Shown here: positions 1-64,000 of the stretch, piece by piece
Numbering within the stretch: position 1 is the first letter of the stretch
How the letters are laid out: every line of letters starts with the position of its first letter
Assembly: GCA_965215185.1 (NCBI GenBank)
Contig: OZ244034.1
Coordinates: 2,880,001-2,944,000 of the forward strand
DNA: 64,000 nt
Direction: 5' to 3'
Source of the DNA: Acidimicrobiia bacterium
GTDB lineage: Bacteria; Actinomycetota; Acidimicrobiia; Spongiisociales; ZC4RG35
The notes under the pieces: generated by a model
What the model saw: the letters and a program-made list of their open reading frames with translations, nothing else
Database searches by the model: none
What the model was told of the DNA's origin: nothing
Made by a program: the position numbers and the translations under genes

Positions 1-1
1 G

Positions 2-3000
2 GGCCTCACCCAGTACGGCGCCAAAGGGATGGCGCAGCAGGGCTACACCTCCACCCAGATTCTCGAGCATTTCTACCAGGGATCATCTGTTGAGAACCTT
101 GCCGACGCCATACCCGGCTCCTGGGTGGTCACCGAGTCGATGCCGATCTGGGTGGGTATCAGACAGAATCGCACCGAGTTCACCTTCGTGGTCAGCACCG
201 GGCGAGTGAAAGTCTGCTTCGACGACGATTACAACTCCTATCCGTTGTTGGCGGCCGGGTCAGCGCCGGATCGTGATAACACTTTCACCGATCTCCTGCT
301 CAACAGGTTGGCCGATCTGGGGTACTTGCAGGGGGCGCCCGGGACTTTCAACGAGACGGTGCGGGAAGCGGTGATCTCCTTTCAGGCCGCCCAGGGTCTG
401 GAGGCGGACGGGGCGGTGGGCGGCCAAACCTGGCAGACCCTTGTGCAGGGAAGCGGTTTGTCCGATTGCGCCGGCGCCTATTACCTGAACAGTGGGGAGG
501 AGCTGGTAGTGACCGCCGAGGGGGACGGGTCCTGCTCCACCAATCTGGTGGGAGTGGCCGGGCAGTGCCGATTGAGCATTCAGGATCTCTCGCACGACAA
601 CCGGGTTGGTCTGCGGGGCCTCAATTACGCGGGTGAGATGACGCAGTTCATCCATGGTCACATACGAATACGCTCCAGCGGCGCAAGGATGCACTTTTCG
701 TTGCAACTGGACATAGAGGACTATGTGGCGGGCATCGCCGAGATCCCCACCTCCTGGATGGATGTGGCTTTGGAAGCCCAGGCCATAGCGGCCCGGTCCT
801 ATGCCATTTACGGCATGCTGAGACGGGGTTCGGAGACATCTTTCAGTAGCTCTCGGAAATCGGCTTGCTGGTGCCATGTTGTAAGCGACACGCGTGATCA
901 GGTATACGCCGGATGGAACAGGGAGATACAAGACGGCGGCCGGTGGGAGATGGTGGGAGCGCGTCCGACGGCCGGCCGGGTGGTGACCCATCCCGAGGAG
1001 GAAGTGACGGTTGTTCAGGCTTTCTACTCGTCCTCCAGCGGCGGGGCCACCGAAGATTCCTCCGCGCTTTGGGGTACCGCCGGGAGGCCCTATCTGGTCT
1101 CGGTGGAGGATCCGTGGTCGATTGACCCCAATGTGAACCCCAACGCCTTCTGGTCGAGTAGCCTCTCGCTCTCCCGTTTGCTTACAACCTATGGCTTGGC
1201 TGGCCAGTTCGATGATGTCATCTCGGTCAGCACGGTTCCTTACCCGTGGGGCAGCGCCCAGTTTGTGACGGTGGTCGGAATCAAGGGGGGAAGCAGGGTA
1301 ACCGAAAGGGCCTCGGCCTCGACTTTAAGGTCCTCTCTGCGGTTGAGGTCGAAGTACTTTGAGATCGACTATCTGGCCGACTGGTGGGCCCCGCCCCCGG
1401 CGCCCACCGGGGTGGCTGTAACAGGTGGGGCGGCAGCCACGGTGAGTTGGGACCCGGTTCCTTCGCGCTTTGCTCCAGAGAGCTACACGGTGACCGCTAA
1501 TCCCTCCCACGCCGATCCGATCACGGTAGGCGGTTCCCAGACCAGCGCAGTGTTCGGGGGCCTTCGTGCGGGAGTGGATTACAGCTTCACAGTGACGGCC
1601 ACCAATCAGATAGGAACCAGTCCATCCTCGGCAGCGACCGCTCCCAGGGTGGTGATCGCTGAGAATCCTTATCCCGGTGAGCCACTTCGGGAAGGGAGCC
1701 GAGGCGAGACGGTTCGGGTGTGGCAGGAGGCTCTCGGGATTGGGGCGGATGGTGACTTCGGCCCGGGGACCAGCGCCGCAACCCGCCAGTGGCAGCAGGC
1801 CAACGGTCTGGTCGCCGACGGGATCGTGGGGGAGGAGTCCTGGAACAAGATGTTCTCCTCGCCTCCATCCACCGAGACTCCGGAAGAGACGGAGACCGGG
1901 GGTGAGACTGAGACGGAACCCGAAACAGAGACCGAGGAAACCGAGCCTGAGGAGACCGAATCAGACGTTCCCAGCTACCCGGGCTTCCTGTTGAGGGTTG
2001 GTAGCCAGGGCAAGTGGGTGAGGACCTGGCAGTCCGCCCTGGGTCTGTTCTCCGACGGCTATTTCGGGTCGGACACAGCCCAGGCCACCCGAGAGTGGCA
2101 ACGGGCCAATGGTCTGGAGCCCGACGGGATAGTTGGCATGAAGAGTTGGCAGACCATGTTCCCCGGCGCCGGGGTGGAACGACCTACGCCTCCACCTGCC
2201 ATCGGAGATGACGGCGAGGATCCAACCGACGACGGCACGGAGTCCACGGGGAGCGACGGCGCCGATACCGGTGCCCGCCCGGGAGTCCCCTCCTTTCCGG
2301 GCAGCCCTCTCAAGTTGGGATCACAGGGCCTCGACGTAATCGTCTGGCAGCGGGCTTTGGGAATCGCGGCAGATGGATACTTCGGCCCGGCAACGCTGTC
2401 CGCCACCAAGGCTTGGCAGTACCGCCAAAACCTGATGGCCGATGGAGTGGTAGGCCTCGATTCCTGGCTGAAGATGTTCCCCGGCGCAGGTGTGAAGGAG
2501 GGTGGTTCCTCCGCGCCCGAGGAAAGCGATAATGACAGTGCGGCTGAAGAGGCGCCTCCCTATCCCGGCCGGCCCCTGAGAACAGGATCGCGAGGCGCCG
2601 ATGTTGTGATTTGGCAACGGGCGCTGGGCATTGCAGCCGACGGCTACTTCGGGTCCCAGACCGACCGGGCCACCAGGAACTGGCAACGGGCCAAGGGTCT
2701 TGACGCCGACGGGATTGTTGGTCTCACCTCCTGGCAGAGGATGTTCTCGGGAGCGGGCCAGGCGGGTTCTACGGTAAGCCGGCCATCATCGGTGTTACTG
2801 GAATTGGGGAGCACCGGAGAGATGGTGGAGAAGTGGCAGAGGGCTTTGGGGATCGATGTGACTGGTGTGTTTGATGACAATACGGTGGCGCATACCAAGT
2901 ATTGGCAGCGTACTCAGGGGATCGCCGCCGACGGCAGAGTCACCGAAACGTCTTGGGCTCGCATGTTCCCAGAAGAAGACGTGCCTGAAGGTGACGACCG

Positions 3001-3262
3001 ACCGTCCGGTTCCGACGACTCCTCCACCGACGGCGCCGGAGATACTCAACCGCCGGAACGCCCGCACTTGGAAGTTCTGGAATTGGGGAGCACCGGGGAC
3101 AGAGTGGAGAAGTGGCAGAGGGCTTTGGGGATCGATGTGACTGGTGTGTTTGATGACAATACGGTGGCGCATACCAAGTATTGGCAGCGTACTCAGGGGA
3201 TCGCCGCCGACGGCAGAGTCACCGAAACATCTTGGTACCGTATGTTTCCTGATGAGGAATGA
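2..3262 (+). CDS. SpoIID/LytB-domain peptidoglycan hydrolase with FN3 and ~7 peptidoglycan-binding domains (5'-partial)
   Basis: Frame is open from base 2 (GLTQYGAKGMAQQGY..ILEHFY, a SpoIID motif). Also EDYVAGIAE, ALEAQAIAARSYA, DQVY, FYSSSSGGATE and LRSKYF. FN3 repeat; repeated LxxGSxG..WQxALG..DG.FG..T..WQ...GL.ADG.VG..SW PGBD units. Confidence 0.85.
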   Translation, partial: GLTQYGAKGMAQQGYTSTQILEHFYQGSSVENLADAIPGSWVVTESMPIWVGIRQNRTEFTFVVSTGRVKVCFDDDYNSYPLLAAGSAPDRDNTFTDLLLNRLADLGYLQGAPGTFNETVREAVISFQAAQGLEADGAVGGQTWQTLVQGSGLSDCAGAYYLNSGEELVVTAEGDGSCSTNLVGVAGQCRLSIQDLSHDNRVGLRGLNYAGEMTQFIHGHIRIRSSGARMHFSLQLDIEDYVAGIAEIPTSWMDVALEAQAIAARSYAIYGMLRRGSETSFSSSRKSACWCHVVSDTRDQVYAGWNREIQDGGRWEMVGARPTAGRVVTHPEEEVTVVQAFYSSSSGGATEDSSALWGTAGRPYLVSVEDPWSIDPNVNPNAFWSSSLSLSRLLTTYGLAGQFDDVISVSTVPYPWGSAQFVTVVGIKGGSRVTERASASTLRSSLRLRSKYFEIDYLADWWAPPPAPTGVAVTGGAAATVSWDPVPSRFAPESYTVTANPSHADPITVGGSQTSAVFGGLRAGVDYSFTVTATNQIGTSPSSAATAPRVVIAENPYPGEPLREGSRGETVRVWQEALGIGADGDFGPGTSAATRQWQQANGLVADGIVGEESWNKMFSSPPSTETPEETETGGETETEPETETEETEPEETESDVPSYPGFLLRVGSQGKWVRTWQSALGLFSDGYFGSDTAQATREWQRANGLEPDGIVGMKSWQTMFPGAGVERPTPPPAIGDDGEDPTDDGTESTGSDGADTGARPGVPSFPGSPLKLGSQGLDVIVWQRALGIAADGYFGPATLSATKAWQYRQNLMADGVVGLDSWLKMFPGAGVKEGGSSAPEESDNDSAAEEAPPYPGRPLRTGSRGADVVIWQRALGIAADGYFGSQTDRATRNWQRAKGLDADGIVGLTSWQRMFSGAGQAGSTVSRPSSVLLELGSTGEMVEKWQRALGIDVTGVFDDNTVAHTKYWQRTQGIAADGRVTETSWARMFPEEDVPEGDDRPSGSDDSSTDGAGDTQPPERPHLEVLELGSTGDRVEKWQRALGIDVTGVFDDNTVAHTKYWQRTQGIAADGRVTETSWYRMFPDEE
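2798..3235 (+). repeat. Near-identical ~159-bp direct repeat (2798-2956 and 3077-3235) encoding the last two PGBDs
   Basis: Both copies read CTGGAATTGGGGAGCACCGG...CACCGAAAC.TCTTGG with a 279-bp offset and only a few mismatches. Confidence 0.95.
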
Positions 3263-5180
3263 ATCTTTAGCTGTAGCGGTTGTCAAAGGCCTGGCAATGG
3301 ACGCCGTCCAACGGGCCAACTCCGGACACCCGGGTATGCCGATGGGAATGGCCGATATAGCGGTGACGCTCTGGTCGCGTTTCATCAAGGTGGATCCTGA
3401 TTGCCCCACGTGGCCGGACCGGGACCGTTTCGTTCTATCCAATGGCCACGGCTCTATGTTGCTCTACGCCATGTTGCACCTGTCGGGGTTCCCGATCACC
3501 ATGGAAGATCTGAAGAACTTCCGCCAATGGGGCTCTCCCACCGCCGGCCATCCGGAGCGAGAGCCGGAATTGGGCATCGAAACCACCACCGGGCCTCTCG
3601 GTCAGGGCTTTGCCAACGGGGTGGGAATGGCCATTGCAGAGGAGCATCTGCGCGCCCGGCTGGGCGCCGACCAGGTGGATCATTACACCTACGGATTCGT
3701 CTCCGACGGCGACCTCATGGAGGGCGTGGCGGCCGAGGCTGCGTCGTTGGCGGGGCACCTCGGTTTGGGAAGGCTCATCTACTACTACGACGACAACGGC
3801 ATCTCGATCGACGGAACCACCGACATCACTTTCTCCGAGGATGTCGACGCAAGATTTCGGGCTTTGGGATGGCACACCGTCCTGGTGGACGGCCACGATC
3901 GGGAGGCGGTGGCAGAGGCGACTCTGCAGGCTTTGCATACCCAGGAACAACCATCTCTGATCATCTGCTGTACCCACATCGCGGCGGGCGCTCCCAACAA
4001 GGTGGACACACCCGGGGCCCATGGGGCGCCGCTGGGCGTGGAAGAGGTGAGACTGGCCAAGGAGAACATCGGGATTCCACCCGATGAGGATTTCTGGGCG
4101 CCATTGGAGGTTTACAGTTTCATGTCCGACGCTATGGAGCGGGGGAGGGCTGCCCGTCGGGAGTGGGAAAGCCGGGAACGCACCGCCGATTGGCAAACCT
4201 TGCACACCATTGCACCGGTGAAGCTGGATTCCCCGGGATTCGAGCCCGGCGCTAGCGTGGCCACCCGGAACGCGTCAGGAAAGCTCTTCGGTCAGATCGG
4301 TCGGAAGGTGCCCGGTTTGATCGGAGGAGCGGCTGATCTGGTCGAGTCAACCAAGACAGTGCTCCCCGGCGAGGCGGGATTCTCCCGCTCCAACCGGCTG
4401 GGTCGCAACCTTCACTTTGGAATCAGGGAACACGGCATGGGTGGAATCGTCAACGGCATGGCTCTCCACGGGGGAGTACGACCTTACGGTTCCACCTTCT
4501 TTGTCTTCACCGACTACATGCGGCCATCCATCCGGCTTTCAGCTCTGATGGGACTTCCCTGTATATGGGTGATGACCCACGACTCCATCATGCTGGGGGA
4601 GGACGGTCCCACCCACCAGCCCGTCGAGCATCTGGCCAGCCTGCGGGCCATGCCCGGCCTGTGGGTGATTCGGCCCGCCGACGCAACCGAATCGGTGGAG
4701 GCTTGGGAGATGGCCCTCAACCGTACCGTCGGGCCGACCCTTTTGGTGTTCAGCCGGCAGGGTCTTGCGGTACTGGACAGGTCCGGCACAGAGGGCATGA
4801 CCGCCCGGGGTGGCTACGTGGTACGTTCCGGGAAGGATGTGGTGATCATGGCCACCGGATCCGAGGTGTCGGTGGCGCTGGGCGCTTCGCAAATCCTGGA
4901 GTCACACGGCGTATCGGCGAGGGTGGTCAGTCTTCCCTGTTGGGAGGCGTTCGAGGCGCAGGAACCCGATTACCGGCGAGAGGTGTTGGGAGAAGGCATT
5001 CCCAGGGTGTCGGTAGAGGCAGGGGCCACGTTCGGCTGGGAGAGGATGGTGGGATCCGACGGACTGTTGATCGGAATTGACCGGTTCGGAGCGTCGGCCC
5101 CGCAAAAGGTTCTGGCCCAAAAGTTCGGCTTCGACCCCCAAACCGTTGCCGAGCGGGTGTTGTCCCACCTCTCCGATTAG
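3252..5180 (+). CDS. tkt: Transketolase
   Basis: ANSGHPGMPMG, DRFVLSNGH, TTTGPLGQG, SDGDLMEG, FGIREHGM, GEDGPTHQPVEH. Start re-set to ATG 3252 because the upstream extension is only the PGBD repeat. Confidence 0.97.
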   Translation: MRNESLAVAVVKGLAMDAVQRANSGHPGMPMGMADIAVTLWSRFIKVDPDCPTWPDRDRFVLSNGHGSMLLYAMLHLSGFPITMEDLKNFRQWGSPTAGHPEREPELGIETTTGPLGQGFANGVGMAIAEEHLRARLGADQVDHYTYGFVSDGDLMEGVAAEAASLAGHLGLGRLIYYYDDNGISIDGTTDITFSEDVDARFRALGWHTVLVDGHDREAVAEATLQALHTQEQPSLIICCTHIAAGAPNKVDTPGAHGAPLGVEEVRLAKENIGIPPDEDFWAPLEVYSFMSDAMERGRAARREWESRERTADWQTLHTIAPVKLDSPGFEPGASVATRNASGKLFGQIGRKVPGLIGGAADLVESTKTVLPGEAGFSRSNRLGRNLHFGIREHGMGGIVNGMALHGGVRPYGSTFFVFTDYMRPSIRLSALMGLPCIWVMTHDSIMLGEDGPTHQPVEHLASLRAMPGLWVIRPADATESVEAWEMALNRTVGPTLLVFSRQGLAVLDRSGTEGMTARGGYVVRSGKDVVIMATGSEVSVALGASQILESHGVSARVVSLPCWEAFEAQEPDYRREVLGEGIPRVSVEAGATFGWERMVGSDGLLIGIDRFGASAPQKVLAQKFGFDPQTVAERVLSHLSD

Positions 5181-5186
5181 CGATCG

Positions 5187-5849
5187 GTGATCCCCGCCGG
5201 CGCAACTTTCGGTCCTGCCGCCTTCATGGCTGCCTGGGCCGGCGGATTGGCTCTTACTCTGCCCTTGGCGGTCCGGTGGAAGGTAGCCAAGCGGGGGTAC
5301 CAGATGCTGGGAGCGGGGACAGCCGCGTTGTTGATGGCCTATCCGGCTTTGCGGTCCTGGTGGGCTGCAATCGGTTTGGCGGCGGTGTTGGTGGCTGTTT
5401 GGAGGTCAGACCGGCGCGAGTACTCTCCGCTGGTGGCGCTGTCTGCGGTTCTGGTGCTGGTCCCCTCGGTGATCACGGCCGGATTGGTGTCGACCATCGC
5501 CGGAGCTACGGCATTGGGGGGTATTACCGCCACCATGTTGCTGGGTCACTGGTTCCTAGTGGATCCCACCCTTCCCCGCTGGGCGTTGCGCCGTCTGGAT
5601 CTGCTGGCCGGGGTCGGCCTGGTTCTGAGCCTGTTGGCCGGCTGGCTAGATGGAGCCGTGCCCTATGACGGGGGCGCGTTGGGCTGGACTCTTGCTGTCC
5701 TCTCCCTGGTGAGCGCCGCGCTGGTGGTGGCCACCTGGTTTTCCCTGGGTGAAACCGGCTACTCTGGAGTGATGGCCGCAACGGGCCTGTCTTACCTGGG
5801 TGTGGTCACGGTAGCAGGTGTGGTTTTTCTCAGTCGTCTTATGGTGTAG
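5187..5849 (+). CDS. Hypothetical multi-pass membrane protein
   Basis: 220 aa, several hydrophobic segments, MLLGHWFLV and SGVMAATGLSY motifs; follows tkt by 6 bp. Confidence 0.7.
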   Translation: MIPAGATFGPAAFMAAWAGGLALTLPLAVRWKVAKRGYQMLGAGTAALLMAYPALRSWWAAIGLAAVLVAVWRSDRREYSPLVALSAVLVLVPSVITAGLVSTIAGATALGGITATMLLGHWFLVDPTLPRWALRRLDLLAGVGLVLSLLAGWLDGAVPYDGGALGWTLAVLSLVSAALVVATWFSLGETGYSGVMAATGLSYLGVVTVAGVVFLSRLMV

Positions 5850-5921
5850 CCAAACCGGGTCTGAGTACACGACATCGTGCTACACCGAAATAGTGGAACG
5901 TACATTTAGAGGGGGTTAACC

Positions 5922-6072
5922 ATGCGAAACGTGACTATCACTTTGGATGAAGAAACGGCGCGGTGGGCCCGCGTAGAAGCCGGCGATGCGGGGCACCAGC
6001 GTTTCCCGTCTTGTTGGGGAAATGTTGCGGGAGCACATGGAGAGCGTGGCAACCTATGAGGGGGCGCCCAGC
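5922..6072 (+). pseudogene. Frameshifted ribbon-helix-helix (CopG/VapB-like) antitoxin
   Basis: RBS GAGGGGG, then MRNVTITLDEETARWARVEA, continuing in another frame as AMRGTSVSRLVGEMLREHM after an extra base near 5980. Inverted repeat CACGA-CA-TCGTG upstream (~5868-5879). No toxin gene follows. Confidence 0.7.
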
Positions 6073-6074
6073 TT

Positions 6075-6357
6075 TTATATCCGCCGCGAAGCAACGGTTC
6101 TGAAGATAGCAGGCGGGATGATCCGCTCGAACAGCGGTGAACATCATCATGCGGTCATACAGAGACAGGTTCCAATCGGACGGGAACTTCTCCACTTCGG
6201 GATTGTGGTGCTCTTTCCACCACAGGTAGGTGCCTCTCCAGGACTCCAAGTTGGCGTTGTACAGCTCGGCGCACATACGAAAGATCTGGTCAAGGCGACG
6301 ATGTCCCGAAGGGGACAACTTAGCGGACACCCGCACCGTCTCAAACCAAGGATTCAT
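6075..6357 (-). mobile_element. tnpB: IS200/IS605-family TnpB remnant (N-terminal ~81 aa only)
   Basis: TVRVSAKLSPSGHRRLDQIFRMCAELYNANLESWRGTY resembles the HTH_OrfB_IS605 N-terminus. No RuvC or zinc-finger part follows. Confidence 0.65.
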
Positions 6358-6366
6358 GCGCTACAC

Positions 6367-6388
6367 AGAATACCGAAAGGGTGTGACA
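6367..6388 (-). promoter_or_regulatory. TGTCAC-N10-TATTCT promoter (PafBC/RecA-NDp-like) upstream of tnpB
   Basis: Minus strand reads TGTCAC accctttcgg TATTCT, 9 nt before the ATG at 6357. Confidence 0.6.
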
Positions 6389-6526
6389 ATACTCGGGCAG
6401 TCAGCGTGCGTAAGCCTCAAAACATGCCTGTCAACCCAAGTATATAAATCCCTTTTGAATCCCTTTGTGCACGAACCGCGAAGCTTTCTCACAGGCCCAT
6501 AGGTTGCCTTGTTGGGCTGAGTGTGT

Positions 6527-9500
6527 TTAGTTGGGTTGGGGGATGAAGGAGGTGTTGCCGGGTCCCCAGATGTGAGGTCGGATGGCTACTCCGTTGATGA
6601 ACACCGCAGCCTCGGCGCGGGTGGCGTCCCGGTCGGGACAGAATAGATCGGGTCCGCAACCGGGCACGACCTGGAAATCGGTTAACCACGCGGCGCTGAC
6701 CGCGTAAAAGGCATCGATTTCGATGTCAGTATGAGAAGGTACCGTTCCGATGTAATCGGCTTCGGTGTGCCGGTATAGCAGGGTGGCCATCTGTCCGCGG
6801 GTGACGGACTGGGTGGGGCAGAAGCGCCAGTCGGGGTCGCCGAATTCGCCTGGGGTGCATCCTCGGGTTACTCCGTTGGCGACCGCCCAGCCGATCGGTT
6901 CTTCGGCGTACACCCCTTGGCGTACGTCGGTGAAGGCTTCGGATCCCAGGTACGGCGGGGCTGGTTGTCCGGCTGCTCGCCATAGGAAGGTGACGAATTG
7001 TTGCCGGGTGAGGTTGGCGTCGGGGCAGAACATGGTGGTAGTGCATCCTCGGGTTACTTCGTGGAGGATCATCCACGACACCGCCGATTCGTACCAGACT
7101 CCAGCCGGAACATCGGTGAACAGTTCAGAAGCTCCCGGCGGAAGTTCATCACCACCACCCTCATCAAAACCTCCACCTCCACCACCCCCTCCACCTCCCC
7201 CTCCACCGCCTCCACCACCTCCACCACCTCCACCACCTCCACCACCTCCACCACCTCGGATGGTTACGGTAACGGTCCCCACGATTTGCCCGTTATGTTC
7301 GGCTTCGATAACGATCGTCTCGGTGGATTCCGTCTGACTGTCGGTCAGGGCTGTGATCGTTGCGGCCCCTGAGGTTTCCCCGCCGGAAATAGTGATTGCG
7401 GGAGGGGTGATTGTGTAGTCGACTCCCTCTATTGCGGAACCCCCGATTACCCGGAGGGTCACAGTTTGGTCTCCGGGAAAGGTACGGGCGTTCCCGGTTG
7501 TTGCGGTTAGGGTGGCCCTTGAACCTTCGCTGATCTGTGAAGGCGCCACGGATAGAGTGATCTCGGGCACCGGGTCGTTGGTGACTGCATCTGCACTCTT
7601 GTTGGGTCCCTCCCTATCGTCATAGGTGGCAACGGCCCGTAGATAGTGGTCTTGGTCGTCGGTTGTCGGTGTGTAGGTGTGGGATGTGGCGCCGTCAATC
7701 AGGGTCCCGTTGGCAAACCGGCTGAGTGAACGTCGCCAGGACCAGGTGAGATCGGACACTCCGCCGTCGGGATCTTCCAGTTCAGCCTTGAGGGGGCGTC
7801 CTACCTGTGGTGGGTCCGAGGGCAGGGTGACGGTTCCGTCCTCGTCCAGGTTCTCGATGTTGACAGTGACCGTGATGGTGTCTGACAACCCGGATAGATC
7901 AGTGGCGGTGACTCTTACCGTGTATCGGCTCCGTTGCTCGAAGTCCGGTTCCGTCTTGGTTCGGAGTTGACCGGTTGAGTCATTGATATCCAGCAGCGTG
8001 GCGTGAGAGCCGCTGAGGGTGTAGGTCAGCCGGTCGTTGTTGTCCGGGTCGTCTGATTCCACTGGCAGGCCGATATCCATGCCCGGTGGGGTGTTCTCTT
8101 CGATGCTGCGGACGCCTGTTTCCGAGAGTGGGAAGTCCGGTGCTCGGTTACTGACCGGTTTGGCCTGTACTCGGTTGTCCGAGACGATCTCGAGAGGCTT
8201 GACGGTGCCGTGGTCGGTGTAGGACACCGAGACTCGGAGATATTTGCCGACATCTGCGGCTACCGGTCGGTAGGAGTTTGATGCAGCGCCGTCGACAAGC
8301 AACCAGGGGCCGTTGCGGTTGGTGGAACTGTGCCACTCCCAGGTAGCTGCAGTGACGCCGTCGGGATCGATCAACGTGGCAGTCAACCGGCTGTCCTCTT
8401 GGGGCTGGTCCGTTGACAGGGTGAAGGACTCCTCCTCGTTTTCGTTGGTAACGTTCACGGTGACATCGATGCCTTTGGTAATTGCTCCGTCGGAGGCTTC
8501 GACCGTTACCAGATAGGTGTTGTCCCGGTTGGCGTCGGCCGGGTTCTCATAGTCGGGCGGGGCGGAGAAGTGCAGCCCTCCATTTTCGTCTATGGTGAAG
8601 TCACCGCTATCGGGGCCGGCCGGCTTCCAGGTGAAGCTGTCGTGGTTCTCCGGATCCATTACGCTATACCCAGCTACTTCTACGGTGCCGTTCTCCGTGT
8701 AATCGATATCGGTTTGACCGATGACCTCATGGGCTTCGTTCTGGTTGGTCACCGTGACTGTGATATCCAAGCTGCCGTCATCGTTTCCATCGGAGGCGAC
8801 AACTGTGATCTCATAGGTGTTATCCCCGTCGTCATCGCGCCGTACTTCGAAGTCGGGTGGAGATCGGAAGCTCGGGGAAAACACGTTGTTTGTCAAGACA
8901 AAATCAAAAAGAGCGTCGTCGGGTCCAGTTATGTCCCAGTTTTGGATCGGTTCACGTTCTGGGTCTGTCGCGCTATAGGTACCGATCGGCCGATCGCCGT
9001 TCTCGGTATAGAAGACGGTGGTCTGTCCGGTCACAATCGGCTTCTCGTCAACATCAAGTACCTTGATGGCAACGTCGATGGTGTCATCGATGCGAGTGTC
9101 GGTTACATCGTGTATGTTCTTCTGGTCGCTGACCCTCACCCCTACCGAATAGTTGTCCCGCGTATCTGCGTCCAGTGACGTTCCGACGTCCACCGAGATC
9201 TGTCCGGTGGCGGTATCCAAATCAAAGAATCGGGAGTCGGTGCCCGTGAGGGAGTAGGTCAGGGTATCACCATCAGTGTCTATCGCCTCGACGGGTAAGC
9301 CGACAAGGGCTTCAGCGGGAGAATTCTCTTCGATCTCCCTGTCTGCGTCGTCACCTTCTTCGAAGTAGGGATCGACGTTGAGGACCGGCGTGCCCTCCTT
9401 GGTTGCCGACCACGGCCCGTCACCCTCGCTGTTTTTCGCCCGTAGCTGAACATCGTACTTCTTATTCGTCTCCAGACTTGTGATTGTGTACTCCCGGGCC

Positions 9501-12500
9501 GTCCCGCCGCCAGCGTTCTCGGTGGTCCAGTTGCTGTCGGACTTGTCCGAAGCATGGCTTGTGATGTAGCGGACTTCGTACCCGCTGATCGAAGCCGTGC
9601 CAGTGTTTGACGGGACGTCCCATTTGACCTTGAGAGAGGTGTCGCTGGAGACAATCGATTTGATGGTTGCCTCACCGGGGGCGTTCCGGTGGCCGTAGAC
9701 GGTGAGACTCCAATTCCGCAATCGGCTTGTTGAACCCCCGGAGTAGCGATCGGTGATGTGGAGTTTCCAATCGCCCGCGGGGTCTTCTCCCAAGTGCCTG
9801 GCTGAGCCAAAACGGTAGCTGCCGTTGAGTGCGCAACTGACCTCAAAGATGTCGAGATAGCGAGCGCAGTTCCCCGGGGAGTAGGGCACGGACAAAGTGG
9901 AGAAATCACCTGACGGAGATTCCAGTCTCACCTCCAGGTTCCTGAAGTCAGGAGCGGAGAAATTGGTGTTGATTTCCACGAATTCGACGAACTGCACTTC
10001 AGAACCCATGGTGATGGTGCTCGTCACGGTTGTGTCATTGTCGGGTATGGTCAGCGACCCCCCTGTGGAATTTGCCGTTTCCTGGGCGAACTCGGGGAGA
10101 TTGGTCCAACTGGAGGGGTTTGCCAAGTCCACTGCCGCCTTGGCGTCTACTACTCCGAAGCCATATTCGTGGTTGAAGCTGTAATTTCCAGTCGAGCCGT
10201 ATTTGGATGCCCCCTCTTCCCAGCCGCCGTTGGCCGAGTCGTTCTTGCGGGCCGAAGCGGCCAAAATGAGCTTCACGTCCCGCCAGGTCAGATCGGTGTT
10301 GGCGGCGCGAATCAGAGCAACTACCCCCGCCACCGCGGGAGCCGCCGAAGAGGTGCCGCCGAACGAGTTGATGTAAGCGTTGTAATTGGTGGTGGTGGTG
10401 ATACCGGGGCGGTCGCCGTAATCGTTCGAAGGACCGCACACCCACAGGTTGGCGCCTTGCTCCGAGTAGGCGGACCGCTCGCCAAGGTTGTTCACCGCGC
10501 ACACCGCGGTCACTCCGTAGTAATTAACAATCTCTTCGAGGTTCGAATTGTCACCTTTTCGACCTCCGTTGCCGGCCGCCCACACATAGAACACGCCTTT
10601 GCCTCCCAGACCTTGCGTGATTCCTAACTTCACCGCTTCTTCCCAGCCTTCGTGGATACGATCTACTCCAGGCCCGTCCAGAGAACCCCAACTGTTGGTG
10701 TTGACATGGGTGGTCTCCATTTCACGGATCGCGGCATCTGTGATGTTTACATTGGTGCCTTTTCGAAGGATGTTGTACGCATATATCTTGGCCCGCGGCG
10801 CTACTCCTCTACCCCCCAGGCTGTTGTCCCGCGCTGCAATGACACCCGCTACGTTGGTGCCGTGGGAGTTGTCATAGTAGAACACTTCATCGCCACCCCG
10901 GTAGTCATGGTTGAGGCTGGTGTTTACGTTGGGCTTTAAGTCGTCATGCTCGTAATCCAAACCGTTGTCAACCACCGCCACATTGATTCCTGCGCCCATG
11001 TTTCCGCCGGTCCATACATCTAAAACGTTGATGTCTTCCCCCGCTGTGCCGTTCAACTGGCCGGTGTTATCGAGGTGCCACTGGCATCCGTACAGGGGAT
11101 CGTCGAAGGAGGCGCTTATTGCCGAGCATTCGGTCACAGTGTTCTGATGACTTGTGTCCTCGATCATTTGGATGGTGTAGGGACCCGTTCCCACATCGTC
11201 GGCAATGTCGACCTTCATGTAATAGGTGCCGGCCCCCAAGCGGGTCCGTAGGCTAAAACCCTTTCCGCCCTCTGAGAAAAGGTCTTCGTAGATGTCCGCA
11301 GCTACCTCGGTGCCTCCGCTATCAAGCAGAGCCCCATCGATATCAACCGATCTACTCAGGGCTCGGAAGAAGATGTAGGTGCTCTCGGTGGTAACTATTT
11401 TGAAATAGTCCGAATCGGTTGAGGGATCCATTCTGCCCCCTCTTATGAACGATCGAGGGCTTGGATCGCCGAACTCCAAGGGGACCGCGTCCGAAAGTGT
11501 GTTTCCTGGTTCTGTGACCGTTTCAACGTGGATCGTGTATAGACCGGTAACTGCTCTGCCAGATCGTCGGGAGTGTGGGAACGACTCGACTTTGATGTAG
11601 TACACGCCGGCTGCCAGTTTGGCGCGGATGAGGAATTGCTTACTGGATAGGAGATCTCCATCATCGTTGTCCTTGATCTTCCTACTACGGCTGTCCAGTA
11701 GTTCTCCCACCGTGTCGTAGATCTGACCTGTGCTGCGTATGACGAGGTCGGTTTCTTCTTCCAGCTCTATCTTGAAGTAATCAACGTCGCCTCGCGGTGT
11801 CAATATGCCGTTCTCGAAGCTGCCAGGTGCTATTTCCTGGGCATTTCCTGTGCCGGTGGTTTCCGGGATCGTCTTGGTGCGCAAAACAAAGGGTCCGGTG
11901 GTGCTGTTTTCGTAACTGGTGACTTGGATGTAATATATTCCAGCTCCCAGATTCGCCGTGAGCAGGAAGTTCAATGGCCCATGGGAAAGACGACCGTCGT
12001 CATTGGAGCCCAGACTGTTGCCGTCTTTATCAAAGATCTCCCCACGGGTGTCGAGGTCACCGTAGGTGAAGATTAGAAACTGGGTCCTTTCCCTGAGGAC
12101 AAATTTGAAAAAGTCCTTGTCTGTTGCCGGATCGATCTTGCCCCCCATCCGGATGTCGAGTGGCAGGTCGGTGGCTGTCTGGAGGGTGTCGCCGTGCTCC
12201 TTCGGTGTGCCCGTTGCGGTGGCCGACCAAAGGCCGTCGGTTGTGGCCACTGCCCGTATCTGGACGTCATATACCGTGCCGTTAGTCAGACCGGCCAGCA
12301 CGTACTCTCTCCTACCGGATGTCCAGATATCTTCTTCTTCGGTCCAGTTGGTGGCAGAGGATTCCTTATAGCGAAGATCGTATGCGGTGATGTTTGCTTC
12401 TTCGAGGTCCGTGGGAACCTCCCAGGTGACGGTGAGAGCCTCGTCACCGGGGGTGATAGATGGTTCGTTGGGTTCGGGTTTCCCGGTGGAGGTAGCCGAC

Positions 12501-12844
12501 CAAGCCCCGTCTTCAGTGGTGTAAGCACGGATCTGGATGTCGTATTCCGTGTCGTTGGCCAAGCCGGTGAGCACATACCTCAAAGCGCCGGCGCCGGGGG
12601 TCCAAATGGTCCCTTGCGGCATCGGCATCCATTTGTCATCGGATTTATCCGTGGCGTCACTCTCTATGTAGCGAAGGTGGTAGGCGGTGATGCCGGTCAC
12701 CCCGGTGGGTGCGGTCCATTCGATGATGAGCGCCTGGTGGAAGGGGGTGATCGAATCGATAGTCGGTGGGCCGGGGCTCTGCGCCCAAACTTCGCCGGGG
12801 GCCACCAGTAGACACATCAGCGCGCAAATCAATCCATAACGCAT
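6527..12844 (-). CDS. Giant secreted kexin/furin-like S8 serine protease: signal peptide, 2 FN3, 3 PPC-like, S8, P-domain, FN3, cadherin-like/Ig repeats, poly-Gly, C-terminal SLH domains
   Basis: Signal peptide MRYGLICALMCLLVAPGEVWAQ. Catalytic motifs VVDNG, SHGTNVAG, AAGNGG and GTSSAAP. LTWRDVKLILA and FNHEYGFGVVDA are kexin-like. P-domain EFVEI..GDWKLHITD; cadherin DYE/DFE and DPD motifs; SLH FCPDANLTRQQ, TRGQMA and TRAEAA. Confidence 0.9.
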   Translation of the reverse strand: MRYGLICALMCLLVAPGEVWAQSPGPPTIDSITPFHQALIIEWTAPTGVTGITAYHLRYIESDATDKSDDKWMPMPQGTIWTPGAGALRYVLTGLANDTEYDIQIRAYTTEDGAWSATSTGKPEPNEPSITPGDEALTVTWEVPTDLEEANITAYDLRYKESSATNWTEEEDIWTSGRREYVLAGLTNGTVYDVQIRAVATTDGLWSATATGTPKEHGDTLQTATDLPLDIRMGGKIDPATDKDFFKFVLRERTQFLIFTYGDLDTRGEIFDKDGNSLGSNDDGRLSHGPLNFLLTANLGAGIYYIQVTSYENSTTGPFVLRTKTIPETTGTGNAQEIAPGSFENGILTPRGDVDYFKIELEEETDLVIRSTGQIYDTVGELLDSRSRKIKDNDDGDLLSSKQFLIRAKLAAGVYYIKVESFPHSRRSGRAVTGLYTIHVETVTEPGNTLSDAVPLEFGDPSPRSFIRGGRMDPSTDSDYFKIVTTESTYIFFRALSRSVDIDGALLDSGGTEVAADIYEDLFSEGGKGFSLRTRLGAGTYYMKVDIADDVGTGPYTIQMIEDTSHQNTVTECSAISASFDDPLYGCQWHLDNTGQLNGTAGEDINVLDVWTGGNMGAGINVAVVDNGLDYEHDDLKPNVNTSLNHDYRGGDEVFYYDNSHGTNVAGVIAARDNSLGGRGVAPRAKIYAYNILRKGTNVNITDAAIREMETTHVNTNSWGSLDGPGVDRIHEGWEEAVKLGITQGLGGKGVFYVWAAGNGGRKGDNSNLEEIVNYYGVTAVCAVNNLGERSAYSEQGANLWVCGPSNDYGDRPGITTTTNYNAYINSFGGTSSAAPAVAGVVALIRAANTDLTWRDVKLILAASARKNDSANGGWEEGASKYGSTGNYSFNHEYGFGVVDAKAAVDLANPSSWTNLPEFAQETANSTGGSLTIPDNDTTVTSTITMGSEVQFVEFVEINTNFSAPDFRNLEVRLESPSGDFSTLSVPYSPGNCARYLDIFEVSCALNGSYRFGSARHLGEDPAGDWKLHITDRYSGGSTSRLRNWSLTVYGHRNAPGEATIKSIVSSDTSLKVKWDVPSNTGTASISGYEVRYITSHASDKSDSNWTTENAGGGTAREYTITSLETNKKYDVQLRAKNSEGDGPWSATKEGTPVLNVDPYFEEGDDADREIEENSPAEALVGLPVEAIDTDGDTLTYSLTGTDSRFFDLDTATGQISVDVGTSLDADTRDNYSVGVRVSDQKNIHDVTDTRIDDTIDVAIKVLDVDEKPIVTGQTTVFYTENGDRPIGTYSATDPEREPIQNWDITGPDDALFDFVLTNNVFSPSFRSPPDFEVRRDDDGDNTYEITVVASDGNDDGSLDITVTVTNQNEAHEVIGQTDIDYTENGTVEVAGYSVMDPENHDSFTWKPAGPDSGDFTIDENGGLHFSAPPDYENPADANRDNTYLVTVEASDGAITKGIDVTVNVTNENEEESFTLSTDQPQEDSRLTATLIDPDGVTAATWEWHSSTNRNGPWLLVDGAASNSYRPVAADVGKYLRVSVSYTDHGTVKPLEIVSDNRVQAKPVSNRAPDFPLSETGVRSIEENTPPGMDIGLPVESDDPDNNDRLTYTLSGSHATLLDINDSTGQLRTKTEPDFEQRSRYTVRVTATDLSGLSDTITVTVNIENLDEDGTVTLPSDPPQVGRPLKAELEDPDGGVSDLTWSWRRSLSRFANGTLIDGATSHTYTPTTDDQDHYLRAVATYDDREGPNKSADAVTNDPVPEITLSVAPSQISEGSRATLTATTGNARTFPGDQTVTLRVIGGSAIEGVDYTITPPAITISGGETSGAATITALTDSQTESTETIVIEAEHNGQIVGTVTVTIRGGGGGGGGGGGGGGGGGGGGGGGGGGGGGFDEGGGDELPPGASELFTDVPAGVWYESAVSWMILHEVTRGCTTTMFCPDANLTRQQFVTFLWRAAGQPAPPYLGSEAFTDVRQGVYAEEPIGWAVANGVTRGCTPGEFGDPDWRFCPTQSVTRGQMATLLYRHTEADYIGTVPSHTDIEIDAFYAVSAAWLTDFQVVPGCGPDLFCPDRDATRAEAAVFINGVAIRPHIWGPGNTSFIPQPN
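7169..7255 (-). repeat. Poly-glycine tract (29 Gly codons) linking the stalk to the SLH anchor
   Basis: 87 bp of GGN codons, mostly GGT/GGA, between R and F. Confidence 0.95.
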
Positions 12845-12891
12845 TGATTTCAACGAGTGCCTCCCCAGGTGGACCCCTTCAAGACGCGGCC

Positions 12892-13842
12892 CTACTTGGT
12901 GGCTCTTTCCGTCCACCAGTTAGGACTTGAAAACACCACGCCATCCTGACCTGCAAGCGCGTTCGCCAGTTCCAAAGACGGGAAACCCGGTTCGGTCTCG
13001 ATGAAGAAGCCGTTCGGAAGCCATTCCAGTTCCGACACCTGGTCCAAGGTGATCTGGTTGGTGGCGAAAAAGGCGTCGGTGTCGGTTTGGCTCCACTCTG
13101 GATCAAGAGCCAGCAACACGCCTCCGGGCAGTGTCATCAACGCCCCGGAATCCGAGCGAAATACCGGCAGTCCATCGCTCTGGGTACTCCCGCTGGAACC
13201 CTGCTGTCCCCGAACTACGCTTCCCGCCCCGGTGTCGGCTATGACTTCGTCGCTGGGGAGGGTGGCGCCGTCCTCTCGCACTGTCAGATCCGGTTGTAGC
13301 GTCGCCTCCAACGTTCGGTCACCGTCCTGCCAGGAGTAGGTGGGGCCTTTGGAGGAACCGGGACTGTCTACAGGTTGGTCGCTGATGTGCGCCGGTTCTT
13401 CTTGTCCTTCTCCCGGGCTCTCGGCCTTCTCCGCGGAACTGCCATCGGAATCGACCGACAAAACAGTGTCGCTTGAGATCGTCTCGGATACTCCAGGGTT
13501 TTCCTCACCGGTGTACGTCTCGGCTCTGGATGTGGCAGTGGGGGCAGTAGTCGGTGGGGATTCGCCGGAAGCCACGGAGTGACTTGTAGAGGTTGTGCCC
13601 TTTTCTGGCAGCGGCGCATCGGGTGGGAGAAGCTCAATCGCATCACTCGAGGTCGTGGATGCGGGCTCAGCGACCAAGGCGGTTGGTCCCTGTTCGGTGG
13701 CCGAAACCGTGTCCTCGGTGGTGGCCGGGGATGTAAGGGACTGGACTGAAGAGGCGGGCATGTCGTCGCGCTCTAGCACCCAGAGGCCAATTGCCACCAA
13801 GGCAATGGCCACGATGACCAATAGGACCATTAGCCTTTTCAT
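12892..13842 (-). CDS. N-terminally anchored protein with a Ser/Thr/Pro/Glu linker and a C-terminal subtilase-prodomain-like domain (candidate trans-acting chaperone/inhibitor)
   Basis: RBS AGGAAG; MKRLMVLLVIVAIALVAIGLWVL hydrophobic N-terminus. C-terminal PVFRSDSGALMTLPGGVLLAL...SLELANALAGQDGVVFSSPNWWTERATK resembles S8 prodomains. Ends 47 bp before the protease start. Confidence 0.7.
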   Translation of the reverse strand: MKRLMVLLVIVAIALVAIGLWVLERDDMPASSVQSLTSPATTEDTVSATEQGPTALVAEPASTTSSDAIELLPPDAPLPEKGTTSTSHSVASGESPPTTAPTATSRAETYTGEENPGVSETISSDTVLSVDSDGSSAEKAESPGEGQEEPAHISDQPVDSPGSSKGPTYSWQDGDRTLEATLQPDLTVREDGATLPSDEVIADTGAGSVVRGQQGSSGSTQSDGLPVFRSDSGALMTLPGGVLLALDPEWSQTDTDAFFATNQITLDQVSELEWLPNGFFIETEPGFPSLELANALAGQDGVVFSSPNWWTERATK

Positions 13843-14121
13843 GTCACTTCCTGGCGGAGCGGGAACTCCAAATGGGCGATGCGAGGTAAAAGATGATATT
13901 AGGTTGGAGTATCGCAAAATCTGCGGAAGCCATGGTGAGGGCATCTCATAGGTGAGGCCGTGGTCGGAAGGCCTGTGACAGGGAGTCAAACAGGGTTAGG
14001 TCACAGGAACCCATGAGGCATGGAGCCTTGGCTGTGGAAGGAAACGTCGAACGAGACCTCCCTGGCTGCTTATTCTGGTGACTGGGTATGAAGGAAGTGC
14101 AGAGGCAGAGAGAGGCCTTGC

Positions 14122-15246
14122 CTAGGTTCCGACCAGCCTTTCGATCAGGGTGACCGACCGCAGCGAAGCGGTGCCGTCACCGTAGGGGGTGGGGGTTTGC
14201 GTCAGTTGGCGGTGGGTGAAGTCCAGGGTTTCTGTTATCTGCGTGATGGCTTCTTCCACGCCTTGACCTGGTTGGCGCAATACGGCGAAGGTGCCGATCA
14301 CCTCAGGGCGTTCGGTGGAGTTGCGGACTACCACCAAAGGGCGTTTGAGTACCGATACCTCTTCTTGCACGCCTCCCGAGTCGGAAACGACCAGGGCGCA
14401 TTCGGCCATAAGTGACAGGAAATCGGGGTAGGGGAGGGGATCCACCACCCGCAGTTTGTCCAGCAGCGGGCCCAGCCCGAAAGAGGCGGCTCTCTGGCGG
14501 CTGCGGGGATGGAGGGGCAGCACCACGGGCAATGAAAGGCTGGCCAGGTCGGAGAGGATGGTCTCCCAGGTCTGGGGATGATCGACGTTCTCGGGTCGAT
14601 GGAAGGTAGACAGGATGAAGCCGTTGGGTTTCAGACCGTAATGGGTCAGCACCTCGGCACGCTGGCCGGCGGGCGGGAGCAGCGAGTTAAGGGCTTCCAC
14701 CACCGGGTTGCCCGTGATAGCCACCCGGTCGCCACCGATTCCCTCCTTCGCCAGGTTCATAAAGGACGTTTCGGTGGGTGCCAGGCACAGGTCGGACAGA
14801 TGGTCGCAGACCACCCGGTTGTGCTCTTCAGGCATGGCCCGGTCGTAACTTCGAAGTCCCGCTTCGACATGCACCAGTGGAGTTTCGGCGGCGTTGGCGG
14901 CCAGGGAGCCGGCCAGCACCGCGTTGGTGTCGCCCTGAACCACCACCGCCCTGGGAGGGTCATCGGTGAACAACCGGGTCAGGCGGGAGGTCGCTTCTCC
15001 GATCTGGATACCCCGCGGCTCTCCTCCTACTTCCAGATAGTCGGAAGGAAAAGACAGGTCGAAGGCCCGAAAGAAATCGGCAGAGAGATTGGCGTCGTAG
15101 TGTTGGCCGGTGTGGATCACCCGGGCCGCGGGTCCCAAGAGTCGGATGATGTGCGCCAGTTTGATTATTTCGGGGCGGGTGCCCAGCACCACCGCTACCG
15201 AACCGGGAGGAAGATCAACGCTCACAATGGGTTGTGGGACGGCCAT
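14122..15246 (-). CDS. wecB: UDP-N-acetylglucosamine 2-epimerase (non-hydrolysing)
   Basis: VLGTRPEIIK, HTGQHYD, QGDTN, HVEAGLRS, PEEHNR, HRPEN, SDSGGVQEE, TERPE, YGDG. Confidence 0.95.
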   Translation of the reverse strand: MAVPQPIVSVDLPPGSVAVVLGTRPEIIKLAHIIRLLGPAARVIHTGQHYDANLSADFFRAFDLSFPSDYLEVGGEPRGIQIGEATSRLTRLFTDDPPRAVVVQGDTNAVLAGSLAANAAETPLVHVEAGLRSYDRAMPEEHNRVVCDHLSDLCLAPTETSFMNLAKEGIGGDRVAITGNPVVEALNSLLPPAGQRAEVLTHYGLKPNGFILSTFHRPENVDHPQTWETILSDLASLSLPVVLPLHPRSRQRAASFGLGPLLDKLRVVDPLPYPDFLSLMAECALVVSDSGGVQEEVSVLKRPLVVVRNSTERPEVIGTFAVLRQPGQGVEEAITQITETLDFTHRQLTQTPTPYGDGTASLRSVTLIERLVGT

Positions 15247-15839
15247 TCCCGATCGAGCAGCGAAAACACCATATGATCCATCCACTCTCCCCGCACCAGG
15301 ATCTCCTCCCGGGCGATCCCCTCATAGGAGAATCCCAGCTTCTCGGCGACCCTGCGACTGGAGTGGTTGCCCACTCCGATTCTCATCAGTATCCGATGGA
15401 GCCCCATTTCCTCAAAGCCGAGAGGCAGAAGCGCTTCGGCCGCCTCGGTGGCCACGCCCATATTGGCCAGGTCGGTTCGTACCCAATAGCCGATCTCCCC
15501 GGTGCGCTGTATCCGGGAGGTGTACCAGATCCCCGCTCCTCCCGCCACCCGACCGGGCTCCTCTTTCAGGCTGAGCGCGAAGTCGAAGGCCCGGCCCCGT
15601 CGCCAGGAACGGTGGGAGCTCTTGATGAAAATCCGGGCCTGGGGGAGTCCATAGAAGCCCTGCGCCCAGGGCAACCATCTACTCAGCTCGGGAAGCGACT
15701 CACCGACCGCTTCCGACAAAGGGCGGGCGTCACCGCTACGGAACCGGCGCAGCCAGAGCCGGTCGGTTGGTACTGCCGGGGGCATGGTATGGAAGAAGGT
15801 ATTCACAGGGTTTTTCGGTTGTCTTGCGCTTTGTGCCAT
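15222..15839 (-). CDS. GNAT family N-acetyltransferase (RimJ/RimL-like); start uncertain
   Basis: TDRLWLRRF, GEIGYW, GVATEAA, LHRI, NHSSRRVAEKLGFSYEG. Confidence 0.9.
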   Translation of the reverse strand: MAQSARQPKNPVNTFFHTMPPAVPTDRLWLRRFRSGDARPLSEAVGESLPELSRWLPWAQGFYGLPQARIFIKSSHRSWRRGRAFDFALSLKEEPGRVAGGAGIWYTSRIQRTGEIGYWVRTDLANMGVATEAAEALLPLGFEEMGLHRILMRIGVGNHSSRRVAEKLGFSYEGIAREEILVRGEWMDHMVFSLLDREWPSHNPL

Positions 15840-16401
15840 GATGGAGGGAATGTGGGACCGCCTTCAATACTCCTCCGAGGAGCCTATTCCTCCCAATGAG
15901 GGCATGGCGGCGGTCTTGGCCCCCATTTTCACAGATCAGGATGGAATTCTACGACTTGTGATCACCAAGCGGGCGCACACACTCAACAACCACGCCGGGC
16001 AACTCTCCTTTCCGGGCGGAAAGCCCAGTTCCGAGGACGCCGGTCCGGTGGAGACTGCTCTTCGCGAGACGTATGAGGAGGTGGGTATCCATCCCTCGCA
16101 GGTGGAGGTGCTCGGATTTCTACCGGTGATCCGCACTGTGCGGTTTGCCCTGCCCATGCTGGGGGTGGTCGCCCGCATCAAGGATGAACCGGTGTGTCGT
16201 CCCTCTCCCGATGAGGTGGAGAAGGTTCTCACACCCTCCCTGGAGAGCCTGGCCGAACCCGCAAACTGGCTTGATCGAAGCTGGGCCGGCGTTCCGCTTT
16301 GGTTCACCGAGGTATCAGGGGAATGGCTGTGGGGGGCCACCGCCCATCTGGTCCGCGTAATGCTGGGATTGCCCGTGACCTCGCGGCCCGCCGTTCGGTG
16401 A
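15838..16401 (+). CDS. Nudix CoA pyrophosphatase
   Basis: AAVL..TKRA..LNNHAGQLSFPGG..ETALRETYEEVGI, PSPDEVE, LWGATA. Confidence 0.9.
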   Translation: MMEGMWDRLQYSSEEPIPPNEGMAAVLAPIFTDQDGILRLVITKRAHTLNNHAGQLSFPGGKPSSEDAGPVETALRETYEEVGIHPSQVEVLGFLPVIRTVRFALPMLGVVARIKDEPVCRPSPDEVEKVLTPSLESLAEPANWLDRSWAGVPLWFTEVSGEWLWGATAHLVRVMLGLPVTSRPAVR

Positions 16402-16454
16402 ATCGCCACTCGTAAAGCCAGATGATGGTGTTATCCAAAGGCGGAAGCTGCCGT

Positions 16455-16476
16455 TGTCACTTTGATTTCGTACAAT
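16455..16476 (+). promoter_or_regulatory. Orphan TGTCAC-N10-TACAAT promoter
   Basis: TTGTCAC tttgatttcg TACAAT between convergent genes; no credible + strand CDS downstream. Confidence 0.55.
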
Positions 16477-16591
16477 TCGTCCTTGGAACCACAGATCTCC
16501 TCAGGGTGGGTTAGGTCGGCTTCGGCGGGACCCTTGTGCTCCCCGTCTTCTATCTGGACTCTGGGGTTTTCCGCTTGCTGCCCAACGGCGC

Positions 16592-18190
16592 CTATTGAGG
16601 AGGCGATGCGTTCTCCAACCGCAGCAGGCCCACAATCAGGCCGTCGGAAAGAGCCTCCCACGAGGCTTCGATGATATTGGGATGGACTCCCACCGTCCCC
16701 CAGGAGGTGGTTCCATCGGTGGTTTCGATCAGTACCCGCACGGTGGCGCCGGTGCCGTCGGAGGAGTCCAGCACCCGGACCCGGTAGTCGATCAGTCGAA
16801 GGAGCTCGACCTGGGGAAAAGCGGAGGTCAGCGCGGAACGGAGAGCCTGGTCGAGTGCATGGACCGGGCCCACTCCGGTACCGGTGGTGTGGTGGCGTTG
16901 TTCTCCGAGCTCCACTACCACCTCGGCCTTGGAGACGACTTCACCAGGGCCGTTGTCATGGTGGATGGAGACCGAAAAGCTCTGGGTTGAAAAGAGATTC
17001 TGGCGCCAGCCGAGTGTGTATCTCACCAACAATTCGAATGATCCGTCGGCAGCTTCGAACTGGTATCCGCGGTGTTCCTGTTCCTTGACCTGCTCCAGCA
17101 CCTCGCCAGCGGAATTTTGATCGAGGCCAATGCCCAGGGAGGCGGCCCTTCGGATGACGGCCGCCCGCCCCGCCTGTTCGGAGATGACCATCCGGGTGCG
17201 GTTGCCCACCAGGTCAGGTCGGGTGTGCTCGTAAGCGTCGGGTCGCCGCGCCAGGGCGGAGGTGTGAAGACCGGCCTTGTGGGTGAAGGCGGAGGAACCG
17301 ACATAGGGACGGTGGGGATCCAAAGTGATATTGACCACCTCGGCTATGTGGTGGGAGATGGAGGAAATCTGTGAGAGCCGCCCGCTATCAACCACGGGGA
17401 CGCCCATTTTCAGCACCAGGTCTGGGATGACCGTGGAGAGGTCGGCGTTCCCGGTCCGCTCTCCGTAGCCGTTGATGCATCCCTGCAACTGTCTGACCCC
17501 CTGCCCGGCGGCGCCCAACGAGGACGCAACCGCGCATCCGGTGTCGTTGTGAAAGTGGACTCCCAGCTCGGCTTGAGGCAGGGCCCGGTCAATCTGGACA
17601 ATGGTCCGGGTTATCTCGGTGGGCAGCGCTCCACCGTTGGTGTCGCACAGCACCAGCCGTTCCGCTCCGGCTTCCCAGGCCGCCTTAATCACCGCCAAGG
17701 CGTATTGGGGATTTGTCCGATAACCGTCGAAAAAGTGCTCGGCGTCGAAGAAAACCCGCCGGCCGTGCGATTTGAGATACTCCACCGACTCGGCGGCCAT
17801 CCGTATTCCCTCATCGGGCTCACAGCGCAACGCTTCTCGGACGTGATAATCCCATGACTTTCCCACGATGCAGATGATCTCGGTCTCCGCCTCCAGGAGA
17901 TGGCGCAGTTGCGGGTCGGCCTCCACCCGCCGGGAGGGCCGGCGCGTGGACCCGAAGGCAGTGAGTTGGCTGTTTGACAGGGACAGTTCCGTCTTGGCCC
18001 GAGCAAAAAACTCGTTGTCTTTGGGTAGAGCTCCCGGCCACCCACCCTCGATGTAATGAACGCCCAAAGAGTCCAGAAGCGAGGCGATTCGCAGCTTGTC
18101 GGAGACGGTGAGGGAGATACCCTCCTGCTGTGCGCCGTCACGGAGAGTCGTGTCGTATATCTCGAGCTTTGGGTGGATGGTGGGGGTCAT
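16592..18190 (-). CDS. cimA: Citramalate synthase
   Basis: DTTLRDGAQQEG, YIEGGWPG, FFDAEHFFDG, LCDTNGG, HFHND, GYGERTGNA, HKAGLH, FEAADGSFELL; C-terminal regulatory domain WGTVGVHPNII. Confidence 0.93.
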   Translation of the reverse strand: MTPTIHPKLEIYDTTLRDGAQQEGISLTVSDKLRIASLLDSLGVHYIEGGWPGALPKDNEFFARAKTELSLSNSQLTAFGSTRRPSRRVEADPQLRHLLEAETEIICIVGKSWDYHVREALRCEPDEGIRMAAESVEYLKSHGRRVFFDAEHFFDGYRTNPQYALAVIKAAWEAGAERLVLCDTNGGALPTEITRTIVQIDRALPQAELGVHFHNDTGCAVASSLGAAGQGVRQLQGCINGYGERTGNADLSTVIPDLVLKMGVPVVDSGRLSQISSISHHIAEVVNITLDPHRPYVGSSAFTHKAGLHTSALARRPDAYEHTRPDLVGNRTRMVISEQAGRAAVIRRAASLGIGLDQNSAGEVLEQVKEQEHRGYQFEAADGSFELLVRYTLGWRQNLFSTQSFSVSIHHDNGPGEVVSKAEVVVELGEQRHHTTGTGVGPVHALDQALRSALTSAFPQVELLRLIDYRVRVLDSSDGTGATVRVLIETTDGTTSWGTVGVHPNIIEASWEALSDGLIVGLLRLENASPPQ

Positions 18191-18215
18191 GGTCTTAGTC
18201 CTGTTCGGGGCAATG

Positions 18216-18243
18216 AAAAAGCCCTCCGCTGGGCGGAGGGCTT
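18216..18243 (-). terminator. Rho-independent attenuator terminator in the cimA leader
   Basis: Minus strand AAGCCCTCCGC-CCA-GCGGAGGGCTT-TTT, 25 bp upstream of the cimA ATG. Confidence 0.9.
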
Positions 18244-18267
18244 GGCGCAGGCTCGGGTTGCCAGCGC

Positions 18268-18309
18268 CTATGGGTCAATAATGATGGAGCGGGAACTGAT
18301 CTGTTTCAC
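18268..18309 (-). CDS. Ile-rich attenuator leader peptide (MKQISSRSIIIDP)
   Basis: GTG AAA CAG ATC AGT TCC CGC TCC ATC ATT ATT GAC CCA TAG: four Ile codons, three consecutive, just before the terminator. Confidence 0.8.
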   Translation of the reverse strand: MKQISSRSIIIDP

Positions 18310-18316
18310 GGCCCCC

Positions 18317-18345
18317 ATTATGGCAGAACCAAACGGGTTCGTCAA
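18317..18345 (-). promoter_or_regulatory. Sigma70/SigA promoter of the cimA leader
   Basis: TTGACG-17 nt-CATAAT; the leader GTG starts 7 nt after the -10 box (leaderless). Confidence 0.8.
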
Positions 18346-18354
18346 CCGGCTAGG

Positions 18355-19356
18355 ATGAACGCTGTTTGTATGGCCACAGCGAAGAAAAAGGTTTTTTCAG
18401 GTATCCAGCCCACCGGTGAGCTTCATCTGGGCAATTTGGTGGGGGCGCTGCGTAACTGGACGCAGATGCAGGACGACTATGAGACCTACTACTGCGTGGT
18501 GGATCTTCATGCCATGACCATCCCCTATGACCCGGCGGTTTTTCAGGCTGCGAGGCTGGAAACCGCCAAGCTGGTGATTGCGGCGGGGATCGACCCCCGA
18601 CGGTCGGTGTTCTACTTTCAATCCCAGGTTCCTCAGCATGCCGAATTGGCCTGGGTGCTGTCCACCATCACTGGGATCGGGCAGCTTCACCGGATGACCC
18701 AGTACAAGGAAAAGGCCGACCGAAGCGGACAGAATCTGGGCCTTTTGTCATACCCGGTACTGATGGCGGCCGACATCCTGATCCACAAGGTGCATGCCGT
18801 GCCGGTCGGGGAGGATCAGCGCCAGCACCTGGAATTGACCCGCGACCTGGTGGAGAGGTTCAATCACCGCTTTGGGGAGGTCTTTCCCGTTCCCGAGCGC
18901 ATCACCCCACAGGTAGGAGCCAGAGTGATGTCCCTGCAGGATCCCACCTCCAAGATGTCCAAGAGCGACCCCGATGTGCGGTCGAGATTGCTGTTGACCG
19001 ACTCGCCCGATCAGATTCGTCGCAAGGTCCGGGTGGCAGTTACCGATTCGGAGCGGACGGTCGCCTACGACTGGAAGAACAAGCCGGGCATCTCCAACCT
19101 GTTGGAATTGTTGTCGGTTTCCACCAGTTGCCCGGTGGAAGAACTGTCCGCCGAATACCGGGATGTTGGGTACGGTCGGTTCAAGGCGGCGGTGGCCGAA
19201 GCGCTTTGTGAGTACCTGGCGCCGGTTCGGGAACGCTATGCGGGTATGGACGACGCCGAAGTTGCCCGCCTTATGGAAGAGGGCGCCGCCGAGGCGCGGC
19301 GTCGCGCCGAAATCTCAATGGCCACCGTCTGGGAGGCGGTGGGGTTGTCTGTATAG
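18355..19356 (+). CDS. trpS: Tryptophan--tRNA ligase (start may be 18370)
   Basis: SGIQPTGELHLGN, YPVLMAADIL, VPVGEDQRQHLE, KMSKS. Confidence 0.97.
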   Translation: MNAVCMATAKKKVFSGIQPTGELHLGNLVGALRNWTQMQDDYETYYCVVDLHAMTIPYDPAVFQAARLETAKLVIAAGIDPRRSVFYFQSQVPQHAELAWVLSTITGIGQLHRMTQYKEKADRSGQNLGLLSYPVLMAADILIHKVHAVPVGEDQRQHLELTRDLVERFNHRFGEVFPVPERITPQVGARVMSLQDPTSKMSKSDPDVRSRLLLTDSPDQIRRKVRVAVTDSERTVAYDWKNKPGISNLLELLSVSTSCPVEELSAEYRDVGYGRFKAAVAEALCEYLAPVRERYAGMDDAEVARLMEEGAAEARRRAEISMATVWEAVGLSV

Positions 19357-19387
19357 AGACGGATGACCGTCTTCTAACAGACGAATC

Positions 19388-21001
19388 TCATTGGGGTGGG
19401 GGGGCCCACAACTGGGTGTTGGGCCAGAATTGGCTCCATGCGAACCAGAAAGCCTGGTGGGAAGGGATTTCGGATCCGTCGGAGACTGAAATGGCCCGCA
19501 GGCCGTCACCGTCTTTGATCAAGCGGATGCCTGCGGCCGTCACATCTGCGCCGGAGTCGAGCACCGATAGGGCGGCTTCCCGTGGGAAGGCGATTGTCCC
19601 TCCGCCTTCCAGTTCCACACCCACCACCAAATCTTGCACACCGAGTCGGGTGTCCACATCTCCAACCGGGAAGATCGGGCCAAAGTCGTCTCTGCCTCGC
19701 AGGGGATCGGAGGGATAAGAGCGCCCGAGCCCACCGTCTTCGGCCAGGATGGTCGTGTCGGGATGGGCCTCTTTCCAGGTGCCCCAGGTGGATGCCACCA
19801 CCGTGGCCTGTTTCAGTCGCACTCCTGCTTCTCTCAGGGGGCCGGAGACCGCTTCGCCGGTGAAGGTATCGAAAACCGATCGGGTGTTGAGGTCGTACAT
19901 GACCTTGTTCGATCTGTTTAGCAGCCCCGAGGTCCGCAAGACCGGCGTCTCGATCCCTTCGGGAACGTCGTCGGTGAAATAGGCCTGTGCCGACCCGCAC
20001 AGGGTGCAGTAGGGCATCCCGATCCGTCGGCCCCCCAGGGTGTCGTTGACCATCTCATGGATTTCCATCTGATTTTTGGGATAGGCGCGGGACTCTCCGT
20101 TGATGGTGACGCCAAACACCACCCGGTCGTCGGGGTACCAGTTCCCTTCGGAAGCAGGGGTGACTTTTGGATCATCTAGCGCCGGGATACACCCCCGGTT
20201 GCAGGGTCCGGTGTCTCCAAGGGGCCGGTCGTCTATCAGAACTCCTCCCCAACTCACCCACCGCCAGTCGATTGTGGCTTGGGCGTCTGCGAAAAAAGGC
20301 TCCCACCCGGGCTCGACCAACTGGAAGAGGCGCTTCTTATATTCCCGGTACTCAGGAAAGGCCGGAAGGTCCCAGGCGATGAGCAAGTCCACCGTCCTCT
20401 TCCACAGATCCGGAGTGGCGCCGCTCAACACGTCGTCTCCCAGAAGAGTCTGGATGCGGGCGCCAAGCAGCTCTAACAGTTCGACGTTGTTGGCAAACCG
20501 CAGAAAGTCGGTGAGGATCCAGGCCATACGGATGTCCATATGAGACACGACTGCCGACAGCTCCTCGTGGCCGAATCTCAACTCGGATTCCAACAATGCG
20601 AAGAGCCCACCAAGGTCGAAGCGGAGCGCATCGGACATGGGTCCGGTGGGAAAATCCGGCGGGGAAGGAAAGGTGTCGCCATCACTGGAGACGAGAGCCG
20701 CCGACGCTTGCCTGTCTGTCGTGTCCGGCAGGCGGGTGGTGTTTGTCGACTCTGCGGCGACGGGGCCCGCTTCCGGAGTTCCACCTTCTGCTGTCTCCGG
20801 AAGGGTTGTGGCGGTGGTCGATGCTCCCGCCACAGTGACATCGGCTGTGGCAGGGGTCGTGGCAGTGTTCGTGGGCGTCTGGGGTGTTGTCTCTCCGCCG
20901 CATGACGACAGGATCAGCAAGGTCAGAGCGAGCACCAAGACTGTACGAGTTATGGCTTCTCCTAGAGCAGTTGCTGTTGATGCTACGACAATCGTGAACA
21001 T
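19388..21001 (-). CDS. DUF3179-family CxxC lipoprotein; start uncertain
   Basis: Lipobox LILSSC; Thr/Ala-rich linker; IPALDDP, RAYP..HEMVNDTLGG, YCTLCGSA, TSGLL..SNKVMYD, AFWFAW. Confidence 0.8.
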   Translation of the reverse strand: MFTIVVASTATALGEAITRTVLVLALTLLILSSCGGETTPQTPTNTATTPATADVTVAGASTTATTLPETAEGGTPEAGPVAAESTNTTRLPDTTDRQASAALVSSDGDTFPSPPDFPTGPMSDALRFDLGGLFALLESELRFGHEELSAVVSHMDIRMAWILTDFLRFANNVELLELLGARIQTLLGDDVLSGATPDLWKRTVDLLIAWDLPAFPEYREYKKRLFQLVEPGWEPFFADAQATIDWRWVSWGGVLIDDRPLGDTGPCNRGCIPALDDPKVTPASEGNWYPDDRVVFGVTINGESRAYPKNQMEIHEMVNDTLGGRRIGMPYCTLCGSAQAYFTDDVPEGIETPVLRTSGLLNRSNKVMYDLNTRSVFDTFTGEAVSGPLREAGVRLKQATVVASTWGTWKEAHPDTTILAEDGGLGRSYPSDPLRGRDDFGPIFPVGDVDTRLGVQDLVVGVELEGGGTIAFPREAALSVLDSGADVTAAGIRLIKDGDGLRAISVSDGSEIPSHQAFWFAWSQFWPNTQLWAPPPQ

Positions 21002-21449
21002 TGTTGCCGATCTGGTCGCACCTTTCCTCGGTTCCTCACCAAAGGGACTAATCGGCAGCAGGGCAAGGACGGTTGCACCGTACACGGCGTGTTGAGATAT
21101 ATCACTCAATATCAACACTCCCCTGTTTAAGGCCCAACGGGTCACAAAGCGACTAGTAACCTTGAGTGACTGCGACTTCACAAGAAACAGGGAGAGGGGT
21201 AGGTACAATGATATGCTATAATATATTGCCTATCCCGCGTGCCGATTTCCAAAGTCGGAGGACTTGATGTCTCCAACCGCGGCTTGCATCCCGATTAATG
21301 GCTGGGTGGCCCTTTGCCACGGTCGGCAAGGTTTCTCCTCCGATGCCTAGGGCCTCCACACCCTGGGAGCCACAGTCGCCAGTTGCTACAAATACTCTCT
21401 TGTTATGGAAACCAATGAGATGGCCCAAACGGGGCTGGGTTGTCATATC

Positions 21450-21471
21450 TGTCACTGGGATTTGGTAGCCT
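21450..21471 (+). promoter_or_regulatory. TGTCAC-N10-TAGCCT promoter upstream of guaB3-guaA-pcrA
   Basis: TGTCAC tgggatttgg TAGCCT, 29 nt before the guaB3 ATG. Confidence 0.55.
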
Positions 21472-21500
21472 TCGGGGACTAGCTTTTCGGGGAAAATCTC

Positions 21501-22658
21501 ATGGCAGTTGATATCGGCATCGGAAAAACCGCCCGGCGTGTATACGGGCTCGATGACATAGCCATAGTCCCCACTCGCCGCACCCGTGATCCCGACGATG
21601 TGGACCTGGGTTGGCAACTGGACGCCTATCCCTTCTCGGTTCCATTGATGTGCGCCTCGATGGATTCAACTATGAGCCCGGCCACGGTAATAGAAATAGG
21701 GATACTGGGTGGTCTCGGGGTGCTGAACCTGCAGGGATTGTGGACCCGTTACCAGGATCCGGCACCGATCTATGACGAGATCTCCTCCGCTACTCCTGAT
21801 CGGGCCACCGCTGTCCTCCGAGAGGTCTATAGCGAACCGATAAAGCCTGCGCTGATCGGTGAGCGCATCCAGGAGATCAGGGATTCGGGTGTGATCACGG
21901 CGGCCAGCCTTACGCCGCAGAACACCCTCCAGTATGCGCCGCTGGCGGTTGAGGCCGGTCTCGATCTGCTGGTCATACAGGGAACAGTGGTCTCGGCTGA
22001 GCATGTATCTACCCGCACCGAACCGTTGAATCTGAAGGAATTCATCGCCTCCTCTCCAGTGCCCGTGGTGGTGGGAGGATGTTCTTCATATTCCATGGCT
22101 CTTCACCTGATGCGCACCGGCGCGGTGGGAGTGTTGGTGGGTGTCGGACCGGGAGCCGCCAGCGGCACCCGAAAGGTGTTGGGAGTGGGAGTGTCTCAGG
22201 CCACAGCCATCGCCGACGCGGCCGGTGCCCGGGTACATTATCTATTGGAGACGGGACGGTACGTGCATGTCATCGCCGATGGGGGGATGAGAACCGGAGG
22301 GGAAGTCGCCAAGGCGATTGCCTGTGGGGCGGACGCGGTGATGCTGGGTTCCCCCTTGGCCGCCGCGCAGGAGGCGCCCGGGCGGGGCTTCCATTGGGGG
22401 ATGCTGTCTTCGCATCTCACCCTGCCTCGCGGTGTTCGGGTTGAGATTCCGACCCGCGGGACCCTGCGGGAGATCTTGTTGGGGCCGGCGACAGAAAGCG
22501 ATGGCCTCACCAATTTGTTCGGCGGGCTGCGCAGGTCGATGTCCACCACCGGGTACTCCAACATATTGGAATTCCAAAAGGCCGAAGTGGCAATAGCGCC
22601 CTCCTTCTTAGGCGAGGGCAAAGCTATCCAGCGGTCGCAGCAGGTGGGGATAGGTTGA
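21501..22658 (+). CDS. guaB3: GuaB3-family IMP dehydrogenase-related protein
   Basis: [52 protein letters not shown]. Confidence 0.92.
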
Positions 22659-24193
22659 CCTCTTCCGGCGACAATGTACTGGTAGTGGATCTGGGGGCGC
22701 AGTACGCCCGTCTGATCGCTCGGCGTATCCGAGAGGCGCGTGTTCACTCCGAGATAGTGCCGGCCCGGGTAACCGCTTCCGAGGCCGCGGCCCGATCTCC
22801 CTCGGGAATCGTCTTGTCCGGCGGTCCGGCCTCTGTCTACTCACCGGAAGCGGTCTCCATCGATCCGGACCTGCTGTCGTTGGGGGTACCGGTGCTGGGC
22901 ATCTGTTATGGGCATCAACTCATCGCCGAAATGCTGGGGGGCCAGGTGGTGGCAACCGGCGGGGGCGAGTTCGGGAATACCATCATGGAGTCGGACGACT
23001 CATCTCTGTTGTTGCAAGATTTGCCCCCGGTCTGCGATGTATGGATGAGCCATCGCGACGCGGTAGCGAAACCTCCTCCCGGTTTCACGGTGACTGCGCA
23101 CACCCCGGGAGCTGTGGTGGCGGCCATGGAGAACCGGGACGCGGGGCTATATGGGGTTCAATTCCATCCAGAGGTGACCCATACGCCGGGGGGGATGGAT
23201 GTTTTGAAGAGATTTCTCTACGGGGCTTGCGGCGCCCGGGGCGCCTGGACGGCTCGTTCCATAATTGAGACCGAGGTTGAGGATGCCCGCCAGCGGATCG
23301 GAGGTGCCCGGGCGGTGTGCGGTCTCTCTGGCGGAGTGGACTCGGCGGTGGCCGCCGCCCTGGTGCATCAAGCCATAGGTGACCGTCTCACCTGCGTCTT
23401 CGTCGACCACGGGCTGCTCCGATCCGGTGAACCCGAGCAGGTGGAAGAAGTGTTCGGAAACCACTTTTCCACCAACCTGATTCACGTCAAGGCCCAGTCC
23501 CGGTTCTTGGATGCCCTGACGGGCGTTACCGACCCGGAAACCAAGCGAAAGTTGATCGGGGAGACTTTCATCCAGGTGTTCGAAGAGGTATCCGATGGAC
23601 TGGCGGAATGTCGCTTCCTGGTGCAGGGGACTCTCTATCCTGATGTGATCGAATCGGGAGGGGGAGATGCGGCGGTGATCAAGAGTCATCACAATGTGGG
23701 CGGCCTCCCTGAGCACATGCGGCTCGAGCTGGTGGAGCCTCTCCGTGATCTGTTCAAGGACGAGGTGCGGGCGGTGGGTACGCAACTGGGGTTGCCGGAC
23801 GAGATAGTGTGGCGCCATCCCTTCCCCGGGCCGGGTTTGGCGATTCGAATCATCGGGGAGGTGACTGCCGAGCGGCTGGATATCCTGCGCCGCGCCGATG
23901 CCATCGTCATCGATGAAATCCGCCGGGCGGGCCTGTACCGCGATCTGTGGCAGGTTTTCGGCGTGCTGCCGACGGTGCGTTCGGTGGGGGTTCAGGGAGA
24001 TGAACGGACTTATGCCTATCCGCTGGTGGTGCGGGCGGTGGAGAGCTCTGAGGCGATGACCGCCGACTGGGCGCGGCTTCCCTACGAGGTGTTGTCGGCT
24101 ATTTCCCGGCGGGTGATCGGAGAAGTGGAGGGTATCAATCGGGTGCTTTACGATGTGTCCTCCAAACCTCCCGCCACTATCGAGTGGGAATGA
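22655..24193 (+). CDS. guaA: GMP synthase (glutamine-hydrolysing)
   Basis: [50 protein letters not shown]. Confidence 0.98.
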
Positions 24194-24194
24194 A

Positions 24195-26417
24195 GTGATC
24201 GGTTCACATCCGCTGCTCCAAGATCTGAACCCCAACCAGCAGGAGGCGGTGACCATCGCCGGGGTGCCCGTGATGGTGGTAGCGGGGGCCGGATCGGGCA
24301 AGACCCGGGTGCTAACCCATCGCATTGCCTACCTGATCCGGGAGATGGGAGCACCGCCCGGCTCCATCCTGGCCATAACCTTCACCAACAAGGCCGCCCG
24401 GGAGATGCGGGGGAGGGTGGGGGAGTTGCTGGGCGCCACGGTCAACAACATGTGGGTTTCCACCTTTCACTCGGCCTGCGCCCGCATCCTTCGCCGGGAG
24501 GCGCATGTCTTCGGCTATCGCTCCACGTTCTCCATTTACGACCGCTCCGACTCGATGCGTCTCATCAGGCAGTGTCTCAATGAACTGGGTCTGGACGCCA
24601 GTCGGCTCTCCCCTCAGGGGCTCTTGAAGAAGATCAGCGCCGCCAAAAACGATCTGGTGGACTATGAGACCTTCCTGGACCGCACGGAAGGACCTGTGGA
24701 GATAGCGGAGGCCTACAAGCTCTACCAGCAGCGCCTGCTGCAGATGTCGGCCATGGACTTTGATGATCTGCTGATGGTGACCGTGGAACTGTTCGGGGCG
24801 GTCCCCGAGGTCCTGGAAAAATACCGGGCTATCTTCCGCCATGTGCTGGTGGACGAATACCAGGACACCAACCGGGCCCAGTATCTGCTGGTTCGTGACT
24901 TGGCTCACCAGCATCGCAGCCTGTTTGTGGTGGGCGACAGCGATCAGTCCATATATGCCTTCCGCGGGGCCGACTTTCGGAATTTCGATCGTTTCGATGA
25001 TGATTTTCCCGAGGCCCGCCGGGTGATACTCAGCCGCAACTACCGCTCCACCTCCACCATCTTGGATGCGGCCAACGAGGTGATAAGCGGCAATCGTCGC
25101 TCTGAACCCAAAGACTTGTGGTGTGATCAGGGGGAGGGAGAACCCGTCTTGGTGCATCAGGGCGCGGGGGCTACGCGGGAGTCGCGGTTTGTCGCTGAAC
25201 AGGTTAGGAAACTGATGGGGGAGGGCTACAACCCGGGGGATGTGGCCGTGTTCTATCGGACCAACGCCCAGTCGCGTGCCCTCGAAGAGGCCTTGCGCAG
25301 TGCCAAACTGCCCTATCAAGTGGTAGGGGCGGTGGCCTTCTACCAACGCCGGGAGGTCAAAGACGTCGTGGCCTATCTGCAGGTGGTCGCCAATCCCGAC
25401 GACGGGGTGGCCTTGCGAAGAATCATCAACACCCCTCGCCGAGGGATCGGACGTACCTCTTTGGGGCATATGGAGCGTTACGTCTCAACGGAGGAAGTGA
25501 GTCTGCGGGAGGCTTTGGAAAGAGCAGATGACATTGGCGGCCTCTCCACCCGGGCCCGCAAAGGCGTCAAGGAACTGGCGAAGGTGCTGGCCTCGATCAA
25601 GGGGCATCTGGAGTCGGATGGGGTGGGCAGGGCCACTGAGAGCGCCATCTTCGACACCGGCTTGGCGGAGATGGCAACGGCGGAAGGGGGGATCGAAGCG
25701 GAGAGCCGCTCCGAGAACCTGGCCGAACTCTCCCGAGTGGCTTACGAATTCGACGCCGACCTGGAGGAGGAGTTGACTCCAACCGAACAGTTGGGTCGTT
25801 TCCTGGAAGGCGCCTCGCTGGTTTCTGATCCGGACAACCTGGATGAGGGAGCGGGCGCGGTGGCGCTGATGACTGTCCACAGCGCCAAAGGCCTGGAATT
25901 TCCGGTGGTGTTCGTGGTGGGAATGCAGGACGGTCTTTTTCCCCACGAACGCAGTTTGTCGGATCCCGATCAGCTGGAAGAGGAGCGGCGGCTCTTCTAT
26001 GTGGCGATCACCCGTTCCATGGAGCGGCTCCACCTGAGTTGGAACGACACCCGCTTGGTGGGAGGATCTCCCTATCCGCAGACCCCCAGCCGCTTCTTAC
26101 GTGAAATTCCCGACCGCCTGGTGAAGCGGGTCGGCGGCCGCCAGCGTTTCTCCTCCAGTGCACCTACCGGGGGTGGTCCCCCCGCAGGGGGTCAAGGCTC
26201 TTTCCGCTCCGAATACCGGCCGGTTAGAGGAATAGTTCGCCAATCGGGATTCGAAGTAGGTGATCGGGTACGCCATCCCCAACTGGGAACGGGACGGGTG
26301 CTGACCATTTCCGGCCAGGGACCCCGCGCTTCGGCCACCATCTTCTTCCCGGAGTCAAGGGAGCGTCGCGAGCTGATGCTGTCAACCGTGGAGAGAGTGG
26401 GGGGATTCGGACCTTGA
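24195..26417 (+). CDS. pcrA: PcrA/UvrD ATP-dependent DNA helicase
   Basis: AGAGSGKT, TFTNKAA, VDEYQDTN, GDSDQSIY, NYRST, TVHSAKGLEF, EEERRLFYVAITR; C-terminal Tudor-like tail. Confidence 0.95.
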   Translation: MIGSHPLLQDLNPNQQEAVTIAGVPVMVVAGAGSGKTRVLTHRIAYLIREMGAPPGSILAITFTNKAAREMRGRVGELLGATVNNMWVSTFHSACARILRREAHVFGYRSTFSIYDRSDSMRLIRQCLNELGLDASRLSPQGLLKKISAAKNDLVDYETFLDRTEGPVEIAEAYKLYQQRLLQMSAMDFDDLLMVTVELFGAVPEVLEKYRAIFRHVLVDEYQDTNRAQYLLVRDLAHQHRSLFVVGDSDQSIYAFRGADFRNFDRFDDDFPEARRVILSRNYRSTSTILDAANEVISGNRRSEPKDLWCDQGEGEPVLVHQGAGATRESRFVAEQVRKLMGEGYNPGDVAVFYRTNAQSRALEEALRSAKLPYQVVGAVAFYQRREVKDVVAYLQVVANPDDGVALRRIINTPRRGIGRTSLGHMERYVSTEEVSLREALERADDIGGLSTRARKGVKELAKVLASIKGHLESDGVGRATESAIFDTGLAEMATAEGGIEAESRSENLAELSRVAYEFDADLEEELTPTEQLGRFLEGASLVSDPDNLDEGAGAVALMTVHSAKGLEFPVVFVVGMQDGLFPHERSLSDPDQLEEERRLFYVAITRSMERLHLSWNDTRLVGGSPYPQTPSRFLREIPDRLVKRVGGRQRFSSSAPTGGGPPAGGQGSFRSEYRPVRGIVRQSGFEVGDRVRHPQLGTGRVLTISGQGPRASATIFFPESRERRELMLSTVERVGGFGP

Positions 26418-26459
26418 GGTAGCCGGCTTCCCGGTACCGGGAAGAACAGGTGTTGGGAC

Positions 26460-27572
26460 TCAGGCCAGTTCTTCGTATTTGGCTTGGATATGGGTCTGCA
26501 GTTCCACGAAGGAGTCGGCAAACTTTCGCACTCCCTCGGCCTCCAGGGCTTCAACCACATCCTGGTAGTCCACTCCCGCTTCCTCCAGTTGGGCCAACAA
26601 ACCGCGGGACCGGGCGATCTCTTCGGGGCCGAAGATGGAGGGCCGAGACGATCCGTGGTCGGCATAGGCCTCGATGGTGGATAGAGGCAAAGTGTTGACC
26701 GTGTGAGGGGCAACCAATTCATCCACGTACAAGGTATCGCGATAGGCCGGGTTCTTGGTGGAGGTGGAGGCCCACAGCGGCTGCTGGATGCGTCCCCCCT
26801 GCGCGGCCAAGCTGTCCCAGCGGTCACCGGAGAATACGGATAGGAACTCACCGTAGGCGGCGTGAGCGTTGGCCACCGCCGCTTTCCCGCGAAGGGCCAG
26901 CGCCGACGCGTTGCCCAGCTGCTCCAGCCGGTGGTCCACCTCAGTGTCCACCCTCGACACGAAGAACGAGGCCACCGAGGCCACTTCCCGAAGGTTCCCC
27001 CCCATGGTGGAGAAGTCTTCCAGGCCCCCCAGATAGGCGTCCATCACCTCTCGGTAGCGCCCCAAGGAAAAGATCAGGGTGACGTTTACCGAGATACCCT
27101 CTCCGATCAATTGGCGTATAGCCGGGATTCCCTCGGGGGTGGCCGGCACTTTCACCAGCAGGTTGGGGCGACTGACCCGCTTCACCCACTCCCGGGCCTC
27201 GGCTACGGTGGCTGGGGTGTCCGCCGCCAACTGCGGGGAGACCTCCACCGAGACGAACCCGTCTGATCCACCGGTCCGGCTGTGAACCGGTCTCAGCACA
27301 TCGCAGGCATCGGTGATGTCACGGGTGATCAGTGCCGCGTATGTTTCGTCGGGATCCGCACCTCGGCGGATGAGGCGCGCCATTTCCTGGTCGTAGTCGT
27401 TGCTTTTGGTAATGGCACCGGCGAAAATGGAAGGATTCGAGGTGACCCCGGTGATGTTCTGTTCGCTGACCCGGCGGGAGAGTTCCCCGCTGTCCAGCAT
27501 TGCCCGGGAGATCTGATCGGCCCAGATGCTTTGCCCGGCCAGGGTCAGGGCGTGAAGAGGGAGAAATGACAT
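26460..27572 (-). CDS. tal: Transaldolase
   Basis: [47 protein letters not shown]. Confidence 0.96.
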
Positions 27573-27609
27573 GCTTTGTGATTGTATCGGCGGCTCTACC
27601 CTTGCACAT

Positions 27610-27993
27610 ATGAGAAGACGGGTCCTGATCGCCAAAGCAGGCTTGGACGGGCATGACCGGGGCGCCAAGGTGGTGGCCCGGGCGCTTCGCGACGGGGGGC
27701 ATGAAGTGATCTACACGGGGCTTCACCAGAGCCCTGAGCAGGTGGTGGCCGCCGCCATCCAGGAAGACGTAGACGCTATCGGATTGTCGGTGATGTCCGG
27801 GGCCTATATGTCCATATTCCCTCCCATCATCGAACTGCTGGCCTCCTCCGGAGCGGATCACATCGCCGTCTTCGGGGGAGGGGTGATACCGGCCGAGGAT
27901 GTGGAGGGGCTCCTGGCTTTGGGCGTGGCCCGGATCTTCACGCCGGGAGCATCGTTGGATGAGATCCTCGCCTGGGTGAGTGCCGACCTCTAG
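27610..27993 (+). CDS. Acyl-CoA (methylmalonyl-CoA) mutase cobalamin-binding subunit
   Basis: [15 protein letters not shown] (DxHxxG), [18 protein letters not shown]. Confidence 0.93.
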
Positions 27994-28057
27994 ACGGCTG
28001 CGTCGGTCAAATCACCGCGGCAGTCGGTCTTCTGCAACCGGGTAGCATATTTGTTTT

Positions 28058-29278
28058 GTGAACATTCATGAGCATCAGGCCAAGGAGTTATTGGCCTCCT
28101 ACGGGGTGGGGGTTCCTCCCGGTGTAAAGGCTTCCAATCCTGAACAGGCTGGTGATGCGGCGGTGTCTCTGCTGGAGAGTACCGGCGGTCACATGGTGGT
28201 GATCAAAGCACAGATCCATGCCGGAGGTAGGGGGAAGGGGCGTTTCCTGGAGTACCCCGACGCTGGGATCGGCGGAGTGAACATTGTGGCCTCCGGGCAG
28301 GCGATGCTGATACGGGGCCGGGTGGTGACAGTGGCCGAGAAGATGCTGGGGTCGACGCTGGTGACCGCGCAGACCGGTCCTTCGGGGAAGGTGGTCAACC
28401 GCCTGCTGGTGGAGGCGGGGGTGGACATCGCCCAAGAGTTGTATCTAGCGATACAACTCGACCGCAAGCGTTCCCGGCCGGTCCTGCTGGCCTCCACCGA
28501 GGGAGGGGTAGAAATCGAGAAGGTGGCTGCCGAATCCCCCGAGAAACTGGTAACGGAGGTAATCGATCCGGCCGTCGGCATCCGTCCCTTTCAATTGCGG
28601 CGTCTGGCCAGGAAACTGGGCCTTTCCGGGAAGGCGGCTTCCTCTTATAGCAACCTGGTGGAAAAGCTGATTACCGCGGCCGGGGGCCTGGACACCGAAC
28701 TGTTGGAGATCAACCCGCTGGTCATCACCTCTTCGGGTGAGGCGGTGGCTCTCGACGCCAAGGTGGCTTTCGAGGACAATGCTCTCTACCGCCACCCGAA
28801 GGTGGCCGAGATGCGGGACGAGAGCGAAGAGGATCCTGCCGAGACCAGTTCTCGAAAGGCCGGGCTCAACTATGTGAAGCTAGACGGTGAGATCGGTTGC
28901 ATGGTGAACGGGGCGGGGCTGGCCATGGCCACCATGGACATTGTCAAGCATTACGGGGGGACTCCCGCCAACTTCCTGGATGTGGGCGGGGACACCGACG
29001 CGGCGCGGGTGGCGACCGGGTTCCGCATCATCACCGCCGATCCCAACGTGAAGGGGATTTTCGTCAACATCTTTGGGGGGATCGTGCACTGTGACATGAT
29101 AGCCGAAGGGGTGCTGGCCGCCACCCAGGAGGTGAGGCTGTCGGTGCCGCTGGTGGTCCGGCTGGAGGGAACCAATGTTGATTTGGGACGCAGAATGATT
29201 GCCGAATCCGGTCTGGATGTGATCTCGGCCGTTGACATGGCGGACGGCGCCCGCCAGATAGTGGAGTTGTGCCGATGA
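28058..29278 (+). CDS. sucC: Succinate--CoA ligase beta subunit
   Basis: [42 protein letters not shown]. Confidence 0.97.
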
Positions 29279-30201
29279 GCATTCTCTGCAACCGCGACAC
29301 CAGATTGCTAATACAGGGCCTGGGCAGGGCTGGGAGTTTTCAAGCTCAGCAGATCATCGCTTATGGAACGCAGGTGGTAGGGGGGGTCCATCCCCGTCGG
29401 GCGGGAGAGATCCTTCGCTTCTCGGGCAAGACCGATCACACCGGAGTCCCCGACAGAACAGACACGTTCGAGGTTGATGTGCCTGTGTTCTCGGGTGTGA
29501 GTGAGGCGGTGGACGCCACCAGCGCCAACGCCAGCCTGATTTTCGTCCCACCACCCTTCGCGGCCGATTCCATCATGGAGGCGGCGGAGGCAGGAGTGGA
29601 GTTGATCGTGTGTATCACCGAGGGGGTGCCGGTCAACGACATGGTGACAGTGAAGCGTTACCTGCAGTCGCGCTCCTCGCGCCTGCTGGGACCCAACTGC
29701 CCGGGAGTCATTACTCCTGGCGAATGCAAACTGGGGATCATGCCCGGCTACATCCACGCCCGTGGGAAAGTGGGGGTGATCAGCCGATCGGGAACCCTTA
29801 CCTATGAGGCCGTCTATCAGCTAACCAACCTGGGTTTAGGGCAGACCACCGCCTTGGGCATCGGGGGCGATCCGGTGAACGGAACCAGTTTCGTGGATGC
29901 CCTGCGACTCTTTGAAGCCGACCCTGCTACCGAAGGGGTGCTGATCATCGGCGAGATCGGAGGGCCGGCCGAAGAGGAGGCTGCCGAATACGTGCGCTCG
30001 GAGATGACCAAGCCCGTGGCGGGATTCATCGCCGGCCTTACCGCTCCTCCAGGAAGGCGCATGGGCCATGCCGGAGCAATCATCTCCGGCGGCCAGGGCA
30101 CCGCGCAGAGCAAGATCGAAGCCTTCCGCCGGGCGGGAATCGAGATAGCCGCCACCCCTCCCGACATGGGTTCGGCCATGTTGGCCGCTCTGAGGAGATA
30201 A
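29275..30201 (+). CDS. sucD: Succinate--CoA ligase alpha subunit
   Basis: [29 protein letters not shown]. Confidence 0.97.
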
Positions 30202-30287
30202 CCAGAGCGAACCTTCCTCCAAAAGTGAGGTGAGTTACTCTTTCGTCTCATGGAATCTGCATCCGTGCTTGCTCATGACGGTGAGGC

Positions 30288-31721
30288 TTGCCTGTGAAGT
30301 TGGTGATGCTGGGAGCGGGAAACGTGGCTCGGAATGTCTTAGGACGATTGGGCGACAGGTGGGAGGTCACGCTCATCGATCCTCTGGATTCGGCCTTGGA
30401 GTTGGCTCACCAGGTACGGGAGGTTGAAACCGTTCTGGGAGACGGGTCGAGTCGACTGGTGCTACGCCGGGCCGGGCTGGAAGAGGCCGAGGCCCTGGTG
30501 GTCACCAGCCGCGATGACGATATCAATCTTGAGGCGTGCCGATATGCCCAGGAACTGGGGGTTCCCCGGATCATCGCGGTATCGGGAGGATCAGAACAGC
30601 TTTCGTCCTATCGGGAACTGGGTGTGAAGGCGGTGTGGGCAGACAACCTGACGGCTCGGCATGTCGAGATCAACCTGGACGGTCGCCGGACACAGTCGGC
30701 GGCATTTGCCAGTGGTCTGGCGGAAGCGATGGAATTCCGCATTTCCCACGACTCTCCTCTTCGGGGGGTCAAAGTCCGGTCGTTGGGCCTGCGCACCTGG
30801 CTGGTAGCGACCGTTCTCCGAGAACAACGTCTGATCATTCCCCACGGCAACACCGTGCTGGAAGAGGGCGATTTGGTGACAGTGGTGGGCGCCAACGAGG
30901 ACTATGCCGACATGGTGGAGACCTTCACCGCCGGTCACGCTCGGTTTCCGCTGGACTACGGGCTTTCGGTGGCAGTGTCGCTCACCGCCGCTCCTTCCGA
31001 CGACGCCGTGCTGGCCGAGGCGGTCCACTTCGTGAAGTTCACCGCCGCTGATTCCATCCTGGCTGTGCATCCCCCATTGGACCGGATGGAACCGGAGGAC
31101 GCCGAGTCTCTGCACCACAAGATGGACCTTTGGCGGGCACGTCACGAACACACTGAGATAACTTTCATGGCTGCTCCCGGCGCTGGCCTCGAGGGACCCT
31201 TTGACTTGGCGTCCTCGGAGTCGGCGGGGGTGGTGGTCTTCCCACGGCCGCGGGGGCGGCGCAAAGTCATGAAGCTGGTGGAGATGAGCCGCCGGAGAGG
31301 AGTTCCATTGCTGATCGCCTCGGGGCGTTTTCCATACTCGGGTCCCATGGTGCTATTCAGCGGCGATGAGGAAGAAGAACGGTTGGGCGCCAGGGAAGCG
31401 ATTGACATGGCCGCCCACTCGGGTACGGTCCTGCAGACGGTGGGGGTGCTTCCTCCCCAGTTCCTGCCCGGCGAGAAAACCCTTCACGACATCCGGAGCC
31501 AGATCAGTCGGGTCAGGGAGGAAGCTTCCGTACATGGCGTCACCATCCGCCGCCGTATACAGCGGGGCAATCCGGTGAGGGTGGCGGATGAACTCTCTTC
31601 GGATTCGCTGGTGGTGATGGGGATTGGAGGCCATCCATACAGCTACCTTCGTCCGGGGATAGCAGGCCTGATGGCCGCCAGCGTGGATTGCTCGGTGATC
31701 CTGGTGCCCTCCCGAGGCTGA
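30288..31721 (+). CDS. TrkA/RCK-N + RCK-C protein fused to universal-stress-protein-like domains
   Basis: GAGNVA Rossmann, GDGS..L..AG, IIPHGNTVLEEGDLV; C-terminal GNPV..LVVMG..CSVILVP. Confidence 0.8.
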   Translation: MPVKLVMLGAGNVARNVLGRLGDRWEVTLIDPLDSALELAHQVREVETVLGDGSSRLVLRRAGLEEAEALVVTSRDDDINLEACRYAQELGVPRIIAVSGGSEQLSSYRELGVKAVWADNLTARHVEINLDGRRTQSAAFASGLAEAMEFRISHDSPLRGVKVRSLGLRTWLVATVLREQRLIIPHGNTVLEEGDLVTVVGANEDYADMVETFTAGHARFPLDYGLSVAVSLTAAPSDDAVLAEAVHFVKFTAADSILAVHPPLDRMEPEDAESLHHKMDLWRARHEHTEITFMAAPGAGLEGPFDLASSESAGVVVFPRPRGRRKVMKLVEMSRRRGVPLLIASGRFPYSGPMVLFSGDEEEERLGAREAIDMAAHSGTVLQTVGVLPPQFLPGEKTLHDIRSQISRVREEASVHGVTIRRRIQRGNPVRVADELSSDSLVVMGIGGHPYSYLRPGIAGLMAASVDCSVILVPSRG

Positions 31722-31727
31722 CCGGCA

Positions 31728-32905
31728 GTGGAGTCGACCGATGCAACCACCCTGATCCTGGTGGGATTGGCAGCTCTGGGCCTCCCCCTGGTGGCTCGAC
31801 GTATCCGTCTGCCGCCGGTGGTGTTGGAAATCCTATTCGGGGTGCTGGTGGGCCCGGTGTTGAGGATCGTTTCCTCTTCGACTCTCCTTGAATCGCTGGC
31901 CCAGTTGGGTTTCTTGATGTTGATGCTTCTGACTGGTTTTGAGATCAACATCGGGTTCTTCCAGCGTCAGGGAGCAGGACCCATTCTGGTATCACTCTTG
32001 GGTTTTGCCGCCACCCTCACCGCCTCCTGGTTCGCCAGCCGGATTTTGGGAACCGACCCGTTCATGGTGATGGTGCTGGCCACCACCTCAGTGGGTTTGG
32101 TGGTGCCCAGTCTGCGCTCCGCAGGGGTGGCTTCTCACCCCATTGGCCAGGACATCCTTCTGGGAGCGCTGCTCGCCGACTTTCTGACGCTGTTGGGAGT
32201 GACGGTTATAGCCCTGCTGGTGGAAGGGGATGCCGGATGGCGTTTGTTGGGCATACCCGGTTTTTCCTGATCGCGGTGGCGGTGTTGCTGGGCGTCAGGC
32301 GAGCGGCATGGTGGCACCCGGATCGATTCAACGCGCTCTTCGCAGCCGAGGACACCGAAGAGATGGGCATCCGCGCCACTTTGGCTTTGTTGTTCGTTTT
32401 CGTGGGCGTGGCCAGTCTCCTGGGAATTGAGGCGGTGCTGGCAGCATTCCTTTCTGGGGGAATCATTGCTGTGGTCTTCCGGGAACGGGGTGCGCTTGAT
32501 CGAAAGCTGTCAGGGTTCTCCTATGGATTCTTGATTCCCATTTTCTTCATTGATGTCGGAATCCGCTTCGATTTGACGGCTGTCACCAATGTGGAGGCCT
32601 TGGTGTTCACGGGCAAACTGTTAATTGCGGCCTTCGCGGTCAAGACCGCCTCGGCGGTGGTGCTGATTCTGAGGGGACATCGCCTGCGATCAATCGCCGC
32701 CGCGGCGGCCCTGTTATCCGCTCGTCTCTCCTTGATCATCGTGGTGGCCGAGATCGGGCGGCATCTGGGTCTTCTCTCCAGTACCCAAGAGGGAAGCATC
32801 ATCCTGCTGGCCATCGTCACCACTACCGTGGCGCCCACCCTGTTTCGATGGTTGATCCCCGTACCGGCCGGAGGGGAGTCCGAAGAGGTTGCATCGGAGG
32901 GATAG
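31728..32905 (+). pseudogene. Cation:proton antiporter (CPA2-like), split by one frameshift at a T5 run (~32261); may be a sequencing error
   Basis: ORFs 31728-32270 and 32237-32905 join into one membrane protein (LATTSVG..., GIEAVLAAFLSG, FLIPIFF) if one base is added in GGTTTTTCC. Confidence 0.8.
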
Positions 32906-33151
32906 GCAACCAGACCTATCTGCTGTTAGAGGTGGGGGTGCAATCTGGGGAGGCTGCCACCACCGCAACTACCCCCGACCTGGTAACGGGCATATAGTCT
33001 GCCCGGACCACGGTGAGGATCTCACTTTCGCAAAGCATGATGGCAAGGCTCCCGGGAATCTCCACTAACCATCACCAGCCGCCAGCCATCATCTTTGAAT
33101 GGTTGCTGAACCGACCGTGGCGGGGGTGGTTGTCCGGCCGGGATGGGGAGG

Positions 33152-34345
33152 TCAGGTGCCGGGGCCGTATAGGCCGTATTGGAGGCGGGGGTCGCCGGGG
33201 ATGGCGTCGAAGCGGGTTTGATAGGCTTCTCCGATCCACCGTGACCGGGCGGTCAGGTTGCGTCCCACCTCCAAGCGGCCGGGCTCCCATCTGCGCAACG
33301 CCGCCTTTACATCCCCCCGCTCCGCGGCCAAGGCATCGCGGAGGGTAAAGGCGTCGTCACAGGCTTTGGCGGTGCCCGCCGCGGCATGCGGCCGCACGGC
33401 AAACGCCGCGTCACCTATCACACATACCCGCCCCTGGGCCATCTGATGAGAAGCAACATCGAATATGACCTGAATGAACAGATCATTGGCGCCTATCGCC
33501 ACTTCTGCCACCGCCGGCGCCATGTAATCTCGGCCCTCGTTCCGCACCTGGGACAACAGATCGGAACGGACCAAGCCCGGGGGAACCGAGGCAGACCGCC
33601 TCACGCCCTCCCGGTCGGTCAACAAGCTGTCAAGGGGTGAACCCTCGGGACAGTTGTAATACCAGACCAGGTTCATCAGCCGCTCACCGGGCGTGAGACT
33701 CCCGGACTGACTGGGTATGGCGTAGGCCAAGGCGTGACCCGACGGCATCAGACAGTAGACCATGGAGTTTTCCAGTTCCTCGGCAGCTGTGGGGCTGAGT
33801 TCCCACTCAGGTAGCGTTCCCCGCCAAGCGACGTAACCGGCGTAGGAAGGAGCCACGGTCGGATTCAGGATCGATCTTGCCAGGGAGTTGATGCCGTCCG
33901 CTGCCACCAGCAGATCGGCTCGGGTTTCTTCTCCGTCGGCGAACCTCACCCGAACGCCATCCTCAGATTGGGTGAATCCCGTCACCTCTTTGCGCAGGTG
34001 GTACCTGTCCACCCCGAAGTCCGACAGCAGACCCCGATAGATCGTGTTCCAGGAACTGATCAGAAACCCCAGAGGTTTCTTGGACAGCACCCGACCGTCG
34101 CGGTCGATGAAGGTCCACCAGTGGGGCCGGATCGAGACCTCTTCGGTTCGCAGCGGGCTGTGCTCGTCGAAGTAGCGATGGGTATGGGGGAGCAGGATGA
34201 TTCCGGCGCCCCGGTCCTGCAGCGCTTCGGAGGAGCGCTCGTAGATATCTACCTCGCACCCCAGGCCACGCAGAAGCAGACCGGCGGTTAGCCCGCCGAT
34301 CGATCCCCCCATGACCGCCACCCTTGGCCAGGGGCTATGGCTCAA
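33152..34345 (-). CDS. FAD-dependent monooxygenase, 2,6-dihydroxypyridine 3-hydroxylase-like
   Basis: GGSIGG, DRGAGI, ADGINS, YAGYVAWRG, NLVWY, IGDAAFAVRPHAAAGTAKA. Confidence 0.8.
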   Translation of the reverse strand: MSHSPWPRVAVMGGSIGGLTAGLLLRGLGCEVDIYERSSEALQDRGAGIILLPHTHRYFDEHSPLRTEEVSIRPHWWTFIDRDGRVLSKKPLGFLISSWNTIYRGLLSDFGVDRYHLRKEVTGFTQSEDGVRVRFADGEETRADLLVAADGINSLARSILNPTVAPSYAGYVAWRGTLPEWELSPTAAEELENSMVYCLMPSGHALAYAIPSQSGSLTPGERLMNLVWYYNCPEGSPLDSLLTDREGVRRSASVPPGLVRSDLLSQVRNEGRDYMAPAVAEVAIGANDLFIQVIFDVASHQMAQGRVCVIGDAAFAVRPHAAAGTAKACDDAFTLRDALAAERGDVKAALRRWEPGRLEVGRNLTARSRWIGEAYQTRFDAIPGDPRLQYGLYGPGT

Positions 34346-34346
34346 A

Positions 34347-34877
34347 TCAAGCAGGTTTCCCGAAGGTGGCGATCCGATCCACCTTGCAAATGAACAACAC
34401 TCGTCGTTCGTTTATGGACGGATCACGCAGACCGTAGGGGGGTTCGGCGCCTGTGTACTTGGTCCAGATCTTGTCGACATGGGCGGTCACCATCGCACCC
34501 TCGTCCGGGTCATCCTCGGACACCTCCCGCTCCACGGTGCACTTCATGCTCATCCAGTGATAGGGATTGGCCGGATTCATCAATAGCACGGTGATCTGAG
34601 GGTTGGCTCTGATCCAGGAGGTCTTTTTGCGGTGGGAGGCAACGTTGACCAGCACCCGGTTGGCGTCTCCGTCATAGTCGAACCACATGGCTGACAGGTT
34701 GGGACGTCCGTCTCCACCCATCACCGCCATCACGGCTGTTACCTGTCCGTCCATCAGTTGGCGATAGTCAGGATCGACGTCGCTCAGTCCGGCGATCTGG
34801 ATCCGGTCGCCTACCGAAAACTGGTTGGCCTGGAGTCCGTTGGCGACATCTAGGAACCTGGCGACAGTAATAGACAT
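34347..34877 (-). CDS. PPOX-class (pyridoxamine 5'-phosphate oxidase-like, possibly F420-binding) protein
   Basis: DGRPNLSAMWF, RKKTSWIRANPQITVLL.NP.NPY. Confidence 0.75.
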   Translation of the reverse strand: MSITVARFLDVANGLQANQFSVGDRIQIAGLSDVDPDYRQLMDGQVTAVMAVMGGDGRPNLSAMWFDYDGDANRVLVNVASHRKKTSWIRANPQITVLLMNPANPYHWMSMKCTVEREVSEDDPDEGAMVTAHVDKIWTKYTGAEPPYGLRDPSINERRVLFICKVDRIATFGKPA

Positions 34878-34916
34878 TTGGAAAGCTCCTCTCTATCTCT
34901 TAGGGGTGAGATTACC

Positions 34917-36485
34917 TTAGCCGCGAGCGGTTTTGATCACCGCCTGGTAGGCCGTTGGATCAATCCGGGCGTCGATCAGGCGGGGCCGTGGCCCCGCCAT
35001 AGCCGCCCGTAATTGGGACTGGTTTTCCACTATAACCCCTTCTACTCCCGAGGCGCGGGCGACCGCCGCGAAGTCGGTGGTGTGGAAGCGGACGGCCGAA
35101 GGTCCTCCCTGACCGGGGAGTTGCTTCAGTTCGATCAAGCTCAAGGCGGCGTCGTTTAAAACCACCACCACCACATTGGCTCGGGTGCGGGCAAGGGTTT
35201 CCAACTCCGCCAGGGGGATCCCCAATCCTCCGTCGCCGGTCAGGCACACCGCCGGGCGCCCGGGATGGGCTAGGGCGGCGCCCAACGCGGCGGGGAGGGC
35301 GTATCCCATGGTGGAGAGGCCGTTGGAGATCAGGACTTGGCGGGGGTGGGTAGCTGGCAAGAAGGGCATTGCCACCAGAAAGTGGGCGCCTGCATCCAGG
35401 GTCACAGTGGCGCCGCCCTGCTTGGCGGTCCATTCTGCCACCGCCCGAACCGTCTGGTGAGGGGTGAAGCCCGGTCCGTCCTCCCACAATGATCTGCGCG
35501 CCGCCTGCCAAACTGCCTGACCTGCTCCCTTTTCCCACCGATTGTCGATCAGATCGGGGGTGATGGACTTGAGGATCGGGCCAACCGGGCCTTCGACATG
35601 GGCCCCGCCTGGGAAGAAACGGTGTTTATGGAGCCAAGGGTTGATTTCAATGACCGGTGCCTCGTATTGGAATGGACGGGGGAGTGGTTCCACCGGATCG
35701 ACTCCCACGGCCAGCACCAGGTCACTTCGCCGTAGAAGAGGCGCCTCGGGAAGGGAGCTGGTGAAAAGCCCGCCGAACTCCGGGGTGGTCTCGTCGATCA
35801 GACCCTTGGCGTGATAAGTGGTAAGAGCCGGGCAGCCGGTCTCGGTCACCAACTGTCTCACCTCTTGGGTCCAGGGAAGAGCGCCGGTACCCACGATCAG
35901 TATCGGATACTGCGCCCTGCGGGCCAACTCCTGTACGGCTTGGGGAATGGTGTGTTCCAAGGGGAGGGGAGGCGGATCGGGAGGCACCTCGCCCGGTACG
36001 GCACTGTCCATGTCCATGTGGACTGCACCCTGAGGGTGGGCCGTGGCCAGCCGGACCGCACTTTTCGATGCCCGAGCGGTATGGGTATGACCGACCGTGC
36101 CGCTCCATTTAGTCAGCGGTCTCATCAAGGCGGGTTGGTCGAGTTCCTGATGACCTACCCAGGAGCGGTCGGGCCCGGGAACGGTGTCACCGATCAACAC
36201 CAGGGGCTGTTTGTCGACCGTGGCCTGGGCCACCCCATTGGCGGCGGAGGCCACCCCCGGGCCCCGGGTAACCAGTGCCGCTCCCACTGAATCGGTCAAG
36301 AGTCCATAGGTGGAAGCAGCGATACAGGCGGCAGTCTCGGTGTGGCAGAGCAGGAAAGGGATGCCCTGTTCGGCGGCGGCGCCCACCTTTTGCAGGTTGG
36401 GGCCCCCGCCCGGCACTCCGAACAGAAGTCGCGTTCCCCCCGCCCTAAGCCCGGTAATCAACCGGCGGGCTACCTCTGTGGTCAT
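34917..36485 (-). CDS. Thiamine-diphosphate-binding protein (acetolactate synthase-like superfamily)
   Basis: FGVPGG, HTE..A, TRGPG, SNGLSTMGYALPAALG, TGDGG..LND. Confidence 0.88.
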   Translation of the reverse strand: MTTEVARRLITGLRAGGTRLLFGVPGGGPNLQKVGAAAEQGIPFLLCHTETAACIAASTYGLLTDSVGAALVTRGPGVASAANGVAQATVDKQPLVLIGDTVPGPDRSWVGHQELDQPALMRPLTKWSGTVGHTHTARASKSAVRLATAHPQGAVHMDMDSAVPGEVPPDPPPLPLEHTIPQAVQELARRAQYPILIVGTGALPWTQEVRQLVTETGCPALTTYHAKGLIDETTPEFGGLFTSSLPEAPLLRRSDLVLAVGVDPVEPLPRPFQYEAPVIEINPWLHKHRFFPGGAHVEGPVGPILKSITPDLIDNRWEKGAGQAVWQAARRSLWEDGPGFTPHQTVRAVAEWTAKQGGATVTLDAGAHFLVAMPFLPATHPRQVLISNGLSTMGYALPAALGAALAHPGRPAVCLTGDGGLGIPLAELETLARTRANVVVVVLNDAALSLIELKQLPGQGGPSAVRFHTTDFAAVARASGVEGVIVENQSQLRAAMAGPRPRLIDARIDPTAYQAVIKTARG

Positions 36486-36488
36486 AGG

Positions 36489-36860
36489 TCAGTCGTACAG
36501 CTCTACGGTGATGAAGCGTATTTCGCTATCACCGGCGTTTTCGAAATCGTGGATAACCGAGTCGGCGGGGGTGTGCGTTTGGAAGCTGGTGTCGCCCTCC
36601 TTGTAGCGGCGAATGTGATATACGCCGTCGGCGGTGCGTTGCTTGCCGATTCCACCTTGGACAACCGTCCAGAAATAGTGACGGTCGTGAAGGTGAAACC
36701 CGCCTCTCTCTCCGGGCCGGAGGCGAACCTCCCACACTCCCACCTCGTCATTTTGGAAGAGCAGGCGGGTGCCGATGTGGCGGTTGCCGTCCTGCGCTGA
36801 TGCCAATTCCTCGGAAAAGTCCCCGGTGCTGTATTGGCCTTTTTCGATTATCTCCACCAT
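36489..36860 (-). CDS. Cupin-domain protein
   Basis: LLFQNDEVGVWEVRLRPGE..FHLH..YFW, IHDFENAG..RFITVEL. Confidence 0.8.
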   Translation of the reverse strand: MVEIIEKGQYSTGDFSEELASAQDGNRHIGTRLLFQNDEVGVWEVRLRPGERGGFHLHDRHYFWTVVQGGIGKQRTADGVYHIRRYKEGDTSFQTHTPADSVIHDFENAGDSEIRFITVELYD

Positions 36861-36987
36861 GGCGAACAAGGCTAGTTGAGGCGCCATGAAACTAGGAAAC
36901 CACCGCCTAAAACGGCGAGGTACGTTGTTCAGGCCCCCAGGGCTGTCGGCGCCCAAATCGAACATGCATGTGTTCTACTGCTTGTCA

Positions 36988-38613
36988 TCATGATCTGATC
37001 AGTCGCCGGGCGATGACCTTCAGGGCCAGCACCTCTTCGGCGCCTTCGAAGATGGAAAGCACTCGGGCATCGACGAAGAACCGCGAAACCGGGTACTCCT
37101 CGGCGTAACCGTAGCCACCGAAGATCTGCATGCAATCCCGGGTGATTTCTTCCGCCGACCGACACGCCAAGGCCTTGACCATGGAAGCCTCGGTTTGGCC
37201 GCGCGGCTCGTCCAGATAGTGGGCTACCTGGTAGGCGAAAGCCCGGTGGGCGGCCATCCGGGCCGCCATTTGCGCCAGGCGCTCTCGGGTGAGGGGGTAT
37301 TGGTCGAGCCTCTTTCCGAACACCTTCCGGCCTGCTGCGTAGCGCCGCGCCTCCTCAAACGCCGCCTCCATCAATCCCAGCGCCCGTCCGGCGGTCTGGA
37401 GTCTCCCGGTCGAGAAAGCCTGCATCTGCAAATGAAAACCCCTTCCCATGCCCTCCTCTTCACCGATCAGAGCAGAGTAGGGAACCACCCAGTTTTCGAA
37501 CAGAAGCTCGAAGCTGTGCATTCCCCGGTAGCCGATAGTGGGGATGGCCCGGCCTGACAGCCTTCCTCCTCCGGGCTGGGTGAGGGTGAAGGAGTGGCCG
37601 GTCTGGGGAGGCTTTTCCATCACGAACAGGGAGAGCCCGCGATGACCGCGGTCTGGGTCCGGGTGCGTGCGCACCAGCACCATTAGCAGTTCGGCTCGCC
37701 CGGCGAAGGTTGACCACATCTTGGCGCCGTTGATAACCCAGGTGTCCCCGTCCCTTCGGGCATTAGTGGTCACCGAAGCCACATCGGAACCGTAGTCAGG
37801 CTCGGTGACGCAGATGGCCACCATCTTTTTACCCGAGGCGATGTCGGGTAGCCAACGTTCCTTTTGTGCCTCAGTGCCGCCTCTGGTGAGTGCCCGTGCC
37901 AACATCTCGGGGCGGGTGATGAGCGATCCTCCTATCGCCAGGGACGCCCGGCTCAACTCCTCGGTGGCCACCACCATCGCCAGGTGGGAGGGTTGGTCCT
38001 GGTCGAGAGAACCGCCGTAGTGCGTCGGGATGGACAGGCCGAAGACCCCCAATGCAGCCAACCCTGAAATCACCTCCTCGGGAACGTCGAGGTTCCGACG
38101 ATGCACCTCTTCGGCACGGGGGGCGATGACTTCTTGGCCGAAGCGTCGGAACTCGCGGCGGGCCAAGAGCAGTTCGGGACCAAGGCCCGGATCGGTGGGC
38201 TGTTCGATTTCGGCCAAGGTCGGATCGGAAAGGCTGCCGGCGGCGGTGATCACTTCCCGCACCTCGGGTGACCCCAACCATCGCCGGGAAATCCCTTCCA
38301 ACTCGGCGAAGCGATCAATTCGCTCTAGTCCCGACCGGGCCAGAAGCGAAGCGGCCAGTGTTCCTGTGGCCGTTCCCATCCTCTCTTCGGAAACCGCCCT
38401 CTCCACCGCTCTTAACTCCGCCGATTCCGAAGCTAGGAAGGCGACCTGGTAGCCAAGGCTCTGGCATCCGTCGAGACCTTGGGAATGGCCGGCGGAGACC
38501 TCTCCCAATACGCACACAGCCGCGGCTACCGTGTTCTCCAGGGCGTGGGCGGCGGCGGATATCCCGGGGATGGTCTTTTCCTTCAAATCAGGATAAAAAT
38601 CGTAGGATGACAT
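36988..38613 (-). CDS. Acyl-CoA dehydrogenase, (2S)-methylsuccinyl-CoA dehydrogenase-like
   Basis: 541 aa with N-terminal extension; EELSR..GGSLITRPE, TEPDYGSD, IPTIGYRGM, GRLQTAGRA, FVDARVLSIFEGAEE. Confidence 0.75.
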   Translation of the reverse strand: MSSYDFYPDLKEKTIPGISAAAHALENTVAAAVCVLGEVSAGHSQGLDGCQSLGYQVAFLASESAELRAVERAVSEERMGTATGTLAASLLARSGLERIDRFAELEGISRRWLGSPEVREVITAAGSLSDPTLAEIEQPTDPGLGPELLLARREFRRFGQEVIAPRAEEVHRRNLDVPEEVISGLAALGVFGLSIPTHYGGSLDQDQPSHLAMVVATEELSRASLAIGGSLITRPEMLARALTRGGTEAQKERWLPDIASGKKMVAICVTEPDYGSDVASVTTNARRDGDTWVINGAKMWSTFAGRAELLMVLVRTHPDPDRGHRGLSLFVMEKPPQTGHSFTLTQPGGGRLSGRAIPTIGYRGMHSFELLFENWVVPYSALIGEEEGMGRGFHLQMQAFSTGRLQTAGRALGLMEAAFEEARRYAAGRKVFGKRLDQYPLTRERLAQMAARMAAHRAFAYQVAHYLDEPRGQTEASMVKALACRSAEEITRDCMQIFGGYGYAEEYPVSRFFVDARVLSIFEGAEEVLALKVIARRLIRS

Positions 38614-38615
38614 AT

Positions 38616-39890
38616 ATGGGATCCAAAAACACAGATCCGGATCGGACGGTTGGAATTCTGGAAGGAATGCGGGTGGTGGAGCTTTCCGCCTTCGTGGCGG
38701 TTCCCCTCGGGGGGCTCACTCTCAGGTCGTTGGGTGCCGACGTTATCCGAGTTGATCCGCCGGGGGGCGGGCTGGACTATGGGCGCTGGCCGGTGACGAC
38801 CGAAGGTCGGAGTCTCTACTGGGCGGGTCTCAATGCCGGAAAACGTTCGGTTACCCTTGATTTGCGTTCCGAAGAGGGAAGAGCGGCATTGGTGGGGTTG
38901 ATTACTGCTCCTGGGCCCGACGCAGGGATCTTTATTACCAATCTTTCCCCCCGTTGGCTGTCCTATGAGCGGCTGGCCGAAATCCGACCCGACTTGATTA
39001 TGGTGACGCTTCGGGGAAACCCTGATGGTTCGGTGGCGTTGGATTACACGGTGAACGCGGCGATTGGGTATCCGGAGGTCACCGGCCCTCCGGACGCCGG
39101 TCCGGTCAACCACGTTCTGCCCGCCTGGGATGTGATTGCCGGGAACATGGTTGCTACCGCGGTGCTGGCTGCTGAACGTCACCGTCTTCGAACCGGGGAG
39201 GGCCAACTGGTGCGACTGTCCTTGACGGATGTGGCGTTGGCTACGGTTTCCGCCCTGGGGCATATCGGGGAAGTGATGGTCAACGACCAAGACCGGATGG
39301 CACATGGCAACTATGTGTTCGGGGCCTACGGACGCGACTTTCCTACCGGCGATGGCAGAAGGCTGATGGTGGTCGTCATCACCGACCGGCAGTGGCTTGA
39401 CTTGGTGGAGGCCACCGGCTCAAAAGAGGCAGTGGAGGAAATAGAGCGCCGGACAGGTCTCGACCTGGGAAAAGAGGGTGATCGATTCCGGGCGCGAGAG
39501 GAGATTACCGCCATATTGGAGGTTTGGTTTGCCTCCCGCACCCTCGCCGAAGCGGGGGAAATCCTGGCACGTCGTCGACTGTGTTGGGGGCCTTTTCAAA
39601 CCTTCCGCCAACTGGTCACCGAAGATCCCAGGTGTTCTTTGGCGAATCCCCTTTTTGGGGAGGTCAGCCACACGGGCGTGGGTGACTACCTTGCCGCTTC
39701 CCATCCCCTTCAATTCGGAGAGGGGAGACCCCCACCCCTGCCCGCGCCCCTGATGGGTCAGCACACCGAAGAGGTACTATCGCAGATCCTGGGAGAAGCC
39801 AGCGTCACGGGAAGCCGATTGGTAGCCCCCCCACCTGACGCTTCTCCTGCCCCTTTCGTAACGCCAGGTGATGCTCGGACTTTCCTATGA
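38616..39890 (+). CDS. mct: Mesaconyl-CoA C1-C4 CoA transferase (2-methylfumaryl-CoA isomerase), family III
   Basis: SAFVAVPLGG, GGGLDYGRWP, SLYWAGLN, DYTVN, VNHVLPAWD, AERHRLRTGEGQ, GNYVFGAYGRDF, EGDRFRAR; as I recall the Chloroflexus Mct, these match over the whole length. Start 38607 or 38616. Confidence 0.85.
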   Translation: MGSKNTDPDRTVGILEGMRVVELSAFVAVPLGGLTLRSLGADVIRVDPPGGGLDYGRWPVTTEGRSLYWAGLNAGKRSVTLDLRSEEGRAALVGLITAPGPDAGIFITNLSPRWLSYERLAEIRPDLIMVTLRGNPDGSVALDYTVNAAIGYPEVTGPPDAGPVNHVLPAWDVIAGNMVATAVLAAERHRLRTGEGQLVRLSLTDVALATVSALGHIGEVMVNDQDRMAHGNYVFGAYGRDFPTGDGRRLMVVVITDRQWLDLVEATGSKEAVEEIERRTGLDLGKEGDRFRAREEITAILEVWFASRTLAEAGEILARRRLCWGPFQTFRQLVTEDPRCSLANPLFGEVSHTGVGDYLAASHPLQFGEGRPPPLPAPLMGQHTEEVLSQILGEASVTGSRLVAPPPDASPAPFVTPGDARTFL

Positions 39891-40026
39891 CGCCGACTCG
39901 AATCACACCATAATTGAACTCTTGGCGCCCTTTAACCGGTTTGCCCGGTGAACCTTCGCGATTCACAGGCTTTTTGCCCAGCCTGGATGAGATGAACCGT
40001 TTCGGTCTTGTTACGGAGACATCGAA

Positions 40027-41529
40027 GTGAGCATCATCGAGATGAAAAGAGCGCTCCTTTCGGTTTCCGACAAGACGGGCATCGTCGAATTCGCCCGGTG
40101 GTTGGCGGGACGGGGTATAGAGATTGTTTCGTCGGGCGGCACCGCCCGGATCCTGCGGGAGAAGGGGGTGGAAGTTGTAGAAGTGGAGGATGTCACGGGG
40201 GTGTCCGAGATGCTGGGAGGGCGGGTCAAGACTCTTCACCCGCTTATTCACGGGGGACTTCTGGCTGACCCCGATGACCCTGCCCATCGAGAGGATCTGC
40301 GGCGTTTGGGGATCAGTCCTTTCCAGATGATGGTTTGCAACCTCTATCCGTTCATGGAGGTTCCCGGTGTGGAGCAAATCGATATCGGGGGAGTGGCGCT
40401 TTTGCGGGCAGCTGCGAAGAACCATGCCCAGGTGGTGGTGTTGTCTTCCCCTGCCCAATACTCGGAGGTGATGGAAGCGGTGGAATCGGGGACACTGGAC
40501 CGCGCCCGGCGCAGACGACTGGCTGCCGAAGCCTTTTGGTACACCGCTTCCTATGATGCCGCCATCGCCGGTTGGATTTTGCCGCCCGAAGCTCTTCCCG
40601 ACCGGTTGTTTATGACCCTTCGTCGGGAGCAGATGACCCGCTATGGGGAGAATCCCCACCAACAGGGGGCCTTGTACACGCCGGAGCAAGGCGGATACTG
40701 GGGATCCGGGGTGCGGCTCCTTCAGGGAAAAGCCATGTCCTTTAATAACTTTGCGGATACGGAGGCGGCGGTACAATTGGTGGCCGACCTGGACGGGTTG
40801 TCCTGCGTGATCGTCAAGCATGCCAACCCGTGCGGGGTGGGAACCGGAGCTGATCCGGCCCAAGCCTTCGCACGGGCTTGGGAAGGGGACCCGTTGTCCG
40901 CTTTTGGTGGAGTCGTGGCGTTCAACTGCCCGCTCGACTCCCAAGCAGCGACGGCTTTGGCCAAGGTGTTCGTTGAGGTGGTGGCCGCTCCCAGGGTGGA
41001 GCCCGACGCGGCCGAGGCGCTCTCGGTCAGGACCAATTTGAGGGTGTTGGAGATTCCACCCGAGCGGGTACCGGGGCCGGAGATCCGCTCTTTGGGTCCC
41101 GACTTCCTGGTCCAGACCCCTGACCGTCCCACCGCAGCGACCGAGGAGTGGCAGGTTGTTTCCAGGGTGCGACCTGATGCCCGGCAACTGGCTGATTTGC
41201 GTCTGGCCTGGGTGGTGGCGGCTCACGCCAAGTCCAACGCGGTGGTGATCTGCCGGGATGGCCAGTCGATGGGAGTGGGTGCGGGAGACCAGAGCCGGGT
41301 AGGAGCCGCTCACCGCGCCATTTCAACCGCCGGGGATCGAGCTGAGGGGGCGGTTGCCGCCTCGGACGGGTTTTTTCCTTTCCGAGACGGGATTGATGCC
41401 CTAGCATCTGTGGGCGTGGTAGCTGTTGTTTCTCCGGGAGGGTCGGTCCGTGACGCGGAGGTGATCGCCGCTGCGGACCAACACGGGATGGCGCTGCTGT
41501 TCACCGGCCGTCGGCATTTTCGACACTGA
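40027..41529 (+). CDS. purH: Bifunctional AICAR transformylase/IMP cyclohydrolase
   Basis: [51 protein letters not shown]. Confidence 0.97.
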
Positions 41530-42401
41530 TGGCCGCCTTGGTGCTCAGTGGCCGGGCGGTGGCCTCGGTGGTGATGGAGGAGGTGGCCGCCGCGGTTTCA
41601 GTTCTGTCAGCTTCCGGTTACATTCCCGGCCTGGCAACGGTCCTGGTGGGTGAAGACCCCGCATCGCAAACCTATGTTCGGGCCAAGCGGCGAGATGCCG
41701 CCAAAGTAGGGATTCGCTCCATCCATCATCAATTGGACGAGATCCCCTCCCAAACAGAGTTGGAGGACTTGGTGAGCAGTCTGAGCGCCGATCCCGGGGT
41801 GGACGGAATCTTGGTGCAACTACCCCTTCCCAGAGGGCTGGACGAAGGAAGGGTGGTGGCTTGCATCGACCCCCGAAAAGATGTGGACGGGTTGCATTCT
41901 GAAAACTTGGGTCGCTTGGTGGCCGAATTGTCGGGTCCCCGGCCTTGCACCCCAGCCGGAGTGATGCGAATTCTTTCTCACTATGACCTGCCCGTTTCGG
42001 GCCGGCGAGCGGTGGTAATAGGACGAAGCTTTCTGGTGGGAAAGCCCCTGGCGCTGCTGATGGCCACCAAAGGCGCCGATGCCACGGTCACCATCGCCCA
42101 TTCCCGCACCGTCGACTTGGAAGCCCTGGCCAGGGAGGCCGACATCTTGGTGGCAGCGGTGGGAAGAGCCAAGATGGTAAAGGCGTCCTGGGTGAAGCCG
42201 GGAGCGGTGGTGATTGATGTGGGCATCAACCGCACTGCCGAGGGTTTGGTGGGTGATGTTGACTATGCAGGGGTGAGTGAGGTGGCCTCTGCCATCACTC
42301 CCGTGCCTGGGGGAGTGGGGTTGATGACCAGGGCAATTCTGATGTCCAACACCGTGGCGGCCGCCCGTGGGAACATATCACGATTGGGCGGGGTTGTATA
42401 G
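41529..42401 (+). CDS. folD: Methylenetetrahydrofolate dehydrogenase/cyclohydrolase
   Basis: [33 protein letters not shown]. Confidence 0.97.
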
Positions 42402-42429
42402 AAGAGATATTCTTTTAGTCGAAAAGACA

Positions 42430-43608
42430 ATGTTTACCTTTCAGGATTTACTCAAAAGAGCCAAGGCGCAGATTAGGGAGGTCATGCCGGCCGAGGTAGA
42501 GCCGCGCCTTTCCAATCCCGAATTACTGATATTGGACGTAAGGGAGCACGAGGAATACCAGCAGGGCGCCATTCCTGGATCGCAACTCATTCCCAGGGGA
42601 CTGTTGGAATCTTCCATCTTCATGCAGGTGCCCGACCCCAACACCGAGATGGTGGTCTACTGCGCGGGAGGCGCCCGGTCCGCTTTGGCCGTCCAGTCCC
42701 TGCAGGAAATGGGATACCGCAATGCTGTTTCCATGGCCGGGGGGTTTGGGCTGTGGAAGGCGGAGGGTCGGCCTTGGTCGGAGCCGGTGACGCTCTCCTC
42801 CGATCAGAAAGTGCGCTACAGCCGACATACCATGTTGCCGGAAGTGGGTGAGGCGGGCCAAGCCAAACTGCTGAATTCCCGAGTGCTGTTGGTGGGGGCG
42901 GGCGGCCTGGGTTCCCCCGCCGCCCTGTATCTGGCGGCGGCGGGAGTGGGGACCCTGGGTGTGGTCGACTTCGACGTCGTGGATGCCTCCAACCTCCAGC
43001 GGCAGATTCTGCACAATATGGATCGGCTGGGTCAACTCAAGGTGGAATCGGCGAGGGAGACCATCACGGCTCTTAACCCCGACGTCAAGGTCGAGCCCTA
43101 CGGGCAGCGCCTCTCAGCCCACAATGTCCTGGAGATAATGTCCGGTTACGACTTGGTGGTGGACGGGGGCGACAACTTCCCCACCCGCTATTTGGTGAAC
43201 GACGCCTCTCTTCATCTCCGTATCCCGGTGGTGCACGGGGCCATCTTCAGATTCGAGGGCCAGGCCAGCGTTTTCCACCCCTACGTGGGTCCTTGCTACC
43301 GGTGCCTCTTTCCCCAGCCCCCTCCGCCCGAACTGGCGCCGTCCTGCGCCGAAGCCGGAGTGCTGGGTGTGCTGCCGGGGATTATCGGTTCCATCGAGGC
43401 GATGGAGGCGATCAAGATACTATTGGGAATAGGCGAACCGTTGGTTGGAAAGCTTCTCACCTACGATGCCTTGACCCAGGATTTCCGAACCCTGAAGCTA
43501 CGCCGCAACCCCGACTGTCTGGCATGCGCTGACGAAAGCCGCCCGCCGGCCATCGTCGAATACGACCAGTACTGTATGCCCGCCGGCTCGGTAACCAGGA
43601 CCGTCTGA
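42430..43608 (+). CDS. moeZ: Rhodanese-ThiF/MoeB sulfur-carrier adenylyltransferase/sulfurtransferase
   Basis: N-terminal rhodanese (YCAGGARS); RYSRH, GAGGLGSP, SNLQRQ, CYRC, SCAEAGVLG. Confidence 0.9.
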   Translation: MFTFQDLLKRAKAQIREVMPAEVEPRLSNPELLILDVREHEEYQQGAIPGSQLIPRGLLESSIFMQVPDPNTEMVVYCAGGARSALAVQSLQEMGYRNAVSMAGGFGLWKAEGRPWSEPVTLSSDQKVRYSRHTMLPEVGEAGQAKLLNSRVLLVGAGGLGSPAALYLAAAGVGTLGVVDFDVVDASNLQRQILHNMDRLGQLKVESARETITALNPDVKVEPYGQRLSAHNVLEIMSGYDLVVDGGDNFPTRYLVNDASLHLRIPVVHGAIFRFEGQASVFHPYVGPCYRCLFPQPPPPELAPSCAEAGVLGVLPGIIGSIEAMEAIKILLGIGEPLVGKLLTYDALTQDFRTLKLRRNPDCLACADESRPPAIVEYDQYCMPAGSVTRTV

Positions 43609-43645
43609 CCGACCCGGCCTTTCCCGCCCAGCGGGAGATTTTCCA

Positions 43646-44086
43646 ATGTCTGACGAACACTCACGCATCCACGTTCCCGAGCGCATTCAAGAGGTGATGG
43701 TTTCCCATGCTCGTGACTGCTACCCCGAGGAGGCGTGCGGTTTGTTGGCCGGAGATCCTGAGGGTCGTCTGACGATGGCTTATCCGCTCACCAACATCGT
43801 TCATTCCCCGGTCAACTACGTGATCGATCCGACCGAGCATTTCCAGACGCTCAGGCATGCGGAAGCGAACGGCTGGGAACTGGTGGGAGTGTTTCATTCC
43901 CATACCCACTCACCCGCCTACCCGTCTCCCACCGATGTGGCCTTGGCCGTGGAGCCGGACTGGCTGTACGTGCTGGTCGGCATGGAGCGGATGGATACCC
44001 TGTCGGTGCGAGGATTTCGCATCCGGGACCATCAAATCACCGAAACGACTTTAAGCTTCGACACCTCCAGGAGAAGAGTCACATGA
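43646..44086 (+). CDS. mec: JAB/Mov34 (M67) CysO-cysteine peptidase
   Basis: PEEACGLL, FHSHTHSPAYPSPTD. Confidence 0.88.
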   Translation: MSDEHSRIHVPERIQEVMVSHARDCYPEEACGLLAGDPEGRLTMAYPLTNIVHSPVNYVIDPTEHFQTLRHAEANGWELVGVFHSHTHSPAYPSPTDVALAVEPDWLYVLVGMERMDTLSVRGFRIRDHQITETTLSFDTSRRRVT

Positions 44087-44358
44087 CGCATACCGTTCGC
44101 CTGCCCACCATTCTTCGCATTCATGCCGGGGGAGACGCTTCCGTACCCGCCCGCGGCGCAACAGTGGGAGAGGTGTTCTCCGATCTGGGAAAGCGTTATC
44201 CAGCTCTGGCCCGCCAACTACTGAATCCGGATGGTTCGGTGCCGGTGTTCGTCAATATCTTCCTCAACGACGAGGACATCCGCTATCTCAACGGTTTGGA
44301 TACTCCTGTTTCGCAACCGGCGGAGATCACCATTCTTCCCTCGGTGGCCGGTGGTTAA
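44083..44358 (+). CDS. cysO: Ubiquitin-like sulfur carrier protein
   Basis: VRLPTILR, FVNIFLNDEDIRYL, C-terminal SVAGG. Confidence 0.88.
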   Translation: MTHTVRLPTILRIHAGGDASVPARGATVGEVFSDLGKRYPALARQLLNPDGSVPVFVNIFLNDEDIRYLNGLDTPVSQPAEITILPSVAGG

Positions 44359-45295
44359 TACTCTCTTGTCCCCGCCCGGGCGATTGACGGCCTCCTCTCC
44401 CACTCCTTTAGTGCGCCTGGAGGCCTTTTCCCCGCCCGGTGTGGACATCTACGCCAAACTGGAGTGGTTTCAGCCCACCGGTTCCATCAAGGACCGGATC
44501 GCGGCGGCGATGTTGGAGAAAGCCCAGGCCGACGGACAGTTAGGACCGGGAACCCGTCTCTTGGAGCCCTCGTCGGGCAACACTGGGATCGCGCTGGCCC
44601 GGCTGGCTCGGCTGTGGAACATTCCGTTAACGGTGGTGATGGCTGAAGGCGTGAGCGCCGAACGAATCAAGATGTTGAAGATCTACGGAGCTGAGATCAT
44701 CTTCTCTCCCGGAGACCAGGGCTCCAACGGTGCGGTGCGCATGGCCGAGGAGATGGCGGCCACGGGCGACTATTTGATGCTGCATCAGTACAACAATCCG
44801 GCCAATGTCGATGCTCACTACCGGGGTACCGGTCCGGAGATTGTGGCCGAGTTGGACAGGGTGGACGCCCTGGTGGCCGGACTGGGAACGGGAGGGACTC
44901 TGATGGGCGCCGGTGCGGCGGTCCGGGAAATTCATCCCCAAGTGCAGGTGGTGGCGGCCGAGCCGCCGGTTGGCGAGACCATCACCGGCTTGCGGTCCAT
45001 GTCGGCCGGCTACATTCCCCCCATCTTCGACCCGGCTCAGATCGATCGCCGGTTGTTGGTGCGCCTGCGGCCCACCATCGAATACACCCGTCTGCTGCTT
45101 TCTGCCGAGGGGCTGTTCGCCGGACCCTCCTGCGGGGCGGCACTGGCGGTGGCTATTCGGGTCGCCAGACAGATGCAGTCGGGGACAGTGGTGACCATCT
45201 TCCCCGACGCCGGGTGGAAATACCTCTCCACTGGGATTTATACGGGGTCCATCGACCAAGCTGTGGAAAAGGCCGCCAACCAGATCCTCTGGTAG
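44351..45295 (+). CDS. cysM: O-phosphoserine sulfhydrylase / cysteine synthase (CysO-dependent)
   Basis: KLEWFQPTGSIKDR, PSSGNTG, GLGTGGT, DAGWKYLSTG, C-terminal QILW. Confidence 0.88.
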   Translation: MVNTLLSPPGRLTASSPTPLVRLEAFSPPGVDIYAKLEWFQPTGSIKDRIAAAMLEKAQADGQLGPGTRLLEPSSGNTGIALARLARLWNIPLTVVMAEGVSAERIKMLKIYGAEIIFSPGDQGSNGAVRMAEEMAATGDYLMLHQYNNPANVDAHYRGTGPEIVAELDRVDALVAGLGTGGTLMGAGAAVREIHPQVQVVAAEPPVGETITGLRSMSAGYIPPIFDPAQIDRRLLVRLRPTIEYTRLLLSAEGLFAGPSCGAALAVAIRVARQMQSGTVVTIFPDAGWKYLSTGIYTGSIDQAVEKAANQILW

Positions 45296-45383
45296 CGAGT
45301 TATACGCCCACCCTTCCAGCCGTCACCTACATTTCCCCGCAACCTTCCGGCGAGGTGGGGCGGGTATTGGCGCCAACGGCCGA

Positions 45384-45405
45384 TGTCACATCCCCCTCAT
45401 ACAGT
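45384..45405 (+). promoter_or_regulatory. TGTCAC-N10-TACAGT promoter upstream of the RecQ-PRTase/DprA pair
   Basis: TGTCAC atccccctca TACAGT; ATG 45412 starts 6 nt after the -10 box. Confidence 0.6.
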
Positions 45406-45411
45406 GATTTC

Positions 45412-45468
45412 ATGCACACCTATCACAGTTGGGAGCAGTTGTTCTTCACGGAGCCAGTGGAGAAATGA
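45412..45468 (+). CDS. Putative leaderless 18-aa uORF (MHTYHSWEQLFFTEPVEK) coupled to the helicase start
   Basis: ATG at the predicted TSS; its TGA overlaps the helicase ATG 45465 as ATGA. Confidence 0.4.
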   Translation: MHTYHSWEQLFFTEPVEK

Positions 45469-47540
45469 GATCGATGATGGATGATCCGTTTGTTGACGAA
45501 GCTCTCAGGCTGCTACGGAAACTTACTGGGCAAACCTCCACAGGTTTTCGGCCTGGGCAACTGGAGGCTATTAGGCGACTGGTGGAGGGCCGGGAGCGGG
45601 TTCTTCTCGTTCAAAGGACCGGGTGGGGGAAGAGCGCGGTTTACTTCATCTCAACCCGGATGCTTCGCGACCGCAGTGCGGGCCCGACTCTGCTGGTCTC
45701 TCCGCTCCTTGCCTTAATGCGTAATCAGATTGAAGCGGCGGAGCGTATGGGAGTGCGCGCGATCACCATCAACAGTTCCAACCGCGCCGAGTGGGCTACG
45801 TTGGAGGACAAACTCAACCTTGATGCCGTGGACATCCTGTTGATCTCACCCGAGCGGTTGGCCAATCAGAAGTTCCGGTCCGAACTCTTGCCCAAGATTG
45901 TTCGTCGTAGCGGCCTTGTTGTGGTTGATGAGGCGCACTGCATATCGGATTGGGGCCATGACTTTCGTCCCGACTACCGTCGAATAGCACGCGTCCTGGA
46001 TTTCCTCCCTGGTGTGCCTGTCCTGTGTTGCACCGCAACGGCGAATGAACGTGTCATCGAAGATATCACGACACAACTGGGATCAGGACTCACGTTGGTC
46101 AGGGGACCATTATCGCGCAGTGGTCTTCGGCTGCACGTACTTGGGATCCCGTCGCAAGCCGAGCGCCTAACGTGGCTTGCCGTAGTCCTTCCCACGTTGG
46201 AGGGGACGGGAGTGATCTACTGCCTCACCGTGTCGGACACCCGTCGGGTAGCGGGATGGCTGAAGTCTATGGGAATTGATGCGGTTGCCTACAGTGGCGC
46301 AACGGACGCGGGCCACAGGATCGGTATCGAACAGGATCTGTTGTCCAACCAGGTAAAGGTGGTAGTGGCCACTTCGGCTCTCGGGATGGGATTCGACAAA
46401 CCGGACTTATCTTTCGTAATCCACTACCAGTCGCCAGGATCGCCGATTGCGTACTACCAGCAAGTGGGCCGTGCCGGACGGGCGCTCGGCGAATCCTGGG
46501 GAATCTTGTTGCGTGGAAGGGAAGACAAAGACATACAGGACTATTTCATCTACTCGGCTTTTCCACGGGTTGATCTGGCGCAAAGCGTTGTGGAGTTGCT
46601 CGAGGAGCGGGCGGAGCCTATGTCTCGTGATGACTTGTTCGAATCAGTGAATGTCCGGTTGGGCCAGCTTGACAATCTTCTCAAAAATCTGGAGGTTGAG
46701 GGGGCTGTTGAACGGGAAGGCTCTCGTTGGCGCCGAACCCTGAGAAGATGGAGATTTGATTTTGACCGTGTCGAGCTAGCGACCACTCAACGGAGGACCG
46801 AACAAGATCAAATGCTCGACTATGTCCGCACCCGGGGCTGTCGTATGCAATTGCTGGGTGCTTACCTCGACGACGTGGTCTCACAGCCATGCGGTATCTG
46901 TGATAATTGCACCGATCAAAGTCTGGCAATGCCCTTCGATCCTGAAGTCGTGCAACGGGCGGTCGAATACCTGCGAATGGTCGAATTGATTATTGAGCCT
47001 CGTAAGCAACTGCCGGACCGAAAGAGAATCCCGAAAGACCAGCAACTCGAGACCGGACGGTCGCTGGCAGTGTGGGGTGACAGTGGGTGGGGAACCCTCG
47101 TCCGGGCGGGCAAACAGGAACGGCGCCACTTCGATGACCGACTGGTAAACGCCGCGGCAGATCTGATTCAGAGCCGTTGGGCGCCGGAACCTGCGCCGGC
47201 TTGGATTACCTCTGTGCCATCGCTTCGGAATCCGCGGCTGGTCGCAGACTTTGCTGCCCGACTGGCGGCATCTTTGGGACTCTCTTATAAGAACGTGGTC
47301 GAAAAAGCGCGAGAAACAGCACCACAGAAAACAATGCAAAACAGCCACCGGCAGTACCGCAATGTGCGGGGGGCGTTCAGGATCTGCGGGGCTGTTCCTC
47401 CCGGGCCAGTGTTGCTGGTGGACGCCGTCGTAGACTCCCGGTGGACGTTGACAACCGTAGGAGGGCAACTGCGAGGCGCTGGGGCTGGCCCGGTTTACCC
47501 ATTCGCATTGGCCGATACGGCAGGAAGATCTGGTACATGA
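45465..47540 (+). CDS. RecQ-family helicase with C-terminal phosphoribosyltransferase domain (PsyrT/RqlH-like)
   Basis: QRTGWGKS, DEAHCISDWGHDFRPDY, TATAN, ALGMGFDKPD, YYQQVGRAGR, CRM..CGICDNC; PRT-like VLLVDAVVDSRWT. Confidence 0.88.
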   Translation: MRSMMDDPFVDEALRLLRKLTGQTSTGFRPGQLEAIRRLVEGRERVLLVQRTGWGKSAVYFISTRMLRDRSAGPTLLVSPLLALMRNQIEAAERMGVRAITINSSNRAEWATLEDKLNLDAVDILLISPERLANQKFRSELLPKIVRRSGLVVVDEAHCISDWGHDFRPDYRRIARVLDFLPGVPVLCCTATANERVIEDITTQLGSGLTLVRGPLSRSGLRLHVLGIPSQAERLTWLAVVLPTLEGTGVIYCLTVSDTRRVAGWLKSMGIDAVAYSGATDAGHRIGIEQDLLSNQVKVVVATSALGMGFDKPDLSFVIHYQSPGSPIAYYQQVGRAGRALGESWGILLRGREDKDIQDYFIYSAFPRVDLAQSVVELLEERAEPMSRDDLFESVNVRLGQLDNLLKNLEVEGAVEREGSRWRRTLRRWRFDFDRVELATTQRRTEQDQMLDYVRTRGCRMQLLGAYLDDVVSQPCGICDNCTDQSLAMPFDPEVVQRAVEYLRMVELIIEPRKQLPDRKRIPKDQQLETGRSLAVWGDSGWGTLVRAGKQERRHFDDRLVNAAADLIQSRWAPEPAPAWITSVPSLRNPRLVADFAARLAASLGLSYKNVVEKARETAPQKTMQNSHRQYRNVRGAFRICGAVPPGPVLLVDAVVDSRWTLTTVGGQLRGAGAGPVYPFALADTAGRSGT

Positions 47541-48511
47541 TGAACGAGGATTCTCTGGCCACAATTCTTCTCGTGAGCCGGGTCCACAGCAAGGGGACGC
47601 GGCCTCTCAAGGCGACCGAGTACTGGAAGCTTAGGGAACATGTCGCACATCCGGGCGTTCTCCTGGGTCAGACTGAGAGAGAGCTTGTGGGCGAGCACGG
47701 CTTTTCTGAGGAAATGGCGGCAAGGATCATTGGGTTGCTAGATCGGGCTAGAGCTATGGCCTTCGAATTAGAGCAACTCGATCAAACGGGTATCTGCACG
47801 GTTACTCCGTTCGATGATGGTTATCCGCAGCGTTTGGTCGACCAACTCGGTTCGAAGGCGCCTGGTCTGCTTCACGCGGCCGGTGCTCTTGAACTGCTCG
47901 ATCAGCCTGGCATCGGAGTGGTAGGCAGCCGTGATGTTTCTCCCGAGGGGGCGGAAGTGGCAAAGGGCGCCGCGGCAAGGGCAACTCCCTCAGGCTTGGG
48001 ATTGATCTCGGGCGGCGCCCGCGGGGTTGATCAACTGGCTATGAACACAGCTTTCCAAGCTGGCGGAAATGTGATTGGCGTCCTTGCGGATTCACTGGTG
48101 CGCAAGCTAAGGAATCCGGATGTGCGCAGAGCTATCTATGACGATCACGCTGTCATGTGCACTCCTTACAGTCCCAAGGAGCCGTTCAGGGTTTGGAACG
48201 CTATGGGACGTAACAAGGTCATCTACGCGTTGTCCAATGTCACCCTGGTTGTTGCCTGCGAGGTGGAAAGGGGTGGTACGTGGTCGGGTGCCACTGAGGC
48301 ACTGCAAGAAGGATTCGGGCGAGTAGCCGTGTGGAGGGGAGCGGGTGAAGGGGCGGGGAACGAACGACTTCAAAACCTCGGCGCCCGGCCTATCCGGTCC
48401 ATGGACGAACTTGAGGCTGTCTTGAAGCCGAGAAGAAAGGTTGCTCTAGAGGCCGATGGAAGCGATTCCCCACCTACGAAACAGCTTTCCCTTTTCGAAA
48501 AAACCGCGTAA
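47537..48511 (+). CDS. DprA/Smf-like protein (PsyrA/RqlI-like antitoxin)
   Basis: ATGA overlap with the helicase; GVVGSR, ISGGARGVD, AMGRNKVIYALS, GGTWSGA. Confidence 0.85.
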   Translation: MMNEDSLATILLVSRVHSKGTRPLKATEYWKLREHVAHPGVLLGQTERELVGEHGFSEEMAARIIGLLDRARAMAFELEQLDQTGICTVTPFDDGYPQRLVDQLGSKAPGLLHAAGALELLDQPGIGVVGSRDVSPEGAEVAKGAAARATPSGLGLISGGARGVDQLAMNTAFQAGGNVIGVLADSLVRKLRNPDVRRAIYDDHAVMCTPYSPKEPFRVWNAMGRNKVIYALSNVTLVVACEVERGGTWSGATEALQEGFGRVAVWRGAGEGAGNERLQNLGARPIRSMDELEAVLKPRRKVALEADGSDSPPTKQLSLFEKTA

Positions 48512-48573
48512 GTAGGCAGGGGTTTCTCCCAAACCGGTTCTGACAAGGGGGTGAGGTGGCGGCCCTAACAATC

Positions 48574-49845
48574 TCAGAGGGTGGCCAAGAGGCCTCCGCC
48601 AGCGGCGGCGAGCAGCACAACCACCCAGGGGGGGAGCTTCCAGAAGGCCAGGAGGCCGAAGGCGACCAAGGCAAGGGCAAGGTCCGGAGGCTCTCGGATG
48701 GCATTGGTCCACAGCGGGTCGTAAAGAGCCATCAGCAGGATTCCGATTACCGCCGCGTTGATTCCGCGCAGCGCCGCTTGGACTCCGGTATTGGTCCGCA
48801 ACGCGGCGAAGAACGGCAGAGCCGCCATCACCATAAGGAGGGAAGGCAGGTAGAGAGCCACCAAGGCCAGCGCCGCGCCCGCTATCCCGTTGGGTTCTGG
48901 AGTCATCACCGCCCCCAGATACGAGGAGAATGTGAATACCGGACCCGGGACGGCCTGGGCGGCACCGAAGCCGGCGATGAAGAGTTCCTCGTCGACCCAA
49001 CCGGGCCCTACCAGTTCCGATTCCAGCAGGGGCAGTACCACCGGTCCCCCGCCGAACACCAGGGACCCGGCTCCGTAGAAGGCGTCGGTGACCTCCACGA
49101 ACTCGGCCTCGGTTGTACGACGGGCGATGGGAAGGGCCAGCAGCAGACCGAAAAAGACAATGGCGGCGACCACCCCCGATCGTCGACTGAAGGCGGGAAG
49201 ACCGCGTTCGCCGGGATCCGCGGCGTGATCTCGGCAGAAGCGCCATCCCAGGAGGCCCCCCACCACGATCACCGCCACGGCAGCGGTCCGGGTGGAGGAG
49301 GGAAAGGCGATCAGTGCCACGGCGGCTGCGATGGCCAGCGAACTGCGGAATGGGTCAGGCGCCAGTTTGGACCACAGCTTCCACACCGCCAGGCCCACCA
49401 CCGGCACCGCCACCACCACCAGACCGTGCACCCACCCCTGAGCCCGGTCGCCGATCCGAGCGGCGCCCAGGCCCACGGAGGTGAGGATGATCGCGGAGGG
49501 GAGCGTGAACCCCAGCCATGCCGCCAATCCGCCTCGAAGTCCTCCCCGCACCATGCCGACTGCAAACCCCAGCTGGGAACTGGCTGCGCCCGGGAACGCC
49601 TGGGAGAGAGCTAGGAGATCGGCGAAGGTCCCCTCGTCCACCCACCGGCGCCGCTGGACGTACTCATCATGAAAATAGCCGAAATGCGCCACCGGCCCCC
49701 CAAAGGAGGTGAGGCCCAGCCGAAGAGCCACCCAGAAAACCTCCCAGAACCTTCCCCGTTCCGGGCGGGATAACCCGCCGGCGCCTTTCACTGGCCTCTG
49801 CCTGGCCGCGGTGGCAGGACAAAACCCTTGCTGCTGGGTTCCCAA
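48574..49845 (-). CDS. chrA: Chromate efflux transporter (start uncertain)
   Basis: LGLTSFGGPVAH, PGAASSQ, FGGGPVVLP, AQAVPGP, GINAAVIG. Confidence 0.92.
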   Translation of the reverse strand: MGTQQQGFCPATAARQRPVKGAGGLSRPERGRFWEVFWVALRLGLTSFGGPVAHFGYFHDEYVQRRRWVDEGTFADLLALSQAFPGAASSQLGFAVGMVRGGLRGGLAAWLGFTLPSAIILTSVGLGAARIGDRAQGWVHGLVVVAVPVVGLAVWKLWSKLAPDPFRSSLAIAAAVALIAFPSSTRTAAVAVIVVGGLLGWRFCRDHAADPGERGLPAFSRRSGVVAAIVFFGLLLALPIARRTTEAEFVEVTDAFYGAGSLVFGGGPVVLPLLESELVGPGWVDEELFIAGFGAAQAVPGPVFTFSSYLGAVMTPEPNGIAGAALALVALYLPSLLMVMAALPFFAALRTNTGVQAALRGINAAVIGILLMALYDPLWTNAIREPPDLALALVAFGLLAFWKLPPWVVVLLAAAGGGLLATL

Positions 49846-50032
49846 GGTCGTTTAGCTATCACACACATCCCTTCTCCTGGCAATCCACAGCGCATCCTCA
49901 AAAGTTTCACCACAATTCGGGCATCCTATATTCGCGCCCCCTAGTTCACAGGCCGATCGCCTGAGGAGTTTCACACTATGGGCGGGTCGCTCGAACCGTT
50001 CGCCACGTGGATTCAAGCCCGAGCCCGCCAAA

Positions 50033-51055
50033 TCAGAATTCGCGGTTCACCAAAAAACGCCCCAAACCGTGAAGTTCTTCTGCCACCCTCGGCTCGATAT
50101 CGGCGGCGGAGAGGGCTTGCGCGGCGCGTTGCAGGCATTCTTGAGAAGCAAAGGCTGTGGCGGCTCGCCCGCCCGCCTCCTCCACGAGCGCGGCTGCTGT
50201 GGTAATGTCGTGATCACTAAGGTGCTCCCGGGCGTAGATCTCGGCCAGTAGCGCACCGGCTTTGGTGCCCGAACGCATAGCCACCGTCACCGGGATCGAC
50301 ATTTTGCGCTCCCGCAGGTCGTTACCGGCGGGTTTGCCGGTAACCGCCGGGTCTCCCCAGATACCAAGCAGATCATCCATAGCCTGAAATCCCAGCCCCA
50401 GATCTTTACCGAAACTGCGCAACGCCTCCACGGTATGGGCGGGGGCGCCAGCCAAGATCGCTCCCACTGCGCTGGCATGAGCCAGTAGGGCTCCCGTCTT
50501 CTGTGAGACCATGTCCCAGCAGTCCTCCACCTCGACAAGCTCCCGACGGTTGAAGGACATGTCCAAGTACTGGCCGGCGATCATCGCCATTGTGGCCTGC
50601 GCCAAGTCGGCCGCGGCGGCCATGTGGGCCGGTGTGGACTCCTCCAGTAACACCTGGATGGCCAAAACCATGAGTGCGTCGCCCGCGATGATGGCGTTTC
50701 CGGCCCCGAAAACCTTCCACATGGTGGACCGGTGTCGGCGTTCGGCGTCATCGTCGACGATGTCGTCATGGACGAGTGAGAAGTTGTGGACCAATTCCAC
50801 CGCCACCGCCCCGGGGAGGGCAACTTCGGGTGAAGCTCCCACCGCCTCGGCCGAAAGGAGCGCCAATGTGGGCCGAACTCCCTTGCCGTACCGCCCCTTT
50901 GGAAGGGGTAGGCCAGCGGCGTCGGCCCAGCCGAAGTGGTAGCGAGCGGGAACCGATAACTCGGGGGAGAGTCGGTCTACCGCGGCGAGGAGGGCGGGCT
51001 GGATCAAGGCGCTGGTCCGGTCCAGCACGTCGGGAATGCGGCGCTTCATGTTCAT
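50033..51055 (-). CDS. Polyprenyl diphosphate synthase (FPP/GGPP)
   Basis: GKGVRP, HDDIVDDDAERR, GQYLD, KTG, FQAMDDLLG. Confidence 0.93.
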   Translation of the reverse strand: MNMKRRIPDVLDRTSALIQPALLAAVDRLSPELSVPARYHFGWADAAGLPLPKGRYGKGVRPTLALLSAEAVGASPEVALPGAVAVELVHNFSLVHDDIVDDDAERRHRSTMWKVFGAGNAIIAGDALMVLAIQVLLEESTPAHMAAAADLAQATMAMIAGQYLDMSFNRRELVEVEDCWDMVSQKTGALLAHASAVGAILAGAPAHTVEALRSFGKDLGLGFQAMDDLLGIWGDPAVTGKPAGNDLRERKMSIPVTVAMRSGTKAGALLAEIYAREHLSDHDITTAAALVEEAGGRAATAFASQECLQRAAQALSAADIEPRVAEELHGLGRFLVNREF

Positions 51056-52398
51056 GCCGCGGCCGGGGACCGGGCGGCGAACCGGGCAGCGAGACGCCCC
51101 GCCTCAGCGCCACTGCGCACGGCCCCCTCCATGGTGGCAGGCCATCCCGTATCACACCAGGCTCCGGCCAGGTACACCCCAGGTAGAGCACACTCGGCGC
51201 CGGCGCGGAGGTGGTGAGTGCCCGGGGCGCCATAGAAAGTCGCCGCGTGTTCCCGGGTAACGATTGATTCGGTTACGGTGGCATGGGCCGCGGCGGGAAG
51301 GAGCCGAGCCAACTCGGCGCTGAAGTGCGAGATCAGTTCCGTCGAATTCCGGCCGATATAGGACTCGGCGGCCGATAAGGAGATGGCCAGACACTGGCGG
51401 CCGTCATCGAGCCCCGCCCCCTCGGTGCGGTCGAACACGAATTGCACGTCGCTTCCCACCCCCGCAAACATCTGCAACTGGGTCACGGGGCGATCGTACA
51501 CCAGGTGTACGTTTACGATTGGCGAAAGACCGAGGTCATTGAGTTGGGTCTGGTCAGGGACGCTTCGGGGCGGAAGCAGCGAATCAACCTCATCGTGAGG
51601 CACCGCCACCACCACGGAGTCGGCATTGATGGAATCGCCGTCGACCTGCACCACCAGACCACCAGAGTAGGTATGACGTACGGCTTTGACACTCGCCCGC
51701 GTCCTGACTCGGGCACCCGCCTTTTCCAACGCTCGCTGGGCGGCGTCGCCGTGTAAAGCTGACAGTGGCATCCTGGCCCAGCCGATGTCGGCGGCGGCTG
51801 CCTGGGTCAGTAACCCGGTGACGAAGACCTTGGCGGCCAGTTTCAGGGACGACTCGGCGGCCGTCACATTGACGGTGGGCAGCACCACCAAATTCCAGAA
51901 GGTTTCGATGGCGACCGCATCCTGGCCATGTTCGGTCAGCCAGTCACCGAAAGCCACCTTATCCAAGGCCGGATCTTCAGGATTCAGTCGGCGCAAGGCC
52001 CATCCCGCCCGCAGCACCCCCATCCTCTGACGAAGGCCCAGGTGGGGGTAGCTGAGCAGCGCCGGAGCCAAATGAAGTGGGGCCGGACCCATGGTCCGCC
52101 GGATGGCGCCGGACCGGCCGCCGGGCGCCAGTACCGGAATATCCAGCCGGCGCTGCAAGAATACGCCGTCAGACGAACCGATTCGCTCTAGGAAGGACAG
52201 GTAGGCGGTGCAGCACCGCAAAAAGACGTGCTGGCCGTTATCGAACCAGATACCCCGGCGTTGAAAGGACCAGGTAGCGCCACCCAGACGGGGGCGGCGC
52301 TCCAGCAGAGTCACGGCGGCGCCATGGTCGGCCGCTTCCAGTCCTGCCGCCAACCCGGCGAGGCCGCCACCTATCACCACCACCTGGCGCTTCCTCAC
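51052..52398 (-). CDS. hpnE: Hydroxysqualene dehydroxylase
   Basis: GGGLAG, DNGQHVFLRCC, SPIVNVH, TGWPATMEGAVRSG; GTGA overlap with hpnD. Confidence 0.9.
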   Translation of the reverse strand: MRKRQVVVIGGGLAGLAAGLEAADHGAAVTLLERRPRLGGATWSFQRRGIWFDNGQHVFLRCCTAYLSFLERIGSSDGVFLQRRLDIPVLAPGGRSGAIRRTMGPAPLHLAPALLSYPHLGLRQRMGVLRAGWALRRLNPEDPALDKVAFGDWLTEHGQDAVAIETFWNLVVLPTVNVTAAESSLKLAAKVFVTGLLTQAAAADIGWARMPLSALHGDAAQRALEKAGARVRTRASVKAVRHTYSGGLVVQVDGDSINADSVVVAVPHDEVDSLLPPRSVPDQTQLNDLGLSPIVNVHLVYDRPVTQLQMFAGVGSDVQFVFDRTEGAGLDDGRQCLAISLSAAESYIGRNSTELISHFSAELARLLPAAAHATVTESIVTREHAATFYGAPGTHHLRAGAECALPGVYLAGAWCDTGWPATMEGAVRSGAEAGRLAARFAARSPAAA

Positions 52399-53264
52399 GG
52401 GTTTAGTCCGGATACACAGCGGGCCACTACCAAGGCTTTTTCCCAGACCGGGAGGCTGAGGCGTCCGGTCAGCGGCTGGGTGGGTTGAGCGAGAATGCGT
52501 TTCAGTAGCCGCTGATATATACCGGCCATGGCTGCGGTGCAAGCTCGGCTGCGATAGTCCAAGAAACCCAAGAGAACCAGTCCTTGCTCGAACCAGGTCG
52601 CCGCCTGCTCTGCTACGTACCGAACCAAATCGCCGACCGGCTCGGTCGGGGCCCACTGGCCGGGAAGGACTCCGAAGCGGCTACGTTCCTCCTCGGGAAG
52701 GTAGATACGGCCCATCCGATGGTCTTCTAGGATGTCCCGCAGCATGTTGGTGAGTTGCAAGGCTACCCCCAGGTCGTCGGCCAGTTGTGGGGCTTCTTTC
52801 TGGTCTTGGGGGTAGCCCGCCTTAACGCCAAACACCCCCAGGGACAGACGGCCGACCGAACCGGCCACCAGCCGGCAGTACCGAACAGTGTCATCCATGG
52901 TTGCATAGTTTTCGCCCCACACGTCCTGCTCGCACCCCTCCACGATCTCGTGCAGGGCCGCCACAGGAATGGGATAGCGGGCCGCGGCGTGGGCGACCCC
53001 TACAACCACCGGGTCTGAAGGGTCGGACACCTCACCCTCCTCCAGCCTGTCGATCACCGAGTGGAGGTTGCTCAACTCTTCCAGCTTGCGATCTCGCGTC
53101 CAGTCGCCATCGCCGACGTCGTCGATCCGCCGGGACATGGCGTACAGGGCCGCCATGGCGTTGCGCTTGGGGGTGGGAAGAAGCCGGATACCGTAGGAGA
53201 AGTTACGCGCGTGTGTCCAGGTGATCTCTTCGCACCGACGATAGGCTGACTCGGGAGTGATCAC
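52395..53264 (-). CDS. hpnD: Presqualene diphosphate synthase
   Basis: ARNFSYGIRLL, RRIDDVGDG, YCRLVAGSVG, LQLTNMLRD, GRIYLP. Confidence 0.88.
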   Translation of the reverse strand: MITPESAYRRCEEITWTHARNFSYGIRLLPTPKRNAMAALYAMSRRIDDVGDGDWTRDRKLEELSNLHSVIDRLEEGEVSDPSDPVVVGVAHAAARYPIPVAALHEIVEGCEQDVWGENYATMDDTVRYCRLVAGSVGRLSLGVFGVKAGYPQDQKEAPQLADDLGVALQLTNMLRDILEDHRMGRIYLPEEERSRFGVLPGQWAPTEPVGDLVRYVAEQAATWFEQGLVLLGFLDYRSRACTAAMAGIYQRLLKRILAQPTQPLTGRLSLPVWEKALVVARCVSGLNP

Positions 53265-54202
53265 GGCGTCCTCCCGCTTCGCCTCCTCATTAACGCGACC
53301 AGGTACAGGGGAGCCAGGCGGCGAAGGAGTCGCAGGGCCCCCGCTCGGCGGGTACCGCCCAGCACATCGAATCGGGAGGCTTCGATGGCGTCCAGCCCCG
53401 CCATGCCTCCTGCAACAAACCCGGCGATGGCCAGGCGGGGATAGCCCCGTAATGAAGCCACCAGCCACTTGCCTTTCTCTATGAGTTCGCGGGCGCGGCC
53501 CGTTTCGTAGGCCACCAGGTCCCGCAGGTTCTGGCCGGCCACGGGGGCCAGTAGGTCTTCGGGTTTGCATCCAAAACGCCTCATGTCATCGCCCGGCAGG
53601 TAGATGCGTCCCGCCCCGGCGTCTTCGCCCACATCCTGAAGGTGTTCCAGAACCTGCAGGCCACTGCACACGGCATCCGAGGCGGCCAGGCGGTCTTCGG
53701 TAGCCGACTCGAAAACAGCCAGCACCATGTGCCCCACGGGGTTCGCCGACAACTCGCAGTATTCCATTAACTCTGCCCAACTGGAGCAGGTCTTCTTATG
53801 CTGGTCCAGTCGGTTGGCGGCCAGCAGTTTATCGAAAGGAGTACGGGATAACCCGAAGCGGGCCACGGTGGGGGCCAATTGGCGGAAAAGCGGATGGGAG
53901 GGAGTCCCGGCGAATAGGTCGTTGAGTTGTGCTTGAAGCCAATCAAGCGCCGCAAAGCGGTCGCCTGGGTACTCATCACCTAGGTTGTCGGTGAGACGGG
54001 CGTAGCTGTAGATCGCCTGTAGGTGTTGTTGTAGATCGGCGGGCAGAATTCGAAGCGCCACGGGAAAGTTTTCTCCGGCGGCCCGTGACATAACGGCGTC
54101 AAGAGCGGCAAACTCCTCAATCGCTTGGGCGCGCGCCTGATGGTGGTCCGGCGGTGAAGCGCTCACCGTTTGAATCCGGTTCGCTGAGTTTTGAACGAAC
54201 AC
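53261..54202 (-). CDS. hpnC: Hydroxysqualene synthase
   Basis: GENFPVA, ARLTDNLGDE, YCELSANPVG, EHLQDVGED, GRIYLP. Confidence 0.88.
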   Translation of the reverse strand: MFVQNSANRIQTVSASPPDHHQARAQAIEEFAALDAVMSRAAGENFPVALRILPADLQQHLQAIYSYARLTDNLGDEYPGDRFAALDWLQAQLNDLFAGTPSHPLFRQLAPTVARFGLSRTPFDKLLAANRLDQHKKTCSSWAELMEYCELSANPVGHMVLAVFESATEDRLAASDAVCSGLQVLEHLQDVGEDAGAGRIYLPGDDMRRFGCKPEDLLAPVAGQNLRDLVAYETGRARELIEKGKWLVASLRGYPRLAIAGFVAGGMAGLDAIEASRFDVLGGTRRAGALRLLRRLAPLYLVALMRRRSGRTP

Positions 54203-54499
54203 CTCACCCCCGCCCCCGCGTGCACAGTGGGGTTAGCTAAAAGGATGTTTTTTCTCCACGAGAGGCCCAATCAACAATAGCGGCTGTTCCCGAATCGGGC
54301 TGGTGGTATGCCTGGTGACAGGTGGTCGGATGAGGCAAGGCAACGAGCCACACCTCTGACCGGGCCGGATTCACAAATTCCCATCCCACCTACCCACTGG
54401 CTCGTTTATTCTGGGCGCAGGGACATCGGAATGGGTAGGGTTGCTCTAACCCGAAGCGACCTTCGGGGGCCCTTTTGACCGCCGGCTGATGGTTTTGCT

Positions 54500-55186
54500 A
54501 TGAAGATTTCAATAATCACCATTTTTCCTGATTACTTTCCTCAGGCGCTGGGTGTGGGAATCCTGGGCCGGGCAATGGAGGCCGGTCTGATCGAAGTCGA
54601 GTTGATCGACTTGCGGGAATATACAAGGGGGGCGCACCGGGCGGTGGACGACTCCCCATTCGGTGGAGGAGCGGGAATGGTGATGATGCCGGAGCCCTTG
54701 GCCAAGGCGCTTGATCCTCTGGCGGACAGTCACCGGGTGTTGTTCGCGCCTGTGGGAAGGCGCCTTAAGCAATCGATGCTCGATCGGTGGTCAAAGCTCG
54801 ATCACCTGACCTTGGTGTGTGGCCGCTATGAGGGAGTGGATGAGCGGATACCCGAACACTTCATTGATGAAGAGGCGTCAGTGGGTGATTATGTGTTGGC
54901 GGGCGGGGAGGTGGCGGCCCTGCTGGTCATCGAAGGGGTGGCTCGTCTGCTGCCCGAGGCGGTGGGGAATCCAAATTCGGTGGTGTTCGAATCGTTCCGG
55001 GAGGGTTTTTTGGAGGAGCCGGTCTACACCCGCCCTGCCGTCTTTCGGGGCTGGTCGGTGCCGCAGGTGCTGCTGTCAGGTGACCATCAGCGAATTGCAG
55101 AATGGAGGGCCACTCAAAGAAGAGAGCGGACCCGTAGCAGGCGACCGGACTTGTGGCAGGGGGAAAGTGATTCTGAACAGTGGTAA
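54500..55186 (+). CDS. trmD: tRNA (guanine37-N1)-methyltransferase
   Basis: VDDSPFGGGAGM, CGRYEGVDER, GDYVLAGGE, LLSGDH. Confidence 0.97.
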   Translation: MKISIITIFPDYFPQALGVGILGRAMEAGLIEVELIDLREYTRGAHRAVDDSPFGGGAGMVMMPEPLAKALDPLADSHRVLFAPVGRRLKQSMLDRWSKLDHLTLVCGRYEGVDERIPEHFIDEEASVGDYVLAGGEVAALLVIEGVARLLPEAVGNPNSVVFESFREGFLEEPVYTRPAVFRGWSVPQVLLSGDHQRIAEWRATQRRERTRSRRPDLWQGESDSEQW

Positions 55187-55247
55187 GATACAGGTTTGGC
55201 GAATGCCACCATCACTTTTTCTCTATCAGACACGAACAGGTTAAGAC

Positions 55248-55592
55248 ATGAACGACATCCAATTGCTTGAACAAAACTATCTGCGGGACGACATACCTGA
55301 CTTCAGGCCGGGCGACACCGTTCGAGTGCATGTTCGCGTCATGGAGGCCGGTCGGGAGAGAGTACAGGTTTTCGAGGGAGTGGTGATAGGTCGAAGCGGG
55401 GGAGGTTTGCAGGAGACTTTCACTGTTCGCAAGATCAGTTTCGGGATAGGGGTGGAGCGCATCTTCCCCGTTCATGCTCCCATCTTGAGCCGGATTGAAG
55501 TTAGGCGTAAGGGTCTGGTTCGCAGAGCGAAGCTCAATTACTTGCGGGACCGGTCGGGCAAGTCGGCCCGGATCAAAGAGAGACGCGACTGA
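55248..55592 (+). CDS. rplS: 50S ribosomal protein L19
   Basis: [32 protein letters not shown]. Confidence 0.98.
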
Positions 55593-55711
55593 CCGAGATA
55601 CCACCCAAAGGAGATCTACCGGCTCTCGTTGTCGAAGAGTCGGCGGAGCCGGCGGAAAACAATCACCCGGTAGCCTCGCCCCCGCCTCCGAAGGGCCGGG
55701 TCAGGTCGGCG

Positions 55712-56275
55712 GTGATAGAAATGGCCGTGTTGCTGTTAGGGGCGGTAATTCTGGCGGTGTTGATCAAAGCCCTGTTCATCCAGCCATTCGAAATACCCTC
55801 ACTGTCCATGCATCCCACCCTACAGGTGGGAGATCGCGTGATGGTCTCCAAAGTCAGCTATTGGTTCGGGGAATCTGGCCGAGGAGATGTGGTGGTGTTC
55901 ACGCCTCCCGGTCGTGTCAAGCCCGATCGGAATCCCCTGGAGACAGTGTGGCACGAAGTCAGGCAGGCGTTCGGCTGGTACGACATCTCCGAGGCGGACC
56001 TTATCAAGAGGGTGGTGGCCACCGAGGGGGACCTCATCGAGGTCCGCGATCGTGAGGTTTGGGTAAATGGAGAGCTTTTGGATGAGCCATATCTGGGTTC
56101 TTCCACCCAGGGGGACTTCTTCACGGTAGAGGTGGAAGAAGACCATCTCTTCCTAATGGGGGACAACCGAGGCAAGTCTTCCGACAGCCGGGCATTTGGA
56201 ACAGTCCACCAGAACAATGTGGTTGGCAAAGCGGTCTTCCGTATCTGGCCTTTCAGTCGCCTGGGCGGGATTTAG
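55712..56275 (+). CDS. lepB: Signal peptidase I (could start at CTG 55589 overlapping the rplS stop)
   Basis: IPSLSMHPTL, LIKRVV, MGDNR..SSDSR. Confidence 0.95.
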   Translation: MIEMAVLLLGAVILAVLIKALFIQPFEIPSLSMHPTLQVGDRVMVSKVSYWFGESGRGDVVVFTPPGRVKPDRNPLETVWHEVRQAFGWYDISEADLIKRVVATEGDLIEVRDREVWVNGELLDEPYLGSSTQGDFFTVEVEEDHLFLMGDNRGKSSDSRAFGTVHQNNVVGKAVFRIWPFSRLGGI

Positions 56276-56364
56276 CGAACACCCCTTTCCGGGTTCTGCC
56301 GGGCGGTTGAGGCAAATGCAGATGGCGAATCGAGGGTGGATAAGCTACCCCTTAAGATGCTCCT

Positions 56365-56683
56365 CCCCGAAGAGACCCGGTTGGGACTGTGACAAGGCCG
56401 CGAGGAACGGTCCAGGAGCCCGGCTTCGCCTTCCTCCCGCCAACGTTTCACCCATCGGTAGGCAGTCTGCCGTGAAACGCCCATCGCCTGGGGGGCGTGG
56501 GCCACCGGCCATCCCTGCGTCAGGATCCGTTCTACCAACAGTTTCCGTCCTTTGGGTGTCAACTTCGCTCTAGAGTGTCCCATGAGGGTCTCCCCCTTGA
56601 CTCGCCGGATTTCACACCCACGAATCAAACCAGGAGGCCCTCACTCATCCAAGCATCTGTCAACAACCTCTGTGGGAAGTACA
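56365..56683 (-). mobile_element. IS481-family remnant: left end plus N-terminal ~70 aa of transposase (ATG 56583)
   Basis: Terminus TGTACTTCCCACAGAGGTTGTTGACA (56683-56658) next to GCTAGA. MGHSRAKLTPKGRKLLVERI..GVSRQTAYRWVKRW..GL.DRSSRP..SP. The DDE domain is absent. Confidence 0.85.
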
Positions 56684-56684
56684 T

Positions 56685-56798
56685 CTAGCCAGAGAAAAGA
56701 GCCCAGAGGACCGCGGCGGCGGTGACCACGAGGGCACCGATCACCATTACGATGTCGCCGGTGGTCTTGCGATGCGGGCGGAAGGGATTGAAGCCCAT
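56685..56798 (-). CDS. 37-aa single-pass small membrane protein (MGFNPFRPHRKTTGDIVMVIGALVVTAAAVLWALFSG)
   Basis: ATG..TAG ORF below the track cutoff; basic N-terminus plus one TM helix; TACCTT -10 box 9 nt upstream. Confidence 0.65.
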   Translation of the reverse strand: MGFNPFRPHRKTTGDIVMVIGALVVTAAAVLWALFSG

Positions 56799-56838
56799 CT
56801 GAAACTCAAGGTAGCGCGTCGCTTTACCCTATGGAAAT

Positions 56839-57615
56839 ATGTGGCTCGAAACCGAAGACCGTGGACCTGTCCGTTGGCTGTGGCTGAATCGCCCCTTCCG
56901 CAAGAATGCGATTCCTCCGGAAGGGTGGAAGGACCTCCAGCAGGCTTTCGTGGATATTGAGCGTTCCCCGCAGCGGGTGCTGGTGATATCGGGACGAGGG
57001 GGTGATTTTTGTGCGGGCGCCGATCTCGACCCTTCTGCTGGTTCCCGGTTCCCAGGAGTGGTCGATGCCCAGAACCGCATGAAGGTGGTGGGGGACACGG
57101 CCTTGGCGCTGCGGCGGTTGACCAAGCCCACGCTGGCCGCGGTGGATGGAGTGGCAGTCGGAGCGGGAATGAGCCTCGCCTTGGGATGTGACGTGGTGAT
57201 CGCCACCCATCGGGCCCGATTCTCGGCCATTTTCTCGCGCCGGGGTTTGAGTTTGGATATGGGTCTGACTTGGCTTCTTCCCCGGTTGGTGGGTGCCCAG
57301 TTCGCCAAGGAATTGGCGCTCTCGGGACGAATGGTCTCTGCCGCCGAGGCGCTGCAAAAAGGTCTGGTGTGGGATGTGGTTGAAGAAGAAGGGCTGGAAG
57401 AACGCGCCTCCGCCGTGGCGGAGGGGTTTCTGCGGGGAGCTCCGGTGGCACAGATGTTCATCAAGCAAGGGCTGGACCGCTCTTGGGAATTGTCTTTGGA
57501 GGAGGTCACCGCTTGGGAAGGACAGGCCCAGGCGATCTGTCTAGGCACCGATGACCACCGTGAGGGCGTGGAAGCATTCCTGGAGAAGCGACCCCCTCGT
57601 TTCCGGGGTTCCTGA
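56839..57615 (+). CDS. Enoyl-CoA hydratase/isomerase family protein
   Basis: LNRP..KNAI, FCAGAD, GVAVGAG, DHREGVEAFLEKR. Confidence 0.93.
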   Translation: MWLETEDRGPVRWLWLNRPFRKNAIPPEGWKDLQQAFVDIERSPQRVLVISGRGGDFCAGADLDPSAGSRFPGVVDAQNRMKVVGDTALALRRLTKPTLAAVDGVAVGAGMSLALGCDVVIATHRARFSAIFSRRGLSLDMGLTWLLPRLVGAQFAKELALSGRMVSAAEALQKGLVWDVVEEEGLEERASAVAEGFLRGAPVAQMFIKQGLDRSWELSLEEVTAWEGQAQAICLGTDDHREGVEAFLEKRPPRFRGS

Positions 57616-57726
57616 CTCCAGATCCGCCGAAACCGGACGAGCTTGTGATTCAAGGCGTTGAATCGCGCAAGAATCTCGGGGAGAGGAGATAGCCAACTCG
57701 CTGGCATTTGGCGCATAGTGGAGGGA

Positions 57727-59212
57727 TGAGTATCAGAGTCTTATCGGCAGCGATGGTGGGGGTGGAGCCTCGGCCCGTGCATGTCGAAGTGCACCTGGGG
57801 AAAACCAATTCCAAATTTGGGCTGGTGGGTTTGCCTGACACGGCGGTGAGAGAAGCCCAGTACCGGGTGAAGGCCGCGATGGCTTCGTCAGGGTATTGAG
57901 ATGCTCCGCAGCGAAGTTACCGTGAACCTGGCCCCGGCCGACCTTCCCAAAGCCGGCTCCGCATTTGATCTTCCCATTTCTCTGGGTGTCTTAATCGCTG
58001 ACGGAAAGGTGTCGATGCAAGACACCGGGGTGGTGGCGGTGGGAGAGTTGGCTTTGGATGTGCGGGCCTCCCGGGGAGTATTGGGGGCGGCTTTGGTGGC
58101 TGCCCGACGGGGGTTTCCCTCCCTGGTTCCCGATGTGGACCTGTATCCGGTGGGACGACTATCCGAGGCGATGGGCGCATTGGAGGGCCGCATCGAACCT
58201 GCACTTCCTTGAGAGGTGAAGGCTCCCTCCACTCCGATCCCTGATCTGGCGGATGTACGCGGGCAGCAGTTTGCCCGACGCGGACTGCAGATAGCCGCCG
58301 TCGGCCGTCATCATCTGCTCATGTTCGGATCTCCCGGTATGGGAAAGACCATGTTGGCCAAACGTCTTCCCGGGATCCTTCCTCCTTTCGGAAAGAACGA
58401 AGAGCTGGAAGTGGCCTGCGTGTGGGCAGTGGGTCACCGCCGTCGACCGGTCTCGGTCCGCCCCTTCCGCGCTCCCCATCACACTGTCTCGGTAGCGGGA
58501 CTGGGGGGCGGGAGCGGATTCCCGTGCCGGGCGATCTCTCTCTGGCTCACAACGGCGTCCTCTTCCTAGACGAACTGGGGGAGTTTCCCGCCCACCTCAT
58601 CGACGCGCTTCGACAACCTTTGGAAGAGGGATCTGTGACCATAACCCGGAAGGGAATTTCAGCCCGTTTTCCCTGCCGCACCATGGTGATTGCGGCGACC
58701 AATCCCTGCCCGTGTGGCTGGAGCACCGACACTGTGAAGCAATGCAGGTGCTCACCCGCTTCGGTGGATCGTTATCGCCGGCGGCTTTCGGGCCCCTTGT
58801 TGGACCGTTTCGATGTGCGGGTGTTTCTGGGGCGTATGGAGACCGATGAGTTGACCGGCGCACCCGGCGAGCGCATGTGCGGGTGTTTCTGGGGCGTATG
58901 GAGACCGATGAGTTGACCGGCGCACCCGGCGAGCGCAGTGCGGTGGTGCGCAAAAGAGTGGAAAGTGCCAGGGCGATGCAAATGGGGAGGGGCGCCCTGA
59001 ACGGAGACTTATCTTCCTCGACCCTCGGCTCACTGCCTTGGAGCAAGGAGGCCAAGCGGGTGCTTACGGGCAACCTCGACCGGGGAAATCTCACCGGCAG
59101 AGGATACGATCGGGTACGCAGGGTGTCGAGAACCCTTGCCGACTTGGGAGAATCCGAGCGGGTGGAGGCCATCCACGTTCTGGAGGCGCTTTCCTACCGG
59201 ACGGGCTTTTAA
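57727..59212 (+). pseudogene. comM: ComM/YifB Mg-chelatase-like AAA ATPase, multiply disrupted
   Basis: Motifs VGLPDTAVRE, NLAPADLPK, GSPGMGKT, RAPHH, LAHNGVLFLDE, NPCPCG and LSGPLLDRFD are spread over several frames: frameshift ~57897, in-frame TGA 58210, frameshift ~58505, 62-bp duplication. Confidence 0.9.
58813..58936 (+). repeat. Perfect 62-bp tandem duplication inside comM
   Basis: ATGTGCGGGTG...CGGCGAGCGC at 58813-58874 and 58875-58936. Confidence 0.95.
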
Positions 59213-59214
59213 GT

Positions 59215-60238
59215 TTGTCCAGGCCTTTGGCCCCGTACTTTTCCCAAGGGCTTCGGCTGGCGTTTTCGGGAATGCACCCCCGACGCATTCAGTCCTTGGT
59301 GGAAAAGGCCGGTGATCCGGCCGCGCGGGAGGCGTTAGGAGTCGGCGCCGAGCAGCGGATGGCTGAACTCCGAGTTGCGGGAGTTTCGGTGATGCTGTTT
59401 GGCGCGGATGAATACCCTCCGTGGCTGGCCACCATCCCCGACTCACCAGATTTGTTGTTTGTCAGGGGCAGTCTTCCCACCCTCGCCGGTGTGGCGGTAG
59501 TGGGATCGAGGCGGGCGACCCGCTACGGTCCCAATTTGGCCAAGACGATGGGCGGGGCGATGGGAAGGCAGGGGGTGACAGTGGTGAGCGGATTGGCGCG
59601 GGGAATAGACGGGGCGGTTCATCAGGGGGTGGTGGAGACGGGAGGAACGAGGAGTGGCGGTGCTGGGCTCGGGTCCTGACCGATGGTATCCGGCCAGCCA
59701 CCGACGACTGGGGGAGGCGTTGCTGAAGTGTGGCGGAGCAGTGGTGACTGAATATCCGCCGGGGACCATCCCCGAGCCTTGGCGGTTTCCTGTCCGGAAT
59801 CGGATTATCACCGGCTTGTCCCGAGTGGTCTTGGTGGTAGAGGCGGCGGTGGGCGGAGGAGCCCTGATCAGCGCTCGGTTGGGTCTGGAGCAGGGACGGG
59901 AGGTTCTGGCCATCCCCGGGGACATTGATCGAGCCACCTCCGGAGGTTGCAACGAATTGATCCGAGACGGCTCCATGCCGGTGCTGGGAACGGCGGAACT
60001 GCTGGAATTCCTGGAGATGGAAGGCATCCTCGCCCCACCAACGGTTAATCGGGAAGATCCGATGTCGCCGAGTGCGAACCAGGATCTGGAAGAGGCAATC
60101 GGAGAGACCGGCGCCACGGTAGAGACCCTGGGCGACCGGCTGGGATGGCCCCTCTCCCGGCTGCTGGTGGAACTCGGCAAGCTGGAGTCGGAGGGACGGA
60201 TGGTGAGAGAAGGCGCGGTCATCCGTCTGACAATGTGA
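59215..60238 (+). pseudogene. dprA: DNA processing protein DprA, frameshifted at ~59650
   Basis: AVVGSRRATRYG and VVSGLARGID in one frame; AVLGSG, FPVRNRII, GCNELIRDG and the wHTH tail in another. Confidence 0.85.
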
Positions 60239-60433
60239 TTTCCTGATGACGGACAGAGTGCAATGCCAACCCAGAGATTGCTGAATCGTCCAATCCCTGG
60301 CTGGTCACGACCCACTGGGGGAGTGCACCTCTCGTAGCCTCTCAAGGCATTTCGCCCCCGGGTGGTGGAATGAACTTTCCGGAAATGAGGAAATCCTCGT
60401 CACCGGCAGGAGGGGGTTCATAGCATTGGAGGT

Positions 60434-61327
60434 GTGGCAGCCATTTCAAACCTTCCCAAGTGGGCCGAGGAGACGGTACAGAGGTATTTGAATTGGCTGG
60501 CCAAGGGCCGGCGACTCTCTCCCCACACGGTGAATGCCTACCGCAGAGACATAACACAATTCCTGGCTTTTTGCGACAAGGCCGGGAGCAGGTCTTTTAG
60601 TGAGATCGGCCGCAGCGACCTTCGTCGGTTCTTCGCTTCCCTGCACACACGCAGGTTCTCCCGCGCGTCAGTGGTGCGGAAAGGATCGTCCCTTCGATCC
60701 TTTTTCGGGCATCTTCACCAGCGAGGCGACATTCCGGTCAACCCCGTGGGCGCGCTGCCCGTTCCCAAAGCCGCCAGCAGCCTGCCAACAGTCCTGTCTC
60801 CAGCCCAATTGGCGCAGGCTATCGAGGCGGTGGATGGCGAGGCGCCGGTGGACTTGCGGGACCGAGCCATCCTTGAACTGGCCTACGGGGCCGGACTCCG
60901 GGTATCGGAGTTAGCGGCGCTCACTGTCTCTGCGGTGCAGGGAAAGGATCTCACGGTGATATCGGGTAAAGGCGGAAAAGATCGGGCCACTCCTATCGGG
61001 ATTCCCGCTCAGCGAGCGTTGGGCCGCTGGCTGGAGGATGGCCGCTCTGCTTTAGCCGGGGAACACGCCGGTGAAGCTCTTTTCGTAGGAGTGCGAGGAG
61101 GCCGGATGGATCCTCGCCAGATAAGGCGGGTGGTTCGGTCCCGGGTGGGGAGTTTCCCTCACGCTCTGCGTCACTCCTTTGCCACCCACCTCATCGAGGG
61201 AGGGGCAGACCTGCGAAGCGTTCAGGAATTGTTGGGACACGCCAATCTGGGCACCACGCAGATCTACACCAGTGTCAGTCATCGGCATCTGCGCGCCACT
61301 CACCACCGAACCCACCCGCGGGCCTGA
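60434..61327 (+). CDS. xerC: Tyrosine recombinase XerC
   Basis: [46 protein letters not shown]; syntenic after dprA. Confidence 0.9.
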
Positions 61328-61553
61328 TTGCAGGGGATCCGGGTTTGTCTGGGAATCGGGGCGGGGCAGGGCGTTTTCTTTGGATCCCAACCTTCCCTAA
61401 ACTTGTAGTGCAACGTCGCAGGCCCGCGCCGTCCGCTGGTCGGGCAAGGTCCTTATGGGATCCTGCCTGTGGGGCGGGCGCTTCCTTCCGGGGGCGCTGA
61501 CCGGAGAAAAACCGGTCAACGGGTCGAGGAAAAACCAGGAAGGAGTCATTAAC

Positions 61554-62333
61554 ATGACGTCGACCAAAATGAAGGATCTAATCGACGCGGGTCTTCACTT
61601 CGGCCATGAAACACGCCGCTGGAACCCAAAAATGAAGCCGTATCTCTACACCCAGTCAAACGGGATACACATTATCGATTTGCGCCAGACCGTTGGCTTG
61701 TTGGAGGAGGCGCTCGTCTTCGTACGCGAGGCGGTGGCAGATGGTGGGAAGATTCTCTTCATCGGTACCAAGAAACAGGCCCGTAACAGCATTGCCCAGC
61801 ACGCCGAGGCGGTTGGCATGCCATATGTGAACTTCCGGTGGTTGGGAGGCATGCTCACCAATTTCCAAACCATCCGCCAGCGCATTTCCTATATGAAGGA
61901 ATTGGAATCCGAAGAGAACAGCGGAGAGATGCTGTCCCGTCCCAAAAAGGAAAGACTCCGCCTCAGAAGAGACCTGCAAAAACTCCAGCGAAGCCTGGGT
62001 GGGGTGAGCGAGCTCAGCGAGCTTCCCGCGGGGGTGTTCGTGATAGACGTCAATGCCGAGGAAACCGCGGTGAAGGAGGCCACACGGCTGGGAATTCCCA
62101 TCGTGGCTTTGGTGGATTCCAACTGCAATCCCGAGTTAATAACCTACGTCATTCCTGGCAACGACGACGCTATCCGAGCTGCCGAACTGATTTGCTCGCT
62201 GGTGTCAAGTGCCTGTCGGGAAGGACAGGAGCTTGCCAAGAAGAAACAGGAGCTTGCCAAAAAGAAACAGGAGAAGAAGAAAACAGATTCTTCCTCCGCC
62301 CCGAAATCCCAGGCCCGTTCAAGAGGCAGGTGA
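61554..62333 (+). CDS. rpsB: 30S ribosomal protein S2
   Basis: RBS AGGAG; AGLHFGH, WNPKM, RWLGGMLTN, IPGNDDAIR. Confidence 0.98.
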   Translation: MTSTKMKDLIDAGLHFGHETRRWNPKMKPYLYTQSNGIHIIDLRQTVGLLEEALVFVREAVADGGKILFIGTKKQARNSIAQHAEAVGMPYVNFRWLGGMLTNFQTIRQRISYMKELESEENSGEMLSRPKKERLRLRRDLQKLQRSLGGVSELSELPAGVFVIDVNAEETAVKEATRLGIPIVALVDSNCNPELITYVIPGNDDAIRAAELICSLVSSACREGQELAKKKQELAKKKQEKKKTDSSSAPKSQARSRGR

Positions 62334-62335
62334 TC

Positions 62336-62956
62336 ATGGCTACGTTCACAGCCAAGGACGTGCAGAGTCTCCGCAAAAGTGCCGGTGTGGGCATGATGGA
62401 TGCCAAGAAGGCCTTGGTGGAGACGGATGGCGATATGGACAAGGCCCATGATCTGCTCCGGGAGAGAGGTCTAGCCCAAGCTGCCAAGCGGGCTGACCGG
62501 GATGCCAACGAGGGGACGATCGGGCAATACATGCACCAACAATCGGGGCATCCGGTGATGGGTGTTCTGGTCGAATTGGCCTGCGAGACCGACTTTGTGG
62601 CCAAAACCCCTGACTTCAACGAGATCGCTGACGACATCGCCCTGCACGTCTCGTGGGCCTCTCCCCGTTGGATCACCCGGGAAGAGGTGCCCGAGACAGT
62701 CCTAGCTCACGAGCGGGACTTGATTGCCCGGGCTGCTACGGCCGAGGGCAAACCAGAGCGGATCATTCCTCGCATCGTCCAGGGACGCATGGAAAAATTC
62801 TATGCTGAAAACGTCCTGAGCGACCAGGTGTTCGTCAATGCTCAGAAGTTTGAGGGAACGGTGGGAGATTTGGTGAAAAGCCTGGCGGCGCGGATGGGTG
62901 AGAACATAAAGGTCCGCCGGGTGCTACGAGTGGCGGTGGGCGAGCAGGAATCCTGA
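62336..62956 (+). CDS. tsf: Elongation factor Ts (short, 206 aa)
   Basis: LRKSAGVGMMDAKKAL, ELACETDFVA, GENIKVRR. Confidence 0.97.
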   Translation: MATFTAKDVQSLRKSAGVGMMDAKKALVETDGDMDKAHDLLRERGLAQAAKRADRDANEGTIGQYMHQQSGHPVMGVLVELACETDFVAKTPDFNEIADDIALHVSWASPRWITREEVPETVLAHERDLIARAATAEGKPERIIPRIVQGRMEKFYAENVLSDQVFVNAQKFEGTVGDLVKSLAARMGENIKVRRVLRVAVGEQES

Positions 62957-63666
62957 TGGCTCCCCCCCGCCGGGTCCTCCTCAAGCTCTCTGGAGAAGCC
63001 TTCTGCGAAGGAAGAGGTGGGTTCGGAATTGATCCGGGCAGCGTAGCGGTTGTCGCCAACGAGATCGGCCGGGCTCGTGCGGATGGAATCGAGACCTGTG
63101 TGGTGGTGGGAGGCGGAAACTTCTTTCGCGGCACCGCTCTGGCCGCTCGGGGGCTCGACCCAGCCACCGCCGACTACATGGGCATGCTTGCCACGGTGAT
63201 GAATGGCTTGGCGTTGCGAGACGCTTTGGAAAAGTGTGGGATGACCACCAGGGTGATGAGCGCCATCACCATGAGACAGGTTAGTGAACCCTACATACGT
63301 CTGAGGGCGGTTCGACATCTCGAAAAGGGACGGATAGTGATATTTGTGGCCGGAACCGGAAACCCGTTCTTCACCACCGACACCACTGCTTCGCTGCGAG
63401 CGGTGGAAGTCGGAGCCGAAGTGCTGCTGAAGGCGAGCAAAGTGGACGGTGTGTACAGCGCCGACCCTAATCTCGACGAATCCGCCCGACTTCTGGAAAC
63501 CGCTTCCTATATGGATGTCATCTCCCAAGATCTGAAAGTCATGGACATGACGTCGATAACCCTCTGTCGGGAGCATGAACTGCCTATTGTGGTATTTGAC
63601 ATGACAAAGCCAGGCAACGTGTACCGAGCGTTGATAGGGGAAACGCTTGGTACCAGGGTGAGCTAG
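62956..63666 (+). CDS. pyrH: Uridylate kinase
   Basis: LLKLSGE, GGGNFFRG, DYMGMLAT, GNPFFTTD. Confidence 0.98.
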   Translation: MAPPRRVLLKLSGEAFCEGRGGFGIDPGSVAVVANEIGRARADGIETCVVVGGGNFFRGTALAARGLDPATADYMGMLATVMNGLALRDALEKCGMTTRVMSAITMRQVSEPYIRLRAVRHLEKGRIVIFVAGTGNPFFTTDTTASLRAVEVGAEVLLKASKVDGVYSADPNLDESARLLETASYMDVISQDLKVMDMTSITLCREHELPIVVFDMTKPGNVYRALIGETLGTRVS

Positions 63667-63675
63667 GGGATTGCA

Positions 63676-64000
63676 ATGATCGAAGAGGTCTTGGACGAAG
63701 CGGCTTTGACGATGGAAGATTCCCTCGAATTCGTCACCGCCCAGTTCTCAACGGTGCGAACCGGGCGAGCCAACCCCCAGATTGTTCAGAATCTGAGGGT
63801 CAACTACTACGGCGCTTCCCTGTCTCTTCAGCAACTTGCCAACTTCTCTGTTCCCGATCCCCGCCTCTTGGTTATCCACCCCTTTGACCGCAGCGCCATT
63901 CCCGAAATTGAGAAGGCGTTGCACGGCTCGAATCTTGGTATCAATCCTTCCAACGACGGAGCAGTTATTAGGTTGGCCTTCCCTCCTCTCACTGAAGAAC
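63676..64000 (+). CDS. frr: Ribosome recycling factor (3'-partial)
   Basis: MIEEVLDEA..VRTGRANP..YYG..NPSNDG.VIRLAFPPLTEE; follows pyrH. Confidence 0.95.
   Translation, partial: MIEEVLDEAALTMEDSLEFVTAQFSTVRTGRANPQIVQNLRVNYYGASLSLQQLANFSVPDPRLLVIHPFDRSAIPEIEKALHGSNLGINPSNDGAVIRLAFPPLTEE

Follow-up and report, generated by a model that had tools for sequence, protein, structure and literature searches.

Four copies of the motif in the window

The DNA analysed, hereafter the window, is a 64,000-nucleotide stretch of an Acidimicrobiia genome (contig OZ244034.1). It carries a truncated tnpB, a guaB3-guaA-pcrA gene cluster, a PsyrTA/RqlHI gene pair and four copies of a two-part signal, TGTCAC-N10-TAnnnT. 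This strict pattern was searched in both the window and the whole genome (G000). The window matches are at 6367–6388 (-), 16455–16476 (+), 21450–21471 (+) and 45384–45405 (+), with no fifth match. As the preliminary description had reported, all four lie between genes and three are aimed into genes, with an ATG 9 nt past the first site, guaB3 29 nt past the third and a helicase ATG 68 nt past the fourth. It had estimated about 0.2 chance copies per window; 100 dinucleotide shuffles had a mean of 0.15, and none contained four.

The first site (6367–6388, - strand; weight matrix (PWM) score 26.9) is a PafBC-type promoter site that comprises a -26 and a -10 box and lies within the left end of an element carrying TnpB. 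The adjoining part of this end (6389–6456, -) is common to the copy at G000:1954089, with 94% identity by blastn over 345 nt from window position 6456. The gene behind the site (5938–6357, -) begins with about 82 codons that match the start of another TnpB of this genome, 457 aa long; the identity then ends at a breakpoint, followed by unrelated sequence. The fragment has no Pfam or NCBIfam match and its RuvC/TNB nuclease domain is absent; an active TnpB at this position was rejected, this being a 5' fragment that is not full length. The other seven tnpB copies of the genome have the same end and promoter in front, one of them with an 11-nt spacer. The earlier claim of a motif before tnpB thus stands for the exact motif aimed at the ATG, although what it precedes is only a 5' fragment. 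The site would have arrived with the transposon end and now heads a gene remnant.

The third site (21450–21471, +) is of the PafBC promoter type and precedes guaB3 (IMPDH family; 21501–22658, +), guaA (22655–24193, +) and pcrA/uvrD (24195–26417, +), all identified by Pfam. These genes overlap or abut and are presumably co-transcribed. The site before guaB3 is confined to the genus: 13 of 15 congeners have one with a PWM score of at least 12 ahead of the orthologue, against none of 11 other genera.

The fourth site (45384–45405, +), again of the PafBC promoter type, precedes PsyrT/RqlH (45474–47540, +), a RecQ-like helicase with a PRTase-like tail, and the DprA-like PsyrA/RqlI (47537–48511, +). 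Both were identified by PADLOC (E values of 7e-267 for PsyrT and 7e-83 for PsyrA), Pfam and NCBIfam, and the RecQ-PRTase gene comes before the DprA-like gene, which is the PsyrTA/RqlHI order. RqlH presumably corresponds to MSMEG_5935 of M. smegmatis. In the accessible text of PMC5656591 that gene is listed as RecQ and drops in a pafBC deletion. The available account of the PsyrTA/RqlHI toxin-antitoxin defence pair (bioRxiv 2022.05.11.491447) describes the same RecQ-like helicase with a PRTase domain and DprA-like partner; the difference here is the promoter, TGTC-N12-YAnnnT, kept across the order upstream of all ten homologues (9 genomes, 6 genera), and the anti-phage role in this organism is a prediction. 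Both this site and the one before guaB3-guaA-pcrA probably function as members of a regulon.

The second match (16455–16476, +; PWM 17.5) lies in a 190-bp stretch between convergent NUDIX and cimA/leuA-type genes. An orphan RNA had been proposed here, and this proposal fails. An RNA gene at 16476–16591 was rejected, the stretch being found in this genome only and in none of 30 relatives, with folding poorer than shuffles (z +1.5 to +1.9), no Rfam match at gathering score anywhere in the window, and no similarity to R1, the repeated unit described below. The match is probably an insertion remnant or a chance occurrence. That the match is a functional promoter driving a small antisense RNA against the 3' end of cimA is quite unlikely: the motif is exact and high-scoring, and its geometry is like that of most R1 copies (18 of 24 are aimed at a convergent gene end), but the absence from relatives, the lack of structure and the lack of R1 similarity count against it. 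In 25 other genomes, no site less than 300 nt from the cimA stop reached a PWM score of 13, and the best, at 12.5, belongs to an R1 copy in one relative (G005); that R1 occupies the slot there is a point in favour of the promoter.

A probable PafBC-type damage regulon

Across the genome the strict pattern has 25 matches at a spacer of 10, of which 22 are intergenic. Every other spacer length from 4 to 19 gives 2–6 matches, and the excess at 10 has a Poisson p of about 1e-14 against the mean of the others. An unbiased scan that paired 5-mers with -10 boxes placed the motif in its five top rows. The repeated signal is genuine. The weight matrix favours ACA after GTC in this genome and a -10 box that often begins with C, and the sites have the fixed-spacing form nGTC-N12-(T/C)AnnnT of the PafBC regulon. 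An ATG is found at +6 or +7 after the -10 box in 14 of 67 strong sites, with 0–3 sites at any other offset, and this peak fits the expectation for leaderless transcripts.

The presence of pafB and pafC, WYL genes that the preliminary description had proposed to look for, was confirmed. A pafA-pafB-pafC operon is located at G000:44.8–48.1 kb, in which the two WYL genes directly after pafA have PafB and PafC as their best structure matches. The PafB helix RRTFQRDK aligns with SRMFERDK of 7p5x_AY, and the arginines equivalent to R46 and R50, which read GTC, are both kept. The motif is most probably the form that the known PafBC damage promoter takes in this actinobacterium. Mycobacterial PafBC/RecA-NDp promoters, which act by sigma adaptation, have the same 22-nt bipartite site with a GTC core, 10-nt spacer and -10 box, as far as the accessible text of PMC8635444 and PMC11804915 describes them, and the former gives the same pafA-pafB-pafC operon and both GTC-reading arginines. 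The same account gives the consensus as tGTCgg(N10)tA(N3)T, with GTC alone strictly kept and no -35 box, so that the differences here are ACA in place of gg and the frequent C-initial -10 box (PMC8635444). The suggested lineage-specific TGTCAC variant holds as a PafBC-type promoter with a preference for ACA, but is not special, since TGTCAC falls inside the published consensus.

By analogy with mycobacteria, PafBC would sense single-stranded DNA, the PafB helix-turn-helix would bind GTC at -26, and SigA polymerase would start about 7 nt past the -10 box. The genome's own PafBC would in this way read the two-part signal and, upon DNA damage, turn on genes for repair, defence systems and mobile nucleases together with a predicted non-coding RNA present in many copies. 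That the motif has another reader, such as a lineage-specific sigma factor, a CRP-type protein on a TCACA half-site or a ClgR-like activator, with the PafBC genes incidental, is very unlikely. TCACA is a CRP half-site, but the partner half-site TGTGA is at CRP distance in only 2 of the 67 sites. The RecA-NDp motif was formerly ascribed to the Clp gene regulator, according to the available text of PMC3381160; against this, the length, spacing and GTC core of the motif match the PafBC consensus as given in PMC8635444, and recA is preceded by a site in all 25 genomes.

At recA a LexA-type box is also present in 24 of the 25 genomes, and in mycobacteria recA likewise has both the site and a LexA box. 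Other genes behind sites, many of them for repair, include rmuC, a UvrD-PD(D/E)XK helicase-nuclease, polA, uvrB, lhr, UvrD2-HRDC, dnaB and gyrB. Defence and mobile genes behind sites include JetC, SoFic, PDC-S11, tnpB, integrases and DUF222-HNH. No site was found in this genome before uvrA, uvrC, ruvC, lexA, the stand-alone HNH gene or the paf operon, and uvrA/uvrC and ruvC in this respect differ from mycobacteria; no match to TIGR00416 was found for radA. Of the units containing recA, uvr, ruv or HNH genes, five of eight have a site, compared with 27 of 1576 operon heads, although the training set of the weight matrix included the sites counted later, which makes the 5/8 figure partly circular. 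The enrichment anticipated at these genes is seen for the group but not for uvrA, uvrC, ruvC or the stand-alone HNH gene. The idea that mobile and defence genes have been wired into the damage response fares similarly: the motif is over-represented ahead of mobile and defence genes, as it is ahead of repair genes, but the tnpB site in the window is transposon-borne and heads a truncated gene.

The regulon itself is known biology extended to this Acidimicrobiia genus, and would be expected by a specialist. What is new is which genes have joined it. The promoter forms part of the ends of TnpB and DUF222-HNH elements, PsyrTA retains it across the order, and each genome has dozens of copies of an undescribed non-coding unit, R1, with a promoter-type site in front.

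The R1 family

R1 is a non-coding family of about 190 nt located outside the window, with 29 copies in this genome. All 16 congeners contain it in 21–81 copies, and one genome from one other family (G027) has 66, while it is absent from the 150 other genomes of the class and from viral contigs. When R1 was sought by its body sequence alone in GTDB, a promoter-type site was present upstream of 98 of 113 copies. Of 30 copies in G027, 29 retain the promoter; of the 24 full copies in G000, only 12 have kept a strong site. At least 11 of the 67 strong sites, about a sixth, head R1 copies. Most R1 promoters have an extra -35-like TTGA at 17 nt and therefore may act without PafBC; this added box is a difference from the mycobacterial promoters as presented in PMC8635444.

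Covarying helices in R1 have 20 two-sided changes, a value reached in none of 500 shuffles, and the P2 helix favours its own over cross pairing in 44 of 57 cases, with null controls. In three short helices all eight pairs that vary on one side change C to U opposite G. The 32-copy alignment leaves out 11 of the 43 available copies, these being more divergent ones picked by eye, and a first RNAalifold run on 18 copies from G000 gave only 5 pairs. Taken whole, the copies show no folding advantage over shuffles (mean z -0.08), and the pairing of P1 and P2 is at least equally good on the opposite strand. At one orthologous site in seven species the body is 84% identical and the flanks 62–64%. R1 has no conserved reading frame: distances between anchors spread across all three frames, and these frame-free indels rule out a coding remnant (poly-Gly or poly-Pro). 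R1 contains a GGN tract, which might form a G-quadruplex.

Multi-copy structured units of 150–200 nt tied to mobile nucleases or damage responses are found among OMEGA stand-alone guide RNAs, PATEs, IS110 bridge RNA, Y RNA, retron RNA and REP/MITE repeats, which are possible analogues. Unlike these, R1 has no Rfam match, no contiguous guide and no Ro60/TROVE, reverse transcriptase or Y1 transposase found alongside it. A search of 20 R1 loci against Rfam yielded nothing beyond a nearby tRNA and two rows below threshold. Ro60/TROVE and reverse transcriptase were not found in G000 (95% complete), nor Y1 transposase in any of 31 genomes, and a Y RNA, a retron RNA and an IS200/IS605 PATE were rejected on the lack of these partner proteins. 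No description of R1 was found in the literature searched, including the accessible portions of PMC8682763, PMC8151990 and PMC11077062. On that literature it is an undescribed non-coding element and a predicted structured RNA. Should damage induce transcription of R1, no other single block of this lineage's PafBC regulon would be larger, and R1 would provide a direct test of the spread of DUF222-HNH (13E12-type) elements.

R1 and the DUF222-HNH elements

We take the 13E12 (REP13E12) family to be DUF222-HNH. Dispersed, damage-induced 13E12 insertion elements with a RecA-NDp promoter are already known in M. tuberculosis, as the available text of PMC3381160 relates. Promoter-bearing insertion elements are thus common to both, and here 47 of 58 DUF222-HNH loci carry the site. 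They differ in that many mycobacterial members are also LexA-bound, and in that two DUF222-HNH clades here have a downstream R1, no such unit having been found described for 13E12.

The most likely account of R1 is that of a non-autonomous element, structured and transcribed, which has spread with or from DUF222-HNH insertion elements and kept its damage promoter. We have high confidence in the explanation as a whole, in which PafBC would read a damage promoter over repair, defence and mobile genes and over R1 as such a spread element. A possibility of substantial weight, though rather below an even chance, is that R1 is a MITE-like hitch-hiker at the DNA level. Its hairpins and end boxes would serve a mobilising protein, probably the DUF222-HNH helix-turn-helix, and any transcript would be a by-product. 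Consistent with this are the presence or absence of R1 at orthologous sites, as for a MITE, its patchy range, the inverted TTTTCGCG-type boxes at both ends, the ParB-like DNA-binding fold of DUF222 (Z 7.9, rmsd 2.8, 97 residues) and the equally good pairing on the other strand. However, of 107 R1 loci a matrix of the left-end box matches just 12 at the 5' end (inverted) and 8 at the 3' end, and six filled/empty comparisons revealed neither sharp ends nor target duplications, the empty sites being too diverged for junctions to be read. The retention of the promoter, the conservation of the body relative to its flanks and the C to U changes opposite G also argue against it. DNA contigs of other samples, compared with window positions 4800–22000 and with G000:2176000–2193000, gave no clean joint at any site or R1 copy.

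It is unlikely that R1 instead serves the DUF222-HNH nuclease as an RNA partner (scaffold or guide), its many stand-alone copies working in trans in the manner of OMEGA systems. Equally doubtful is the fuller form of this idea, that R1 represents a novel class of structured RNA induced by damage, with 20–80 copies per genome in two Acidimicrobiia lineages, and partners the DUF222-HNH (13E12-type) nucleases, solo copies working in trans. An R1 unit does lie 7–69 nt past the stop, on the same strand, of 10 of 59 DUF222-HNH genes, and both carry the same damage promoter. The R1-bearing genes form two clades at different loci (4 changes against 7.4 when shuffled; 1 in 500), but kin share labels, and for this reason the tree does not show co-evolution. 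The best structural row for the HNH domain is IscB (Z 8.1, rmsd 1.8, 64 residues), which reflects the shared HNH fold only. A PDB fold search gave no match at E 0.001 or better, and the ESM Atlas returned DUF222/HNH clusters only. Against a partnership, 49 of the 59 genes have no R1 downstream, 30 of the 66 R1 copies in G027 have no DUF222 within 1.5 kb, and other genera have up to 12 DUF222 genes and no R1. A contiguous guide of the OMEGA type was rejected in a search covering contiguous matches only: the longest match of R1 variable segments to their own flanks was 7.5 nt, against 7.7 nt for the flanks of other copies, and none to the genome went beyond 16 nt.

Form and probable regulator of the promoter motif

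The four intergenic copies of TGTCAC-N10-TAnnnT placed by the preliminary description in the window, at 6367–6388 on the minus strand and at 16455–16476, 21450–21471 and 45384–45405 on the plus strand, are all present, against 0.15 expected. The genome holding the window (G000) is a single contig of 3.12 Mb with 60.7% GC. It contains 25 strict matches, and an iterated weight matrix (PWM), which broadens the motif to TGTCACA-sss-N6-YAnnnT, gives 72 matches scoring at least 14; 22 and 63 of these, respectively, are intergenic, counts that are approximate because genes were called with a simple purpose-made gene finder. Other spacers of 4 to 19 give 2 to 6 strict matches each. When every 5-mer was tested, without prior choice, at every distance from −10-like boxes between genes, this motif filled the top five rows. 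An ATG is positioned 6 or 7 nt past the −10 box at 14 of 67 sites, with no more than 3 at any other offset, as would be expected for leaderless transcripts.

The search for pafB and pafC that had been proposed located two WYL genes immediately 3' of pafA, at G000:44.8–48.1 kb. Structure matches of the two proteins are to PafB, PafC and fused PafBC only, and the PafB recognition helix retains both of the arginines that read the GTC triplet. The consensus reported in PMC8635444 is tGTCgg(N10)tA(N3)T, with lower case marking conservation of 50% or less and GTC described as strictly conserved throughout the actinobacteria. Since GTC alone among the −26 letters is strictly kept and gg reaches at most 50%, TGTCAC is ordinary variation; the suggested lineage variant stands as a PafBC-type site, but falls within that consensus and is nothing special. 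The motif is very probably the PafBC-type promoter of this lineage, a kind already known. A motif read by CRP was rejected, the partner half-site being found at 2 of 67 sites.

Genes behind the sites

Annotation covered 76 proteins around 40 fetched regions, and 11 proteins were compared with PADLOC. All 25 genomes of the order that were compared have a site upstream of recA, and in 24 a LexA-type box is there too. Repair and replication genes behind sites include recA, rmuC, a UvrD-PD(D/E)XK helicase-nuclease, polA, uvrB, lhr, UvrD2-HRDC, dnaB and gyrB. JetC, SoFic and PDC-S11 are also behind sites in G000, as are mobile genes (two integrases, an IS110 gene, tnpB and the 13E12-type insertion-element genes, DUF222-HNH) and some unrelated or unknown genes. 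Enrichment had been anticipated before recA, uvr, ruv and HNH units, and 5 of 8 named units have a site versus 27 of 1576 operon heads, a comparison that is partly circular because the PWM was trained on these sites. Those with a site are recA, uvrB, the pcrA operon and two DUF222-HNH genes, but uvrA/uvrC, ruvC and a stand-alone HNH gene have none. A strong PafBC-type site (PWM 21) at G000:2964919 is immediately 5' of a tRNA cluster and trigger factor. LexA-type boxes form a small set (G000:546087, 552721–552768, 1138571, 1423577, 1559589 and 1621635) covering recA and lexA and, for the rest, a few loci without annotation. A search of G000 with TIGR00416 did not find radA.

The site at 21450 is present upstream of guaB3 in 13 of 15 congeners and in 0 of 11 other genera. 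The site at 45384 stands before PsyrT and PsyrA, as identified by PADLOC, and TGTC-N12-YAnnnT is upstream of PsyrTA homologues in 10 of 10 cases spanning 6 genera. These two sites are conserved and, judged from sequence, are predicted members of the regulon. In M. smegmatis, the RecQ protein MSMEG_5935 is reported to fall on deletion of pafBC (PMC5656591). A weak site (PWM 9.1) inside guaA, at approximately 24130–24152 of the window and about 43 nt 5' of pcrA, might act as an additional promoter for pcrA alone.

The transposon end that contains the site at 6367 recurs in a full copy of the element at G000:1954089 (94%). The motif was correctly placed before tnpB, but this tnpB ends after about 82 codons and the site is transposon-borne, before a dead gene. 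Upstream of each of the seven strong TnpB-domain matches is the promoter or something close to it; in one case the spacer is 11 nt, and in another the motif begins TTTC. Because the end is shared and the promoter precedes all seven copies, the promoter wiring is carried by the TnpB element itself. Insertion elements bearing this promoter are already known in the 13E12 family (PMC3381160).

The R1 element

Many strong sites without a downstream gene open a common sequence of about 190 nt, R1, which is the new element here; no description of it was found in the literature searched. The copy closest to the window, at G000:2953426, is 9 kb beyond its end. By sequence model, there are at least 29 copies in G000, at least 21–81 in each of 16 out of 16 congeners and at least 66 in a genome of another family (G027), with none in 13 further relatives. 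None was found, under stricter filters, in 150 genomes sampled from the class. R1 has no Rfam match and no conserved reading frame. Of 80 titled records sharing its pattern among the matches listed, 67 name Acidimicrobiia or a taxon within it and 13 name no class.

In an R1 unit, an A-tract and then a −35-like TTGA come ahead of the −26 and −10 boxes. Next come CAAACACC and a hairpin, then GGGATCA, and after these a variable hairpin domain, a tract of GGN repeats and TTTTCGCGA. A pattern made from the body only matches at least 116 loci in GTDB. Among the matches listed, 98 of 113 usable loci have a PWM score of at least 12 positioned 48–61 nt 5' of the anchor, whereas downstream control windows at the same 113 loci have none. 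The promoter site is kept in 29 of the 30 best G027 copies, but in only 12 of 24 full G000 copies. A second, more divergent subtype is found behind the same promoter at G000:2742435–2742686, 1389031–1389125, 2189811–2190054 and 818507–818580.

An orphan RNA had been proposed behind the site at 16455. This is rejected, since the 190 bp holding the site are absent from all 30 relatives compared and the sequence 3' of it folds more poorly than shuffles. In most congeners the two flanking genes abut or have a different insert between them, and one congener (G005) has an R1 copy in this slot. The slot, at the 3' end of a cimA/leuA-type gene, is an insertion hot spot (fetched loci L158, L162, L163, L166 and L168), and in several congeners it holds a gene that by eye is NYN-domain-like.

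On balance, R1 is somewhat favoured to be a transcribed, structured RNA under a PafBC-type promoter. RNAalifold on 32 copies predicts a CACC/GGUG closing stem, a hairpin P1 that shows compensatory changes, and a pair of short G-C helices. In an 18-pair model, 89.4% of cells pair and there are 20 two-sided changes, neither value being reached in 500 shuffles; its covarying pairs (4) and pair types do not exceed shuffles. For a second long hairpin, pairing within the copy is better than pairing with the partner strands of other copies at 44 of 57 non-redundant loci, and two controls are null. Against a structure are the mean folding z of −0.08 over whole copies and the main hairpins, which pair at least equally well on the opposite strand. 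That R1 is mainly a hitch-hiker at the DNA level is a possibility to be taken seriously, if the lesser one. One R1 locus orthologous in 7 species has 84% identity in the body versus 62–64% in the flanks; other orthologous sites differ by presence or absence of R1. Copies are aimed at a convergent gene end in 18 of 24 cases versus 47% expected (p 0.005).

A role for R1 as RNA partner of DUF222-HNH is unlikely. These genes are dispersed through the genus, with up to 26 per genome, and have a conserved left end with a PafBC-type promoter at 47 of 58 loci. An R1 unit is immediately 3' of the stop in 10 of 59 genes, and a full or partial unit is 5' of at least four more. The left-end box looks like the R1 end boxes, but by matrix the likeness is weak (12 and 8 of 107 loci). 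The predicted structure (pLDDT 71) comprises an HNH domain and a DNA-binding domain resembling ParB, both with middling Z scores. The R1-linked genes fall into two clades, at different loci. No match resembling a guide was found for R1, and G027 has many R1 copies, the 30 examined being without a DUF222 gene nearby. At the DUF222-HNH loci L190–L229, the conserved left end spans about 50 bp and the coding tail for a C-terminal KQRK is its rough inverted repeat, which suggests that the two may be defined element ends.

Other genes of the window

A surface protein of 2129 aa with subtilase, fn3, cadherin, Calx-beta and SLH domains is encoded at 6527–12916, and two ORFs at 31728–32905 derive from a split Na+/H+ exchanger gene. 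At 50033–54166 there are polyprenyl synthase, amine-oxidase-family and two squalene/phytoene synthase genes, a set resembling hpnCDE. At 57901–60238, comM (Mg-chelatase family) is split into four frames and the second dprA into two, suggesting either that competence genes are decaying or that the assembly contains frameshifts.

Follow-up and report, generated by a model that had tools for sequence, protein, structure and literature searches.

The intramolecular chaperone has its textbook example in the subtilases, and the locus described here raises the question of where the prodomain of such an enzyme resides when its own chain holds none. The window, a stretch of 64,000 nucleotides from an Acidimicrobiia genome, carries on its minus strand the gene of a giant kexin-like protease and, directly upstream, a co-oriented gene for a smaller protein, hereafter called the partner.

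The protease and partner genes

The protease coding sequence was assigned to positions 6527-12844 (-) of the window (2105 aa), within an ORF spanning 6527-12916 (-), with the likely start ATG at 12844 (MRYGLICALMCLLVAPGEVWAQ). The partner gene was assigned to positions 12892-13842 (-) (316 aa), within an ORF spanning 12892-13989 (-), with the likely start ATG at 13842 (MKRLMVLLVIVAIALVAIGLWVL), a C-terminus reading ...SLELANALAGQDGVVFSSPNWWTERATK and a stop codon at 12892-12894. No terminator-like site was found on the minus strand within 6000-14500. The features of both genes are collected in table 1.

Table 1. Features of the protease and partner genes, in window positions.
Feature	Positions	Strand	Basis
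Protease signal peptide, residues 1-22 (...APGEVWA/Q)	12779..12844	(-)	translation; AF2 helix 3-13
Protease, two FN3 domains, residues 23-225	12170..12778	(-)	Pfam fn3, 2 stretches, E 3.5e-18; AF2 all-beta
Protease, three tandem PPC-like (pre-peptidase C-terminal-like) repeats, residues 230-585, abutting the catalytic domain	11090..12157	(-)	alignment; AF2 all-beta
Protease, kexin-like S8 catalytic + P domain, residues 586-1055	9680..11089	(-)	Pfam; PDB sequence search; residue conservation
Protease, adhesin-like region: FN3 1065-1148, cadherin-like repeats, Calx-beta-like 1762-1847	7256..9679	(-)	Pfam Cadherin E 2.8e-22; Calx-beta below cut-off
Protease, run of 29 glycines, residues 1864-1892	7169..7255	(-)	composition
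Protease, C-terminal SLH region, cell-wall anchoring	6530..7168	(-)	Pfam SLH at 1909-1950, 41.6 bits
Spacer, partner stop to protease start, 47 bp	12845..12891	(-)	sequence; GGGGAGG run 17 nt before ATG
Partner, N-terminal hydrophobic membrane anchor, residues ~5-23	13774..13830	(-)	translation
Partner, S/T/A/E/P-rich low-complexity linker, residues 28-154	13381..13761	(-)	composition; alignment (unconserved in family)
Partner, conserved domain, N-terminal beta subdomain, residues 168-237 (model 14-83)	13132..13341	(-)	AF2
Partner, conserved domain, ferredoxin-like beta-alpha-beta-beta-alpha-beta unit, prodomain-like, residues 239-307 (model 85-153)	12922..13128	(-)	AF2; VIA-align; family-invariant motifs
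Partner, C-terminal tail PNWWTERATK (308-316 = NWWTERATK), Lys316 right before the stop	12895..12921	(-)	translation; family tails

Pfam searches of the protease matched Peptidase_S8 at residues 617-897 (E 6.4e-39), P_proprotein (PF01483) at 954-1048 (E 1.6e-11; 44.6 bits, cut-off 21), immediately following the catalytic domain, and fn3 in three stretches in total. The PPC-like repeats scored 20.7 and 24.0 bits with Pfam PPC, both under the cut-off of 25.9, as did the match at 353-421 in the run on the whole protease (21.1 bits); the PPC-like region exceeded the NCBIfam FDP_fam cut-off (30.4 against 29 bits). In the alignment of the repeats, which fill residues 225-600, the third PPC-like repeat was seen to run straight into the motif DPLYGCQWHL of the catalytic domain.

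The catalytic residues D41, H76 and S247 and the oxyanion residue N174 (numbering of the S8 + P fragment) stand in subtilase order, and all four were present in 42 of the 44 rows compared. In a search of PDB sequences the fragment matched kexin (E 8.4e-49) and furin (8.2e-42), both across residues 3-467, and ASP (3hjr, 1.3e-38), with subtilisins reaching only about E 5e-22 and spanning just residues 27-276. The protease is a kexin-like (MEROPS S8B type) subtilase minus a propeptide of the kexin/furin type. Neither I9 nor any other prodomain family was matched within it in Pfam or NCBIfam, PF16470 and PF05922 included, and these two families were found in 0 of the 120 closest S8 + P homologues among the matches listed (258-823 aa). 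Modelled by AF2, residues 1-600 (pLDDT 84.4) were all-beta between 28 and 562 and held no beta-alpha-beta-beta-alpha-beta unit, and the N-terminus is entirely assigned to the signal peptide, two FN3 domains and three PPC-like repeats.

The partner's anchor contains no Cys, which points away from a lipobox and to a TM segment or signal anchor. Across the family a regex scan of N-termini found a lipobox-like motif in 99 of 246 members and a hydrophobic N-terminus in 98 of 246. In the AF2 model the strands of the beta subdomain were 14-19, 22-35, 45-50, 53-57, 71-76 and 81-83 (model numbering).

An earlier sequence-only reading of this DNA had described an SLH-anchored protease of about 2100 aa running from signal peptide through FN3 and PPC-like repeats to S8, with no recognisable I9 or other prodomain, and a co-oriented gene ending 47 bp upstream that encodes a TM or signal segment, a long disordered linker and a domain of about 150 aa. 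Pfam and the repeat alignment agree with that domain order, the search for a hidden prodomain was negative by Pfam, repeat alignment and AF2 (1-600), the stop codon and start given above confirm the gap, and translation bears out the composition of the partner.

The partner family, its tail and its genomic setting

The 316-aa partner matched nothing in Pfam, even with the threshold relaxed to E ≤ 10, and a profile search of PDB sequences returned a single chance match only (11S globulin, E 6.5). Searches with the partner domain recovered 1409 homologues of near-equal length; a search of the representative library gave hits in 1018 clusters at 50% identity, of which the best 150 were inspected, distant members lying outside that set. 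The domain defines a large unannotated family that has no Pfam entry. MAGs carrying it belong to Actinomycetota, Chloroflexota and Acidobacteriota, and most of the related loci are labelled Dehalococcoidia. The partner was absent from the other genomes sampled (150 of the class and 400 of the phylum). The system had been read as actinobacterial, and the transketolase encoded in the window agrees, its best matches (57-77% identity) lying in Acidimicrobiia MAGs.

All 246 standalone family members examined end exactly seven residues after the PNW motif. Their last residue is K or R in 215 (K 152, R 63) and another residue in 31; the earlier observation of a domain stopping at a basic residue, here Lys316, extends to most of the family. 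An invariant seven-residue tail ending in K/R is hard to explain without a role in the active site or in carboxylate reading. On the side of the protease, D138, D180 and E185, which we take to correspond to the kexin/furin S1 pocket, occupy positions that are all acidic in 30 of the 44 rows and not all acidic in 14, although the partner tail is still basic there. An acidic pocket of this kind is consistent with K/R at P1. A covariation test of the last tail residue against these positions (44 rows) was uninformative, since the tails are nearly all K/R and tandem-module proteins confuse the pairing.

Genomic context was examined at 81 loci, one from the single-sequence search and the best 80 of 250 relatives from the alignment-based search. 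In 78 of the 81 a kexin-like S8 + P match (tblastn) begins no more than 2.8 kb downstream and lies on the same strand. At locus L048 it lies 8.9 kb downstream of the partner, and at L044 and L081 tblastn found no S8 + P match. The giant protein downstream of the partner carries cadherin and FN3 domains without S8 at L044 and is PKD/trypsin-like at L048. Frameshifted S8 regions occur in several loci (L004, L008, L014, L058 and L074). The window's own genome holds exactly one partner and one kexin-like S8 + P protease. The adjacency is far beyond chance, the two-gene arrangement is conserved in hundreds of uncultured bacteria, and the linkage of partner homologues to S8 genes, which had been proposed from the window, holds in these loci and in fused proteins.

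Within a searched length range of 554-2000 aa, 29 longer proteins contained the partner domain. At least 15 of them continue from the partner domain in frame into PPC-like and S8 (P) domains with no second signal peptide (junction ...PNWWREVEAK/TADDHGD), and the K/R that ends the split partners stands at the junction in most fused proteins. At L022, L027 and L036 the partner domain is fused to PPC-S8-P in ORFs of at least 2946 aa; the L027 protein has FN3 before the partner domain, a domain order unlike that of the split form. The partner domain is fused to a beta-lactamase-type domain in one relative, P0143, and lies at the C-terminal end of FN3, LRR or cadherin proteins in seven relatives, so that within a single chain it is not tied exclusively to S8.

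Partner fold and predicted complex with the protease

The partner domain was modelled by AF2 with a pLDDT of 81.8, and a beta-alpha-beta-beta-alpha-beta unit was predicted at about 85-153 (pLDDT 87-97 in that part). The predicted unit has the fold of S8 prodomains, but that fold is common. Foldseek of the model against the PDB returned nothing at E ≤ 0.001. The top VIA-align matches were the FtsX ECD and Boca/Mesd, not prodomains, although S8 prodomains and I9 were matched as well, and the comparison did not tell a prodomain apart from other folds of the ferredoxin-like type. The ORF2 chain (3wqb) was absent among the 50 structural matches listed, an absence that does not speak for a different fold.

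Profile comparisons were made with I9, S8_pro-domain, PF22148 and PF18492, and 0 of 50 family members matched any of these HMMs at E ≤ 10, nor did PF22148 match in the window's genome. When the partner profile was aligned by hhalign with a small set of seven PF22148-type prodomains from Acidimicrobiia S8 genes, the probability was 1.3% (E 0.04), and the 35 aligned columns were those of the topologically equivalent beta3-alpha2-beta4-PN region. A motif ...L..L....V..(A/S)(E/S)PN(Y/W) stands at the equivalent place in the partner family and in PF22148-type prodomains. In the ESM Atlas a cluster with PF22148 and PF18492 (ORF_2_N) appeared as a lead at rank 23 (score 0.88). The sequence-only reading had held that the partner's end resembles that of S8 prodomains: the likeness stands in the predicted fold and in the placement of the PN motif, and not in membership of an HMM family, the sequence check against I9, S8 prodomains and ORF2 having come out negative. 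Of the three conditions under which that reading would have fallen (a prodomain hidden in the protease N-terminus, an unrelated partner fold, no linkage to S8 genes), none turned out to speak against it.

Complex models of the partner domain and the S8 + P fragment gave ipSAE values of 0.92, 0.93 and 0.93 in three runs and 0.16 in the best of three controls; of 157 solved complexes 116 pass the threshold set for this score, as do 2 of 215 mismatched pairs, figures that are only a rough guide here with self-made alignments. The runs agreed in at least 95% of contacts, with partner pLDDT of at least 83 and tail-strand pair errors below 1 Å. The predicted interface on the protease included D41-42, H76, 171-174 (N174), 245-247 (S247), strands 108-114 and 133-139 and helices 117-121 and 141-156. 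On the partner (model numbering) it included tail residues 152-162, facing the catalytic Asp, His and Ser and the substrate-binding strands, and residues 19-24, 49-52 and 75-80 of the beta subdomain. The terminal RATK had been expected in S1-S4, and the modelled position of the tail is in keeping with this. The score may stem from the model's memory of solved subtilase-prodomain complexes, and would then speak for likeness and not for binding.

Interpretation and related systems

We consider it probable that the partner is a membrane-tethered, in-trans prodomain-like molecule of a propeptide-less, SLH-anchored kexin-like protease, working in the manner of Aeromonas ASP-ORF2, the two genes forming one functional unit. 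The binding mode is that of the predicted complex, and we infer inhibition, a part as chaperone and the sequence of events. Both proteins would be exported, and the ferredoxin-like domain of the partner would pack against the catalytic domain at its two surface helices, and the extra beta subdomain would contact the catalytic and P domains. The fixed-length tail (...TERATK-COOH) would lie in the S4-S1 cleft with the carboxylate of the terminal Lys at the catalytic Ser. Such geometry would be that of an already cleaved prodomain-enzyme product complex, which suggests that the partner is a temporary competitive inhibitor and probably a folding template. It may keep the protease silent at the membrane until its release or degradation yields active protease, kept on the cell wall by the SLH domains.

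That the partner is a dedicated inhibitor or immunity/latency factor only, shielding the cell's surface proteins and unneeded for folding, we regard as unlikely. The same complex model, tail constraint and membrane tether fit this explanation, the catalytic domain sits among many domains that fold independently, and none of the computations bears on folding. Propeptide-less subtilases are, however, rare among characterised ones, AspA being one of two MEROPS holotypes without a propeptide according to an excerpt of PMC9549277, and the one studied case requires its partner for maturation according to an excerpt of PMC5638518. The strict 1:1 gene linkage and the fusions on the N-terminal side also look like a zymogen arrangement.

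An adaptor or tether at the membrane, or an aid to secretion or sorting, would use a generic ferredoxin-like domain (compare the FtsX extracellular domain) binding off the active site, and would make the predicted pose a modelling artefact. The invariant seven-residue, K/R-ended tail argues against it, as do an interface that takes in all the catalytic residues, with tail-strand errors below 1 Å and controls no higher than 0.16, and a protease with its own signal peptide and SLH anchor; we hold it to be improbable, even with the FtsX ECD and Boca/Mesd as top structural matches, no partner sequence homology to prodomains, the downstream giants of L044 and L048, and the partner domains at the C-termini of FN3, LRR and cadherin proteins. 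Scarcely credible is a split produced by misassembly or mutation of a single fused gene. Fused forms and the frameshifted S8 regions noted above would suit it, but the split is the rule (1409 standalone proteins of near-equal length against 29 longer ones in the range of 554-2000 aa), the partner frame closes with a stop of its own in a fixed place, the 32 split-locus protease N-termini inspected by eye mostly start with a signal-peptide-like hydrophobic segment, the domain order differs between split and fused forms (L027), and the window stretch was recovered at 98-100% of sampled words in five runs of two studies, no RNA run being among those listed.

Building on the in-trans prodomain reading, we raise tentatively, at somewhat less than even chances, an undescribed and widespread class of 'pre-cleaved zymogens', in which the stop codon of the prodomain would fall at P1 of the ancestral autoprocessing site. 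The enzyme would be born in the product-complex state, with no autocleavage, and would be activated by release from its membrane leash. The cassette of leash and adhesin-protease would have moved between at least the three phyla named above, and the fused and split forms would be snapshots of fission or fusion of an intramolecular-chaperone gene. With 1409 near-length homologues and 1018 clusters at 50% identity, the in-trans prodomain solution would be common in nature, and the split and fused forms would offer a natural experiment on detaching a folding catalyst from its client. If true, the in-trans reading would assign a role to the hypothetical lipoproteins and membrane proteins that make up this large family and explain how giant adhesin-proteases with eukaryote-like domains (cadherin, FN3, LRR, spondin) are silenced until they reach the surface.

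The ASP-ORF2 pair was the only bacterial external, separately encoded subtilase chaperone cited in the literature searched, whose titles and abstracts held nothing relevant on a split subtilase prodomain or the partner family. According to an excerpt of PMC5638518, Aeromonas sobria ASP requires the adjacent ORF2 for maturation and is inhibited by it, the C-terminal Lys of ORF2 sits at the catalytic centre of ASP, and orf2 lies downstream of asp. This system (PDB 3hjr, 3wqb) likewise joins a propeptide-less kexin-like S8 + P protease to a small adjacent-gene partner ending in a basic residue. It differs in gene order, the partner here being upstream of the protease, in the TM or lipid anchor and long disordered linker of the present family, in its occurrence in MAGs of the three phyla, and in the lack of a PF18492 or PF22148 HMM match in all 50 members. 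ORF2, by contrast, is soluble, resides in the periplasm and comes from Gammaproteobacteria.

The lipase-specific foldases (Lif) of Pseudomonas and Burkholderia are also membrane-anchored steric chaperones encoded beside the secreted hydrolase that they activate, but they have an unrelated all-helical fold, a lipase client and no active-site tail. Free-standing I9 inhibitors (Pleurotus POIA1, PDB 1v5i; yeast proteinase B inhibitor 2) differ in being eukaryotic, cytosolic or vacuolar, and are neither operon-linked to a propeptide-less protease nor membrane-tethered. In canonical subtilisin-propeptide geometry the propeptide lies against the catalytic domain, packed on its helices and strands, and places its tail in the cleft; the partner as modelled would pack on the same helices and strands with its tail likewise in the substrate cleft. 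Classical subtilase propeptides (PF05922, PF16470 and the Fervidolysin_NPro-like PF22148) share the beta-alpha-beta-beta-alpha-beta fold predicted for the partner, of which fused relatives also exist. The partner, in contrast, is encoded by a separate gene with its own anchor, shows no significant sequence or profile similarity to these propeptides, and has a domain that, at about 150 aa, is longer than their 75-80 aa or so and includes an additional beta subdomain; its fused relatives, unlike classical propeptides, hold two to three PPC domains between the partner domain and the catalytic domain.

Gene pair and domain content of the protease

The protease and partner genes were found in the same orientation with a gap of 47 bp, and a search for a terminator-like site between them found none. 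The plausible protease start is followed by the signal peptide MRYGLICALMCLLVAPGEVWAQ. The partner product consists of a hydrophobic anchor, a 127-residue linker rich in S/T/A/E/P and a C-terminal region ending SSPNWWTERATK, and no Pfam family matched it at any E up to 10. Examination of ORFs, translations and Pfam matches thus confirmed in every particular the gene arrangement and the anchor, linker and C-terminal domain of the partner, as read earlier from the sequence. Upstream of the partner lie approximately 280 bp of non-coding DNA, and the flanks carry housekeeping genes (UDP-GlcNAc 2-epimerase upstream, transketolase past the downstream end). A protein with five PG_binding_1 repeats, SpoIID and FN3 is encoded 3 kb from the protease gene and looks like a cell-wall-associated protein.

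Coordinates of features in the window, in the protease and at related loci (L numbers) bearing partner homologues
Feature	Position	Strand	Details
Protease ORF	window 6527-12916	-	plausible start ATG 12844; product 2105 aa
Partner gene	window 12892-13842	-	start ATG 13842; stop 12892-12894; product 316 aa
Glycine run ahead of SLH region	window 7169-7255	-	29 glycines; codon mix GGT/GGA/GGG/GGC; divides adhesin region from SLH anchor
PG_binding_1/SpoIID/FN3 protein	window 29-3262	+	1077 aa
Two FN3 domains	protease residues 23-225		Pfam
Three PPC-like repeats	protease residues 230-585		mutually alignable; last one continues into ...SFDDPLYGCQWHL
Peptidase_S8	protease residues 617-897		Pfam E 6.4e-39
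Proprotein-convertase P domain	protease residues 954-1048		Pfam E 1.6e-11
SLH domain	protease residues 1909-1950		Pfam
Three fn3 stretches and cadherin repeats	protease		Pfam
PPC and Calx-beta	protease		Pfam, sub-threshold
Giant adhesin-like protein, gene after partner	L048:10258-17204		PKD, Big_9, weak trypsin match; S8 undetected
Giant adhesin-like protein, gene after partner	L044:10923-18625		cadherin x6, FN3, PepSY-like match; S8 undetected
Extra partner-domain copy or fragment	L030:7953-8360		
Extra partner-domain copy or fragment	L069:9843-10285		
Extra partner-domain copy or fragment	L080:1440-1895	-	
S8 of second, divergently oriented partner-S8 pair	L080:1-462	-	

The sequence-only reading had seen no recognisable prodomain in the protease, and this was borne out: its N-terminus is filled by the two FN3 domains and three PPC-like repeats, the first of which exceeds the NCBIfam FDP_fam cut-off, with Pfam PPC scores slightly under theirs. 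An AF2 model of residues 1-600 (33-row alignment, mean pLDDT 84.4) was all-beta between 28 and 562, and therefore offers no space for a beta-alpha-beta-beta-alpha-beta unit; helices were confined to the signal peptide and a short linker ahead of the catalytic domain. Neither PF05922 nor PF16470 was found in any of the 120 closest S8+P homologues (258-823 aa) among the matches listed.

The S8+P fragment, numbered from protease residue 586, was aligned near full length with yeast kexin (E 8.4e-49), furin (E 8.2e-42) and the Aeromonas sobria protease ASP (3hjr, 3wqb; E 1.3e-38) in the PDB, whereas subtilisins gave far weaker matches confined to the catalytic core. Catalytic D41, H76 and S247 and oxyanion N174 are all kept in 42/44 rows. 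On the basis of the PDB alignment and of kexin and furin residue numbering, D138, D180 and E185 would be the counterparts of the acidic residues in the S1 pocket of those two enzymes; 30 of the 44 rows compared are acidic at every one of these positions. Two tandem S8+P modules, with S8 matches at about 12.1-12.3 kb and 15.1-15.5 kb, occur in one giant downstream ORF at L003, L011, L016, L023, L035, L041, L045, L062, L063 and L071. In the aligned cases (L003, L011, L016, L035, L045, L062 and L063) the putative S1 positions of the first module are occupied by non-acidic residues, and the aligned L011 module may be a pseudo-protease, because the catalytic Asp and His are absent.

Partner family, fixed C-terminus and natural fusions

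Homologues of the partner were collected by a word-seeded search (E ≤ 0.01; 1409 proteins of 173-553 aa) and by a full HMM scan that covered 1.84 billion representatives and gave 1018 clusters at E ≤ 0.001, or 684 at E ≤ 1e-10. Pfam domains were absent from all 120 homologues listed from the 1409 matches. Conservation is limited to the last approximately 150 residues, in which many positions are invariant, including the motifs Y..W.DGDRT, PVFRS..G.LMTLPGG and NGFF.ET.PGFPSL.LAN.LA...GV..SSPNW. In a census of 257 proteins (P0003-P0122 and P0152-P0288) the domain was C-terminal in 246, extended or fused in 5 and without the motif in 6. The distance from PNW to the C-terminus was exactly 7 residues in 246/246 of the C-terminal-domain members, with K (152), R (63), E (13), Q (7), N (6), S (2), Y (2) or D (1) as the final residue. 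Sorted by regular expressions and not by a predictor, 99 of their N-termini were lipobox-like and 98 were hydrophobic; the other 49 fitted neither class and may include wrong starts.

In an AF2 model of the partner domain (50-row alignment, mean pLDDT 81.8, pTM 0.75) the strands of a beta subdomain fall between residues 14 and 83, and residues 88-153 form a beta-alpha-beta-beta-alpha-beta unit (pLDDT >90). Foldseek gave no PDB match at E ≤ 0.001; the furin-bound PC1/3 prodomain 9fid_D scored E 0.43, probability 0.96 and TM 0.69 on target. A PDB profile search with the partner alignment was empty, and none of 50 family members matched I9, S8_pro-domain, PF22148 or ORF_2_N at E ≤ 10. As leads only, the nearest ESM Atlas cluster (0.93) carries PF22148 on 11% of members, and another cluster, in which PF22148 occurs together with PF18492, the latter named after the ORF2 of ASP, stood at rank 23 (score 0.88). 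The likeness of the partner C-terminus to the end of S8 prodomains, proposed from the sequence, fell in the right place but was not significant: hhalign against seven prodomains of the PF22148 type, taken from S8 genes in the window's class, aligned 35 columns at the equivalent beta3-alpha2-beta4-PN segment with a probability of 1.3% and an E of 0.04.

Fusions were sought among proteins of 554-2000 aa, and the 29 obtained were sorted by BLAST comparison with the partner and protease fragments of the window. Fifteen continue in frame from the partner domain into PPC-like sequence and then an S8 domain, and lack a second signal peptide (for example ...PNWWREVEAK/TADDHGD and ...NWWREVGTR/QDPGE, the slash marking the junction). 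A further 5 start in the same way and end before S8 is reached, and one is a partial match. Single ORFs of at least 2946 aa with the order SP-FN3-partner domain-PPCx3-S8-P were found at L022, L027 and L036, and at least two giant fused proteins (3846 aa and 5724 aa) were among the matches listed from the full HMM scan. Most fusions have K or R at the position equivalent to the stop of the split proteins, as would be expected if that position were P1 of an autoprocessing site.

Seven of the 29 (P0125, P0126, P0128, P0130, P0136, P0145 and P0147) are longer proteins with the domain at their extreme C-terminus and with FN3, LRR or cadherin repeats in the N-terminal part in place of the disordered linker; some of them end ...STLY or ...VVPY, not K/R. 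In the remaining protein, P0143 (654 aa), a partner-type domain (104-250) is fused to a PF00144 beta-lactamase/transpeptidase-like serine hydrolase domain that comes after it, and no S8 protease is its neighbour.

Genomic linkage and the modelled complex

Linkage was scored at 81 loci, namely L001 (single-sequence search) and the best 80 of 250 relatives from an alignment-based search. At 78 of these the partner gene is followed on its own strand by an S8+P tblastn match that starts no more than 2.8 kb away, the S8 region being split over frames or truncated in 5 (L004, L008, L014, L058 and L074). With the natural fusions, these counts bear out the link between partner homologues and S8 genes. 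At L048 the sole S8+P match lies 8.9 kb downstream, beyond the PKD/trypsin-like giant protein, and tblastn found no S8+P match to the window fragment at L081 or at L044, the locus of the cadherin/FN3 giant protein. Most of the protease N-termini from split loci (n = 32) have a signal-peptide-like start. A single partner gene and a single kexin-like S8+P gene are present in the window's own 3.12-Mb genome.

The complex was modelled from the S8+P (46 rows) and partner (50 rows) alignments submitted together. Three runs gave ipSAE values of 0.92, 0.93 and 0.93, against 0.16 for the best of three controls, and shared at least 95% of contacts, with partner pLDDT of at least 83. In calibration the ipSAE pass mark was reached by 116/157 solved complexes and 2/215 mismatched pairs, counts that are only approximate for this pair because our own alignments were used as input. 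The modelled interface comprises protease residues 41-42, 64, 76, 108-114, 117-121, 133-156, 171-174, 245-247, 250 and 415-424 and partner residues 19-24, 49-52, 75-80, 85-91, 118-126, 150 and 152-162 (model numbering; add 154 for the protein). The lowest-error pairs were partner 153-157 with protease 110-114 and partner 159-161 with protease 133-137; from these and the interface residues, the partner tail is read in the model as a strand that lies between the two substrate-binding strands and ends at the catalytic residues. Entry of the tail into the S8+P active site, which the sequence-only reading had predicted for such modelling, was thus reproduced by the model. In the model the partner sheet packs on the two protease helices to which classical propeptides are bound in subtilisin-propeptide structures. 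Many subtilase-prodomain complexes have been solved, and the pass may therefore come from the model's memory; it indicates likeness to those complexes, not binding of this pair.

Relation to ASP-ORF2 and distribution

The interpretation of the partner as a prodomain acting in trans is supported as far as computation goes: partner-protease binding is predicted by modelling, and the partner would both inhibit the protease and assist its folding. An external prodomain-like partner of a propeptide-less kexin-like subtilase is a kind already known. As described in PMC5638518, ASP is a propeptide-less kexin-like protease that requires the product of the adjacent gene for maturation, and this product, ORF2, inhibits ASP (IC50 84 nM) with its C-terminal Lys positioned at the catalytic centre; a subtilase survey (PMC9549277) lists AspA as one of two MEROPS holotypes without a propeptide. 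By analogy, ASP-ORF2 is the closest working counterpart of the window pair. The window system is set apart from it by its gene order, the membrane tether, the host phyla, the extra beta subdomain of the partner and the existence of natural fused relatives, and the partner fails sequence tests for membership in ORF2 and I9. What is new here is a large unannotated family of membrane-tethered partners, with a strictly fixed C-terminal end in its standalone members; no description of it was found in titles or abstracts.

The actinobacterial assignment of the host stands, because the best matches of the window transketolase (57-77% identity) are Acidimicrobiia MAGs. Most partner-family loci are labelled Dehalococcoidia, and other labels are Candidatus Spongiisociaceae (Acidimicrobiia), Candidatus Multivorans (Acidobacteriota) and Holophagales. 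At E ≤ 1e-10 the partner was found in 0/150 other genomes sampled from the window's class and 0/400 from its phylum. The distribution is therefore patchy, and its spread across phyla suggests horizontal transfer of the cassette.
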